Source: Hyphochytrium catenoides (Eukaryota > Protista > Hyphochytriomycota). From it: a stretch of 64,000 nucleotides of DNA. How positions within the stretch are numbered: the first letter of the stretch is position 1; each line of letters opens with the position of its first letter. Where the stretch lies: NCBI GenBank assembly GCA_900088475.1, contig FLMG01000369.1:1-64000 (forward strand), read 5' to 3'. The notes beneath the pieces were generated by a model that saw only the letters and a program-made list of their open reading frames with translations, made no database searches and had not been told where the DNA came from. Positions 1 to 64,000 of the stretch are shown here, piece by piece. A program made the position numbers and the translations under genes.

Positions 1-446
1 TCGGGGGACAGTCCCTAGCGACCAGGCGGACATCTTGATTTCTGGGGGAAAGTTGCCCTGAGGACGAAGAGACAGAGTGAGCTTCAATCTTTTTGCGCAC
101 TTCACTGTAGGAAAGGTGTGAAATGTGACTCGCAGTATTACTAATGAGGATGAAGCCCTGAAATATTAAGCATTATACTCTACAGCCATGATTATTACTA
201 CAGCGGTCTCAGAGCAAGAGTGATGGATTTACACACAATGTTGCTGTCTCAAACACATACCGAAGCCAAACTCACATAGTGTTTCGTAATCTGATCTCTG
301 ACTACTTAGTACGGGTACTACATTCAAACACGCAATTGTAGGAACACGCATACAGTACAGATTCAAACCCACTCTTCGTTGCTGTACGTTCATCTGTTCA
401 AGTTTCTCAAGAGTGCCATCCGTCCGCCCAAACAGGAGAGAGGAGA

Positions 447-494
<48 letters not shown>

Positions 495-958
495 CAGAGA
501 GAGACACTCATCAGGATCAGGAAGGAATGCACCGCTTTCTGTCTGGTTATAAACTCTCTCTCTCTCTCTACCCGCCAAACACGGCTTGATCGCTGCGTCA
601 TCACATCGACGCCTGATCTTCCGCACTTCTTTTCTCTTCTTTTCCCTCTTCCTCATTGCCAAAGCTTGCAGTCGGGCCCCGTTGCAATAGTCCTGTCTCT
701 CTCTCACTTTCTTCCCCACTCTCTCTCCTGATTGGGCTCGTGTGTCTGTGGCCTTCAGACACCAACAGAAGTCTTTTCTCTCCATCGCGCAGTAGCCCTG
801 CATCTGCGGGCAACGCACTCTCGCGCTCTGGCCTGGCAGGAGAGAGAAAGAGAGAAAGAGAGAGAACCAAGACGACACGAAGAAGAGAGAAGAGGACGGC
901 TGGCTCGTAAACTTTCAATACTTGTTAGCTAAGAGAGAGAGAGCTCGCAGAAAGAACC

Positions 959-3900
959 ATGTACCGTCTGGTTCCACCAAGGACCGGAGTCCGAGCTCTA
1001 ACTGCTGCTGGTAAAGTGAAGAATGGCGCTTCGCTCCTGCGGCGCTCGGCGTCTCCCTCTCTTTCCAAAAGTCATGCTCGTCGTTCTCTCTCTTTCTCCC
1101 GCCTCCCTCCGGCGACTGGGCTCTACAGTCCCAAGGAAGAGAGAGAGAACTGTGGCGTGGGAATGATTGCACATCTAAAGAGAAAGCCTTCCCGAGCCAT
1201 CGTGGAAGAGGCAGATATGATGCTGGTCCGCATGTCACACAGAGGAGGGACTGGCTGTGACCCTTGCTCTGGTGATGGAGCAGGTAAGAGCACCTCCCGC
1301 CTCTCTCTCTCTTTGTCTCTCTCTCTCTGTCTCTCTCTCGCATCTTCTTCCGTGTCTATGGAGTACCTCCTCGTTTCCTATGGCCCGTTGGCTTGTCTCC
1401 TCTCTTTCTGCCTGCTTGTCATGAGTGGCCGGTGCTGGTTAGTCTTAAGCCTCTTCAAAAGCCGTGATACCTTCTCTGCCTCTATCTCTTTCTCTCTCTC
1501 CTTTCTCTCTCGCAGTTCCTCTTCGTCATCTCTCTTACCTGTATGCCTGTCTCACCCTTTCCCCGTCTCCAGGCATGTTGGTCACTCTCCCTCACGAGTT
1601 CCTTCAGAAGGTGGCCAAGCAGGACATCGGCATCACTCTTCCTTCTCCTGGCGCCTTTGGAGTCGGTAACGTCTTCTTCCCTAAGAGTGACCAGGCAGTA
1701 GAAGAGGGCAAGGCAGTCTTTGAGGCCGTCGCGAAGCGTTACGGGCTGTCGGTCCTGGGCTGGCGCCGTCTTCCTACAAATAACTCCGTCCTTGGCGAGA
1801 GCTCTAAAGCGTCCGAGCCCTTTGTAGAGCAGGTCTTCGTCGAGAACAGCAGAGGACTTAGTGAGCAGGACTTCGAGAGAGAGCTCTTCTTGATTAGACG
1901 GGTAGGAGATGTGTCGATGTGTCTGTCTCCGTCTGTCAACTGGAGTTCGGCCTCCGTGTCTCTGGGAGGTCTTAAGTTGCTTGTCCACTGCTTCTTCAAT
2001 TCCTTCTTTGGTCCTTAGCTTCCCATGTCTGTCATCACTCTCGCACGGGCGGAGGTCCCGTATGGGTGGCCCTCTCTCTCTTTGCAGTGCTGCTTGCCTA
2101 GGCCCTGGCTCCCTTTTCCTCTCTTCTCACCCTTTTCTTCCCCGTTTGAATATTAGGTGGCACAGAACGAATGTATGGAGAGTGCAGCCGCGAAAGAGAT
2201 GTACATGTGCAGTCTCTCTTGCAAGACTATCACCTACAAGGGACAGCTGACTCCCGAACAGGTGAGAGGGAGCTACCCTGCTGGCCTTTAGTGCCATTGT
2301 ACGCTTTTTTCCCTTCTTTCTCTGTTTTTGCTATCCGAGGGGTGCACTTCTCCGCGCAGCGCTTCATGGGTGGACTGACTCGCAGCAACCTCTCTCTCTC
2401 TCTCTCTCTTCTATAGGTCTCGCAGTATTATCTAGACTTGCAGGATCCCATGTTCTCGTGCTACGTGGCACTGGTCCACTCCCGGTTCTCCACCAACACA
2501 TTCCCTTCTTGGGACAGGGCTCAGCCCAACCGCATCATGTGCCACAATGGAGAGATCAACACGCTGAGAGGCAACAAGAACTGGATGTTCTCTAGAGGAG
2601 CGCTGCTGGAAAGCGAATACTTTGGCGATGAGACACAGCGTTTCCTGCCTGTTTGTTCGGATAATATGAGCGACTCAGGGAACTTTGACTCTGTGCTGGA
2701 GCTCATTGTCAAGGTGCGAAGGGGGCGAGGAAAGACGATGATAAGGCAATAGGTTTGTCCTTTAGCTCTCGGATAGGCGACGCGCGAGAGAGGAATATTG
2801 TGGGAGCTGTGGGAGCTGCAGAAGAGAAAGAGATAGAAAGAAGTTCTTGCTTTTGCCAGAGGGAGAAAGAGAGAAAGGAGAGAAAGAAAGAGCGAAAGTT
2901 TCTGACAAGAACCACCGACAGGCATCGGACCGTACCCTTCCTGAGGCTATGATGATGATGATTCCCGAGGCATGGCAGAACCACCAACATATGGATGATG
3001 ACATCAAGGCGATGTATGAGTATAACTCCTGCATGATGGAGCCATGGGATGGACCTGCAATGATGGCTTTCACGGATGGTGAGTCCTCCTCTTTCCCTTC
3101 CTGGTTCGCATGTTCGCCTCCCTGTTTTTCTTGAGGTCTGCCCGCAGTTGACCGGACTTTCTCCCTCTCTTGCTCTCTCTCTACTATCTGGACCTTCCTC
3201 CTGACTGCGCAGGCAACTACATTGGAGCTACACTGGACCGGAACGGACTCCGCCCTTCTCGTTACTATGTAACCCATGACGACCATGTCATCCTTTCCTC
3301 CGAGGTCGGCGTTTTGCCAGAGTTGGAGGAGAGCAAAATCAAGATCAAGCATAGGCTAGAGCCAGGTACGCACAACAGAGAGAGAGTGTAAGAGAGAGAG
3401 AAGAAAGAGAAACGAGAGGGAGAATTAAACAAGAAAAGAAGACTCTTCCGTTGACTAAGTTCGCTGGCCACTTAGGTAAAATGTTCCTTGTGGACTTCGT
3501 GAAGGGAGAGATTGTCAACGATGCGGTCGTAAAGAAGGAGACGGCAACCTCACGGCCCTTCGTCGAATGGCGGAAGAACCTTACGCGCCTCTCTGACTGG
3601 GTGGAGCACGCTAAGGGTGGGAAGAAAGGCAAGGCTGCCCTCGCAGAGAGCTCACTTGTTGAGAAAAGAGGATACCTTGAGCAGGTCAGAGGCCCCTTCT
3701 TTTGCCTGAAACTCTTCTTATCCTGGCTCTATGCTGTCCTCTTCTTTTCCCTTTTGCCCCATCAGTGACACACCTTTGGAGGCTCTAGTCTCTCTCTCTC
3801 TCTCTCTCTCTCTCCACCATCTCTATAGCAACTGTCTCTAAGGAAAGACGTCTGTCTCTCTCTCTTGGCACCGCTTTCTGCCACTGCCGCCGTTGCCTTT

Positions 3901-6900
3901 CAGTTACATTCCTTTATCATTTTCCAATTCTCTAACTGGAATGTCTCTCTCTCTTTCTCTCTTCCGCCCTCTCGTTCTGCCTGCCACCAAACTCATCCAT
4001 CTTTTAATATCTTCGCAGACAAACCGTCGTCTCAACATCTTCGGCTATACCACGGAGACCCTGGACCTGTTGATCCTTCCTATGGCAATTGAAGGAAAGG
4101 AAGCGTTGGGCTCCATGGGCAATGACGCGGCACTAGCTGTGCTTAGCGAACAACCAAAGCTTCCTTTTGACTACTTTAAGCAGCTATTCGCTCAGGTAGA
4201 AGAGATTGACCGTGAGCTGCCTCACTATCGCTCTTTCCCTTCCTTGCTGCCCAGTCACAGCGAGCACTATGGTTTTTTTGGCCCATGGATTATCGCCTTC
4301 TAGGTTGATGGCAGCCTTTCTTCTTGTCTCGCGCCCAATTGACTCTTTCTTGGCCGGAGACTCTCTCTCCCTCTGTCTCATTATCATACCTCAAGCTGCT
4401 GCCTCGGGCCCAACGTCTCTCTTTCTCTCCTTTGTATAGGTCACAAACCCTCCTATTGATCCTATCCGTGAGGACTTGGTGATGACTCTCATGTGCCCTG
4501 TGGGACCGGAAGGAAATCTTCTTCGTCCTGGAGGTGGACACGCCCAGCGCCTGGTGATTGATCATCCAGTTATCTCTACAGAGGAGATGGAAATCATCAA
4601 AAACACAGGTGCAGCGATGCCCCTCACTGTCGCGGTGTCTCTCTATGTCTATCTTTTTCTATATCATACACACAGGCCCATCTCTCTCTCTCTCTCTCTC
4701 TCTTAGCCACACACTCAGAGAGACATACTTATCTGTGTATCTTCTCTTTTCGGTCTGGCAAGCAGCTAGACCGTCTTCGCCTTGCGTCTGTGGCTGACCC
4801 TCTCTTTGACAGAGTTCAAGCAATGGAAGAGCAAGACGCTAGACGCCACTTTCCCTGCTCACTCGGGTCCAGAGTCCCTTGTTCGTGCTCTAGAACAGCT
4901 CTGTGAGGAAGCTTCGTCAGCCATTGCTGGGGCAAGAGAAAGAGGAGAGGAAGGAGTTCCCATCATCGTTCTCTCTGATAAGCTAGCAGGGCCTGATCGC
5001 TTCCCTATCCCCTCTCTTCTGGCTGTTGGCGCTGTCCATCAGCATCTCATCAGGACCCAACAGGTTGGTTCTTCTTCTCGGAGTTGGGCGACTTTCTCTC
5101 CCTCCGACTCTCTCTCACTTTTCTCCTCGAATTATCTCTCCCATTTAGCGTGCCAAGGCCGCCATTCTGTGTGAGGCAGGAGATGCACGAGAGGTTCATG
5201 ATCTCTGTACCCTTGTCGGCTTTGGAGCCGACGGTGTCTGCCCTCACCTCGCATACGAGGCCATCTCTAAGCTCTACGCGGACGGGATGGTTGCCGCAAG
5301 AGGCGGCGGAGCACTTAGTGAAAAGGAGCTGAAAGAAAACTATAGAAAAGCGCTTGGAAAGGGAATTCTAAAGGTAAGCAGAGGTCCTTCTGACCTCCTT
5401 CTCCACCCTTTCCTCTCTTCTCGCTTCGTGCCTGCAAGATAGACAAATGGCAACGTACATGGAGAGAGGGAGACAAAGACAGGCGACATAAGTCTAGAAA
5501 GAGAAAAAATGAGAAAGAGAAAAAGAGAGAGACAACGCGACATATCTAAGTCATCTCTTCATCTATCAGGTAATGTCGAAGATGGGTATTTCCACCCTTC
5601 AGAGCTACAAGGGAGCCCAAGTCTTTGAGGCTGTCGGTCTCGCTGATGACGTAAGTATCTAGGACCTCGCTCTCTCATCCCTGCTGAGGAAGGCTCTCTA
5701 TCTCTCTCTTTTTTCTCTCTCTTCTATGACGACTTGTGGACTCTCCTCCTTCCTGCCTGTCTTCTGGCCTTCCTCCCTACTCCCGTCCCGTTCGTGTCTC
5801 TTTGCCTCTCTCTCTTTCCTTTCTCTCTTTCTTACCCCCTCTCTCTCGCGCGCGTCTTTCTTTGCTCTTTTTACACTTCTTGTTCTCCCTCAGACCTTTT
5901 CTGTCGCTAGTCACTCTGTCACCTCCAATGGTCTCAAACATCCATCTCTCTCTCTCTCTTCTCCACTACCAGGTCATGGATCTCTGCTTCACGGGCACCA
6001 CTTCTCGTCTCGAGGGAGCAAACTTCGAAGCTTTATACACTGACATTGCCCGCATGCACGAGGCAGCCTACCCGATTCACTCCAACGAGGTGCCTCTCCT
6101 TCCGAACCCTGGCAACTTCCACTTTAGGAACAAAGGAGAGGAGCACTTTAACACTCCAGGGAGTATGGTGGCTCTCCAGCAGGTGCGCAGCGGAAGAAGA
6201 CGCTAACTAGACGATGTCTTCTGTTCGATCGAGTGATTGATTGAGAGGGAGAGAGAGAGAGAGAAAGAGAGAGAGAAGGGAAGCCAAATAATAGGTGCTG
6301 ACTAGGGTTTATCTCAAGATCACTCCTGTCCCCTACCTCTACTCCTGCATCTCTGGCTCATCTGTGGCTTGTGGACAGGCTGCGCGGACGAATAGTCGCG
6401 CTGCGTACAAGCAGTATACCGAACTATCCAACAAACAAGCAGAGAAAGTCTCCTTCCGCGGTCTCCTGCGCTTTAAGACGGATCCTGCCCGCTCCATCTC
6501 TCTGGAGGAGGTGGAACCGGTGCAGGAGATTGTCAAGCGATTTGTGACTGGCGCCATGAGCTTGGGATCTATCAGTGAGTCGTCGATGTCTTTCTCTCGC
6601 TCTCTTTCTCTTTATCCCTCTCAATCTCTCTTCTCTCTCTCTCCCTCTCTCTCTTTATTACTTGCCTCCTGTGTCTAAATGCTCCGCTCATGCTAATAGT
6701 CCCCATCTGTCTTATCTTTCTAAACCTCTGCGTCTTCATCACCAGGCAAGGAGACTCATGAGACATTGGCGAGGGCGATGAATAAGTTAGGAGGGAGGAG
6801 TAACACCGGAGAGGGAGGAGAAGATGTAGAGAGGTATGTACTCAGCCTGCTGCTAAGAGCGAACGTGGGACTTTAGCATGTCTGTGTGCTTGTCTCATGT

Positions 6901-9900
6901 TTCTCTCTGTCTGTATCTTGCTCTAATGATCGCTGCCGTCTGTCTAAAGGTTCTATGATGACCGGCGCTCTGCCATTAAGCAAGTTGCTTCTGGGCGTTT
7001 TGGCGTGACGAGCAATTATCTCGCTCACTCCGATCAAATCCAGATCAAGATGGCGCAGGGAGCAAAGCCAGGTCCGTAGACCTCCGGCCTCAATCCTCTA
7101 TCATCTGAACAGTAACTCTCCTCATTAGCCTTCTCTCTCTCTTTCTCTCCCTCCTCTTTTTCTGCCTTTCTTTGTCTCTCTCTTACTACCTCTTCTCTCA
7201 GTGATGGCTGTTGTAAGTCTTCACTACATATGGAGTAGCTCTCTCTCTTTCTGCTTCGCTTCCTGCTGACTCTCTCTCCTCTCTGTCATTGGTCCCAGGC
7301 GAGGGAGGCGAGCTGCCTGGTCATAAGGTCTCTCCTTACATTGGCTCTCTCCGGCACACAACGCCAGGCGTGGGGCTGATCTCTCCTCCCCCGCATCACG
7401 ACATCTACTCCATTGAGGATCTTGCACAGCTGATCCACGACCTAAAGAACGCGAATCCAAAGGGCACCGTGTCCGTAAAATTGGTGTCTGAGGTTGGGGT
7501 TGGCGTTGTCGCTGCAGGAGTCGCCAAGGCAAAGTCGGATCATATCACGATCTCAGGAGGTGATGGAGGGACTGGCGCTGCTGCGTGGACAGGCATCAAG
7601 GGCGCTGGGCTGCCATGGGAGGTAAGGAAGGAACGAGCTTGGAGAGAAAGATAGGGATGGGAGAGAGAGAGAAAGATAAAAAACAGAGAGATGTGGCGGT
7701 GAAACAGAAATAGCACCAGAGTAGCAAGGGACGGGAGAGCCTCAAGTGGCAGCAATGGCAATGTTAGGGAAGCGCTTAAGGGATCGAGAGAACAGAAGTG
7801 TACTAGCTGAGGATAGGGTCTTCCTCTTTCTTACGTCGTCTCTCTTTTCCTCTCTCTGTGTAAATAGCTTGGTATTGCCGAGGCACAGCAGACCCTGGTC
7901 CTCAACAATTTGAGAAGCAGAGTGCGTCTGCAGGCTGACGGTCAGATCAAGACAGGAAGAGATGTTGTCATCGCCGCCTTACTGGGTGCAGAGGAGTTCG
8001 GCTTCTCGACTGCTCCACTAATTGCCCTCGGTACGTCAACCCAGCAGCCTTGTTATTAAGGACTCTCTCCTTCGTTTCTGTCCTCGAGCGAGTCCCTCCT
8101 TGATGTCCTCTGACCCCTAGCACTCTCTTCTCTCTCCTCTCTCTCTCTTGCGTCTTCATGTCTCGTCGCAGGCTGCATCATGATGCGCAAGTGTCATCTG
8201 AATACCTGCCCTGTGGGCATCGCTACCCAGGACGAGGAGCTACGAAAGAAATTCAATGGACAGCCCGAGCACGTTATCAACTTCTTCTGGCTTTTGGCTG
8301 AGGAAGTTAGGGAAATCATGGCAGAGCTAGGTAAACTCTCGAACCTTTCTCTCTCTCTGCAGTGGTTTCTTCCTCTCAACCACGGGTGTAATGTATGGAG
8401 AAGAAGCATTTCTTGTTCCTGTTCTCCTCCTTCCTCTCTCTCGTTTTCTCTTCTCACTTCGCTCTCTCTCGTTTTCTCTTCTCACTTCGCTCTCTCTCGT
8501 TTTCTCTTCTCACTTCGCTCTCTCTCTTTCTCTTGTCGATCTTCTTCGCGTATGGCCTTGGGCCTACCATTTGCGCTCTATATATATCTTTACTGATACG
8601 TGGCCTGTGGCTTGTCTTACCTTTAGGTTTCCGCAAGATGGACGACATGGTAGGACGGGCTGATATGCTGGAGGTGGACTCGGCGAAGCTGCATTATAAG
8701 TCCAAGGGTCTCGATCTCTCTCCTCTCCTCGTCCCAGCTGCCTCTCTCAATGAAGAAGCAGGTGCTAGAAAGCTGCAGGAGCAGGACCATGAGATTGATA
8801 GAGCACTAGATAACAAGCTCATTGAGCTTGCGACCCCAGCTTTAGAAAGCAAAGAAAAGGTAAGAGGATCAAACAGCCTTTTAGATTAGAGACCGCGGCG
8901 GACATATGAGAGAGACAGAGGGCTCCTCACACGTTTTTTGGTTTGGATGCGCCTCTTTCTCTGTCCATCTCTCGGTTCCTCTCTCTCTCTCTCTCTTTCT
9001 TTTTTCGACTGAATGCTCACCGGCCCAATTGTCTCTCTCCTGTGTGTCTCGGTGCTGTGTGTTGGCGCTGACTCCTGTGCGCCATAGGTGGAGATCTCCG
9101 TTCCTATCACCAATCTAAACCGCACGTGCGGGACTATGTTAAGCTATGAGATCAGCACGCGGTACGGAGAGGAAGGACTGCCAGACGACACGATCCATGT
9201 CAAGCTTGAAGGACATGGTGGACAGAGCTTGGGCTTTGCCCTAGCAAAAGGGGTCTTCCTTGAGGTAAAAGACGGCTCTCTCTCCCTCACTCTTTCTCTT
9301 TCTCTCTGTGTGCGCGTCTCTCTCTCCTGATGTCTCTTTCTCTCAGCTTGAGCTTGTGCTTTTATCCAGCCGATCTTGGAACCAGTTAGCTCGTTATCGC
9401 CGCTCTGTCTCTCTCAGTCCTCCCGCTAACTCTTGGACCGCCCTTGTACATCCTGACCCTTTTCCCTCTACTAACTCTTTCCTCTGCTTTGGCCCGCTTT
9501 AACAGCTTCAGGGAGATAGCAACGATTATGTTGGAAAGTCTCTCTCCGGCGGAAAGATAGCTGTCTATCCTCCGTCTTCCCTCCTCGACACTGGCTTTGT
9601 TCCTGAAGATAACGTGATCATCGGTAACGTTGCCCTCTATGGCGGCACTCGCGGTGCCGCCTACTTTAGAGGAAGAGCTGGAGAGCGCTTTGCTGTGCGA
9701 AACTCAGGCGTGAAGACAGTCGTTGAAGGCGTTGGAGACCACGGTTGTGAATATATGACGGGCGGTAGAGTGGTTGTGCTCGGGAGGACGGGACGCAACT
9801 TTGCTGCAGGAATGAGCGGGGGAGTAGCGTATATTTATGACCCCAACGGTACGCCTCGCTCTCTTTCTCTCTTAATCTCTCTCTATCCCTCTCGCTTTTT

Positions 9901-10376
9901 ACCGCTTACGTTCCCTCTTCTTGATGCTTCTTACCAGCTTCGTTACCTGGTCGCCTTCCTGTCTTTGTATGTCTAGCGTTCTTGCTAGGACGGATGGATG
10001 GCCAGACTGTGTTCTTCTTCATCTTCTTGGCTGTTTCTCTATTTAAGAATGACCCTTTTTCTCCTAATGCATTCGCGCTGACATTCTTTTGCTTGGCTGA
10101 TTGTCTGTCTGGTCCACTGTAGGCGAGTTCCCTTCCCGTTGCAATCCTGGAATGGTGGGACTTGAGAGTGTAGAGAAGGGAAGCGAGGCGGAGGAGGAGC
10201 TAAAGAGCATGATTGAGGAACATGTTGCACATACATCCTCCACCGTCGGAAGAGAAATTCTCTCAGACTGGGACAGGGAGCTCAAATATTTCGTGCAGGT
10301 GATGCCCTATGACTATAAGAAAATCCTACTCGCGAAAAGGGCAAACGGAGAAGAAGCACAAGCTGCCGTGGCCTAA
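959..10376 (+). CDS. gltB: Glutamate synthase (GOGAT) large/alpha-type subunit, about 23 exons, with N-terminal presequence
   Basis: Exons joined at GT-AG sites give ENCGVGMIA (catalytic Cys1 of the Ntn amidotransferase domain), [111 protein letters not shown], the [3Fe-4S] motif [15 protein letters not shown] and the GXGXG domain ([11 protein letters not shown]). Stop TAA at 10374-10376. Confidence 0.97.
8434..8517 (+). repeat. Intronic 28-bp minisatellite, 3 copies (ctctctctcgttttctcttctcacttcg)
   Basis: Three consecutive identical units read directly in a glutamate synthase intron. Confidence 0.9.
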
Positions 10377-10976
10377 GACTCTACACCCCCTCTCTCCTCT
10401 CTCTCTCTCTTTTTTTCCAAGCGAGTTTCTCTCTTGCTTTCTAGGCCTCTAGAGGCAGTCAACTTATGCTCATAAAGTAAATATAGCAGTGACGAAAGAC
10501 ATTCCTATAAGTCGTGCTGGACACTCAGTACGCAAGATTGGAAGAGAGAGACAGAGAGCGAGAGCAAGAGACATCACACAGTGATGACGAAGCAGGGAGA
10601 TGAAAGGATAGATATCCTCTTATGGGGGAATGGGAAGAGAGAGAGAGAGAGATCATCCGAGATGGTGAAGAGGCGGACGTCTGCACCCCTGCGAGTTGCT
10701 GTCGCGAGGGTAATCTATATAAATAAGATAGCTCTTCTAGGAAATTCATAAATAGCGGTAGGGAAGGGATAATGATAAGTTGCGTCAAAGGAAGTAAGGA
10801 CACGAAAGATGACACTGCACGCTCGAGGATATTGGACATTGGAGACCTAGAACATAGAAAAAGAATGGGTTTTGCAGGAAGAGCTGGGTGGCAAAGAGAG
10901 AGAAAGAGAGGATTTGTGAGCCCTCTTCGAGGTTTTCAGCGTCTCTAGGCTGGTTGCTCTTGTCCTTTCCTCGTCT

Positions 10977-13900
10977 TCATGGTGTCGCTACAGGCGTCCG
11001 TAGGCGCAAGTAGGGATCTTCAGCACTGAGTGGATGAACGATTCCATCCTCCTCTACTACTGCGCCGTTTGGTCCCTCGCCCTGTGCCGGTTGTCTGGCG
11101 GTTGCGCTGTCCGGCCGAGGTGAGAGCTGGCTAAAGGCACGAGGTGGATTGGGAGTGAGAGAGGACGATGCCTCAGAGCATAAGGATCCCCTATAATGTA
11201 CGGAACCAATAGTCTCCGCCCTGCGAAGGATGGAAGCGCGCAGCTTGCCATTCTTCTTCGGTGCATCGCTCTGGCTATTGTCTAGGGAATCGAGTCTTAA
11301 GAATGCTGGATGGGCTAGAGGTGAGACTCCATCGGCTCGACCACAGGCTAGTTCTTTGGTCGACAATGACCTCTTTCGAGGGCTAGAGCTCTCCTTCACG
11401 TCCCGATCTAAGCCTGCACCAATCCTGATCGCAATGTGATGAAGACTCTCCAGGCCTGTGGCACAGCAACATCGTCATTATTTATCGAAAGCATGCAGCC
11501 ATGGAGCGCCAGCTAAGAGACTACCTTCCTTTTCCTGGACCTCTGTGCCCTCTTCTCGTCTGCGGACGTATTCCTGGTGCTCTTTCAAGGCTTCATGGAT
11601 TCTACGGATATGACGCCATTCAATCGCTTCCAGAACACCAAACTTATTGGCCCGCTCTGACAACGTCCTTATGGCGGATAGGTATCGGTCCAACTGAAAG
11701 GGTCACAGTTCAACCGCATGAGGGTTAACGGGAGAACGTCAATGAGAGAGCACAGGGCAAACAATGAGCAGGCAAAACCTTTCCAGCTCCACGAAGATAA
11801 GCCGTACGAACTCACGGCAGAACACCAGAGAGGCAGACCAAAAGAGCTTGCCCACGAGGTAACGATGACCATCGAAGAAGCAGACGGAACCTACAAGAAC
11901 GGTCATCTAAGAGGAACCATAGGCCTACGTCACTTACTCTATTCTTCTCAATGTCCAGTTTGGTATGGTTGATGACAGATAGCTCGTCTAGAAACTGTGG
12001 GCGGAAGATGTAGAAGCCCTGGGAGTCCAATAGTGACAAGAGGCCTGCTCGAGTCCAGGGTCCAGCCCGCGATAACCAGTCATCTACGAGGACCAGCCGA
12101 TGGGAGTGGAAAACACGCTGGTTGAAGAGGTGGGTGAAGCTGTACGTCCCGCAAGGTAGAAGGGGAAAGTCAAATATAGAAAGAACAGGTCAGTTTCCAC
12201 GTTCAGGGAGAGAGTCCAGGTAAAAACACACTAGCCCTTGATGGAGTCTTAGCTAAAGTGGCTAGACCTGGAAGATTATCTACGTAAGGCGAGCTCGAGA
12301 AGCAATATGATATGCCTTCTGAGAGGTCATTTCGGTGTCTTGCATTTTCACTCTGGCCTAGAACGAATCTCATGCGGTACTCTGTGGCCGCCCGTCTGTC
12401 GTACCTGACATGCCCCATCGTCGGAGAACCAAAACTCATCAGAGAAAGAGGTACTTTGGCTAGATACGACTGGCCTTGGAGGTCTATGGCAGCCAAAGCA
12501 GCTATGGCGCCACCGACGCTATGACCAGTAAAAAACACATGTCTGCAGGTTCATCATAGGCGGCCACACAGGAAGAGCGACGGGAATTGAGACGGAAGTT
12601 AAAGGAAGTCGTTCACTCGTGGAACAGGATGAAAGGATGGCATTGAAAAAGGAGCTAGAATCCCGTCAAAAGACCTGACTCCAGTGATAAGACCATCGTA
12701 GCGGGTAACAAAGATGTACTCAAATCGACCAGGACGCTGTGGGCAACATATGTCAAACTACAAGTGCGAAGACATGACTTGAGTGAAACCCTGAGAACGA
12801 TTGCAGAGGTTGAGGCAGAAGGAGAGGGAGAGAGAGATTCAGTCCGACCTTGGCTTTCGCTGTAAAACATTGGACAGCATGCCATGCAGCATCGCCTCCA
12901 GAAGTTGGGGTCTAATATCGAGATAAAGGTTGAGAAGAATACTGCGTACGTAGCACACTTTGCCTTGAAGCCCCTCTATGCCCTGCAAGCGTACTAGCTT
13001 GCTTTTGAGTATCTCTTTCATGGCCTTGTCTCCGTCTCCTTCAGCGAATCCTCCTCCTCTTGAGAATGCAGCGACAAGGACAACGTCTCTAGAAGGGGTC
13101 CGCGCTCCAAATATCTGAGCTCTCATTCCATTGGGGTGAAGTATGGCTGGAGCGACAAGCCTCACCGTAGGAGGGAGAAGATCATGAATGGACTTCGATT
13201 GACCGGGGCCACGACTTCTTGCTGCCATGGCGAGCGAACCCATGAGAAAAGAAGAAAGACACAGGGAGTATCAGTACGATGGCCACACATTCAAAAGTGC
13301 CTAGCGAGGAGGAGAGAAAGCAGACAAATCACATGGGACGCCTAACTCGCAAATGATGGCCGGGAAAGCAAAGCATGAAGAGAGACGAACTTCCACGCAG
13401 TGCAAGCACAGCAAGTCGAAGAGGCAGAGAAGAACCTCGATGGCTCGAGGGCATAAGAAAGGTAGCATCACCTCCAGAAGTCGAACACTTCTTTTGGTAT
13501 CTGCTGGGTGGTGGACTATAACAGGTGTACGAGCATAGGGCACATAAGTTCAGCTCAAACACATTGAAGTGCTTGCTCAAAAGCCTCTCTCTTCTAGCGG
13601 CTCCAGCTCCTTAAAAAAANNNNNNNNNNNNNNNNNNNNNNTGCGCTACCCCAAGAACCATAGAATAGACATTAGCGGAGAGATCCAGAGAAAAGGTCTT
13701 CCTTGAGAAGGCCGTCATTGGATCGAGAGCTTTCCGGAACAGATGGAAAGAGAGAGGAGCGATGCCTGCTAAGACGAAAAGACGGAAGGACAAGTGATGC
13801 GGTCTTTTCCTGAAAGAGGAATCTAAAGAGAGAGTGTAGCGCGTCATCAGAGACTCCACTCCTAGCCAAATAAAGAAGGAGAAGTGGAGTGCCCGGTAGG

Positions 13901-14824
13901 TCCAGACTCCTCCTGGAAGGAGCTCAACATCACTGTTATACACGACCAGGATGACGCCTCCAATGACGAGATATGGGATTGTCCAGAACCAGCGTAGTCG
14001 CTAGAGGAAAGGATGGAAAAGAGGCAAAGCAACATAGACCGGCAAGTTAGTAAGAGCAGGACTGGATCTGGCCTCCAGGAAACGAGAGATGAAATTACTA
14101 CGCCCCGCTTCGGGTATTTGCTTCACAAGCGGGGCGCCGTAGAATGCGAGTAGACGTAATAAGTGGGCAACAAAGTAGAAGCATACGACGGGAGTCGACG
14201 GTACGGAGGACAAAGTGACGAGAACGGCTAAAGGTGGAAGGTTAGCCAACCCACTAGAAGTCATGGCCACGGAAGCTAACAGAGGTGGAGTTCAAAGATA
14301 TTTTCAGTCCATAAGGGGCTCACCTGCATTCTAAAGGAGCGGAGCAATAGCAAGAGAAGAACGAACAGAGCAGCTTCCTCCACGGTTTGAACTCGTCCTT
14401 TCCATTCATCATCTGTGTCTGAAGCTTTCAAGGCATGGCTGCTGAGTTGCACGATCAAGAGAAGCGCCACCACGTTCTGGGCTACCATCAACCGGCTCGT
14501 CTGTGCAGCGCAGGAACAGTAGGTGCGAGAGAAGAAAAAGGAAAAGAATAGGAAATAGATAAAGAGATAGCACCACTCGATGGCTATAATCTGGTACTCA
14601 TCATAGTCGTAGAGGGTGAACCAGACAAAGGTGCCAATGTCGAAAAGGACAAGCAAGTAGACTAAGCCAATAAGAAAAAGTGTGGCTCTGCTAGACATCT
14701 CTTCAATGACCAGCGAGGCGCGCGGGCAACAATAGAACATCAGATCCGAGCTCTGTGCTTCCCGAGACAAGTCCTTGCCCTCATAATGAGAGGAAAGAGG
14801 AGCGGGAATTTTGGGCCTTTCCAT
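10977..14824 (-). CDS. Multi-exon membrane protein with a C-terminal class-3 (alpha/beta hydrolase) lipase-like domain
   Basis: Nucleophile elbow FFTGHSVGGAIAALAA followed by MSFGSPTMG and RLVLVDDWLSR. The 5' exons (14824-13300) encode several hydrophobic TM-like segments. Joining the TM and lipase parts into one gene is inferred, exon boundaries are only partly resolved, and there is an N gap at 13620-13641. Confidence 0.7.
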
Positions 14825-15370
14825 GGTCGCTCCTAGTATCCCTCACAATGAGAGTACCATAGAGCGTTATGATAAACGCGGGATGAAGAGCTTGTCTCCA
14901 TGCTGGGAGCTTTGGCGTCTCCATGAGTCATTCATGCCTGGCTCTATGACACTCCGGAACGACAGGGACCCGCGATGAAGCTTCTGTATCGTCTTGACCG
15001 TATCACTCTCTTCACAAAAACATCAGCTTTCCCTCCTGCCTCCCTTCGCCCCTACACGCACTACTAATTGCAGCAGTCGGGTCTCAATATTGGACCTGGG
15101 GACGCCATAAATTGCCAATTGTTGACGGTCTGAAGCTTCGAAATTGGCCTGGAATCAGAGAAAATAGCGTTTTATTGCGGGGTAGAGAGGACAGAACCAA
15201 GAAGAGCCAGAGGGTCCAGAGTGAAAGAGAGGGGAGGACACTGGAAAAAATGAAGTTGCGAGGAAGAGGCATGACAGAGATGCGGGGTGCGACAGAAGCA
15301 CCGCAGAGGAGGAGGTAGAGAGCCAGAGCAGCACAGGTAGATGGGAGGTATTAAACGCACGGTGGGTCTT

Positions 15371-15379
15371 AAACCCTAA
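15371..15379 (+). promoter_or_regulatory. Telo-box-like motif AAACCCTAA in the divergent lipase/MCM6 promoter
   Basis: Exact AAACCCTAA about 350 bp upstream of the MCM6 ATG. Confidence 0.45.
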
Positions 15380-15477
15380 TTATATCGGATATAACCGCAC
15401 ATTATGCGCACGATCAAGTCTCAAAGTCCCAAAAAGGGTTATCAAGAAGCAGTTATCTTACATTTGCCTACCGGGAG

Positions 15478-15488
15478 TTCCCGCCAAA
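15478..15488 (-). promoter_or_regulatory. E2F/DP-type binding site (TTTGGCGGGAA) upstream of MCM6
   Basis: ttcccgccaaa on + reads TTTGGCGGGAA on -. A second E2F-like element (ttgcgcgaa) lies at ~15499-15507. MCM genes are classical E2F targets. Confidence 0.6.
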
Positions 15489-15725
15489 TTTGCAAGAATT
15501 GCGCGAAGGAGCCGCAGGTGCAGATTTCTTGAGTGCACTGCTTCACCTCGTGGCCGCCGAGAGCGTGCTGCCCTTTCGAAGTATCTTACCACCCGTGGAG
15601 ACAGTGCTGGGGCAAAAGTCAACCTCTCTAGCTATGGCTTCCACCAAATTTTGAGGTATACCTCGCTTGAGGCAGTGGGATAGGGGACGAGAACGCGTCT
15701 GAAGGTCGTTGTGTTCAGGGGCAAC

Positions 15726-21569
<5,844 letters not shown>

Positions 21570-21658
21570 CGGAGAGGACAAAGGAGAGAATTTGTGCTTG
21601 GACTTGTGGGGAAAGAGAGAGAACATGGGAGAGGAAGGTAAAGCGAAACTGTGGGATG

Positions 21659-21709
<51 letters not shown>

Positions 21710-22144
21710 GAAAGAACACTAGAGCTGGAGGAAGAAAGGAGAAGAGGTGGAGGCAGAGGAAGGGTCAAGACCTGGAATGAGAAGAGAGAGAGAGGTGAAA
21801 GGGGCGAAGCACATGCGGGGGAGAGAGAGACGTGTACATAGGAAACCTACGCTCTCAGCTGTAAGTAAAGAGAGTAACAACGTGGATAAATCATGTTCGC
21901 GCCACCTCCTCTCTCTCTCCAGAGAGACAGCAGGTAAATGCTCATTGCTAGGGAGTTCTTTGATCTCTAACTGCGACAAGAGAGAAGAGGGGCAGAGAAG
22001 AAAGCGCTACATACAGAAACCGGGAGAATGGAGAGAAAAATGCAGAGAGACATCGAGAAAGAGACGACAACAACAGAGAAGAAGCTGCGCTGGAGCAAGA
22101 ATGAGCAAGAGAGCGACAAGTGCANNNNNNNNNNNNNNNNNNNN

Positions 22145-22180
<36 letters not shown>

Positions 22181-22607
22181 GAGAAGAAGCCAAGACATGG
22201 GAGAGAGCAAAAAATATTTTCAAAATTACGATAGAGATTCGTGTGTAGTAGGCATTCAGAATAAATAATTCCTTTAGAAGTGTTAACCATGATAAGAATC
22301 TATAGATTCTGGATATGTTTGATTGATGGTGAGTGAGAGAGCTCTTGAAGCTTTTTGAAGATTTGACCTCAGGCATCGGGGAAATCTGAAGCTTTTTGTT
22401 GCCGATAAGTTTGGCTTTTGGCAGCTCATCAGGGCCGTTGATGCTGCTGTCTTCTCTCCTGATGACTGCCGCTGGGCTGCTCTATAGCCTCTGAGAACCT
22501 TTATAGAGTTGTAACACCACTCTCTTACCATTATACTTCACCACTTACCCTAAAAGACTGCTTCGCTGCTCTCTCTCTTCTTCTTCTCTTCTTTTCTTTT
22601 TCTCACA

Positions 22608-24875
22608 ATGACGTACTCCGGCGGTGAAGACCTGAACGCTTTGGTGGTGGACTTGGGAGAGAGTATGTTCAAAGTCGGCTTTGCCGGGGAGGACACTCCC
22701 CGGTTTTTCCAGCCGGCTGTCGCAGGATACTCAGAGAATGTGAGTGATTGACACAGAGGTGGAGGAGCCATCCCCCGATTTTATGCGCAGCTTCATTTTT
22801 GTTTCTTCTCCGATGATCCCGTTGTTGCTTGTTCTCTTCTTACTCTGCACTCTTATCTGGCCTCGGGCTTCTCGCCTCCCTTCCCGCCTGTCAGCCCATG
22901 GCACTGGACAAGTCCTGTGCACCTTCTCCCGGTCTCTCTCCCTGTGTCTCAAACTACACTAGTTCTGCCCTGCTTCTCTATCATCTTGGCGCCAATGAAC
23001 GCCTCTTTTTCTAGACCTTTATCATCTCTCGGCTGAGTACTATCTCGCCTTGAGGTCAGCTCTGCATCCCCTCTGTAAGCCGCCCTTTCTTTCCAATGTT
23101 TTTGGTCTTGCTTGTGTCCCTTTTCGCTATCGTGTTTCTTCCTGTTACTCTTCTCTCTCTCCCTCTCTCTCTCCCTCTCTCTCTCCCTCTCTCTCTCCTC
23201 TCTCTCTCCCTCGCCCTCCTTTCCCCCCTCCTTCTTCTCTCTTACTCTCTCTGTCTCTCTGTATTTTTGCTCCCTCCTCTTACCTCTTTCTTTCCTTCTC
23301 TTACTCTTCTTTTTGTCACCGCCTTTCCCTTTTCTTTCCCTTCTCCCTACTCTCTCCCTCTCTCTCATACTCTTCTTGGATAGGATGCTCTGATGTGCTG
23401 TCTTCTTCCAAGGCTGGCTTTCTATGCATCTATCGCTCACTTTTCTCTCGCTCTCACCTGCTTCCCCCATCCCTACTCTCTGGCCGTCTTTCTCTCTCAT
23501 CCTCTTTTTTGTCTCTCTTGAAAGTCCATCAAGAAGAACTTGAAGCGGCCAGACTTTGTTGGGAGCGAAGCTGTGGATCTGCCTCGGAAGGAGATGCAGC
23601 TGCACTCTCACATTACCGATGGACTGTGGACCGACTGGGACATTGTCGAGCACGTGCTGGAGACAAGCTGTGAGAAAGCTTTGTCGGTGAAAATGACAGG
23701 TGAGCGGAGTGAATGGGACAGCTTGGGCGTGGACTAGTGTGAAGAAGGTAACGCACCGCAGAGAGAGAGACACAGAGAGAGACAGAGAGGGACACAGAGA
23801 GAGACAGAGAGAGACAGAGAGAGACACAGAGAAAGACGGAGAGCAACCGAGATAGATACAGGCAGAGAGAGAGAGCGAGGAAAAGAGAGAGAGGGAGAGA
23901 CAGGCCTGGCTTTTGGCGAGGATGTATGGGAACTGCTCAGAGTCTAGACAAAGAGCAATGGAATGAACTACAGTCTAAACAAAAAGGACAGTGGGCGGGG
24001 GGAGAGAGAGATGGGAAGGAAGAGAGGAGACTAACTTTGAGCAAATCGCTCTCTCTCTGCAGATCATCCTTTTCTCTTTTCGGAACCTTCCTTCAACACC
24101 AGGCCCATCAGAGAGAAGGTCAACACTTTCTCCTCTATCGACCCAGCAGTTGCTGCCATCTAACTCTTTATCCTTTTTCTCTCTCTCCTTGTCTGGGTCT
24201 TCTCTTCCTCTTTCTGGGCCAAGCAGCTGACAGAACTGATGTTTGAGAAGTACGAAGTACCTGCCTTCTTTCTCTCCAAGTCTGCTGTCCTCAGCTGCTT
24301 TGCTAATGGCAGATCGACAGGTGAGAGACGGCAGTCAAGCTTAGGGTTGCTGGTAGATGAGAGGGCACATCCGCAGTGGTGAAGCGTGAGAAATATTGAT
24401 AGAGATAAGTAACTAGAGGAAGAGAAAGAAATAAAGAGATAGAGAAAGGCAGAGAGAGAGAGATTATGGACAGGGCGAAGCATGAGCAACTAAGGGCAAG
24501 GCTCTGGTGGCGAAGAAACAGCTCTGGTCCTGCCTATTCTCCGTACATTCTTCACTCATGTTCCCCTCACCTGCTCCCTTCTTTCGCAAATCGAGGTCTC
24601 TCTCTCTCATTGTTCCCTCTGTCTCGCTTTCTCACCTCCCTCGACGACTTTTTAAACCAGTCCCTTTTTGATGTTCTGTCTCTCTTGTCGTTAATCTTCA
24701 TCAGGCCTCATCCTTGACATTGGCGGCGGAACCACCACGGTGGTGCCTGTGCATGACGGCTATGCTCTGCAGAAGGGGCTCATGAGATCACAAGCGGGTG
24801 GTCGCATGCTCGACAAACAGCTCCTTGCGGTACTGGAGAACAAGGTAGAGTCGAACGAGAGAAGGGAGAGAGTGA

Positions 24876-24906
<31 letters not shown>

Positions 24907-25474
24907 CGCAAAAAAGAGAGATGGAGAAAGGATTTCGATCTCGTCTTTATCTCTTGATTTTTTGTCCTCTCTCTCGCTACCTACGTTTTTCTTGGTTTCC
25001 ATGCATGTTCCCTTTGCCTGGTGGTCAAGAGCTTGGTTTGCTCTCTCTGTCTATCATAGCGATCGTCATTTTCCAGTTGGTGGCCCGTTTGTCTCCACAC
25101 TCTCTTCTCCCTCCTATGTCCTCTCTCCTTCGGTCTGTCGCTCTCTCTCGCTCTTCCCTCGCCTATCTCTCTTCGCTCGCTCTCTCCCCCCGTCTTTCAC
25201 TGTCTCTGTCTCTATTATTTACTGATCTCTTTCTCTTGTCTCCCCTTCTCTCCACACGTTGATGCTATCACTAGGGCCTGGCCATCCAGCCACGCTTCAT
25301 GACTGATCTCCCACAAGACCCTATGCAGGAGGACGAGTCAGGATATCATCAGTCTTTTCTAGAGTATCACAAATTAGATGTCGTAAGGTAGGGCATATCA
25401 CGCTAGCCACCGCTGTCCTCTCGTGGACATTGCCCTATGACGTGCTTTCCCTCTCTGTCGGCCTTCTCTCTCTT

Positions 25475-25505
<31 letters not shown>

Positions 25506-27086
25506 TTCTCTTTCCTTGTGGTCTCTCTATTCTCCCTTTCTCTTGTATTGCCGTCTGCCAGCGCCGTATCGGTCCTTAGATCCCAAGCACACCCAGCGCA
25601 GCTCATCTTGTTTTTTTGCTTAGTTGTTGAGTTTGAGACTCTGTGACACTGTGTGACCCTTCATCTCCGCCACCTCAATCTGAGATGCACGCATTGTGTG
25701 ACGCTTTCGTCATTGTTGTTCATTGGCAACCTCTCACGTACGATAGGAACCTGAAAGAGTCCGTATGCCGAGTCAGCGACGCTGCTTTTGACGAGGCGGC
25801 TAATGCACAGATCCCTACAGGTCGCTACAGCGCCTCACTTCTCCCATTTTCCACTCTCTCTCTTGCTCTCTCTCTCTCTCTGTCTGCCTGTCTATCTTCC
25901 TGCTCATTCCCAGTTGACCCCGTCATTGTTTGCCATAATCGCCACCCTATACTCGCAAAACTTCCCGCTGTCTCTACTCGCTCTCAACAAGAGTGTAGCT
26001 CTGTTAATGTGCTTACCCTTCCATCCTCACCCTGTCCTCCTAGTGCCCTACGAGCTTCCTGATGGCAAGACGGTGGAAGTGGGCACAGAGAGATTCGGAG
26101 TCCCAGAAGTTCTCTTCGAGCCCTCACTCAACCTCGTGCTAAAGGTCAGGTCAAAAAGAGAGTTCACAATGTGTGAGAGAGAGGGTGTAAGGAAAGGAAA
26201 AGGGGAGAAGGGAAGAGAGTGCTTCTGAGAAAGAGAGAGAGGGAAAGAGAGAACTAGAGCTGTCCGCCCTCTGCACTTGTCTTATAATTGTCCGTCTAGA
26301 TCCGGAACTCTCTCTCTCTTTAAAGAGATTACTCCTCATACACGCTGCCGCCTCTTCCATATACTGCTTGCTCATACTCTTTCTTCTTGCTTGCCGGCCA
26401 TTCTGTGACGTTTCCCGTCCCACCCACAGGACGCGCTTACTCTAGAGCCTCTTCAGAAACTTTTGGTTGACGCTGCGATGGCATGTGACCTGGAGGTTAG
26501 GAGGGATCTCTTCCATAACATGATCCTGACAGGAGGAGGCTCTTGCTTTGAGGGAATCACCGTCAGGTTGGGCTCTAGATGCTTCTCTTTCAAACTCTTC
26601 CTCTCTCTCTCTAGTTGTCCTCTGGCCTGGATCATGGTTCTGCTGCTCGAGGCGATCTGAGCCCTGTGTAGACCCGACTTGCTATGCTGGTTCCCTGCCC
26701 ATCGCAGGTCAATGGATCTTCTCGCTAAGCTTCAGTCTGTGCCTGTCTCCTTGGTCATAACTCTCTGTCTCTCTCTCTTCTTCACGTCATCATTTATGGT
26801 GAACTCAATTGCCTAACCTCCGTTTGTGTCTATCTACGACGGTCCACCCACCTTCTCTTGCCTTTTGCTGTTGCTGCCTCTCATTAGGCTAGAGAGAGAG
26901 GTGGCCGCCCTTGCCCCTCCAGTCTTCAAGACTAAAGTCCTGGCAGCGCACGCGCCGGAGAGAAGATTGGGTGCGTGGCTAGGAGGCTCCATCCTCGGCT
27001 CTCTTGGCTCGTTCACGGAGATGTGGATCAGTAAGGCAGAGTTTGTCGAGCATGGGCCCACAATCGTAGAGAGAAAATGTCCGTAA
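22608..27086 (+). CDS. ARP4: Actin-related protein 4 (ARP4/BAF53/ACTL6 family), 10 exons
   Basis: N-terminus [17 protein letters not shown]...[89 protein letters not shown] and C-terminal ERKCP*, all typical of ARP4 rather than conventional actin. Confidence 0.92.
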
Positions 27087-27309
27087 GGCAGTGAAGGGAT
27101 GCAGTAAGGTCCTGCAATGTCTCCCGCAGTCAGCTTCTCTCTCTTTCTAGCGTGTATTTGTTTCCCATCTCTCATCGGCTTTGACCTCTTCTCTGCATAG
27201 TAATGCAGTCTCCATACTCTAGAAGTACTTAAGACGTATTCTGTCTCTCTCCCTCTCTGTCATGAGTCCGCGTCGTGCCTCTGGAAGAGTCCTCGTGGCT
27301 GTGGAGAAG

Positions 27310-27363
<54 letters not shown>

Positions 27364-27963
27364 CAAGAACATCGTGTGCTCTTGCCGACATTCTCCCTCT
27401 ACACGGCTGCAACGTTTGGTTCTCTAGTTCGATACTATGTCTCACATGTAAATCAGAATTCTCTATCTATAACATCAGCATCGCTAGAACATGGCTCATT
27501 CTCTCTCCTCACTCCGTCTCTCTGTCCTTCAGTCTCTCTCTCTCTATATCCAGTGTCTCTCTACCTCGTCTTCTCCCGATTATATTTTCTCTATCTTTGC
27601 TCTGTCCGCCTGAGCAGCAGTGACACTTCTCTTTCCCTTTATCTCATTATCCGAACTTCTTAATCTTTCTTTCTGCCTGAACGATAATTCTGGGGGAGAA
27701 GAGAGAGAGTGACGAAGTCCCATATCGCAAGCTGCTAACTAGGGAGAGAGAGAGAGAGGGCTTTCCTCTCTCTCTATGTCCCTAAGCCTTAGACTTCTCT
27801 TCTCGCACGATGACGGTAAGACAGATATTGCCATAGAGTCTACAACTTTTAATGATAAGATAGCCTCAACAGTAGAACAGCGACCTTCAAGGACAGTCTC
27901 TCTCTTCTCTCTCTCTCTCTTGCCCTCTCTCTCTCAAACTCTCTCTCTTTCTTATTCTCTTCT

Positions 27964-28528
27964 CTACTGTCTGAGAGCTTCAGGCACGGTTGGTCTACTC
28001 GGCACCTGCACGTGGTAGGGCGTGTTCCCCGTGATAGGATTGAAACCTTCTCCTACCGTGTGATCGTGCAGATTCTTCGCCCTGATGGCTGCTCTGTATC
28101 GCGTCTGCTGGTCTTCATATTGCAGCCGAAGCCCGTCTTTACTGTCATTATATTGCAGAGACACGACGTCGAAGGGAACGGAAGACTTGTTGGTCCTGCT
28201 CTTGACTCCGGAGGACCGCAGAGACTCTAGGCGAGCTTCCTCTTCGGCCTGGGCCGCCTGCAGTTGCGAAGGAGAGGCATGAGATAGGAGGTAGAGAGAG
28301 AGAAATACACAGATATATAGAGAGAAGAAAGGAGAGAGAGACAGCGGCGAAGAGTGAGAGAGAGAGAAGAGAAAGACGCAGAGAGAGAGAGAGTAAGGGT
28401 GCACTGGCTCTTCTATTGTACAAACGCAGCAAGTGGATAAGAGAAAGAGAGAGAGCAGATGATCTCAGATGCTATGCGAAGCGGGAACAAGTTGTGATCC
28501 CGAGAGAGAATGGAGAGGGAGAAAAAGA

Positions 28529-28582
<54 letters not shown>

Positions 28583-29381
28583 AGAGAAAGTACGAGAGAA
28601 AAGAGAAAGGTAGGAGAAAGGTGGACAGTACAAAGGTCTGAAAGCAAAAGAGAGGAGGAAAAGTAGGGCAAACTCCAAAGAAAGAGATGGGAAGTGGAGG
28701 AGACCGAGAAGATACAGAGACATGCACTTCTTAGACATGAAATTGATCGGGAAGAGACTGCGGAGAGAGACACACAGAAAGAGAGTAAAAAGAGATGGCG
28801 ACCTCCATCTGCTTCCATCGTGTCTCCTCTCTTTGCAACAGCTCCGTCCTCTTCTCACTCTCCAGCTGCTGTTTCTTTATCGCCATCACGTCACGCCGCT
28901 GCTTTTCCTCCCCGGCTAAGTGACCCCAGAAAGAGACGGAAAAGAGAGAGGGCGGAAGAGAGAGGCACAGAAGGAGGAGAGAGAGAGAGAGAAAGAGAGA
29001 TGACATTGAATAGAGAGTTAGAAAAATGGGAGCCTTCAGGAGAGAATTCAGCGACATGAAGGGATCCCATTCTACAACTAAAACTCTATGTCTAGTGCCT
29101 CTCTCATTCATCACCCCTTTCTTTGAGTTACTCCTCTTTGCTCTCTCCTCTCTCTGTCTCTCATTCTCTCTCTCTGTTTTGCTTTCGCTCTCGCTCTCTC
29201 CTGCTTTTCTCTCTCCCTCTCTCTCCTGCTTTAAATGTCTCACTCACTCTCTCCCGCCCTTCTTGTGCTCGCTCCCTCTGTCACTTTCTCTTCGGCACTT
29301 TGCTTTCTTACGGAATGATGGGGTCTCTACGCCTCACGCCGTGCAAATACCTGCAGTAGCTCCCTCTTTGTGTCTCTTATT

Positions 29382-29412
<31 letters not shown>

Positions 29413-30900
29413 CTCTCTTTCTCCCTTCCCCTCTCTCCTCCCCGGTGGCCACATACCGACATCAGTGTGAAATCTATCTGCATCCGCCATGTACCCCGCG
29501 GCGGAGGGATGAAGAACCACCATCGCTTCTCCGCTCTCGTGCACGTTGATCCTCTGAAAGTTCTCTCTCCTCTGTGCCAAACGCTGCTTTTCCACTTGTT
29601 CTCTGTCTGCTAACGCTCTTCTCTCTCCCCTGGTACGAGGACGGATGTTATGGAAGCCACTGATGGGAGAGACAGTGCCGCCTCCTCTCTCTTTCTCTCT
29701 CTCCCCGTCCTTTTCTCTCCCGGTTGCGTGCGGACTAAGTGGTCGACGGCCAGTCTCCACGACGGATGGGACGTAACCTTGCGGCTCCGACACTGAGAAG
29801 ACAGAGAGTTGGGGAGATGATGATAAAGGGAAGAAAATGAGAGACGGAAAGAGAATGGGAGAGGTGTGAGTAGCGAGAGACAGAGAGAGAGAGAGGGGGA
29901 GAGACACAAGGAGACGAGAGACACAAGAAGAGCGCATGTGAAAACGTTCACTGGAGAGGAGGAATGACAGGGAAAGGTACCAGCTTTCTAAAGAGAAAAG
30001 ATAGAAAAAAGAAGCCAAAGACGGAGAGGTCGTGACGGAGAGCGACAAAAGAGACCAAATTTAATGGAAAGGGAGAGAGATAGACCTGAAAATGAGAGAG
30101 AGTGCGTGTGTGTGTCTGAGAGAGAGAGAGAGAGAGAAAGAAACAGAGAGAGAGATGAAGGAAAGATATAGAGAAAGAAAGAAAGAAAGAAAGAGAGAAA
30201 AGGAAAGAGAGAGAGAGAAAGAAAGAGAACGAGAGAGAGAGAGAAAAAGAGAGAGAGAAAGAAAGAGAAAGGAAGGAAAAGAGAGTCTGAGAGAGAGGGC
30301 ACTAGTTGGCGCTCAATTCTTACTCGTGTTTTGTGGCCTCGAAGTCCCTCCCAAGGCTCTGGAAGTCGGGACCATGGGCCGGGTCGACCCCTGGAAGGCG
30401 TGCTGAGGGTTTACCATCGGAGGCCGTTGAGTGGGAGCTGGCGCGGAAGGGTGGAAAGAGAGAGAAGGGTTAACGTTCTCTCTCGCTCTCTCTCCTCCAC
30501 CTCCCTGTCCTGGATGTGCCTCTAGGCCCCTGAAGGTCTGGCCTTGGGAAGAGAATGTCTGCGGCTGCTGCTGTCTCATTGACGGCGGGGGTGCTGGATA
30601 GGAAGAGAGAGAAGAAGAGAGAGAGGAAGAGAGAGACACGGAGCCGTTCATTCCTCCCGATCCCCCCATAAAAGAGGCAGAAGGCTGGCGCTGTGTTCCT
30701 GGAGGTTGTGAAGGGAGAGAGACCGGATAGACCGGCGCTGGAGAGGCAGAAGAAGGAGGAGGAAAGCCAGAATGAGAAAGAGAAGAGAAAGGAGGTCCTC
30801 TTCCTGTCTGTTGTGCGACATTTGTCTGTCTCCCGGTCATCTGAGGAGGGAAACCTCTAGAAGTGCCCGCATAGGGGCCATGGCCCTGCGACATGTCCAA
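27964..30900 (-). CDS. 4-exon hypothetical protein: P/S/Q/G-rich disordered N-terminus, coiled coil, C-terminal FNPITG-containing domain
   Basis: Phase-compatible GT-AG exons 30900-30324, 29792-29457, 28915-28803 and 28257-27964 give one continuous frame (…ADADRFHTDVAGEEKQRR…REETRWKQMEAAQAEEEARLE…YRAAIRAKNL…GFNPITG…). Confidence 0.8.
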
Positions 30901-31259
30901 AGAAGAGGAGAAGAGAGATGAAAAAGAGACGGAAGAGAGAGAGAAAAGAAGAGAGAGCTTGAGAGAAAGCAGCTGCAGTTATGTACGAAGAAGACAAAGA
31001 GTTGCGCGGAGTCCTGTCTAGGTCTGTCCGCTGCAAGGGCATGCGCAGGAGAGCATCACTGAAGGTAGAAAGGATGAAAAAGAGAGAAAGATAGAAGAAG
31101 AATTCTTTGCTCTCAGACGCTCTGCGTCAATCTCTTCTTCTTTCTCCCGCTCAATGTTTTTCCCTCCTTTTCTCCGTCACCTCTGGATTCTTTGCTCTTC
31201 TCCTCAGATTGAGGAAGTAAATGCAAGTTAGCAGCTTGCTCTTCTCTCTCCCTGTCCCC

Positions 31260-31512
31260 GCGAAGAGATTACTCTGTCTCTCTCTCTCTCTCTTTCTCTC
31301 TCTCTTGTCTCTCCTCTCTCTCTCTCTGTGCCTTCCTCTCTCGTGGGGGTGCCTCTCTTCTCCCCAGTATTATCTTCATTATTATTATTGGCCCTCATTT
31401 ATCTGTCATCGCCTACCTGGCTTGAGTCTCTCTCTCCCTGATCTTTCCTTTCGCTTGTAGTTCTATTTGATTGTGTTGCTGCCAGCCTTTCTATTCCTAT
31501 TTCCCTCTCTCT

Positions 31513-31558
<46 letters not shown>

Positions 31559-31602
31559 TTTTCTCTTTCTCTCTCTTTCTCTGCCTTTCTGCCTTTCTCT
31601 GC

Positions 31603-31634
<32 letters not shown>

Positions 31635-31685
31635 GCCTTTCTCTGCCTTTCTCTGCTTTTCTCTCTCTCTCTCTCTCTCTGCCTT

Positions 31686-31720
<35 letters not shown>

Positions 31721-31960
31721 TTGCCCTTCTCTCTGTCTCTCTGTCTCTCCCCTTCTCTCTCTCTCTGCCTCTCCTTGTCTCTGTCTCTCTCTCTCAGTCC
31801 CTCCTTTGAGCTCTCTTTCTCCCTCTTTACCTCTCTCTGGCTCTGTGTTGGTGAGTGTCTGTCTGCTTTCTTCTCCTTCTCCCTTCCTCTACCTCACTTT
31901 CTGTCTCTAGTCTCTAGTTCGCCCTCTGTCTCTCTCTCTGTCTGGTTCTCTGTCTGCTCG
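31260..31960 (+). repeat. Long degenerate (CT)n microsatellite block
   Basis: Near-continuous polypyrimidine/(CT)n tract. Similar tracts occur throughout the window (e.g. 21660-21705, 27313-27360, 30120-30300, 52070-52180). Confidence 0.9.
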
Positions 31961-33537
31961 GGCAGGCCAGGTGGTGAAACCGCCAAAAAGCTTTCACCCC
32001 TGATGAAAGAATCAAATAATTCTTAAGGGTAATAGTTTATCTATAATGAAGGAGGCTTTTTCTTTCAGGGCACAAATAGATCGTTTAGAACGTTTCCTTC
32101 AGTTAACCACCAAGTACAAGTAGTCAGGTACAAGTACTATAATCCAAGGACTTGGAGCTATGCAAGTGAAGCAGAAGAGTAAATGATGATGGTCGGTTAC
32201 ACTACTACCACCGGTGGAAGAAAAAGCTATTATCATTATAAAACTCTAGTATCCTAAGCTACGAACGCGGATACTCTGGCAGGAGGAAGAAGAAGAGGTA
32301 AGGTGGAGAAGGAAAGAAGATCTCACGCCACCACCACCAGCAGCAAACCCTTCAAAAAGACATATTCTTCGCTTTCATGCGGTGGTTCTTCTTCGACACC
32401 ACTGTCGTCGTCCTCTGATTGATGGCGGTGGGAAGAGCCACTCGTCGGTGGAGCAGAAGTATTATCTCCTCTTGATTCTCATCTTCTTCCTCTTCCTCCT
32501 CCGGGCTGTACCACCAGAAAAGTGCGTGATGATGTTGTTGGTTCGGGCTACTTCTCGCCTTATCCATGTCAGCAAAGCAGTAGGGATGAAGAATGAGGAG
32601 CCCACTAACGAAGGACTCACCGCAAAATTTAGTCGAATGATGAGCAGCCGCTCAACGGGTCTAGGGACAACAGGAGGGTCATTTACAAATATGAAGATCA
32701 GGATTTTCGAAGCGTGTTGAGTTGTCGAGCTTCCTTCCGTCTCTTTGAGTTGGTTCACTTGTTGGTGGGAGCGAGGCGCCGTCATCTTGATGATGTGTGT
32801 CTCATCAAACCGCTTGTGAAGAGATAGAGGAAGCATCGCTTCATCTGCCGTAGTAGTGAATATCATATAAGAAGTTATGATATGCTGGAGCCTTGCCTAC
32901 TATCAGGGCCCTACCCGCCTTCACACCTGCCTTTCCGGGATCATTCATTTATATATGAGGACACGACCCTTGGGAAGAATCAACCTGATGCGTATAATAT
33001 CTGCCTCCTCCAGCAGTCACGTCAACGGCGTTAGATTTTACTGATTATTGATTGTTCTGTTGCGCCTATCATTAGTAGCCTTCTTCTTCGTCTCCCTCTT
33101 ATAATCTGATAAGGAGCTAGCAGCTACTATCCTTTTTTACTTTTTATATAGAGGGAACTGAACCTGTAAGAGCCCTAATACTTCTTGAGCTCTTCCTCTT
33201 CACCTCGTCGTTTTCTTCTCTATCCATTGCTGCTTCATCATTTATTGGTTCCACAGGATAGATGTCAAGACCAGATTGAAGAAATCAAAACCCTGATAAT
33301 CAGTAGATTGATAACCTTTAGTTCTCGAAGTTTTGTCACGCTCTAATACGGAATACATAAATAATATGAAACTTTTATAAAACAAATTAGATCTAAGCTG
33401 CTGTGTGATGGAAGGCTAGATTAATGGTGAACAAAAGGCCCAAAAGCTGAGTAAATAACCATAAAAGAATAAAGTAGTTCTAATAAAACAGTAGAGCAAT
33501 GAGGAAAGCCAGCGAAAGAGCGGGAGCAAAGGTAGAC

Positions 33538-33584
<47 letters not shown>

Positions 33585-33614
33585 CGAAAGGGAGAGAGAC
33601 GAGAGAGAGAGAGC

Positions 33615-33653
<39 letters not shown>

Positions 33654-34333
33654 AGAAAACTGCAACAAGAAAAGAAGAAGCAAGAAGAGGAGACGCCCAA
33701 CTGACCACATTCTACCACTCCGTACCATTATCATTATACTTTACTATAAAACTTAGCTAGGATGATGACGCTGGGTGGGAAAGGAGAAGAAGGAGAAGAG
33801 TGGCCAACCGCGGACTAAAGAGACGGGTGTCTGGGGAAGAGAGACGGAGAAGAGCAGCTCAGAACCAGCAGCAGAGCAGCAGAAGAGGAGATACAGCAGT
33901 AACCTTTTCTTGAGAGTGGAACTCGGTCCAAGTAAAGCAGTCTGCTACCTAGAGACTGAGAACTCTCAGTATCGCTGAGGAGAAGATGAAGAAGGAAGAC
34001 TGGAGAGCATAGTAGGACGAATGCTTATATTCAAGGATAGACTGCATCAAGACCAGAGGCAAGAAGCTACCGACCCAGAGACAGTCATGGTAGGTGAAAG
34101 GAGAAGAGAAGGAGGTTCTTGACCAAGTCCCAGAAGTAGAAGACAACGACGATAACAACGGAGAGAAACAAGATCAAAGACAAAGTAGGGATGAAGGGAT
34201 GAAGGCGATGGGGAGCGACAGCAAAGCGCGTGCTATGTTCCAGCCCCATTCCCTTCTCTCTGTGTCGCTCTCTCTCTTTGTCTGTGTGTCTCTCTCTCTC
34301 TCTCTGAGCCGCCTTCTTGGTCGCTCTCTCTCT

Positions 34334-34365
<32 letters not shown>

Positions 34366-34733
34366 CCTCTCTCATAATATGAGGTTGCTCTTTCTCTCTT
34401 ATCCTCCGTCATCACTCTGCTGGCTTGCTCTCTGAACGCCTGCCATCGGTGCGNNNNNNNNNNNNNNNNNNNNNNNNTCTCTCTCTCTCTCTCTCTCTCT
34501 CTCCCCGTAGTTTTACTTCTTACACTTGCCTCTTTCTTTCTGACTTTGTCCCGCTAGCCTGCTCTCTGGACCAACAAGGATTTGAAGTTAACAACGATCT
34601 GAAGCTTGCCAACTTCCTGTCCCTTCCCTTCAAGCTTCTGTAGAACTCTTGCTGCCTCTCTTGAGTTCTTCCTGTCCTTTCTTTTCTCTCTCCCTCTCCT
34701 TGTGCGGGTATTCTCCTAATAGCAAGATCGGTC

Positions 34734-35705
34734 ATGAAGGGCGAGACAATGAAGAAAACAAGCACCAGAAAGCGAAGAATGGCCACTAGATGCTGGAAAC
34801 CTCGCTCTTCCTTCTTGCTTTTGCTCTTTTTCGCTCTCTCTCTATCCTCTCGTCATCTTCTTAGAAGTGCACAAGCTGCCTTGCGAGCCTCTCCTCCCAA
34901 CGCCCGACGAGCTCCACTGAACGCTCTTACTACTGAGCCGAAGCAATTTGTAAAAACGAAGCCTGAGGCTGCTTCACTCCTGAGGAGAGTTCCGGAGGAC
35001 CGCTCCGCCGGACAGGAGCAGAGTTCTCATCAGCTCTTGGAAGAGGCGAGCAATAGAGTTGTCTTGACAGCAAAAAACGCTGTTGAGGCGTTAAAAGTGT
35101 TGGCAGACATGAAGAAACAGTTCCGAGAGTCGAAGGGTGTCAAGAATCTAATCGCATGGAAGCGGGCGGTTGACAACGTAGCGGAAGTACGTCGTGAGTA
35201 CGAAGCCGACGTGGCCAAATGGAAACGTGTTAGGGATCGGCTACCCTCGGAGCAGAGGAAACAAGTTACGGAGGAGCTGGCTGGCAGAATGACAGGAATT
35301 CTTTCACGCCTGAGAACTACGATAGACATCGAGTCTGGGGAAATTTCAAGTCACAGTGCAAACCTCCTCCGCGTTGCTTGGCATGGCGTTGTCACGAGAA
35401 GAACGGCTCTTATTAGCGCCTCAACACGCTCCACACAGAAGAAGAGGCAGCACCAAACGTCGAAGCGTCAGGAAGATAAAATTGCATGGGAACGGGCAGC
35501 CGAAGAAAAAGCTGAGGCCTTGAAGGAATACAATGCCGCTATGAAGCGCTGGAAAATTCTTAATGACCGGCTATTCTCGCAGAGGAAGGTGGAGAATAAC
35601 AACAGAAGGCTTAACGGCATCAGTGAGACTAACAGAATTATGAAAGCATTGATAAACTTGGACTACAGTCGAATAGGAGAAGATTGGAGCACTTTAACGC
35701 CATAG
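34734..35705 (+). CDS. Intronless predicted secreted helical-repeat protein, subfamily A (323 aa, probably C-terminally truncated)
   Basis: Basic leader STRKRR, hydrophobic FLLLLFFALSL, AQA cleavage-like site, and two ~110-aa repeats (AWKRAV…EYEA / AWERAA…EYNA). Paralogous to 38400..39674 at protein and DNA level in the leader. Confidence 0.75.
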   Translation: MKGETMKKTSTRKRRMATRCWKPRSSFLLLLFFALSLSSRHLLRSAQAALRASPPNARRAPLNALTTEPKQFVKTKPEAASLLRRVPEDRSAGQEQSSHQLLEEASNRVVLTAKNAVEALKVLADMKKQFRESKGVKNLIAWKRAVDNVAEVRREYEADVAKWKRVRDRLPSEQRKQVTEELAGRMTGILSRLRTTIDIESGEISSHSANLLRVAWHGVVTRRTALISASTRSTQKKRQHQTSKRQEDKIAWERAAEEKAEALKEYNAAMKRWKILNDRLFSQRKVENNNRRLNGISETNRIMKALINLDYSRIGEDWSTLTP

Positions 35706-35913
35706 AAGCATGCTACTATGTCGCTTGGCTGAGTGCGGAAGAGGAGAATGCGAAGGTGAGGCACTTTGTACAAGCGCGGCCAAAGTGACCGAAAGGAAGC
35801 GCACTCTGGGACATAATGCAGCCTCTCCGAAGCATCAAAGTGCTGTCAATGGTCAGCCACTACCAGGGACAGAAGACCCAAGACGAGCCCTAATAGCTGT
35901 AGACCTCTTATAG
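35706..35913 (+). pseudogene. Decayed third repeat of the 34734 gene beyond its TAG
   Basis: After the stop the DNA reads KHAT-(frameshift)-VAWLSAEEENA, matching EHAATVALRNAEEKYV of the 38400 paralog. HNAA…PLP further on echoes YENAA…PLPS. Confidence 0.55.
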
Positions 35914-38399
35914 AATGGAGAAGTCAGATAGCAGCAGCAGCACTTTCAGCTGAGCTATCCAACCGCCTCGGCGATCGTTGAGGACAGCTACTAACCTGCT
36001 TGCAGCCATGCTCCAATGCCAAAGAGAAGGTTCTGTTGACGGTGATCCCAGTCATCAGACACTGTTTCTTCCTTGTCGAGTTCATGTTTCTTCTGTCTCT
36101 TCTCTCTGTGCTTCTACTTCTTATATATAGCAGAATATCATAACTGCTTTCTAGGTGAACGTTTGCGCCGCCTGACATTTCTACTTAATCGAAAGACTTT
36201 ATCAACAGTTTCCAGGAGCACTTCTTGGATCAGTGCTTTAGCTCTAACATAGAGAGTGCTTTTCTAGCTCTATGACAAAGAGAGAGAGCCTCAAACCTAC
36301 TATGGACGCACGTTGGAGCGAAGCAAGAAGGTCAAAGCTATCGTGCACCTGCAAAAGTTGCTATAATCCAATAAGAAGGAAGAAGACAGTGTAGCTGGAC
36401 GTAGTTTTAAAGGCCTCCACGGAGTAGTAGGTGCAGCATATTATGGCCCAACATCTCTCCTAGGAACACTGATGGCTTGTGGCTCACAAGCTACAGGGCA
36501 ACATCGAAGCACGCTGTCGTGATTCTATCTAATCACTGGTCCATTGGAGCTATGTAAATATCCCATGCCATTATCGTGTTCAGCAAGGACATCGTAACTC
36601 CTCCACTACCTCATCATTAGTCATCTGAAGCTGGACTAGAGCGAGCAGACAGCCGAAGGGTAGAGCATATCAAGAGGGTAGAGCATATCAGTAACAACGT
36701 CGGAGGACAAGGAACTTGAAGGACTCATAGTCTGCCCTCGTGAGGGTGGTGCTAACCAAGGTCAGAAATGCGTTCAGGACGTTCTCCTTCACATGCTTTC
36801 GAGGACTCTGGTTTGAAGTTTTTCGTGGGAGCTTCGGCGGGCCCAACCAGAAGCCTGGAGATTAACCGGTACGTGGTGATTGCTTCAAGTGCTGTTCAGG
36901 ACACGGCTCTTGATGAATGTGTCCCATGGCGAACTCGCTGCCATCCAGACCCCTTCCTTATACAGCAGTACATGTCGCGCAACAGGGTCGATAGTCTTGG
37001 AGCAGCGAGCAATATGAAGAAGTATGAGGCTGCAGGGCTGCAGTTTGTCCAGATAATTTTTGAGTGTTTAGAGGTAGTTTGCCTTCTATCCTTGATTGCG
37101 TGCAGCGCTTCCTAAGAAGCTTCACGAAGATCACTCTGTATTCACTTGATGCTTTCCGGCATCGTGGTCGTCATGGTCTCGCTCTTATGATGGCTTGAAT
37201 CGTTCACCCTATTAGAGACTCCTTAGCCATCCATGGGAAACGATGCTCTTGAGATCCTAAAGTTATTCTTCTTTCGCCAGAGTTAGACCCTCCTTCTTCG
37301 CTGACTTGCCTGCTCGAGTGCGATGACATGATCATGCTCTTCATGCCTCTTTCCCGCCTCTTTCCCGTCCCTTTCTCCTATTTGTTACTGCCGAGGACAT
37401 CAACTACTAGGAGGTTTCCTTTTCTTCAGTTGTTCTAATAATAATGTTGATCATAGACAGGGGTGGAAGGCGTTGATGAAGGGGACCAAGACTTCGTAAC
37501 TCTTGCTGCTTCTTCTTCTCCTTCTCTTTTCTCTTTTAATCGAGTAGTAGTAGTAATGCATCATCGTGATATAATAAGTAAAAAACAAGCAACAGAACGT
37601 GAATAAACCTGGAAATAAGGGCCCTTTATTATTTTTATAAAGGGTTTTATAGAAATTAATTCTGAGTAGGCGATGGAAGTTTATAAGCAAGTTTGGTATA
37701 CACCTTATTTTTAGGGTTAGGGTCATTAGCCTTTTAGACTACTGCTACTCGTACTGCTATGCTAGAATAGTGCTGTGTGTTTTGGTAGTGAGGGCATCTC
37801 TGCGGGCAGTCAGTAGTCAGTTCACTACTACCGTTGAAAGCCTTACTACTCGCTTTGGTTGAGGATCTTTCTTTCTCTCTTGCGGCTGCTGGCCGCTCCA
37901 TTCAGCTTTTATGATTTCCTACCGTCGTCTTTATATAATCCGTATAGATCTAATGAGTCCAGCTAACATAATGGTTGGCGGGGTATCCTGCTCTTTCTCG
38001 CGCCTACGAAGGGCCAATGACAGATCTTTGAAGCGGCGGAGACACTCCGACTCTACTACTAAGTATCTCTGTCTAGATAAGAGAGAGTTCGTGGCACTTC
38101 TCTCTTTCTCTGTGACTCCGTCTCTCTCTGTCTCTTCTCTAGCTCCATCTCTTTCTCGGTGCCTTTTCCTTCCATGCCTCGGAGGCCAAACGTATGGCTT
38201 CTGGCTTCATCACCGCAGGGAAGCCCCTGTTCCCATTGAGCAGACTCCTGTAGAGGCATACAGCTACGGCCCGCGGCTCTCCCGTCCCTCGGATTTCTTT
38301 GCATAGCACTGTCTTCTCCCCTGCTCTGTCAATTTGGAGGATAGTTCTATTATTAGCTTCATTCTTCAGAACTGACAGTGCCAAGAAGCGTCTACGATA

Positions 38400-39674
38400 A
38401 TGGCGTATCATAACGGAGAAGACGATAGAAGAATCAGAAAGGGAAGAGTTACGTTTAATTGGCGAAAACCTTGCCCTTCCCTTTTGCTTTTGCTCTTTCT
38501 TGCTCTCTCTCTCTCCCTTTTCGTCTCCCGGAATGCAGAAGCTACTCGTTCCTCTCGACTCCCAACAGGAGGTATTCACAGCAGCCCCAAAGTCCCGAAG
38601 GAGCCTGCAGCCGGTAAACGTTGGAGCACTCAAGGAATAGACTCTGTAGGAAAGAAGCTGTCACAGGCCCCAAAGGCATTTCTGGCATTTCTGCGCACTC
38701 TTAAATCCAACAGAGAGCGCTCTCGGGCCATCAAAAGTGCCTGGGATGACCTTAACGAGAAAGGGTGGTCATCTCTAAGGACTTTAGAACTATTAGAAGA
38801 GAAGAAGGGACAGTTTTCACAGTCCAAAGGTAAATATGAGCTAAGAGAATGGAAAGAGGCAGCCAGGAGAGCAGAAACAGCAGTTCAAGAATATGAGAAT
38901 GCCGCGAACACCTTTAGAAGCCTTACTGAGCCGCTACCATCGAAGAAGAGAGAGGCTGTTGCTGACATGGCTGGTATTCTCAACAATATTGGGGAATGGA
39001 GAGCTAGGATTGAGAAACACAATAGTGAGATCTTAAAAAGCTCCGAGGAGGAGGTTGCCCGGAACTGGAATGACCTTAGCGAGAAAGAGCACGCTGCCAC
39101 CGTTGCCTTGAGGAATGCGGAAGAGAAATATGTGCGTCAAGATGCAGAGCAGATGAGTCTGGAGGAGCTAGAAGTATGGAAGAGGGCACTAGACGGAGTA
39201 AGAAAGGCACTCAAGGACTATGAGGAAGCCGCGAATGCCTTGAAAGGCCTCGGTGATCTGCTGCCCTCGCAGAAGAAGGCCGTCGTCGAAGACAATGCCT
39301 TCATGGCTATCGAGAATATTAAAATATGGAGGGCAAAGATAGAAGCAGATCATTGGCAAGCCTCAAGGTTCATCGCTGTCCTCAGATGGAAGCCCTATAC
39401 TGAGGCTCGGACAGCGGTTGACGACGCAGTGAATTTTGCGGTTGAGAAGGCGGAACAGGCGTTAACAACAACAAAAAGTCCAGAGAAGCTCACAGAGTGG
39501 AGTGAGGCATACAAGAAAGCCATGGATGCACTAAAGGCCTATGAAAGAGCCGGACAAAAGCTCAACGACGAGCTTGCTCCTGAAATGGCTCCACCGTCGA
39601 TGGCCGAAGTAAAGTCCAACGTCGAGGTTGCCTTCGGAAGACTCAACGGGTTGCAACTTCAGATAGAGCTATGA
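38400..39674 (+). CDS. Intronless predicted secreted helical-repeat protein, subfamily A (424 aa, three ~108-aa repeats)
   Basis: Long open frame with leader RIRKGR…KPCPSLLLLLFLALSLSLF…AEA. Repeat anchors at W115/W223/W330, W151/W260/W367 and Y165/Y274/Y381. Confidence 0.85.
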   Translation: MAYHNGEDDRRIRKGRVTFNWRKPCPSLLLLLFLALSLSLFVSRNAEATRSSRLPTGGIHSSPKVPKEPAAGKRWSTQGIDSVGKKLSQAPKAFLAFLRTLKSNRERSRAIKSAWDDLNEKGWSSLRTLELLEEKKGQFSQSKGKYELREWKEAARRAETAVQEYENAANTFRSLTEPLPSKKREAVADMAGILNNIGEWRARIEKHNSEILKSSEEEVARNWNDLSEKEHAATVALRNAEEKYVRQDAEQMSLEELEVWKRALDGVRKALKDYEEAANALKGLGDLLPSQKKAVVEDNAFMAIENIKIWRAKIEADHWQASRFIAVLRWKPYTEARTAVDDAVNFAVEKAEQALTTTKSPEKLTEWSEAYKKAMDALKAYERAGQKLNDELAPEMAPPSMAEVKSNVEVAFGRLNGLQLQIEL

Positions 39675-42219
39675 CCTAAACCAGGGCGCTTCCAGTGTGA
39701 TGGTTGTTGTTCGAACGCCTGGCAGACCTTTCATGGCAAAAGATCCGCGCGCTAGAAAGCAAGGTGAAGAGCATGACGAAGGTACGGAGAGAGTAATAGG
39801 CAAAGCGCTGAGACGATGCGGTCATCCTTTCGCGCTCATGGCCTGAAGATTGGCCCCTGGCTGTGGCATGTCATCACCTGCCTCAATATCCTGATGTCGT
39901 GCAATAATGACAGCCTCCTTCCACGCCTTTGTCCTCTTTCTGACCTCCAAAAGTGTTGAAGAGATTATTACATGTGGGCTTCACTCATCACGCGGTATAT
40001 CTTCTGGGTTGCGTAGAGAGAGAGAGAGAGAGAAAGACAGAGGGATAGAGAGACCATAATGGAAACTGTTATTAGGAAAGGACAAGCAAGACCTTCAAAT
40101 GGCGCGAGAGACAAGGAGTTAGTTGGACCGCAATGCCAGGACGCTTTATGAGATGAATAGATGGGTAGATAGAAAGAGCGGGGAGGACCAGACCAGAAAG
40201 CGCTATCGATCGAGCAGACTAGGAGACAGAAAACTCTTGAACATCTACTGGGTCTATGGCAGTTGTAGCTGTAAGAAGAGCAGCATGGGCGTTTCCGGTA
40301 GGCGCACATTCTATTAGATCTGTACGGTGAGGACGAGGACGTGCGTGACTAAGACCGTCAACAACCGCGCTCTGGCGTTGATGATGAGCACCGTGCTTCT
40401 TCCTCTTACGCCTGAGGTACTACTGTCTCTACTGTTTACGTACTTCTAATCTCGACGGTTTGGATGATGCTTAGTGTCTCTGTGTCTAGCGTGTAAGTGC
40501 CCATTAGTATTCTATGACATCTTTATTATGATGACCACGGACTGCGCAACAAGCTTGAGCATCCATCGCTTATTCTGGCTATCTAGGGCTGGTGGGAGTC
40601 AATGAGTCTTCTCTCCTGTTCTCTCCGCTTCGTTTCACTATATCTGGCGGATGGATCCGGTTCCTATCAGCCCTCCTCTGCTTGTCACTTTTTCTTTACG
40701 CTTCTATTCCTAGGCAGACTCCTTCTTACTCATCTTCTAATCTCCATCAGTAGTGAGCAAGAGCCCTGATCAGTCGTCTTTTAATTGCATCATAATCCCG
40801 TGATAGACTTCAAAAATAAACATCAGTGTCACGGCCGTCCTTGGCAAGAACCGCAGGCACCAAACGGGGCCAGCAGCAGCGTCTAGTTCTAAACGCGACA
40901 AATACGTGGTACACTCTACTACTGATAACACATCCCAAGTAAACTCATACTCTTCCTCCACACAGAGTATCTGCCGCGCGTCTAAGATCCATCCTTGTCC
41001 GGGATACGGAACAGAGGCTAGGAATCTACGGAGAGTTGACCATCGTCATCAAACCGCCATTTACCGCTAAACACAGAGGACACGAGTAATAGGTTACTGG
41101 CTGGTACTGAATGGGATAAGGACACTGATACCACGGAGCAGGGAACAGAAGTTTATAATAATACTAGGAAACAGTGCGATGGAAACAGACAGGCAGTGCT
41201 GGTCACCGCTGCAGAGTCGTTGCTAGAACCAGCTAACCCCTGGTTCCTTTTTTTCGATAAAGTCCGTCTTCCAAGCCCAGACAGTAGCGTCCTCCTACTA
41301 CTCAGTCTCCTACGACTGAACTGCGTCATCGTTATTCTTAGTTTCTTATTGAGCAGGCTCCTTCTTGTCCAGAACGCGCCAGAATTTTTTTGCTCTATAA
41401 ATCAAAGCGATAGCCTTCTAGCTTTCCCCTGCTGTTCCCATCTTTAGGGCTACTTTTTCCTCTCTTTTTTTTGTCCTATCTTCCTGCTTCTTTCCTCTGA
41501 AGACCTGGTGTCTTCCTCTGTTCACTGAGGTAGAACTACCTCCTGAGGTGTGCGCTGGTCCCGTTCCTTCTCATTCAGCCCTCGACCACGTCAAAAGACG
41601 AAGAAGACAGACCTAAAGTAACTGGCTTTCGGTCCCTTTCTAGCTCTGTTATCTTTGAGGATAGTTCTAGAAAAAAGGAGTTGAGTCTTTTTGTATCTCT
41701 CTCTGTCTCTCTCTCTCTGTCTCTCGCTGTCGCTCTCCTCCTCTCTCTGTCTCTCTGTCTCTCTCCACCTTGCTCGCTCAAGTAGCCCTCTTTCCCTCAT
41801 TCTTTCGCTAAACTACTCCGAAGGAGGAGAGAAGAAGAACACGAGCAAGAGGTACTTGTAAGCCCTACAACGTCCTGGTCTACGCACTCGTTATCGGAAA
41901 GAGAGAAACCACTTTCTTCTTTTCTCTCTTCTCTCTCTTCTTTATCACTCGAGATGATCAAAGAAGGGACAAAGAGGAAGAGTCAAGAGACGGGAGAGAA
42001 CATAGACAAAGCGTCCATTGTTCCACTGGTTCTTCTTATAGGCTTTCCCTTAGCAAATGCGCTCTGGTCTATCCGTAGAGGGCAGCGGCAGGTAGACATG
42101 TCTTTGACTTGGGCCAGCCTTGCTACATTCCATTCCACAATCTCCACTGATGCATTGAGGAGGCACAGGTGGGGAAGCGCCATCCACGACGAAGGTTTTG
42201 AGCAGAACTGCGACCGTCA

Positions 42220-42918
42220 TTGTGGCAGGGACACCTTGCTGTTAGTACTATGACTCTGAGCTCAGCGCCGATGACCTCCAGAGGACCACGGAAGCAGAGT
42301 GTTCAAAGGGCTGGGCAGCTCTTCTTACGGCGGCGCTGCTTTTCCTATTCCTTCCTCCATCTTCTCTTTGTCGTCTCTCTTTTCTCTCTTCTAGGGCTGG
42401 AAAGTAGCGAAGCTTTGGGATTTCCGCGAGTTTCGAAGGTGAAGGCCACCTTGACAAAGAGCTTGAGTTCACTGAAGCACAACGGCGAAGCGTGGCTCTA
42501 TCGGAAGGGAATTAAGAAGCCAAAGATACCGGCCGGGACACAACTCTACGATAACGTGCTATCCGATGGGCTGTGGAAAAAGGCTAAGGACGGCCTTGAG
42601 GAGGCGGATTCTTTGATGACTACCTCAGAACAGGCTGCGAAAGAGACACTCAGAAACGTGAGGTCTAAACTGCGAGCCACGAAGACCGATCTGAACAAAG
42701 CATTCGAGGAAGCGATAGCAGGCATAAAAGCGACGTCCCGTGAAGACAGACAGCTGCAGATTGCCCAGATCAATCACAGATACGATATCCTCAATAAGAA
42801 GCATAAGGATCTACAGAGTAGGTTGATATTCTACCAGCGCCTTGAACTTGGGAGGAAATTCGGACTAGTTCCCGGGTCGGATGGCGCAAACTTAAGAGGC
42901 GCGAACATGCGTGAATAA
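42220..42918 (+). CDS. Intronless predicted secreted helical protein, subfamily B (likely ATG start at 42249 or 42270)
   Basis: RRRCF leader, hydrophobic FLHLLFVVSLFSLLGL, SSEA cleavage-like site, Lys-rich amphipathic segment and coiled-coil body. Clear paralog at 45041-45713. Confidence 0.8.
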   Translation: MWQGHLAVSTMTLSSAPMTSRGPRKQSVQRAGQLFLRRRCFSYSFLHLLFVVSLFSLLGLESSEALGFPRVSKVKATLTKSLSSLKHNGEAWLYRKGIKKPKIPAGTQLYDNVLSDGLWKKAKDGLEEADSLMTTSEQAAKETLRNVRSKLRATKTDLNKAFEEAIAGIKATSREDRQLQIAQINHRYDILNKKHKDLQSRLIFYQRLELGRKFGLVPGSDGANLRGANMRE

Positions 42919-43155
42919 ATGACGGTGGTCGACGATTTCAGCGCAATGTTTTGAGCTCCGCACAAAGTTCACACTGCTGACCTCACTCCCGAGGATGTGC
43001 ATGACATAAGACCGTCGTCATCCTCCGCTCTCAGGCGGTGATGATGAGCATTGTGCCTTTCTTTGCCTGATATACCTGAGCTGCTACCGTCTTCTCTGCA
43101 GTTTCCCTACTACTAATCTCACAGTTTGGATGATGCTTGGTGCGTCTCTGTCTAT

Positions 43156-43550
43156 CATGTAGAAACCCATTAATAATCTATGATATCTCTATGATGACCA
43201 CGCGGACGTTGCAAATCTAGGGCTGGTGGAAGTTGGATGGACCGCCTTATGGGGCTCGGAACGGTGGAATATCCAGGGAGGGATATTAGGTTTTCCTGGC
43301 GCGGTTGTAGGATGGGGCTGACCTCCTCCGTCACTTCCAGATTTCCTCGGTCAGCCTCAGCCTCCGCCGCCGGCTCAAAATCTAGACACAGCGGCAACGG
43401 ATAGAAGAAGCACAGCTGACTAGACCTATGCGCTGCCGCAGAACAGTCAAGTAGCATGTAAGAACCCATTAATAATCCATGATATCTCTATGATGACCAC
43501 GCGGACGTTGCAAATCTAGGGCTGGTGGAAGTTGGATGGACCGCCTTATG
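43156..43550 (+). repeat. Near-identical ~96-bp direct repeats (43156-43251 and 43455-43550) flanking ~200 bp of unique sequence
   Basis: aacccattaataatcYatgatatctctatgatgaccacgcggacgttgcaaatctagggctggtggaagttggatggaccgccttatg occurs twice, 299 bp apart. Confidence 0.92.
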
Positions 43551-44788
43551 ATCCTCGGAACCCCTGCTATGGCGAGGGAATTGGTAGCCTTCTTCCCGTG
43601 TTCCTTCATCATGATAAGCCAATGAGCCTTGCCTTCTGTGCTCTTCAGATTCTTCTTTCCACTATGTCTGGCGGATGGATCCGGTTCCTGTCAGCCCTCC
43701 TCTGCTTGTCAGTTTGCTTTTTTTATGCTTCTATTCCTAGATCTCTTCTTACTCATCTTCTAATATCCATCAGTAGACCATGGGCCCTGAGCAGCTCGTC
43801 TTCCGTTGGCATCATAATCTCGTGACAGAGCTACAAAAAGATGTCACTGTCTTGGCAAGGACCGCCGGCACCTAGCGGAGCCAGCAGCAGCGTCTAAACG
43901 CGACAAGTATGCTCTCAGTGCCTGAGATATGCAGAGCTCACACTCGTCTTTCTTACTGCTTGCGACCGCGGTCTTCTGCTCAAGCCTACTGCTAATGATC
44001 TTGACCTTTCTAGTAGGAACATGGTACCCCTACTGCTAACACTAGCCAAGAGAAAGCTCTCCCTACAGAGTAGGAGAAGCATCTAGCTACTGCTCGTCCA
44101 AGATCCATTATTGTCCGCGATTCAAAACAGCGGAGGAACCTAGAGAACCGAGAGTTGCCCATCATCAAAATAACAGCGTTATTGCCGCTAAAAGACGGAC
44201 CAGGAACATGAAAGAAGACTAGTTGAACCTAGGAGACTGTGTGTCATAGAAACAGCTATAGAACCAGACAGGCAGTACCTTCTCACCGCTGCAGAGTCGT
44301 TGCTAGATCAGGGAAACCGTGGTTCCTCTTCTAAAGGTCCGTCTTCCAAGCCCAGATCCTACCCTCGCTGCTCGTCAGCGCGAAGGGCTGTAGAGTTTTT
44401 AGTCATAGTGTCATAGTAGAGCGGTAGAGCCAGTAGAAGTACTGATATGACACGCGGGGTTGGGCACGACCGTCAGGGTGGACGGCGTTATCGTCATACA
44501 TTTTTTTAGCCAGGTCCGTCTTGTCTGGAGCGAGCGAGAACTACCGTTATTGTTCTATCTTTCCCCTACTTTCTTAGCCCTCGAAAGACCTACTGCCTGC
44601 CTCGGTCTCGTAGTTCTACAGCTGTAGGAACAGAACGACTGAGTGACGGTTCTTGGTTCTTGGTCGTCCTCCTCTCCCTTCGCTTTCATCCCCAATAAAC
44701 GGCAGAAAACAGACCTTTTCTTTTATAAAATGGCTGACATTTATTCCCATCTCTGGCTTTGGCTTTGTGAATAATATGATTCGTTTTC

Positions 44789-44844
<56 letters not shown>

Positions 44845-45040
44845 CCCTTCTCTCATTCTCTTCTATCTCTTGTTCGCCTCGCCTACTCGCCCGCTCGTCC
44901 TCCATTTTGCCCCTGTTCCCCTTGTTTCACGCTTTATAACAGGATTGGCGGCAAAAGCGGTAGACTGTCCATGACCTGATTGACCTAGCTCCACATTCTC
45001 CATTGAGACACAGAAGGGTCAGCGCGAGTCACAAAAGCTT

Positions 45041-45713
45041 TTGGAGTCCGCGACGGTCAGCGTAAAACGGGAACTCTGCTTGCTAGTCCTGATCCTGACG
45101 GCCCTTGGCACAGCTGAAATGGCGCCGATAGGGGAGCGCCGCTTTTCCTCTTTACGTCTCCGCTTTCTCTTCTCGGTCTCTCTTCTATCTCTTCTGTGGC
45201 TAGGAAGCAGCGAAGCATGGAAAGTGCCGAGAGTATCGTTGAAGAAGTTGAAACCCAGTTTGTCAAAAGAGTTGGGAGTCGGTGAAGCACAAGAGCGAAA
45301 CTTGGCTCTATCGGAAGGAAATTTGGAAGGCAAAAACAAAGGCCACGAGGCCGGAGACGGGCAAGTTGCCATCAGATGGAGTGTGGGAAGAGGCCTCCAA
45401 GGGCCTTAATGTTGCGGAAATATCGTTGAAACAGGCGTACGACGGATATGAAGCCGCGATCAAGAGTGGCGGCGCCAAAGAGCTAGAAGGGATCAGAAGC
45501 TGGACTAACAAGCTCCAGGACGCGAAATCTCAACTGGACGCCACGAAGAAAGCTTTGGAGGGGACATTCGAGACAAAGATGAGAGATATACCCGCGACGA
45601 CGTTACCTGAAGATAGACAGCAGGCGATTGCCGAGCTCAAGCGCGGATACAATGTTCAGAATGCAAGGCATAAGAAGCTAGTTAGGACTGTCTGGAAGCA
45701 TACTGGGCGCTAA
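45041..45713 (+). pseudogene. Subfamily-B paralog split by a 1-nt frameshift (pseudogene or assembly indel); likely ATG at 45119
   Basis: ORF 45041 carries the signal (…LLWLGSSEAWKVPRVS…) and ORF 45282 carries KHKSETWLYRK…SDGVWEEA…EDRQQAIAEL. Removing one A from aaaa at 45265-45268 gives LSKSWESVKH, aligning with LTKSLSSLKH of 42220. Confidence 0.8.
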
Positions 45714-46594
45714 ACATCTATGGACTTATGAGGCACGCCATGTTCAAGTAGATGAAGCGTTCAACAAACGACCACTATCCTTCCTGAGCTCATTCGTCGT
45801 CGGAGGCCAAAGCTGCCACTAAAGAATCACAGATAACACCTTCCCCCCAAACACAAAGGCTTCGCAGCTCTCCTCTCTTCTTCTTCTTCTTCTACTTCTC
45901 TTTGCTGGTTCTGGTTAGGAGACCTCGTACTGGATGGTCTTCCTCTCACTCTTCTTATCAATGACTCTCTACTTATCATCCAATCGATGCCGGGTTACCA
46001 GGTCGTCTGTCTGGGAATAGCAGATGAAGAAGTATGAACGTTCGGTGTAAGGCTGCAGGTTGTCTCCGCTTGTTGGGAGCTTTTTATCAGCAGGGAGGAG
46101 CTATGATGATGCCTCAAGGGTTCGATTGTGTGCGGCGGCTCTTGAGGCCTCAATGTGATCGCTCTAAACTTGTTGCCGCCCGGCATCATGGCCCAAGGGG
46201 TCTGGCCTCTGTATAGTTCTTCTACGCCTTCACTCCAGAGTCTATTGCTGCCATTTATGAATAACATGTGCTGTAGACGCTCAAGCATAGTCTCTTCTAT
46301 TGCTTGCCTTCTCGAACGTGATGATGGTCTCGGCTCTTCTCCTTCTTCTCCGACTTTTCCTCTTCTTAGTGCTGAGATATCCAATAAAGATTCTTCCTTT
46401 TTATAGAAGAAAGACGATGACTGAGAGAAGGGTTAGTGGTGATGGAGAGATCAAGACTTCTGTTGCGCTTGTTGTCTCTTCTTCTCCGCCTTCTTCTTCT
46501 TCTTCTCTTTCTTTTATCTCTTTCTTCTTCTCCCACTTCCTTCTTCTCTGTCTCCTGTCTTCCTTCTTCTTCTCTCCTTCTTCCTCTTCTCCTT

Positions 46595-46700
46595 CTTCTC
46601 TTTTCTTCTTCTCTTTCTTCTTCTCCTTCTTCTTCTCCTTCTTCCGCTCTTTCTTCTTCTCTTTCTTCTGCTCTTTCTTCTTCTCTTTCTTCTTCTCTTT
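46595..46700. repeat. 12-bp period (ttcttcttctct) minisatellite / TTC-rich tract
   Basis: Direct reading. It translates as KKEK repeats on the - strand, but no gene model supports that. Confidence 0.8.
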
Positions 46701-47731
46701 GAGTAGTAGTAGAAAGACCAGTAAATCTGCTAAATTAATACAATCGAAAAGAAGCCTGCCAACAACAAAACTAACAGACTCAAGGCTCTCCCGTTGGGAA
46801 GAAGGCCTCAAACGGCTTCGCTGGACTTGTTTGTTTTGGTTAGTCCTTCATTGTCGTTGATGTTATCTTCTTATGTTACTTCCTGAGCAAACAGTAGTGA
46901 TGTAGCAGTAGTAGTAGTGTAGATCATGGTCATGGTTCTGGTTAGTCTAGTGCATGGTTCAACACTGCTTCTAAGTAGAAAGCATGTTTATTATTGTCAT
47001 TCATGGACCCTGAAGAACCTTCCGAATGGCGAGAGGATTCTTCTGCTTCGCTTCCATGGACCGCCCGTGTGAATAGAACTACTCGGGTTCTGGGACGTGG
47101 TCAACAGCGTGGTCTACAGAGACTCCGAGCCAGGGAGAGTCCGTGCAGCTCTTTCCTAAGAATAGAACAAAAGGGAAAGGGGCTACCTGGGGCCTTGTTT
47201 GCCTCGTTCTCTGATATCCTGGTCTAACCTGGATACTAAACTTGATAAGTAGTTTGCGGTGAGAGAGGAGAGGAAACTGAGAGCCAGCGACCTAGCTGAG
47301 GAGGAATGCAACTGCACACGGATGGCTGGACACCGGGAACACTACTGCTAGATAGCGCGATGCGATGGACAGCGGAGACTCGACGAAGAAAGAGATGGAG
47401 AAAGAGAGAGAGACCGATAGCTGCTAGAATCCTCATCTGGTACAGAAGAGAGGGAGTAGAAAGTGAGAGGAGACAGAACAGTGGGACGGAGACTCATAGA
47501 AAGAGAGACATTTGGGGCCACAAAGAGCAAAATGAAAGAGACCTGCTGTCCAACCTGAACGAACGCGGCGTATATTCTCTACGACGCATTGTCGATTAGG
47601 AGCCGGCTCCTAGCCAGTGAAGGAGGACGGAGCCAAGCGGCCACTACTCCATCAGAAACGCCCCTTCTGAGACTTCAGAAGTGAAGGACACGACAATAGG
47701 GGATTCTCTCCTACTCATTTCGTCCTAGACT

Positions 47732-49132
47732 ATGGAGTGGCAAGGTCCAAAAAGGATGTCGACGAGGAAGAGACGTGGACGAAGTGTCGCACGACATGGA
47801 CAGAGGAGATGTTGCTCTCCTACCCTTCCTCCTCTTCTCTCCTCTCTTCTCATTTTCCTCTGCCTCTTCGCTCTTCTCCTGCTTAGAAGCACGGAAGTAT
47901 ATGGCATGCGGAAATCTCTTTCTCCGACCCGAGAAGGAGGCGCCAGAGCAGAGCCAGGTACCACCACAACCGCGACAATAACTAGAGCTGGCTCATTAGC
48001 AAGGGCGAAGAGTCCGAGAAGAAAGGCTGTCGGACCAGAAACTGTTCCCCTAAGAGTTGAACCGACGGTTGACGAGACAATAGCTCTCCTGGAAACGAAG
48101 GGAAACGAGGCTCAACGCTCACCAAACCCAGAGACGTTCAGGGACTGGGGTGAGGCGATTGGGAACGCTGCACAACGGCTTAGTAGTACGGAGAGCAGGC
48201 TTCCAGAGACAACGATTGACGAACTTAGGGCCAAGATTGAAGCGCAGGCAGAGGGATTTTTATCCATGTCAACTGCGAGGATAGAGCTCGCCAAGATAAC
48301 CGATGGACAGATCCTGGCATGGCTAAGAGCCGTCCCAGATTCATGGCCCGATATAGCTTGGAACGACCTTTTAGCCTGGGAGAAGTCTCTTCAGAGTGCG
48401 TACATGGAGCTAGCGGACGCTAAGACAGCGTTGAATGAGCTCGCAGCGACGGTACGGATCTTCCTACGAGAGGATGTGAAGGGTAGTCGGGGACTATCCT
48501 CGAGGATCACATCAGCCACGAACAGAGTGACCCAGGTTCAGACTGGGTTAAGAAGGACCGCCATTGGGATCTTAGGACTATCAATGATGGCACTCTTCCG
48601 AATAGAGCAGGGGGCCAAGCAGTCGATGACTCGTCTGCAAGCGCAGATGGCACTGGTGCGGAACTCTGCTAGCGCTTCGGAGGCGACGATGAGGGACCTG
48701 GAGACCGCCTTCGAAGCGGCGTACGCAGAGCTGATCAGGGCCAAGACGAGCTTAGCTACCTTTACCGAGATGACAGGCACAACGCCGTGGAAGGAGCTCT
48801 ACCACCAGCACCATCAAACCTGGAGGATAGGAGTAGTCAGGAACAACATTGGCCATATGGAAAAGGAAATACGAGCGACAGCACTTGGAATCCTAAGGAT
48901 TGCACGGGAGTTCGCTGAGGTGAACGAAGGAGCAGTGCTGGAAGCTATGACCCTGGGAGAACAGAATAGGGCACAGCCTGCACAGATGCTGAGAGCGGAC
49001 ACGCATGATGAACCGAAGGCAAAGGATCTGGCAATGTCAAGCCTCCAGATGGTCACAACTATCTTGCAAAGGATGACAGAGCGCATAAGAGAGAGATTTT
49101 TGCCGGCAACCAGCGTGATCAGTTCAAGGTAG
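47732..49132 (+). CDS. Intronless predicted secreted helical-repeat protein, divergent subfamily A member (466 aa)
   Basis: STRKRR leader identical to the 34734 protein, hydrophobic LLSSLLIFLCLFALLLL, a T/P/R-rich linker and two 107-aa repeats (AYMELADAKTAL…RRTAIGIL / AYAELIRAKTSL…RATALGIL). Shares RAKIEA with the 38400 protein. Confidence 0.85.
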   Translation: MEWQGPKRMSTRKRRGRSVARHGQRRCCSPTLPPLLSSLLIFLCLFALLLLRSTEVYGMRKSLSPTREGGARAEPGTTTTATITRAGSLARAKSPRRKAVGPETVPLRVEPTVDETIALLETKGNEAQRSPNPETFRDWGEAIGNAAQRLSSTESRLPETTIDELRAKIEAQAEGFLSMSTARIELAKITDGQILAWLRAVPDSWPDIAWNDLLAWEKSLQSAYMELADAKTALNELAATVRIFLREDVKGSRGLSSRITSATNRVTQVQTGLRRTAIGILGLSMMALFRIEQGAKQSMTRLQAQMALVRNSASASEATMRDLETAFEAAYAELIRAKTSLATFTEMTGTTPWKELYHQHHQTWRIGVVRNNIGHMEKEIRATALGILRIAREFAEVNEGAVLEAMTLGEQNRAQPAQMLRADTHDEPKAKDLAMSSLQMVTTILQRMTERIRERFLPATSVISSR

Positions 49133-49310
49133 GGAACAATGTGCCTATGTTAGGTCAGGTGTTACTATCTTACAAAGCTGCCATCAAAGATCAGCAGCCA
49201 ATAGAGAGACCAGGAAGGAAGAAAGATCAATAATATACAAAGCTGCACTCTCTTCCGGTTTTCTCTTTCTCTCTCCCTTCCTCCCTCTTAAGAATGTCTC
49301 TTGCTGCGTC

Positions 49311-51929
49311 CTAGTGGATCAGATAGGCTAGGCCGATACGCTGTCCTCCTCTCTCGTCTCCACCTCGTCGATGCGCGGAAGAGGAGATAGGAGGCACCTC
49401 AGAACGTGGAGCAGGAAGAGGGTGAGTGTATGAAGAGCGAGAAAGAGAAGCCACAGAGAGAGGCGCAAGGATAAGCCAGCCCATGAAGATGGCCAAGGAG
49501 CAGATGTATGGGATAGGAATCCCTAGCGCCAAACGGAGCAAGAGGAGAGAGAGAACGATAAGCGGAGGAAGCAGGGCACAAGCGAGAGCTAGCACGTGCT
49601 TTCCTCTCTTCTTCAATAAAACCAACGGGTCTCTTTCTCTCGCTTCCGCCGGCCTGCTCTCTCTGCTGCGGCCTTCTCTACGACTGAGAAAGGCTCCGAT
49701 TCTGTCGTTGCCTAGCTCTCTCCTCTCTCCTTCAAACACCGCTGAGAGCATATGCCGAAAGGCCCGTGCGACTTTTGAAAGGTAGAGAAGAAGAACAGAG
49801 GAGAGAGGAGAGAAGACGACCCACCAAGGCAGAGAGTGATCCTCCATGTCCATCTTATAGACCAACAGAGCAGAGGATAGAAGGACAGACAGAGCAGGTG
49901 CAACCACCTTCATTTGCTGTTGCAATGAGACAAAAGAGAGATGAGAGAAAAGATGCATGGCCAAGCCCATGTATGTCCAGAGAGGGATGCAGGTGACACA
50001 GAGAGAAGAGAGAAGCCCGTCCAGATACATCGACAGAAGAAGAGGAAAGATGTCTACCAGTCCGCAGACCACCGCCATGAACACGATTTCTATAGGAAAC
50101 TCTCTGTTCCAAAAGAAGATACGAAAGAGCTGTGACGAAGAAAAGAATCTCTCTCTTCTTCCGTTCCTCTCTCTCTCTCTGTCGCTGGTTGACAGGCCAC
50201 CAGCAGAGGAAGGCCGAGCGAAGAGAAGGAGGTAGATTGCCACTGCTCCTTTGACGGCAGCAAAAGCCAGGGGCATGAGAAGGACCGAATGAAAGGGAGA
50301 GAAAACCATGAACCAAGAGAGAGAGACATCTCCGTCCAGTTTGAGGCAGAGAAGAACTGGGAAGAGTATGACCATTGCAGAGAGGGAGAGACACGCAGAG
50401 AAGCCCACAAAAGCATCCAATGTCCTCTTGTTCCAACAGCGAAGTACTCTTCCTTTCTTTGCTCTTTCAAGTCTCTCGTCTCTCTCTCTCCTCTCAGCCT
50501 CCAGACTCAAGAGCTCCTCTCTGCATCTTCTGTCTGCTTCTTTCGCTGCGATGTAGAAACGAAGACCATCTGATAGAGAGAGAGAAGGATTGAGGCGGCG
50601 CAGATGGTGCTGGTGCAGGAGCGAGAGAGAAGAAAACTCCGTTATGTTGAGAAAGTTCCATAGTGAGTCCATTTTGGAGAGACTTCTTAGGCGCCTGGGC
50701 AAGGAGAAGAGAAAGAGGAGTGTTATTCAGAGGATCAGAGACAAGAGGGGAGAGAGAGAGTAAAGTAGAGAGAGAGCCGGACAGAGAGAGAGAGAAAGAG
50801 AGAGAGAGAGATTGAAAGAAGAAGAGATGAATTGAGAGAGATTGTGACGAAGGAGGACTGGGGACAGAGAGCTGGAGAGGCCAAAAGAAAGAGGGAGAGC
50901 AATAAGAAAGAGGAGAGAGGTTGAGAGGGTGATGACGAGAGAGCAGAAAAGCGGGGGGAGAGAGAGAGCGCTTGGGTGCAACAAGGGAGAAAAGAAAGAG
51001 GCCTGCGCGTTATCATCCAGACCCGACGGCGTTCCTTTGACTCACCTGGACACAGCACCGGTTCTAGCGACAGTAGGACCATCCAAGCTCCTCAGGATTT
51101 CCAGCAGAAGATCTTCGGAGAGAGAGGTGAGCCTGTCAGGTTTGGAGAGAGAGGCTTCCTCTTTCTTGCTGTGCATCTCTCTTCCTTTCTTCTTCTCCTC
51201 CAAAAGAAAGTCTTTGGATGGAGAGGTGAGCCTGTCACCTATGGAGAGAGAGGTTTCCTCTATCCTATTACTCTCTTTCTCTCTTCCTTTCTTATCTTGG
51301 ACCCAGATTGTCTCTTCAGCGGCAGCGCAACTTGAAAGGAGAACTTCTCGTGTCATCTCCCGTCTCACAATGCGCTCTTTCTCTCTCTTTCCTTCTTCTG
51401 TTGACGAGATGGTGGAGGCAGCCTCTTCTTCCATTGTTGGCTCCTCGCTTTGGAAGCGCTGGACGAACGTAGATATCTCTTTCTTTTTGTCTTCCTCCGT
51501 GGTTTCTGGGGCCTGTTCTAGATGTCTTCCTTCTACCTTCTCAGTACGATGATGCGGGCAAACAGAGTGTTCTGGTTCTCTTTCTCTCTCTTCTCCTTCT
51601 CTCTTCCTTCTTTGGTCTCTCATCAGCTTATACTGCTCTCTCTTTCCTCTCTCTCTCTCATCTCTCCTTCCTCCCCGTCTTTCCAGTACGGTTCCCGTCC
51701 TCTTTTCACCTTCTCGAAGCGAAGAATGCTCTCCTGCACCTTTTAACGGACAGAAGCGAGAGAAGGGAGGCGGCAGGAGGGAAAACCGTAGAGAAGAGAG
51801 AGAGAGAGAAGCGAGAGAAGAGACCCGCAGCGATCGTCTCTCGGGCCTGCAGGAAAGCTTATTGGAGGTTGCGTTTCTCTCTCCCACTCTTAGTGTTTCT
51901 CCTCTCTCTCTCTCTCTCTCTCGTCCCAT
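49311..51929 (-). CDS. F-box protein with a multi-pass TMEM185/TMEM203-like membrane domain (2 exons; start codon uncertain)
   Basis: LTSLSEDLLLEILRSLDGPTVARTGAVSR spliced (intron 51045-50695) to RLRSLSKMDSLW gives a complete F-box. Repeated LLCLKLDG-x4-W-x2-VFSP / LLVYKMD-x6-WWVVFSPL motifs are typical of TMEM185-like proteins. Confidence 0.8.
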
Positions 51930-52069
51930 TCTCTATCTCTTAGAGTTTCTGTCTCCCTCCTCTCTCCCTGACTTCCTCTCTCTTCTCTCTCACTCTCTCT
52001 CTCTCCTCATAAGAACCCCATGAGCACACGAAGTCTCATGACACTTTCTTTTACCTGAGAAGGGGAGAC

Positions 52070-52166
<97 letters not shown>

Positions 52167-53893
52167 GGAGAGAGAGAGAAGCGAGGGAACACGGACAGAG
52201 AAAATGTGTAACTTATTGAGGATTGAGTAACAGAGCTTGAAGACAAAGCAAAGGAGAGATCTAACAAAGTGAGAGAAAGATGGGGTTAGGGGAAGAGACA
52301 GAGGGCGAAGAGATATGAGAAGAGGAAGATCTGGCTCTGTACATGTCGTTTCCTGTACAGACTAAAGGATACAGAAAGGGCCGTTTCAACCGCCCACCCA
52401 GAGCTCCCCGCGGAGTCACCTCCATCTGGTGAGTAGCCCGGTCATTCCCTGGTGCCGAGGATACTCACCACGTGATCCAGTTCAGAACCTAGTACAAACG
52501 GAAGAGGGGATGAACTTGACGGCTGGCTTAACGGCGATTGTTCCCTCAGGTGGTGATGAGTGTTTGTTGATGGATTCGAAGCGCTGCAGCCGCTTGGGCT
52601 TCTGCGCTTGGCTGACTTTTGGCGGCACTTCTCCCGCCAGCTAGCTCTAGCACTACCGCGCGGCACTACTACTACCTTGAGAGTTGAAGCTCACCATTCG
52701 TTGGCCGCAGGCGTCGCTGTTCTTAGCTTCTTGGGGCGTTGTACGGAGCTGGAGCTCGTGCTGGACCCGATCGCCAGGTCTAAAGTACAGGAGTAGTTTA
52801 GGGGCAGTCCAGCGTCTAAGGAAGATAGAAATTGCGTCCAGCGAGTTATGCTCTTTCTAACGGCGATTGGTGCCTGTGCGTAGCGGTTTGACTGCCCAGA
52901 GAAGGTGCCTTGTCGCTGTTTGTGCGCCTTAAGGAGCACGTCGTAGCTCTTTTTCGCTTCATTCTTCCTGTCGTTTTCTCTCAGTAAAAGACCGTAGTAG
53001 ACTGCGTATCAGCCGTTTCCCCGTCAGCCTTTGACATCTTGAGCTGCGCGTCGAAGCTCTTTGGGTCGACTTACTCTATTAGCGAATCACTAGCGCTATC
53101 TGCCTCTTTACCTCTGAGTTCCGCTTACCCGAGGAGGACCTTTCGTCACTTTCCGTCGAGATAAACAAGAGAACCATCCTCGATTTGTAAAGACCGCCCT
53201 CGGTTAAATGAGTTCCTCTTCGTCGTGAGCGAGAAGCGTGTAGCACTCCGAAGAAGAGGAGTCGGGGAGAAAGGAACAGGAGGACCTTTTGAGGTCGCAA
53301 CCAGGATCTTAGCACAGGAGGCGATAGGAGAAAGAGAACAGAAAGTCATTCAGGCAGCGGGGGGCGTTGCGGAAAGCAAAAGGAAATGCAAGCTCCTCCC
53401 TCTTTGCGATGCAAACTAACTCACACAAATACTATTGAAGAAACTCAAAGCTGGCTCTCTCGCTTGGCTGCCTGGCGCGGTAGGGATCTCTTAACAAGCT
53501 CCGTAGTTCTCTCTGTCCTCCTACTATGTGATAGTAGTGCCGGTCACCTGGTCTCTATGTTATGCAAAAGGCATCGCACGGTCGGCGCAAGGGTATGTCA
53601 CCGAGAGCGCTACGGAAGACCCACTTTGCCATGAAAATAATAAGCAGACTGGCTACACGGAAAGGAGGAGACCCGATGGGGACGTACTAGAAGATAAACG
53701 TCGCTCTGGCTTTGTTCCGTACCCTTCTGTCTTACGTGGACCTTCGAGAAGAGCTTAGATGTGCGCTTCCAGTGACATACGCTGTGCTATGCATGACTGA
53801 CTGCATAATGAAGAAAGAAATGCAACTACGGAAAACATACAGATTTATAGATAATTGTTGAGACACAGGAGAAAGCAAGCCTAACTAGAACGA

Positions 53894-55708
53894 CTATTCT
53901 TCTCCACTCTCCTGCTTGCGTAGCAGTCTTCTCGTCGTCGTTCCCCCTGCAGGACTTATGATATCTGGATTTTGCTTGATAAACTCTGAGATGTCGATGG
54001 CGCCAAGGTCGGCTCCTGCATCATCCACTCCGCTGCTATCGCCAGCTAGAGGATCACCACCGAAGTTCAAGCCGACCACAGACAAAGCGACAACTGTGAG
54101 TCCCGCTAGCAGCAACCCCGTAACTCCTGCGCCAATCAAGCCCGCCCGTAATGGCGTCAGCCACAGTCTCTTCAGCCTGTTTGCCTGTTTTTCCAGCAGA
54201 CTGAGCACTGCTAGATTGCCTCGAGCATAGGTGATGGCATCAGTGGCGTCTTGAAATCCTTGGTAAGTCTTTTGTAAATTCTCTAGAGCGGGGTTATCCG
54301 TAATCTTTCCGTCCAGTTGCTGTTTCTCCTGGTTGAGCTTAGACTCATAGTCGACCTTCAGCCTTTGCTGTATGGCTTCCTCAGTCTTGGCAGATAAGGC
54401 CTTTTTAATCATGCGTTTGAGTGTAATGTCCACGCCACGTGCGGATGATAGTCGCTTCTGCGCCTTACGCATCTCCTTGCGTACATTTGCTGTCCACTCT
54501 TTTGGATTGACATCTCCCTCTGCACCGCGGCTGGTCATCGCCGTCAAGTCTTTCACAGCCTGCCTGTAACCCTCCAGTGCAGAATAGTCCCTCCCCACGC
54601 GATCATCTTTGTTAGCTTGTTCCTTGGTTAGTCCATTTAAGAAGTCCTTAAAGCTGTTCACGTTGTGTTGGTCCGCCTGAGGAAGATGATTTAACGTACT
54701 GGGATCCTTGGCTTTGCTGCGTTCCACATGCCCCACGAGTGCAGCCACCATCGGATCATCTAGTTCCCACTGAGCTTGTTTCAGACGGGCATCCACAGAA
54801 CTCAGCTTTCTGTCGTAACCTCTGATCGTGGTAAGAAGCTTCATGAATTGGTCGTAGACATCCTTGCCAATCTCTTTGCGCAACTTTTGCACCTCTGAAA
54901 GAAACCGCACTTGTTCTTTACGGGCAATCGTAATAACGTCCTCATCTGCCTTCTTCGCTCCCTTAAGGGCTTTCTCGGCTCTGGTCTTTGCATTCGCCTC
55001 TTTCCCTGGAATGGCTGCCCCAGCAGCTAACTCTTCCTTCAAGCTTACAGAGAGTCCGTCTGTGAGCGGATGGCTGTTCGCACTTTGCAGTGGTACATCG
55101 TTCGGAACATCGGCTGCTGAAATCTCCCCGCCCTCATCGGATCGAGCTAGAGAAGAAGAGATGGTAGCTTCCTCAGCTACTTGTGGAGCCACAGGAGAAG
55201 CGGAAGTTTCACCAGAGGATGGTGGGGACTCTTTGGTTTGAGTTGTTGACTTCTTCTTGAGAAATGTTCCGAAGCTGTGAAGCACCTGAGACAACCTGAG
55301 GCTGCCAGCGTCCATAACTCGGGACACCAAAGAACCCTTTGACCTTGCAGTTCTCCATTGTTCCTCAAGGTATGCGTTATGAGCTAATTTTGCCCTAGTC
55401 ATCTCGTCTTTGGCCAGCTGTACTGCGTCGGCTAAGCTGTGAGGTTTATCATGCGCCTTGTGCCAGAATTTTAGCTTCGGGGTCCACTTCCGTAGCCCCA
55501 ACCATTTCCTTCCACCCGCCTCAGCTTGATGGTTTCGACCCAGGTGGCTGTTGGCTGGATCAGCTGCCGATTTACCTCCTTTTTTACTAAAAAATCCTGC
55601 CCTTGCCCCTGGAAGAAGAGGGATAGTACATAGAAGGAACAAGAGACAACAGGCTAAAACCGGAAGAGAGAGCCAGGGATGACGCTTCCTGAAGACAGGA
55701 AGAGCCAT
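53894..55708 (-). CDS. Intronless signal-peptide, coiled-coil protein with a C-terminal hydrophobic segment, subfamily C (604 aa)
   Basis: RKRHPW leader, LPVLACCLLFLLCTIPLL, ARA site, long K/E/A/L helical region, Gly-rich hydrophobic AGLIGAGVTGLLLAGLTVVALSVVG, and tail GAIDISEFIKQNPD…RRLLRKQESGEE. Confidence 0.88.
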   Translation of the reverse strand: MALPVFRKRHPWLSLPVLACCLLFLLCTIPLLPGARAGFFSKKGGKSAADPANSHLGRNHQAEAGGRKWLGLRKWTPKLKFWHKAHDKPHSLADAVQLAKDEMTRAKLAHNAYLEEQWRTARSKGSLVSRVMDAGSLRLSQVLHSFGTFLKKKSTTQTKESPPSSGETSASPVAPQVAEEATISSSLARSDEGGEISAADVPNDVPLQSANSHPLTDGLSVSLKEELAAGAAIPGKEANAKTRAEKALKGAKKADEDVITIARKEQVRFLSEVQKLRKEIGKDVYDQFMKLLTTIRGYDRKLSSVDARLKQAQWELDDPMVAALVGHVERSKAKDPSTLNHLPQADQHNVNSFKDFLNGLTKEQANKDDRVGRDYSALEGYRQAVKDLTAMTSRGAEGDVNPKEWTANVRKEMRKAQKRLSSARGVDITLKRMIKKALSAKTEEAIQQRLKVDYESKLNQEKQQLDGKITDNPALENLQKTYQGFQDATDAITYARGNLAVLSLLEKQANRLKRLWLTPLRAGLIGAGVTGLLLAGLTVVALSVVGLNFGGDPLAGDSSGVDDAGADLGAIDISEFIKQNPDIISPAGGTTTRRLLRKQESGEE

Positions 55709-58600
55709 CCTCGTTCCCAGGTAAGGAAATAAGCGCGACGAATGGAGGCAAAGATCAAAGAGCGTTAGGTCTGGTCCTCTGCGAGAGCTCGCCGGGGATT
55801 CGAAGGCCTTTAGGTCCTGTGAGAGTTATGATGCAATGGGTAAAATGAGATCTCTTGAACGCCTACACTTTCCCTTTGCTTCGAGGAGGAGAACTGTCGG
55901 CGTTTCCGTCTGAGGAAGGGATGCAATGGGTTCATTCGCCACTTGGCTCTTATTGCTTGCTCGCTGTTTGTCTTCCATCTTTCTTATTCTCTATCTCTAG
56001 TTGAGAATATCGGCGACATGCAGAGGTATCCTGGAGCACAGACCACGATAGGAGAAAGAAGATGGCGTAGACAGAGATAAGGGAAAGAGTATACGAAGCA
56101 GAGTCCTGCGGCATTCAACACTCCTGTCCGCATCCAAAAATGTATGACTTCCTTCCTTAGAACTCTTCCCTTGTCTCTACCCGCTTTTGTTCTGTCCTTA
56201 TATCCTGCGATCTATGCACCGAACCTATTCTCTCTCTGTCGAACCCGCCTGCTACTGCAGGATCAGACAACACTAGGATCAAGAAGCAGGTTGTCCGGGA
56301 AAGACTGCCGAAACGATAGGGGTAGACAGGAACTAAAGGATACAGAGCTAGAACATTCAATGAGAGTAAGAGCACGGTCAAAGAACCTTCCTCGTGTCCG
56401 CCCCGGCCGACGGCAGAGGCAGACCCAGACATCACACGTGACGCATCTCTAATAATAATTAACAGTGACTTATCATCACCTTGGGATTGTTACTGATGAC
56501 CAAGCAGTTAGGTGCCCTTGATATACGGGTCCGGAGGGCTCCTACTCCCAGTACTCCCACTCTTGTTTGTACTCTTGATCCTTCTAATTCTCCATAGTCC
56601 AGGCAAGCTCACGTAACACACTCTCGGCTGCCTACTTCTTCTTTCCTACCCTACTGCCGAAGATAGGAGGTCGGACAACTCCATCGCTTTCTTGTTATTT
56701 TTCTTTACGCGCTGTCTCCTGAGCTCCTCCTGCTTTCTATTCGGTGCATAGCTCTTCACTCTATCACTGAACAAGTCTTCTCGTATGAAATATGCTTGGT
56801 ATAACCTTTGAGCAGTAATGGGAAGCTCCATGTTCTTATCTCAGCGTTTCTAATCGATAGATCCCTTTTCTACATTCCGGCTCTTGTCTCTGTCTCCTTG
56901 GTCTGGAGAAATATATGTTCTACGTAAACCCTCATTACTTTTTTTCATTATTGAACATTAGCTCCTTGGTTTCTACTACCGTTTCATCATCTACTGGCAG
57001 TCTTTATAGCTCATAATAAGAGGGTAGTTCCTCGGCATCCGTCGGCATTGACCAGCTAACTGAGAAGAACGGAAGAAGGGAAAAGAAAATAAGCATTCAT
57101 TTATTATCTGATAGGAAGGAAGACAAACAGGTGAGCATGGCTTCTTATGCCGTAGAACAACAGCTTAGAACTTCTATTTGAGTACGTAGAAGAGCGAACA
57201 ATACACCGTCATCACCCACTCCTATCGATAAATAGGCGGAAGGAAAGAAAGAAGGCCAACAAAATACTCAGATGCCACCCGAAGTCCAGTTAAATTGAAA
57301 AGAGAAGAACCGGCTGCATTCAGAAGCAGTGGTTCCTCCTACCTATGGTCACGCCAGCGCCAGCGGCTGAGACTAGTCTTCCGTATCTCTGGTCTTTCTT
57401 CTTTCCGTATTATAATAAAGGCATAACCTTCCTCGTCTTCATCTTCGTACTCTTTGTCAGGCTGTCTATAAAACTCCTAACAAACATGCAAGGAAGTGTA
57501 ATATTCTTCTAAGGCTCAAACTCAAAGGAAATCACACTGATAACGCAAGCCGCAGATCAATAAGCCGAATTAGCAGCTACGAGCTGCTCTTCCGCACTTC
57601 TGATATGATACCAGCCGCGGCAGCACCGCTCGATTGGAAGCAGTCAAAGGACGCCTACCCGCCGCCCTTGAACTAACAGCAACAGACAAGCCACCACGAG
57701 GCGCGATGGAATGCGTCGTTATACTGTCGTTATCACCCGCGCGAACCAAACCCGTTTAATGGGAACCGAAGTCAGGAACCGGGATTGACCAGCGAGGTGA
57801 GAGGTCATGGACTTCTTTTTGCCTAAAGGAAAGAGACTCAAAGAGGTAGAGAAATATCACGAGTGCATTAGAGATGGATAAGACAAAGAGATAAAGCTGC
57901 TATAGAAAGACAGAGAGAGCGATTGAGAAGAGACAGAGAGGCAGGCGAGAAAAAGAAGGAAAGGGACAGGCAAGGAGAAGCGACACCGACGAAAATTAGA
58001 GCGAACGGCAGCTTGAGCAGTAGAACAAAGGTTAGTTACGAAGTGACTGCATCTTCTAATGTACGACGAGAGCAACGACGAGGCACTCTGGATAGCATCT
58101 TGCCTACAGACGTAGGCATAGAAGCCATAGAGGCGATAGGCAGTAGATAGGCTCAGTAGATGAACATCCCCATAATAAAGCTGATCCGTCCGGAGCATCA
58201 GTTCTTGTCTACCAGCTGCCTCAACATGTGGAGTTTACCGCTGTAATTTGCTGGCTGAGACGCTCTTCGAGCACGACTGAATGAACAGCTTCAACGAAGC
58301 TCAGGCAGGAAGGGCTAGGGAACATATCTTTCATTATTATTTCTCTACGTGACGAGCGAGGCAACAGCTATTTTCTTAAATATCACCTTAGCATCTCATC
58401 TGCACTCTGCTGCTAAACTTCTAGATCTGCTTGATACGTGTTGACTCCCGTGTCAATTGATGCTTGCTGACTAGTAAACACGATCCACCTGCCTTCCATT
58501 CGTCCGTCGGCCAAAGGTCATCCGCTGCCGATTAGCGTGTGTCACTGGGAAGGAGTCCTTGTCGTGAGGCAGAAGAAGAAAATACACCGCCGCTTCAGAC

Positions 58601-59788
58601 TTATCGGAGTCGTCTTCTACTTTTCAAACCTCCGCTGGTAGGGGCCGTTAATAAGTCTGGGTTCGCCCGGAGTAACTCGGTAATGTCAATGACGCCTCCT
58701 TTATTCCCATCGGCACCCTCTTGCTGCTCACCCGTGGCATCAGGGGAGGGAAGCGTTGCACCGCTATAATTGGGTCCAAGCACCATGCCCACGGACATGA
58801 TGGCAAGCAAAGTTCCAATGGTCAGGCCTCCAACCAAGGTATACTTTAGTTTTGGCCACCACGGTCTTGTCAAACTGACCATCCGCTTCACTTCTAACTT
58901 GGCATTTGCCACTGCATCTGACGCTTTCTTGATACGCTCCCTAGCGGCAGCCACCTCGTTCATTAGTTCGCGCATGTCTTTATATTGTTCACCGTNNNNN
59001 NNNNNNNNNNNNNNNNNNNNNNNNNNNNNNNNNNNNNNNNNNNNNNNNNCTCGTTGCTTAAGAAGGTCTCGGTACCCCTTCGACAGGGCCGGGTCAATCT
59101 TCTTGAACTTCTTGTTGACGCTTTCGACTAAGTCTTGGGCAATTTTAAACTGATGGTTTGCTGCTTGGAGCAGAGTCCTCGTGAGACGCCTCGCCTCGCT
59201 TCCCTGAGCCCGAACGCTCTTTTGCGCTTTCTCAATCTTTATGGCTTCAGTCTCCAACTGCTCTGGCATCAATTGTTCTTCCGGCAACCGCGACACTTCA
59301 GATGCTGCGTCTGGAGCGGGACTTCGCTTGTTCTCCCCTTCTAGCCATCGAAGGTATGCGGCGTATATCTTTTTCAACAGCGGTGTCTCCTTGTTTCGTC
59401 TCCAAAAGTCTGCAATCTCCTGGTTCTTGGCTTCCTCAGCGCTTCTGAACTTACTCGCTGCGGTTATTGAGGAACCGAATAATTCTTGCGTCTTTTGTTC
59501 CGCTTCGTCGAGGGACTTCACAATGTCAACGTCTGAATCCTCAGAGCGACGTTGCTTAATGTTCAACCGGTGGGACACTCGACTGAAAGCTTTCCGAGGG
59601 CCATTGACAAAAGTGTCAGTCAAGAGTTTCTTGGCGCTAAACTTAGGCTTGACAGAGGCGGCCTTGACAGGGGCTGCTGTTGCTTGCGACAGCAACGTGA
59701 TCCCAATCAAGAAAAGAGCAAGAACAAGGAGAAAATGCCATCGCCTTCTCGGGCTGGCGTATAGTCTGTCTGCCGCCTTTCGAGCCAT
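58601..59788 (-). CDS. Intronless signal-peptide, coiled-coil protein with a C-terminal hydrophobic segment, subfamily C (~395 aa; N gap 58996-59049)
   Basis: PRRRWH leader, FLLVLALFLIGITLL, ATA site, coiled-coil body, LVGGLTIGTLLAIMSVGMVLG, and tail GVIDITELLRANPD…KSRRRLR*. The tail aligns with the 53894 protein. Frame continuity across the gap is assumed. Confidence 0.8.
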   Translation of the reverse strand: MARKAADRLYASPRRRWHFLLVLALFLIGITLLSQATAAPVKAASVKPKFSAKKLLTDTFVNGPRKAFSRVSHRLNIKQRRSEDSDVDIVKSLDEAEQKTQELFGSSITAASKFRSAEEAKNQEIADFWRRNKETPLLKKIYAAYLRWLEGENKRSPAPDAASEVSRLPEEQLMPEQLETEAIKIEKAQKSVRAQGSEARRLTRTLLQAANHQFKIAQDLVESVNKKFKKIDPALSKGYRDLLKQRXXXXXXXXXXXXXXXXXXXGEQYKDMRELMNEVAAARERIKKASDAVANAKLEVKRMVSLTRPWWPKLKYTLVGGLTIGTLLAIMSVGMVLGPNYSGATLPSPDATGEQQEGADGNKGGVIDITELLRANPDLLTAPTSGGLKSRRRLR

Positions 59789-62700
59789 TGCTGTTGGGCG
59801 CTCCTGTACTTGGAGTTGGGAAAGTGAAAGCTCTTCAAGGATGACTGTCGGACCGTGAAGCAGGCAAATGTTGTCCTATCGTCCTCAGCGCTATATTGGG
59901 AATGCAAAGGGAAGGAGGTGATGACTCTGCCGCTCTCTCCGTTTTTCCTTTTTCGCTGCAATCCTCGGTCTTCGAATCCGCTCTGCGCTACCTCTCCCCA
60001 TTCTCTCGTTCTCGTCCATCCCTCGTCGGGCTCTCCCTAACTCTTTCTTCACCCTCTCCCCGTTTTCGTCCTTACATTCACAGCCCTTTCTCCCACTATG
60101 TTCCTCCTCTCACTGCCTGCCTTCTTTCTCTTTCCGAAGAAGGTCTGCTGCGCGTTTACCGGTCCCTACCGCGCTAGTGCTAGAGGAGCTGCTAGGGTGC
60201 TGCTACTCTTCCCCACGTGATGATAAGGCTTGGAAAGAGAACAGCATCATTTTGTTGGTACACATACTTCTTTATTTCACTCATCATCCTCTAAGCTTGC
60301 TCAGCGCTGGCTGGGATAGAGGAAGCTTGTTCCAACCCCTACATTGGAGGGCGCTGACATTGGTCCCACCTTCTCCAGCAGCATTTATTTTATCCAAGCC
60401 TGTTCTTCGCTGTTTCTTCTCAAGGAGCTCTGCCCACGCCTGTGCGAGGAGAAGGCGAAAAGAGAAAGGAAGGAGAGGAGGGTTCTGGTGAAGATTGAGG
60501 TTCTGAAAGTGAACGAAATATCTTGGAACCTTCGGCCGTACCGAATACATAGCTCAGATGAGAGTCCGAGTGTCGTCCCCACAGGTTGAGCGACAAACTC
60601 GGAGACAGAACAGGAGTCGACCAACAATGTCACCAGACGACTGTCAAGGTTCAAGATTCATACCGCACTATTACCTTTGATACACCATTGCCTATTGATG
60701 CACGAGGGAAGAACATAGTTCTATGTTACACCGTGCTTACTACCTACCGTACTACCTCTGATCTTAGGTTGACCTTTCTAAGAAGCAAGGAGCAATGCAC
60801 ATAACGCCTGTCTTGGAAGAATTGCTCTTCTCCGAGAGGCGAGCACACATCTGGGCATTATTGCTAGCTGCTAATATTAACTTTGAGGTTATGAGATCTT
60901 TGAACTCATTACTGCCTAAGGAGAGCTGATGAGGGAATAAGAAGTAGGTCTAGGAGATGTTAACTTTCCCTTCCCTCCGCGTTTGTTCTTATCAATCTTC
61001 CCTTATCTTTGCCCCTATTTGATACATCCTTGATCCTTCATGCGTCTTCTTTCTAGAATCTGATGGTAGACTACTCATTTGTTTCGAGAAGAGGATAAAA
61101 AAGAATGAGAAAGAAGAAGAAGAAGAACTGAAGAAAGAAGGAAAGAGGGGATAGAAGCGGAGAAGAAAGAGAAGAAGTGAAGAGGCGAGAGCCACGCTCG
61201 AAGGAACCTATAGGTACCGCGACCTACCACAGACCTCTCTTCGTCGATGTTCTTCTTGCTCCTGGCCTCGGAGTCAACTGTGTCTTTGCCAGTGATGCTT
61301 CTCTCATGGACATTAGCATCTCGTAGACTCGGGACGCAACCAGCTGGGTACTTATAATCATGATAACGACCCCTTCTACATTAGCAGAATCACACGTTTA
61401 TTTATAGAGTGACTCGATTTTGTCCATTGCCCACTTCCAGAACCTCCTCCATGAACAAGAGCGAGGAAATTGTGAGCGCAGCGAGGCTATCGAGAGAGAA
61501 AAAGGAAAAACACTTTTTGACCATTGCTCGCTAATGGCGCTCAGTCCTTGGCAGTGCCATGAACTTCTGTTGTGGCGTCCGCTGACGAAGCATTGTCCTA
61601 GTCGAAGGCAATGACCCGCACCCGAAGAGCGCTTCAGTTGTCACGTTGAGTTTGTAAGCTCTCCGACAGACAGGAGTATAGGCCGTGTTCTATAAAAGTT
61701 GCCTGCCAGAGTTCAAAGGTTCAATGGAAAGTAGAGTTAAGTTAAGGTTCGATGAATGAACAAATCTCCGTGGAACACGACCTTCGTGGAGTAGAGTCTT
61801 AGAGTGTGATGAGACTTCAAGAAAGGAACAACGCCTTGGAGCGCAAGTAAGGAGTAAAGACGAAGCATGTAATGTGAGAGTGGACAGACTGTTATCGGAG
61901 GATGCAATGATGCGGGTCGACATGGAAGTCACTAGGCTGTGGGTGGATATAGAGATCATAGCAAGCGCGAATCCGCATGCAGCACTGGTAGCGAGGAAGC
62001 ACCGGCTGTGATTATATATCAGATGACCTTTTACGCTATACTCGCCCTGCTGAACCACCATCCAGAACTTTCAGATGTCAACGCGGTGGTAGCGTTGATC
62101 CCCGACGGCGGCCGCTTTTCTTGGTCCATCCACTTAGCAGCTAGAATAGATGGTATACTGCAGCTCCTATTGGCCTCGTAAAAGATTTGAAGACATCGCG
62201 CAAAGGGACTACCCGTGTCAGTGGGCTGGGCAAATAGTACATTGACATCAAGATCTTCTGGGAGAAGTTGATGAAATAAACATTACGTAGGCGGACAGAA
62301 GCTGCCAAGCGACAGCTTTGGGTTGACTCCTTGAGTCCCTTCCAGGTTTAGTTAGAGGTGTGGCTTTTGGCTCTCGAGAGGAGTGTCTTAGTGGTGTGAT
62401 CGCATCATCAGTTATTCTTGAGTCGTCCTTGTCGTTGACGATCTGAACGCAGCGCGATGAGTGGCAGATGCCCCCATAAAGAAGAACAGTCTCTGAGATC
62501 TTCCAAGGAGGTCACCATCATAAGTAGTGGGCCCTTCGCTCAGAGCTGTAACAGGAGATCCTTTCAGCGGCAATAATGAGCACAGGTCTGTGCATCTGAA
62601 TGCAAAAGCCGAGACGACATGACACCATCTGCAGCTACTGATAAAGCTAGTGGAAGGACCCACGTCATCACGTCATACAGCTCCAATGAAGCGAATAGAA

Positions 62701-64000
62701 TAGACATATGTATAGGACACGTCTTCTACATCTCCCCCCAATCCCAACGACCTCAAAAGATTAGCACAACTTGTGCTTCCCCCTTATTTTCCCTCAGCCC
62801 TCAGTTTGCTTCGGCAAGCGCCTGCACGCACGCGACAACGACCATCAACGTAGCCTCTCAGCCATCTTGGAGTTCACAAGAAGTACCGTACCCCGGGGAC
62901 GAACCCTGTGAGAGTTACCGTTAAAAAATGGTGAACTTTCCGGTGGTGGGAGCCTCTGAATCAACTCTTCTTGTCTCTTCAGTTTTTGGTTCTTATCCTT
63001 CGCCTTTTCCTCATCTCTTCTTCGTTTATTACATCTTCTTTCTCTTTCCATAATCTTATATTAGTAGTCAAGCGCAGAAAGAAGGATGCCAACAGTCTGT
63101 CATCTCTGTCTTCAAGGACAGGAGAGCCAGGTCTCTCGTCTCTCACCATCAGCAGTAGACGGTACATTCAGAGGAGACGAATCTTAGTATTGAGCAAGAC
63201 TGATTAAACCATAGATAAAGTACTAGACAGCCTTGTCGCGCTGTAAACAAAGGGCCTTCCGATACCGTTTTACCATAGAAATATTAGAACTACTTAGTTC
63301 TAGACAGAGGTTTCTGTCTGGTCAGACAAGAATGGTGAATCCTCCTAGGAGAGGGAAAGGGATGAGAAAGGCCACTGAGAGTCCGAGCCCAAACCTTATT
63401 GGCCTCTTCTTCTTACCGAATCTTGACGGACTTCTCCTCCTCTTCTCCTCTCGTCGGTCTTAGTTCTATATGGTGAGCTGGTGGTCACACGTCAGAGAAG
63501 AAGTACACGGTAGCCAACTCCGAACCCGTTCTCTTCTTAGGCCCTTGAGGTTCTACAGGTCCGTACCTTCCAAGGAGCCAAGTAGATGAAGATGACCAGC
63601 CTTTCAATCGCTTCCTTGGATTGGGGCATTTGGCCAAGCAGCGATAAAGGATTTTGGATTAAGACAACGTAGTTCTACCACGAAAGAAAGACACCTGGCC
63701 GTGTTTCACTAGAAGGACGGAGGGATGATTCGAGCGGCTTGTCGAAGGTCGTCTAAGATGCAGTCCAGCTCTCTCTTCCTCCATTTCCACGTTGGCTCTT
63801 TTCTTCTCTTTCGTTTGCTTTCTTTCGTCTTATGTTCCCCATCGTCGCTGCTGCTGCCTCTACCTTCTCTTATCATGATGGAAAAACCGTGCTATGAAGT
63901 GACATACCTCGTTCTGCTGCGCTCTTTTCTGTGAAAGAGCCAAGGCACAGGGCATCAACATCTGTCCTACCCCAGCTTCGGAGTTTGACTGCAGCTTTGA

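Follow-up and report, generated by a model that had tools for sequence, protein, structure and literature searches.

Genes of the locus and their surroundings

Hyphochytrium catenoides is a pollen-rotting relative of the water moulds whose diploid read data contain about 2.75% SNPs (PMC5795050). About 25 kb of a 64-kb stretch of its DNA (the window, meaning the whole stretch analysed) holds seven open reading frames (ORFs), here called A to G (Table 1), which lie where a first-pass annotation had placed them, though D is split over two frames and G spans a 54-N assembly gap. Five genes are intact (A, B, C, E and F). A, B, E and F start with ATG; C, listed with a TTG start, probably begins at the ATG at 42271 (or 42250), as judged against its 498-aa paralog on contig C450, to which it is 45% identical. 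D has one extra A relative to C in an A-run, a 1-nt frameshift, and is either a pseudogene or a homopolymer assembly error. The flanks of the gap in G contain exactly one open frame each, the upstream flank supplying the ATG and leader and the downstream frame being set independently by homology to the C-terminus of F; continuity of G across the gap depends on the estimated gap length only, and the assembly holds no second copy that bridges it.

Table 1. Genes and other features of the locus, with positions in the window
Feature	Position	Strand	Description
Gene A	34734–35705	+	323 aa; basic N-region, hydrophobic core 25–39, then an AQA site and a Pro-rich, basic linker ahead of two helical repeats of ~107 aa
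A repeat units	35016–35342, 35346–35672	+	Two ~107-aa helical units
Gene B	38400–39674	+	424 aa; leader of A type, then three ~107-aa units
B repeat units	38709–39035, 39036–39362, 39357–39671	+	Three ~107-aa units
Gene C	42271–42918	+	215 aa from likely ATG; mechanical ORF from TTG 42220; C/D family founder
Tandem duplication	copy 1 40334–42918 (ends with C); copy 2 42990–45713 (ends with D)	+	~2.7-kb unit, 5′ flank plus gene
Younger duplication in copy 2	43153–43262, 43452–43561		110 bp, 94% identical
Gene D	45119–45713	+	Tandem copy of C, frameshifted; leader 45119–45277, body 45282–45713
A-run in D	45265–45268		Site of the extra A
Gene E	47732–49132	+	466 aa, singleton; N-region long and basic (10 K/R), hydrophobic core at 35–49
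Gene F	53894–55708	−	604 aa; signal-like N-terminus, helical region, Gly-rich hydrophobic segment, acidic tail
Gene G	58601–59788	−	At least 376 read residues; broken by assembly gap
Assembly gap in G	58996–59049		54 N
F/G common module	F 53897–54196; G 58604–58891		C-terminal membrane segment plus conserved tail

ORFs of 323–604 codons exceed the chance expectation in 64 kb at 50% GC, and when scored with a codon table from the HSP70 genes of the genome, frame 0 leads the other frames by 0.5–0.8 bit per codon. Paralogs elsewhere in the genome occur one per contig on three other contigs, among host genes: open copies of 498 aa (C450) and 432 aa (C2973), and a 191-aa stump (C773). Nine copies are open, and the paralogs have remained so at dS of 0.5–1.2. 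Because the ORFs are long, show a clear frame preference and have paralogs that stay open at such divergence, they look like real genes; they are apparently free of introns and, lacking relatives in the databases searched, look new. The neighbouring conserved genes, glutamate synthase and MCM, are divided into exon-sized pieces, in agreement with the first-pass description of spliced neighbours.

Sequence comparison yielded the three paralog groups expected from that annotation, A/B (E value 4e-12), C/D (2e-15) and F/G (6e-11, over the C-terminus only), with gene E on its own. A single superfamily comprising all seven genes is unproven: a profile of the A/B repeat unit reached gene E only at an hmmsearch E value of 0.006 in a ten-sequence set, and hhalign gave probabilities of 3% for gene E and 0.1% for the C family, values from which a relationship of gene E to A/B is not demonstrable. 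Composition confirmed the basic linkers and the K/E/A/L-rich bodies.

The intergenic DNA consists of CT microsatellites and one degenerate dispersed repeat, without transposon fields, and a search for a promoter motif common to the cluster genes returned CT-rich words alone. The proposed analogy to the compartments of 'two-speed' genomes is weakened by this lack of transposon fields and by the paralogs elsewhere, which are single genes amid ordinary ones.

Searches for homologues support the view that the cluster genes are, by sequence, taxonomically restricted, as the first-pass annotation had suggested. Pfam scans of all the proteins (E ≤ 1 or ≤ 0.01) gave no match; searches with B, F and the F tail region gave no homologous proteins, and neither of two protein libraries (5.8 billion and 1.8 billion entries) contained a relative; exact look-up in a 15-billion protein collection, ESM Atlas feature searches with F and E and a scan of metagenome contigs with B were likewise blank. 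PDB sequences contained no homologue, the nesprin-2 match of the unit profile having an E value of only 2.9. A full-length match to a housekeeping family, looked for in Pfam, PDB sequences and the protein libraries, did not appear. A profile of eight repeat units gave nine matches among 1.84 billion representatives; the three inspected (P0001, P0005 and P0006) proved to be one Kelch-like and two TPR-type proteins with many short YE.A..L..L.D.LP-like matches and are not relatives, and the other six, also made up of many short stretches, were judged likewise unrelated. The literature search returned nothing relevant on secreted spectrin-like repeats or on orphan secreted proteins of Hyphochytrium.

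Repeat architecture, predicted folds and copy turnover

The three repeat units of B score well above shuffled sequences (z = 17, 5.8 and 6.8), and the units retain a W/Y/LP signature. In the AlphaFold2 (AF2) model of B (mean pLDDT 76, 85–95 in the body), helices span residues 104–139, 145–176, 183–245, 254–285, 290–356, 361–391 and 398–423. Every unit takes the form of a bundle of three helices in this model, a long helix passing unbroken from one bundle into the following one, and the W-x13-Y pair is on the middle helix. Structure comparison of this model by Foldseek and VIA-align, a check that the first-pass annotation had recommended, returned triple spectrin repeats on top: the closest whole-body matches were 1u4q_B (Z 12.7 over 299 aa), 3edv_B (Z 12.4) and 5j1i_B (Z 12.1), a level (Z of about 12, below about 13) that helical repeats can attain through common arrangement alone. 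A single B unit matched the utrophin repeat 3uul_B with Z 10.7 and an rmsd of 2.4 over 111 aa. An Atlas shape search with the B model gave generic matches. We suggest that the A/B bodies are tandem bundles of spectrin-like fold that are unlike spectrin in sequence. The earlier statement that no known family is recognizable thus holds for sequence and fails for the fold, which for the A/B body is a common one; the helical nature of the bodies is borne out in the AF2 models for B and for residues 240–510 of F.

Spectrin, plectin/plakin, utrophin and nesprin rods share with the A/B proteins the ~107-aa unit, the three-helix bundle, the continuous helix between units and core aromatics, and the best structural neighbours of B among such rods span all three units. 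The A/B proteins differ from them in giving no PF00435 match (A, B and the paralog on C2973 having been scanned), in the conserved position of W-x13-Y on the middle helix, in having only 2–3 units without actin-binding or other partner domains, and in carrying an ER-type leader, unlike the rods of the spectrin family, which are proteins of the cytosol.

F begins with a classically signal-like N-terminus and its GARA site, after which come a Ser- and acid-rich low-confidence region to about residue 235, a helical region (240–510), a Gly-rich hydrophobic segment (522–552) and an acidic tail. Its likeness to G is confined to the C-terminal membrane segment and the tail, which is acidic, about 55 aa long and ends in RRLLRKQESGEE in F and RRRLR in G; the genome contains no relatives of this tail beyond F and G. 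The F model is too weak (mean pLDDT 52) and its matches too generic for a fold to be assigned, and similarities to alpha pore-forming toxins of the ClyA/Hbl/XaxA type (6gy6_A, Z 8.5; 7nmq_A, Z 8.2) stand amid many unrelated helical matches to that model. The most likely topology for F and G is that of type I membrane proteins, the helical ectodomain being outside and the short acidic tail inside; the positive charges, which precede the C-terminal membrane segment, count against a simple type I reading. In nesprin/KASH proteins, too, a variable rod of helices is followed by basic residues and one C-terminal membrane segment, and then by a short tail that is conserved better than the rest. F and G differ in having an N-terminal signal-like segment as well and a tail that ends RRxLR, unlike the ~30-aa lumenal KASH peptide ending PPPX.

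C and D stem from a 2.7-kb tandem duplication, with duplicated flanks that are 77–80% identical, and copy 2 contains a younger duplication (Table 1). The gene turnover described at first pass is supported: the genes evolve through tandem duplication, gain and loss of repeat units, frameshift and truncation. A dN/dS analysis, also recommended at first pass, gave 0.89–0.95 for the C family, in which amino-acid change is nearly as fast as silent change, and 0.47 for B versus B2. A ratio near 1 is also compatible with relaxed constraint.

Leaders and the depletion of glycosylation sites and cysteines

The leader encoded by every intact gene has a basic N-region followed by a hydrophobic core, with an AxA-like site after it. 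The leader described in the first-pass annotation was put to a crude heuristic test (basic N-region, hydrophobic core, small-x-small site), which recovered 6/6 intact targets and 2/33 other ATG-ORFs in the window; cores scored 1.9–3.1 on the KD scale and N-regions were net positive. The N-regions are long and strongly basic (7–10 K/R; A and E each have 10 K/R and 1 D/E), six leaders (A, B, C, E and two A/B paralogs) have a Cys 3–8 residues ahead of the core, and in every leader a small-x-small site comes last, plausibly spaced from the core. DNA conservation within the A/B family begins near the start codon and stops near the AxA site, as fits a coding leader. Leader homology appears to hold within families only, and a cassette common to all was rejected: C, C3 and G score lower against an A/B-leader profile than two antisense control ORFs do. 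The coding sequence of the hydrophobic cores consists of CT-rich tracts, one short CT microsatellite included, of a kind found everywhere in the genome.

The mature parts (3,245 aa, paralogs elsewhere included) contain 1 N-glycosylation sequon where 14.3 ± 3.5 are expected (0/5000 shuffles), and the window genes alone have 1 where 11.0 are expected; pooled paralogs are non-independent samples, and tested family by family the P values (0.0015, 0.06, 0.15 and 0.08) are weaker. The lone sequon lies in G, three residues past the C-terminal membrane segment on the tail side, and the same 3,245 residues include one Cys; the body of E has neither Cys nor sequons. Loss of sequons at buried sites is among the sharpest signatures of secretory-pathway proteins (PMC5562741), with which the HSP70 proteins of this genome agree, the BiP-like one having 0 sequons and three other paralogs 3–6. 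The near absence of sequons is thus a signature of exposure to the ER lumen and, together with the leader features and the near-total lack of cysteines, makes it most likely that the cluster products enter the secretory pathway.

Cleaved signal peptides do not typically have N-regions as long as the 15–35 residues seen here, and charged residues occur in the A and B c-regions; the leader may therefore remain as a type II anchor. This observation leads to the main rival of secretion, which we regard as unlikely but worth weighing: the products could be residents of the endomembrane system, A–E held by an uncleaved type II anchor, perhaps palmitoylated on the pre-core Cys, and F/G inserted by two anchors or as type I proteins. 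Such residency would suit the length and charge of the N-regions, the recurrent Cys before the core, the charged c-regions and the second hydrophobic segment of F/G, and lumenal residents such as BiP are equally expected to lose sequons. It fits poorly with the small-x-small site that ends every leader, with C-termini that lack a retention motif and with rapid evolution and copy turnover, which would be unusual for housekeeping residents.

Far less probable is that some or all of the ORFs are decaying or were never functional, being young de novo genes or pseudogenes whose family features are left from recent duplication. The frameshift in D, the stump on C773, the near-neutral dN/dS of the C family, the absence of homologues everywhere searched and the encoding of the cores by tracts common throughout the genome would all be expected from decay. 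Yet at the dS observed neutral decay would have strewn stops and indels through ORFs of 215–604 codons, nine of which are open; the repeat units keep their signature, B and B2 diverged with dN/dS well below 1, and depletion of sequons and Cys requires selection at the protein level.

Cytochrome b2/c1-type presequences consist of a basic, nearly acid-free stretch, a hydrophobic stretch and then a cleavage site. The leaders, with 15–35 basic-region residues, a hydrophobic stretch and AxA, match this layout, A and E most plainly by charge, and a MIC60 helical bundle (9qwr_B, Z 11.7) figures among the structures that resemble the B model. A bipartite presequence, with a basic matrix part and a hydrophobic sorting segment that inner-membrane peptidase would cleave at the AxA-like site, would place the bodies in the intermembrane space. 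We consider this, too, very improbable, slightly more so than decay: the basic parts are dense RKRR-type runs and not amphipathic helices, the N-terminus of F is short and classically signal-like, the MIC60 match is one among many generic helical ones, and counter-selection of sequons is unexpected in mitochondrial proteins (PMC5562741).

The least credible source of these orphan, apparently intronless genes is foreign DNA such as a giant-virus insertion relic, for although the genome has giant-virus-like scaffolds with fewer introns (PMC5795050), the GC content of the genes (0.45–0.53) and their CT microsatellites are like those of the rest of the window, ordinary spliced host genes lie on the flanks, three other contigs each carry a lone paralog amid host genes, and Pfam scans revealed no viral hallmark domain.

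Relation to effector systems and proposed biology

Oomycete RxLR/WY-LWY effectors resemble the cluster products in their signal-type N-terminus, better-conserved N-terminal region and fast-diverging, all-alpha, Cys-free body, in helical units that follow one another in tandem and conserve a W and a Y, and in small tandem clusters, and H. catenoides is a stramenopile of the sister group of oomycetes. They differ in sequence and in the placement of the aromatics, W and Y here being 14 residues apart on one helix. The first 130 residues of nine proteins contain no match to an R.LR regular expression, and the single EER, which belongs to the C2973 paralog, has no RxLR to go with it; PEXEL and LFLAK motifs were not found in the cluster proteins. 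A WY/LWY fold for A/B was rejected, there being no such entry among the 50 Foldseek or 50 VIA-align matches listed and no Pfam RXLR or WY match. No pathogenic habit is known for H. catenoides, which the paper on its genome describes as a 'pseudofungus' of saprotroph-like character; only one RxLR candidate was found there (PMC5795050). Given the lack of effector hallmarks, the weak two-speed analogy and the saprotroph-like organism, the biotic-interaction role put forward at first pass is conjecture, and an effector role is possible but unsupported.

Lineage-specific secreted families of other protists, such as the apicomplexan dense-granule (GRA) proteins, likewise come from orphan, apparently intron-free genes in an intron-rich genome; the proteins carry a signal sequence, have bodies that are helical or associate with membranes, and match no known domain. 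The gene layout is alike by this general description, without a sequence or structural link, and Hyphochytrium belongs to a different phylum, without a known host-cell stage.

We consider it probable that the locus comprises taxonomically restricted, fast-evolving genes for ER-directed proteins with all-alpha bodies exposed to the lumen or the exterior. In the mechanism we propose, an N-terminal signal or signal-anchor, its basic N-region unusually long, would direct each product to the ER, and the all-alpha body, which lacks both cysteine and N-glycan sites, would be exposed to the lumen or cell exterior. A and B would be rods of two or three spectrin-like bundles and F and G membrane proteins of the topology set out above, while the gene set would grow and decay by the copy changes seen here. 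The ORFs, their paralogy and repeat structure, the duplication, the predicted fold, the substitution rates, the depletion of sequons and Cys and the lack of homologues are shown directly. We infer ER entry, signal cleavage, membrane topology and, most of all, function, for which surface rods are our working guess: non-glycosylated and disulfide-free, such extracellular rods would offer their entire surface for protein–protein contact and might self-assemble into a coat or wall layer or bind foreign surfaces.

A bolder reading, which we hold to be doubtful, is that A and B are the first spectrin-like rods for the outside of a eukaryotic cell, and that the locus is a hyphochytrid-specific toolkit of non-glycosylated, disulfide-free helical proteins that build a surface or cyst coat by self-assembly or else are delivered into or onto other cells (pollen, algae or competitors). 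Delivery would then be as for the cytoplasmic, Cys-free oomycete effectors, to which the proteins would be unrelated in leader and in fold.

If their function is merely structural, or the genes are barely expressed, they would amount to an ordinary orphan gene set. The near-total avoidance of Cys and N-glycan sites in ~3,200 residues provides a simple, checkable signature for finding similar families, and the locus is a test case for the birth of signal-bearing gene families, with hydrophobic cores encoded by the abundant CT-rich tracts of the genome. Hyphochytrids are a little-studied sister group of the oomycetes in which the one published genome analysis found almost no oomycete effector families; with fast-evolving proteins that seem exposed to the secretory pathway and carry a leader type of their own, this locus would show what a hyphochytrid uses in their place.

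Gene models and families

All seven apparently single-exon open reading frames of the first-pass annotation (A-E on the forward strand, F and G on the reverse) were found where it had placed them, with the start of C moved, D split and G gapped. A, B, E and F are intact ORFs with an ATG start, and for C the tabulated ATG is the most likely start. D lies in two frames, and alignment with C revealed one additional A in the run at 45265-45268, reflecting a genuine frameshift or else an error in the homopolymer. Within G lies a gap of 54 N, each flank of which has only one open frame: the upstream flank provides the ATG and leader, and the downstream frame was set by homology to F. No second copy bridging the gap was found in the assembly (61.0 Mb, 4,759 contigs; the window lies on contig C4261), and the in-frame appearance of G across the gap proves nothing about continuity; G is probably one gene with residues missing at the gap. 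A codon table was built from four HSP70 genes of this genome; by this table, frame 0 of every ORF outscored the other frames by 0.5-0.8 bit per codon. The conserved neighbours had been described as spliced, and the upstream glutamate synthase and MCM genes indeed appeared solely as exon-sized pieces. Three further short assembly gaps were present; one lies approximately 260 bp upstream of the A start codon, so the A promoter region is incompletely read.

BLASTP recovered the pairs A and B (29%, E 4e-12), C and D (35%, E 2e-15), and F and G (34%, confined to the last 119 residues), bearing out the three proposed paralog groups, but E grouped with none of the other six. Attempts to join the families into one failed, and a leader common to all was rejected because a leader profile did not set them apart from control ORFs. 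Three families and one singleton is therefore the defensible count. Paralogs on contigs C2973, C773 and C450 are each a single gene amid ordinary genes; the rest of the genome held no additional copies of E or F.

Features of the cluster and its paralogs
Feature	Contig	Position (strand)	Description
A	C4261	34734 (+)	A/B family
B	C4261	38400 (+)	A/B family
C	C4261	42271 (+)	C/D family
D	C4261	45119 (+)	C/D family
E	C4261	47732 (+)	singleton
F	C4261	55708 (-)	F/G family
G	C4261	59788 (-)	F/G family
B-like paralog	C2973		432 aa, A/B family
Stump	C773		191 aa, A/B family
C-like paralog	C450		498 aa, C/D family
Tandem duplicate (5′ flank + gene)	C4261	40334-42918 and 42990-45713	flanks 77-80% identical
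CT-rich leader-core tracts (examples)	C4261	34801-34849; 38468-38530
Dispersed repeat	C4261	~36726-37406	between A and B
ORF overlapping dispersed repeat	C4261	36768-37115	115 aa
ORF between E and F	C4261	49311-50702 (-)	463 aa
GA/CT-rich low-complexity stretch	C4261	50700-52200
Direct repeat	C4261	51100-51165 / 51199-51264	99-bp spacing, 82% identical
Assembly gaps	C4261	13620-13641; 22125-22144; 34454-34477

Leaders and depletion of cysteines and sequons

The described leader, an Arg/Lys-rich stretch followed by a hydrophobic core and a cleavage-like site, was present in every intact protein: the N-region bears a net positive charge (3-10 K/R), and the core, with a KD of 1.9-3.1 over 15 residues, is followed by a small-x-small site. 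Of 33 other ATG-initiated ORFs of the window, only 2 also passed this crude test. The cores are encoded by CT-rich tracts, that of B including a 13-nt CT microsatellite, and CT/GA microsatellites occur throughout the window, where they translate as SLSLSL or RERERE. The abundance of CT tracts in this genome is a caveat for the leaders and also a hint at their origin, as signal-like cores may arise from CT/GA microsatellites. An alternative reading, in which the tract is the pyrimidine stretch of an intron, is disfavoured: a GT...AG pair of B spans 91 nt and would break the frame, and in 9 of 9 copies the frame opened by the ATG stays uninterrupted across the tract. In the A/B family, conservation at the nucleotide level sets in close to the start codon and stops close to the AxA site. 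There, A and B share 76% identity over 88 nt, although their bodies are only 27-29% identical as protein, which argues that the A/B leader is translated.

The mature parts of ten proteins (3,245 residues after the putative cleavage site) contain one Cys and one N-x-S/T sequon, against 14.3 +/- 3.5 sequons expected from composition-preserving shuffles, none of 5,000 of which reached 1; the window genes alone have 1 against 11.0 expected. The sole sequon lies three residues past the C-terminal membrane segment of G, on the tail side. HSP70 paralogs of the same genome served as an internal control: BiP-like L032 (G000:C3024:1668-2984) has no sequons in 439 residues, and the other three (L030, L031, L035) have 3-6. 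Of the evidence gathered, this depletion speaks most strongly for bodies that would face the ER lumen and, with the leader features, agrees with the secretory-pathway assignment proposed earlier. Sequon loss over the entire surface suggests interference by a glycan at any position, as would be the case on protein-protein contact surfaces.

In A, B, C, E and the C2973 and C773 paralogs, six members of three families with Cys-free mature parts, the leader carries a Cys 3-8 residues ahead of the core amid basic residues; were the leader to stay uncleaved, this Cys could serve for juxtamembrane acylation. The ORF between E and F, apparently single-exon with many hydrophobic segments, has 9 Cys and 1 sequon and so falls outside the cluster's signature; its weak Pfam match, TMEM185A (E 0.004), is below cut-off.

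Predicted architectures

A and B contain approximately 107-residue units (two and three, respectively) sharing W-x13-Y, an LP loop and further tryptophans; unit pairs of B gave z values of 17, 5.8 and 6.8 relative to shuffled sequences. In its AF2 model (mean pLDDT 76, body mostly 85-95), B comprises three three-helix bundles, with helices of 63 and 67 residues bridging adjacent bundles. Searched against 48,161 PDB representatives, the model matched triple spectrin repeats best (1u4q_B, Z 12.7 over 299 residues; 3edv_B, Z 12.4; plectin 5j1i_B, Z 12.1), and a single unit superposed on a utrophin repeat with an rmsd of 2.4 Å over 111 residues. The Foldseek matches were weak, those to plectin and nesprin repeats having a probability of 0.9-1.0. 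Pfam and PDB profile searches gave no sequence link to spectrin. Because such Z scores are common among helical repeats, we describe the modelled A/B fold as spectrin-like and do not claim spectrin-family membership.

F and G have a short, classical signal-like N-terminus, a helical region, a Gly-rich hydrophobic segment and an acidic tail with a conserved module (G-x-IDI-[ST]-E...NPD...GG...RR-x-LR), in which DITELL of G would fit an acidic dileucine pattern. Their basic residues precede rather than follow the membrane segment, a point against simple type I topology. The AF2 model of F reached pLDDT 66-89 at 240-510 and was poor elsewhere; its structure matches were generic.

Evolution and standing of the cluster

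Nei-Gojobori dN/dS was 0.95 for C-D (dS 0.52), 0.89 for C and its C450 copy (dS 0.50) and 0.47 for B and its C2973 copy, with dS saturated at 1.2. For frames of 215-604 codons to stay open at such divergence, stops must be selected against. The pattern is therefore one of rapid protein change with a constraint to remain helical, Cys-free and sequon-free, and not one of plain decay. Birth and death, as proposed, are both visible, in the C/D tandem duplication and in D and the C773 stump as dying copies.

The suggested analogy to a 'two-speed' compartment is weak, since the cluster's intergenic DNA contained CT microsatellites and a single degenerate copy of a dispersed repeat instead of transposon fields. 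That repeat, 65-75% identical to at least 20 places on other contigs, is probably an old mobile-element relic; the ORF overlapping it has no Pfam match. The low-complexity stretch holds the direct repeat and spurious 200-300-aa ORFs on both strands.

The effector reading found no support: a motif scan of the N-terminal 130 residues of nine proteins detected no RxLR, PEXEL or LFLAK, and no WY/LWY fold was among the matches listed for B. The source organism is not known to be pathogenic to crops, animals or people. No homologues were found in Pfam, PDB sequences, protein libraries, ESM Atlas or metagenome contigs, in line with lineage specificity, and the literature yielded nothing pertinent on secreted spectrin-like repeats or Hyphochytrium orphan secreted proteins. 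Together, the original observation was essentially right, as was the lineage-specific, secretory-pathway, birth-and-death part of its interpretation; any function is a guess. The families are new but of a familiar kind, that of orphan secretory proteins which evolve fast and occur in small clusters.

Follow-up and report, generated by a model that had tools for sequence, protein, structure and literature searches.

A tandem gene family with secretory-type leaders and predicted three-helix repeat modules

Two neighbouring genes, A and B, in the 64,000-nt stretch of DNA that was analysed here (the window) code for proteins built from a repeat of 107–110 residues, and sequence comparison establishes both this repeat and the paralogy of the two genes. 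Together with two further genes, C and F, they appear to represent a genuine, lineage-restricted and tandemly duplicated helical-repeat family with a secretory-type leader; going by the sequences this would be a new family, and going by a structural model its architecture would be of a kind already known. The explanation that we consider best, with a probability of about 0.6, is a lineage-restricted tandem family whose members consist of a leader, a basic linker and one to three spectrin-like three-helix modules.

A tandem array of four genes

The window has a G+C content of about 50%, contains few long open reading frames (ORFs) and many (TC)n/(GA)n microsatellites, and gave no match in an Rfam scan. 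An MCM gene was found at positions 15785–19844 (plus strand), with MCM_N, the MCM P-loop and the MCM lid on separate ORF pieces when the exons were scanned singly. The division of this gene into exons shows that the window comes from the nuclear genome of a eukaryote with introns, other than human. In their style the microsatellites, like the protein leaders described below, may recall those of cyst-forming coccidia. An ORF piece at positions 959–1666 (plus strand) matched positions 1–45 of the class-II glutamine amidotransferase domain with an E value of 1e-13, and probably belongs to a glutamate-synthase-type gene as its first coding exon.

The genes considered here are as follows:

34734–35705, plus strand: gene B, 323 aa; the N-terminus is basic and is followed by a hydrophobic leader, then by a basic linker and two repeat units
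38400–39674, plus strand: gene A, 424 aa; a leader and a basic, disordered linker precede three repeat units; the gene encloses positions 38742–39576
42250–42918, plus strand: gene F, 222 aa, with a leader of the kind seen in A, B and C and about one helical unit
47732–49132, plus strand: gene C, 466 aa, with a leader, a basic linker, a short helical unit resembling that of A and B, a duplication of 107 aa and a helical tail

According to the ORF list and the translations, A, B and C are complete ATG-to-stop ORFs. Gene F, which lies between A and C on the same strand, was absent from the original prediction. As same-strand neighbours in the order B, A, F and C, the four genes would form one lineage-restricted paralogous family, which may have grown by duplication of modules inside the genes together with tandem duplication of the genes.

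Other ORFs are found beyond C on the opposite strand. A multi-pass membrane ORF (49311–50702, minus strand) weakly resembled TMEM185, with an E value of 0.004 that did not pass the cutoff, and a word search with it revealed no relative among the 8000 candidates sharing most words. Two secretory-type genes follow at 53894–55708 (minus strand, 604 aa) and 58601–59788 (minus strand, 395 aa; this ORF has a run of N inside, read as X). In both proteins a signal peptide is followed by a long helical region, and a C-terminal transmembrane segment is combined with a tail of the conserved sequence DI[ST]E..[KR].NPD; they are paralogues over their C-terminal 119 residues (E 8e-12). Neither gave a Pfam or PDB match, and the unit profile described below detected no kinship of these two proteins with the A/B unit.

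Genes A and B share a repeat of 107–110 residues

The following repeat units were delimited in A and B, the helices being those of the structural model of A:

35019–35348, plus strand: unit B1, residues 96–205; profile domain score 141 bits (self-inclusive)
35349–35702, plus strand: unit B2, residues 206–323; from alignment and profile
38712–39035, plus strand: unit A1, residues 105–212; predicted helices 105–142, 148–176 and 181 onward
39036–39359, plus strand: unit A2, residues 213–320; the first helix runs on from A1 (181–243), followed by 254–285 and 290 onward
39360–39671, plus strand: unit A3, residues 321–424; the first helix runs on from A2 (290–356), followed by 361–391 and 400–423

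All pairs of units were aligned by the Smith-Waterman method and each score was compared to 300 shuffles. The strongest similarity was obtained for A1–A2 (z 16.5), followed by A1–B1 (13.0), B1–B2 (12.7), A3–B2 (9.5), A2–B1 (9.2), A2–B2 (8.7), A1–A3 (6.2), A1–B2 (6.0) and A2–A3 (5.9), and for these nine pairs the observed score was reached by none of the 300 shuffles. A3–B1 was the sole A/B unit pair without significance (z 1.7). When A and B were compared by tblastn inside the window, E values of 1.7e-10 and 2.6e-6 were calculated.

In the alignment of the five units pairwise identity ranges from 17 to 34%, with invariant W, A, Y, L and I columns, and a Trp is present near the start of the first helix in four of the five units. 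The aromatic residues listed in the original prediction were all verified (W115/223/330, W151/260/367 and Y165/274/381 in A; W142/252 and Y156/266 in B), and the spacing of 14 residues from W to Y is seen in every one of the five units. The predicted consensus agrees with the majority consensus of our alignment in the elements L-x2-W-x2-A, EY-x2-A and LPS. A variable copy number had also been proposed, and we found three units in A, two in B and apparently one in F. The view that the repeat is common to three genes has to be restricted: it applies to A and B, while the duplicated units of C are not demonstrably the A/B unit.

Genes C and F

Two features of C are relevant for its relation to A and B:

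48044–48286, plus strand: shortened unit of C, residues 105–185, with PETFRDWGEA and RAKIEA; weak match to the A/B unit profile
48302–48943, plus strand: internal duplication of C, residues 191–297 and 298–404 (Y224/Y331)

The duplication of 107 aa, which had been predicted together with its two Tyr residues, was recovered by pairwise comparison of its two copies C1 and C2 (z 8.6, 24% identity). Also as predicted, RAKIEA occurs at A311 and C166, and PE-x3-[DE]W-x-EA at A361 and C133. A Trp/Tyr anchor in the C units shared with A and B, as claimed originally, could not be demonstrated: hhalign against A/B resulted in a probability of 1.7–2.1%, and all pairwise z values were below 4. In the best local registers the Tyr of C follows the site of the A/B Trp at a distance of 7 or 8 residues, not 14, and therefore the shared anchor is not shown for C. 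Shortening of the A/B profile by a heptad in order to accommodate C, introduced post hoc, raised the score from 10.1 to 11.9 bits only, and this modification was rejected.

The resemblance of C to A and B is limited to residues 113–185 and the N-terminal leader, each with p of about 1e-3. Residues 113–185 gave the best non-self match of the unit profile among the 1004 six-frame ORFs of the window (E 0.076). Profile positions 21–57 and 93–104 align to C 114–150 and 162–173, so that both pieces are collinear, and the score was reached by one of 2000 global or local shuffles of C. Both sequence motifs shared with A are located within this stretch; sharing of RAKIEA by chance is expected from about 1.2% of shuffles. 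In addition, B and C both carry STRKRR at residues 10–15, which occurred in 2 of 5000 shuffles. The codons for this motif differ between the two genes.

For F, the leader is clearly similar to that of C (z 8.6, reached by none of 2000 shuffles), just as the leader of A is similar to that of B (z 9.2); similarity between the leaders of B and C is weaker (z 4.9, 2 of 2000 shuffles). The helical part of F resembles C2 (z 6.4), with F107–157 aligning gaplessly to C282–332, and more weakly B1 (z 4.6) and A3 (z 4.0). At the DNA level the loci matched one another only in microsatellites and, for A and B, over 88 nt of the leader region (76%). The link between {A,B} and {C,F} consists of several weak signals, each with p of about 1e-3, and profile-profile comparison of the A/B units with the C units, or with the C and F units together, was not significant. 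Considering all these data, we regard it as quite probable that all four genes have a common ancestry, {A,B} and {C,F} being two old subgroups of a single tandem family.

Predicted structure of the repeat

The structures of A and C were predicted by AlphaFold2 from the single sequences. The model of A reached a pLDDT of 74.9 and a pTM of 0.51, with pLDDT values of 80–90 across the units. It contains helices at residues 105–142, 148–176, 181–243, 254–285, 290–356, 361–391 and 400–423, which corresponds to three helices per unit; the helices 181–243 and 290–356 cross the unit boundaries at 212/213 and 320/321. The model is thus in favour of stacked helical bundles, as originally proposed, and not of a featureless coiled coil. 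Its loops coincide with the conserved SK(G) and LPS (or PEMAPPS) motifs. In the alignment, conserved hydrophobic columns are 3–4 residues apart and are arranged in three blocks with polar gaps containing Gly and Pro between them. Since the W and the Y of the second helix are 14 residues and thereby two heptads apart, they lie on the same core-facing stripe. For C the pLDDT was 60.6, and the model is confident only at residues 105–185, where three shorter helices are predicted (pLDDT 80–88); its fold matches in Foldseek were generic only.

The A/B module would accordingly be described as an antiparallel three-helix bundle with a core set by the heptad-like pattern of 3–4 residues, in which the SK(G) and LPS motifs would be the two loops. 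As the third helix runs unbroken into the first helix of the next module, the modules should stack into a semi-rigid rod. A spectrin-repeat rod measures roughly 5 nm per unit, and by analogy we would expect about 5 nm of rod for each unit of A and B.

A Foldseek search of the PDB with the model of A resulted in no match at E 1e-3 or better, and TM-scores did not exceed 0.38. Among the 20 top-ranked matches, which were considered further, the only ones with an rmsd below 12 Å were tandem spectrin repeats. These were plectin SR5-6 (5j1h_A: probability 0.98, E 0.11, TM-score 0.38, rmsd 9.8 Å; 5j1f_B: probability 0.97; E 0.11–0.13 for the plectin matches) and nesprin-2G (6xf1_C: probability 0.84, E 0.29). 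Matches to the alpha-pore-forming toxins PaxB, XaxB and AhlB/C, to 14-3-3 and to designed helical repeats had rmsd values of 20–80 Å and were discarded as meaningless global alignments of long helices.

Search for relatives

When the complete proteins A, B and C were scanned against Pfam by hmmscan at E values up to 1, nothing was found above any cutoff. With the five units and E values up to 10, no family was matched by more than one unit, and no spectrin, TPR, WY or PHIST model appeared. Sequence searches of the PDB with the unit profile, with A, with C and with a neighbour of the 604/395-aa type gave nothing meaningful. Neither A nor B was present in an exact look-up in the public protein collection, and a literature search revealed no description of such a family. 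Since no match was obtained in Pfam, the PDB or public proteins, the term new sequence family is a fair description, and the sequence data thus go along with the new repeat family that had been suggested.

The unit profile was also run by HMMER against 1.84 billion representative proteins, and nine matches were obtained. Five of them carry the source name "tetratricopeptide repeat protein". The ninth is unnamed and was left out of a Pfam scan of the matches, in which seven of the eight scanned proteins turned out to be TPR proteins, the other one having OEP/Uso1 matches. In six of the nine the best stretch covers only about 25–30 profile positions (roughly 50–78) and is repeated 5–9 times per protein. 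We rejected these nine proteins as homologues, considering that the resemblance is at the level of a short motif, namely an AL-x-EY-x2-A helix and L-P.

Word searches were evaluated for the 8000 candidates sharing most words, a selection from which true relatives may have been displaced because of the hydrophobic or low-complexity leaders. With A no relative was seen among them; with C only a copy of 98% identity was found, located on a 3.5-kb Logan contig (L001) from run SRR28521185. This copy is the only true relative found in all searches. It differs from C by 10 nonsynonymous and 5 synonymous changes, giving a pN/pS of about 0.64 on few sites. L001 carries the same membrane-gene neighbour beside C, so that the order from C to the membrane gene is common to the second isolate. 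Upstream of C, comparison of positions 276–602 of L001 to 47009–47322 of the window shows that identity drops from about 98% to 78%, with many gaps. This stretch of L001 is locally divergent or rearranged intergenic DNA.

Leader, linker and location

Each of the proteins has about 25 basic residues followed by its only strongly hydrophobic segment, which is close to the N-terminus and could be either a signal peptide or a signal anchor. A basic motif before the leader is kept in position at residues 8–16 (STRKRR in B and C, TSRGPRK in F), and a Cys directly precedes the hydrophobic segment in all four proteins. The conserved position of the motif together with this Cys suggests that the first ATG is used. 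The sequences also suggest that the N-terminus on the cytosolic side may be functional, in the manner of a sorting signal or of a signal anchor. The hydrophobic segment is followed by a linker of about 50 residues with a pI of 9.7–11.9 and 26–41% S+T+P+G. Basic residues (K+R) outnumber acidic ones (D+E) in each linker, with ratios of 12:2 for A, 11:4 for C and 9:7 for B. In A and C, the two proteins that were modelled, the linkers are predicted with low confidence as helix-free and disordered. Cys, N-glycosylation sequons and a further hydrophobic segment are all absent from the mature regions. The four proteins were also searched for RxLR, for PEXEL-like motifs near the leader and for RRL, and none was found; R-x-L-x-[EQD] occurs only once, within a repeat of A (residue 173).

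Through their leader the proteins would enter the secretory pathway. Within a secretory compartment or extracellularly, they may then serve as elongated scaffolds or spacers or provide a platform for binding. The N-proximal hydrophobic leader is the one feature from which we infer an extracellular location, as assumed in the original prediction. As the linker, which is basic and poor in acidic residues, might serve as a transit sequence for an organelle, an extracellular location can only be proposed. In apicomplexans, bipartite targeting of the plastid type uses a signal peptide followed by a transit peptide, and in a similar way leader and linker of the proteins described here could target the rods to the inside of an organelle. 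The composition of the linkers (basic, acid-poor and rich in Ser, Thr, Pro and Gly) and the disorder modelled for A and C would fit to such a role. On the other hand, the linker of B is far less biased, and tandem, fast-diverging families are generally more typical of surface or secreted proteins, so that we consider work inside an organelle rather improbable.

A tentative reading, to which we give clearly less weight than to the rod architecture as such, is that of an undescribed secreted family in a poorly sampled, possibly coccidian parasite, for which a spectrin-like rod was reached independently and is used outside the cytosol. As part of this reading, the rod with its W/Y core might serve as a spacer or scaffold in a vacuole, a cyst wall or a surface coat. 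If this is true and the structure prediction holds, a spectrin-type rod, an architecture otherwise known from the cytoskeleton, would be used in the secretory pathway. If the host is a parasite, the products of the four genes would be candidates for secreted proteins with a structural or host-facing role. Among about 15 billion public proteins the searches revealed no relative of the family, and with one, two and three copies in adjacent paralogues it would be a small and tractable example for the origin and multiplication of tandem helical modules. Orphan secreted helical families are common in protist genomes; since this is the case and no specific activity is indicated, the value of the finding is mainly descriptive.

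Comparison with known systems

Proteins with the spectrin repeat (PF00435) form the rods of spectrin, plakins, nesprins, dystrophin and alpha-actinin. The A/B repeat is similar to it in several respects: its period (about 106–108 residues), the tandem arrangement with varying copy number, the aromatic and hydrophobic core with a heptad pattern, and, according to the single-sequence prediction, three antiparallel helices, the last of which passes uninterrupted into the next unit as its first helix. The comparison with spectrin made in the original prediction is hence supported at the level of the predicted architecture. It is not supported at the level of sequence, as no spectrin model was matched; in structure, the spectrin repeats found by Foldseek had probabilities of up to 0.98 at E values of 0.1 or worse. 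Furthermore, the conserved W and Y of A and B are both in the second helix, a secretory-type leader and a basic linker replace the cytoskeletal binding domains of spectrin-family proteins (no actin-binding, EF-hand or plakin domain was found in A, B and C by Pfam), and only one to three units are present.

The main structural rival to a rod of such bundles is an inter-chain coiled coil, in which the long amphipathic helices would pair with those of other chains and not within a bundle, giving a dimeric or trimeric fibre whose period of 108 aa would reflect duplication only. The heptad-like hydrophobic pattern extends throughout the units, the predicted linking helices are very long (63–67 residues), and long helical bundles and coiled-coil proteins were also among the Foldseek matches. 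The Gly/Pro/Ser loop motifs (SKG, LPS, PEMAPPS) however break the helices at fixed places in every unit, and the model packs as a monomer with a pTM of 0.51 and a pLDDT of 80–90 across the units, which makes a fibre of this kind unlikely. If the units do fold as bundles, as we prefer to assume, A and B might still be true, very diverged members of the spectrin-repeat superfamily by common descent and not by convergence. Period, helix number, the continuous linking helix and the Trp near the start of the first helix would all be in agreement with descent, as would the fact that tandem spectrin repeats were the best superposable PDB matches among the 20 top-ranked. These similarities have to be weighed against the permissive Pfam searches without a spectrin model (E up to 1 for the proteins, up to 10 for the units), the PDB profile search without a spectrin-family chain and the Foldseek E values of 0.11–0.29. 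To our knowledge, spectrin-family proteins are cytoskeletal and have no secretory leaders, and three-helix bundles arise easily by convergence; both points count against descent from spectrin, which we regard as improbable.

Much less can be said for the other helical repeats to which the unit could be compared. A TPR-like repeat is suggested by the dominance of TPR proteins among the profile matches, and AL-x-EY-x2-A followed by L-P in the second helix indeed resembles the second helix of a TPR, which explains why these proteins dominate. Most of the matches are confined to this short region, the period of A/B is 108 and not 34–42, three long helices (29–38 residues predicted) stand against the short hairpins of TPR_1 or TPR_12, and no TPR model was found on A, B, C or any unit, so that a TPR origin is very unlikely. 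With their secretory leader, their fast evolution and duplication as a family, and the conserved Trp and Tyr of their helical units arranged in tandem, the proteins are also reminiscent of the oomycete WY/LWY effector modules, and similarly of the Trp-rich helical domains of the PHIST type in Plasmodium. In the WY fold, W and Y from different helices pack in the core; compared to this fold by its description, A and B have both residues in one helix, two heptads apart. At permissive thresholds no WY/LWY and no PHIST/PRESAN family was matched in Pfam, and no R-x-L-R, no PEXEL at the expected position near the leader and no RRL motif follows the leader in the four proteins. In our judgement, the intron-split MCM gene and the TC/GA microsatellites are also unlike an oomycete. 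The comparison with WY/LWY made originally was therefore not borne out, and a relation to either group is hardly credible.

With regard to the complete proteins, an analogy to the lineage-restricted family favoured here is provided by lineage-specific secreted helical proteins of parasitic protists, such as the dense-granule-type proteins of coccidia. The absence of an export motif and of a match to a named family distinguishes A, B, C and F from these proteins. They share with them, by analogy, the basic region before the leader, a Cys-free helical mature part, the organization as tandem paralogues without homologues outside a narrow lineage, and the pN/pS of about 0.64 seen for gene C, on few sites, between the two isolates.
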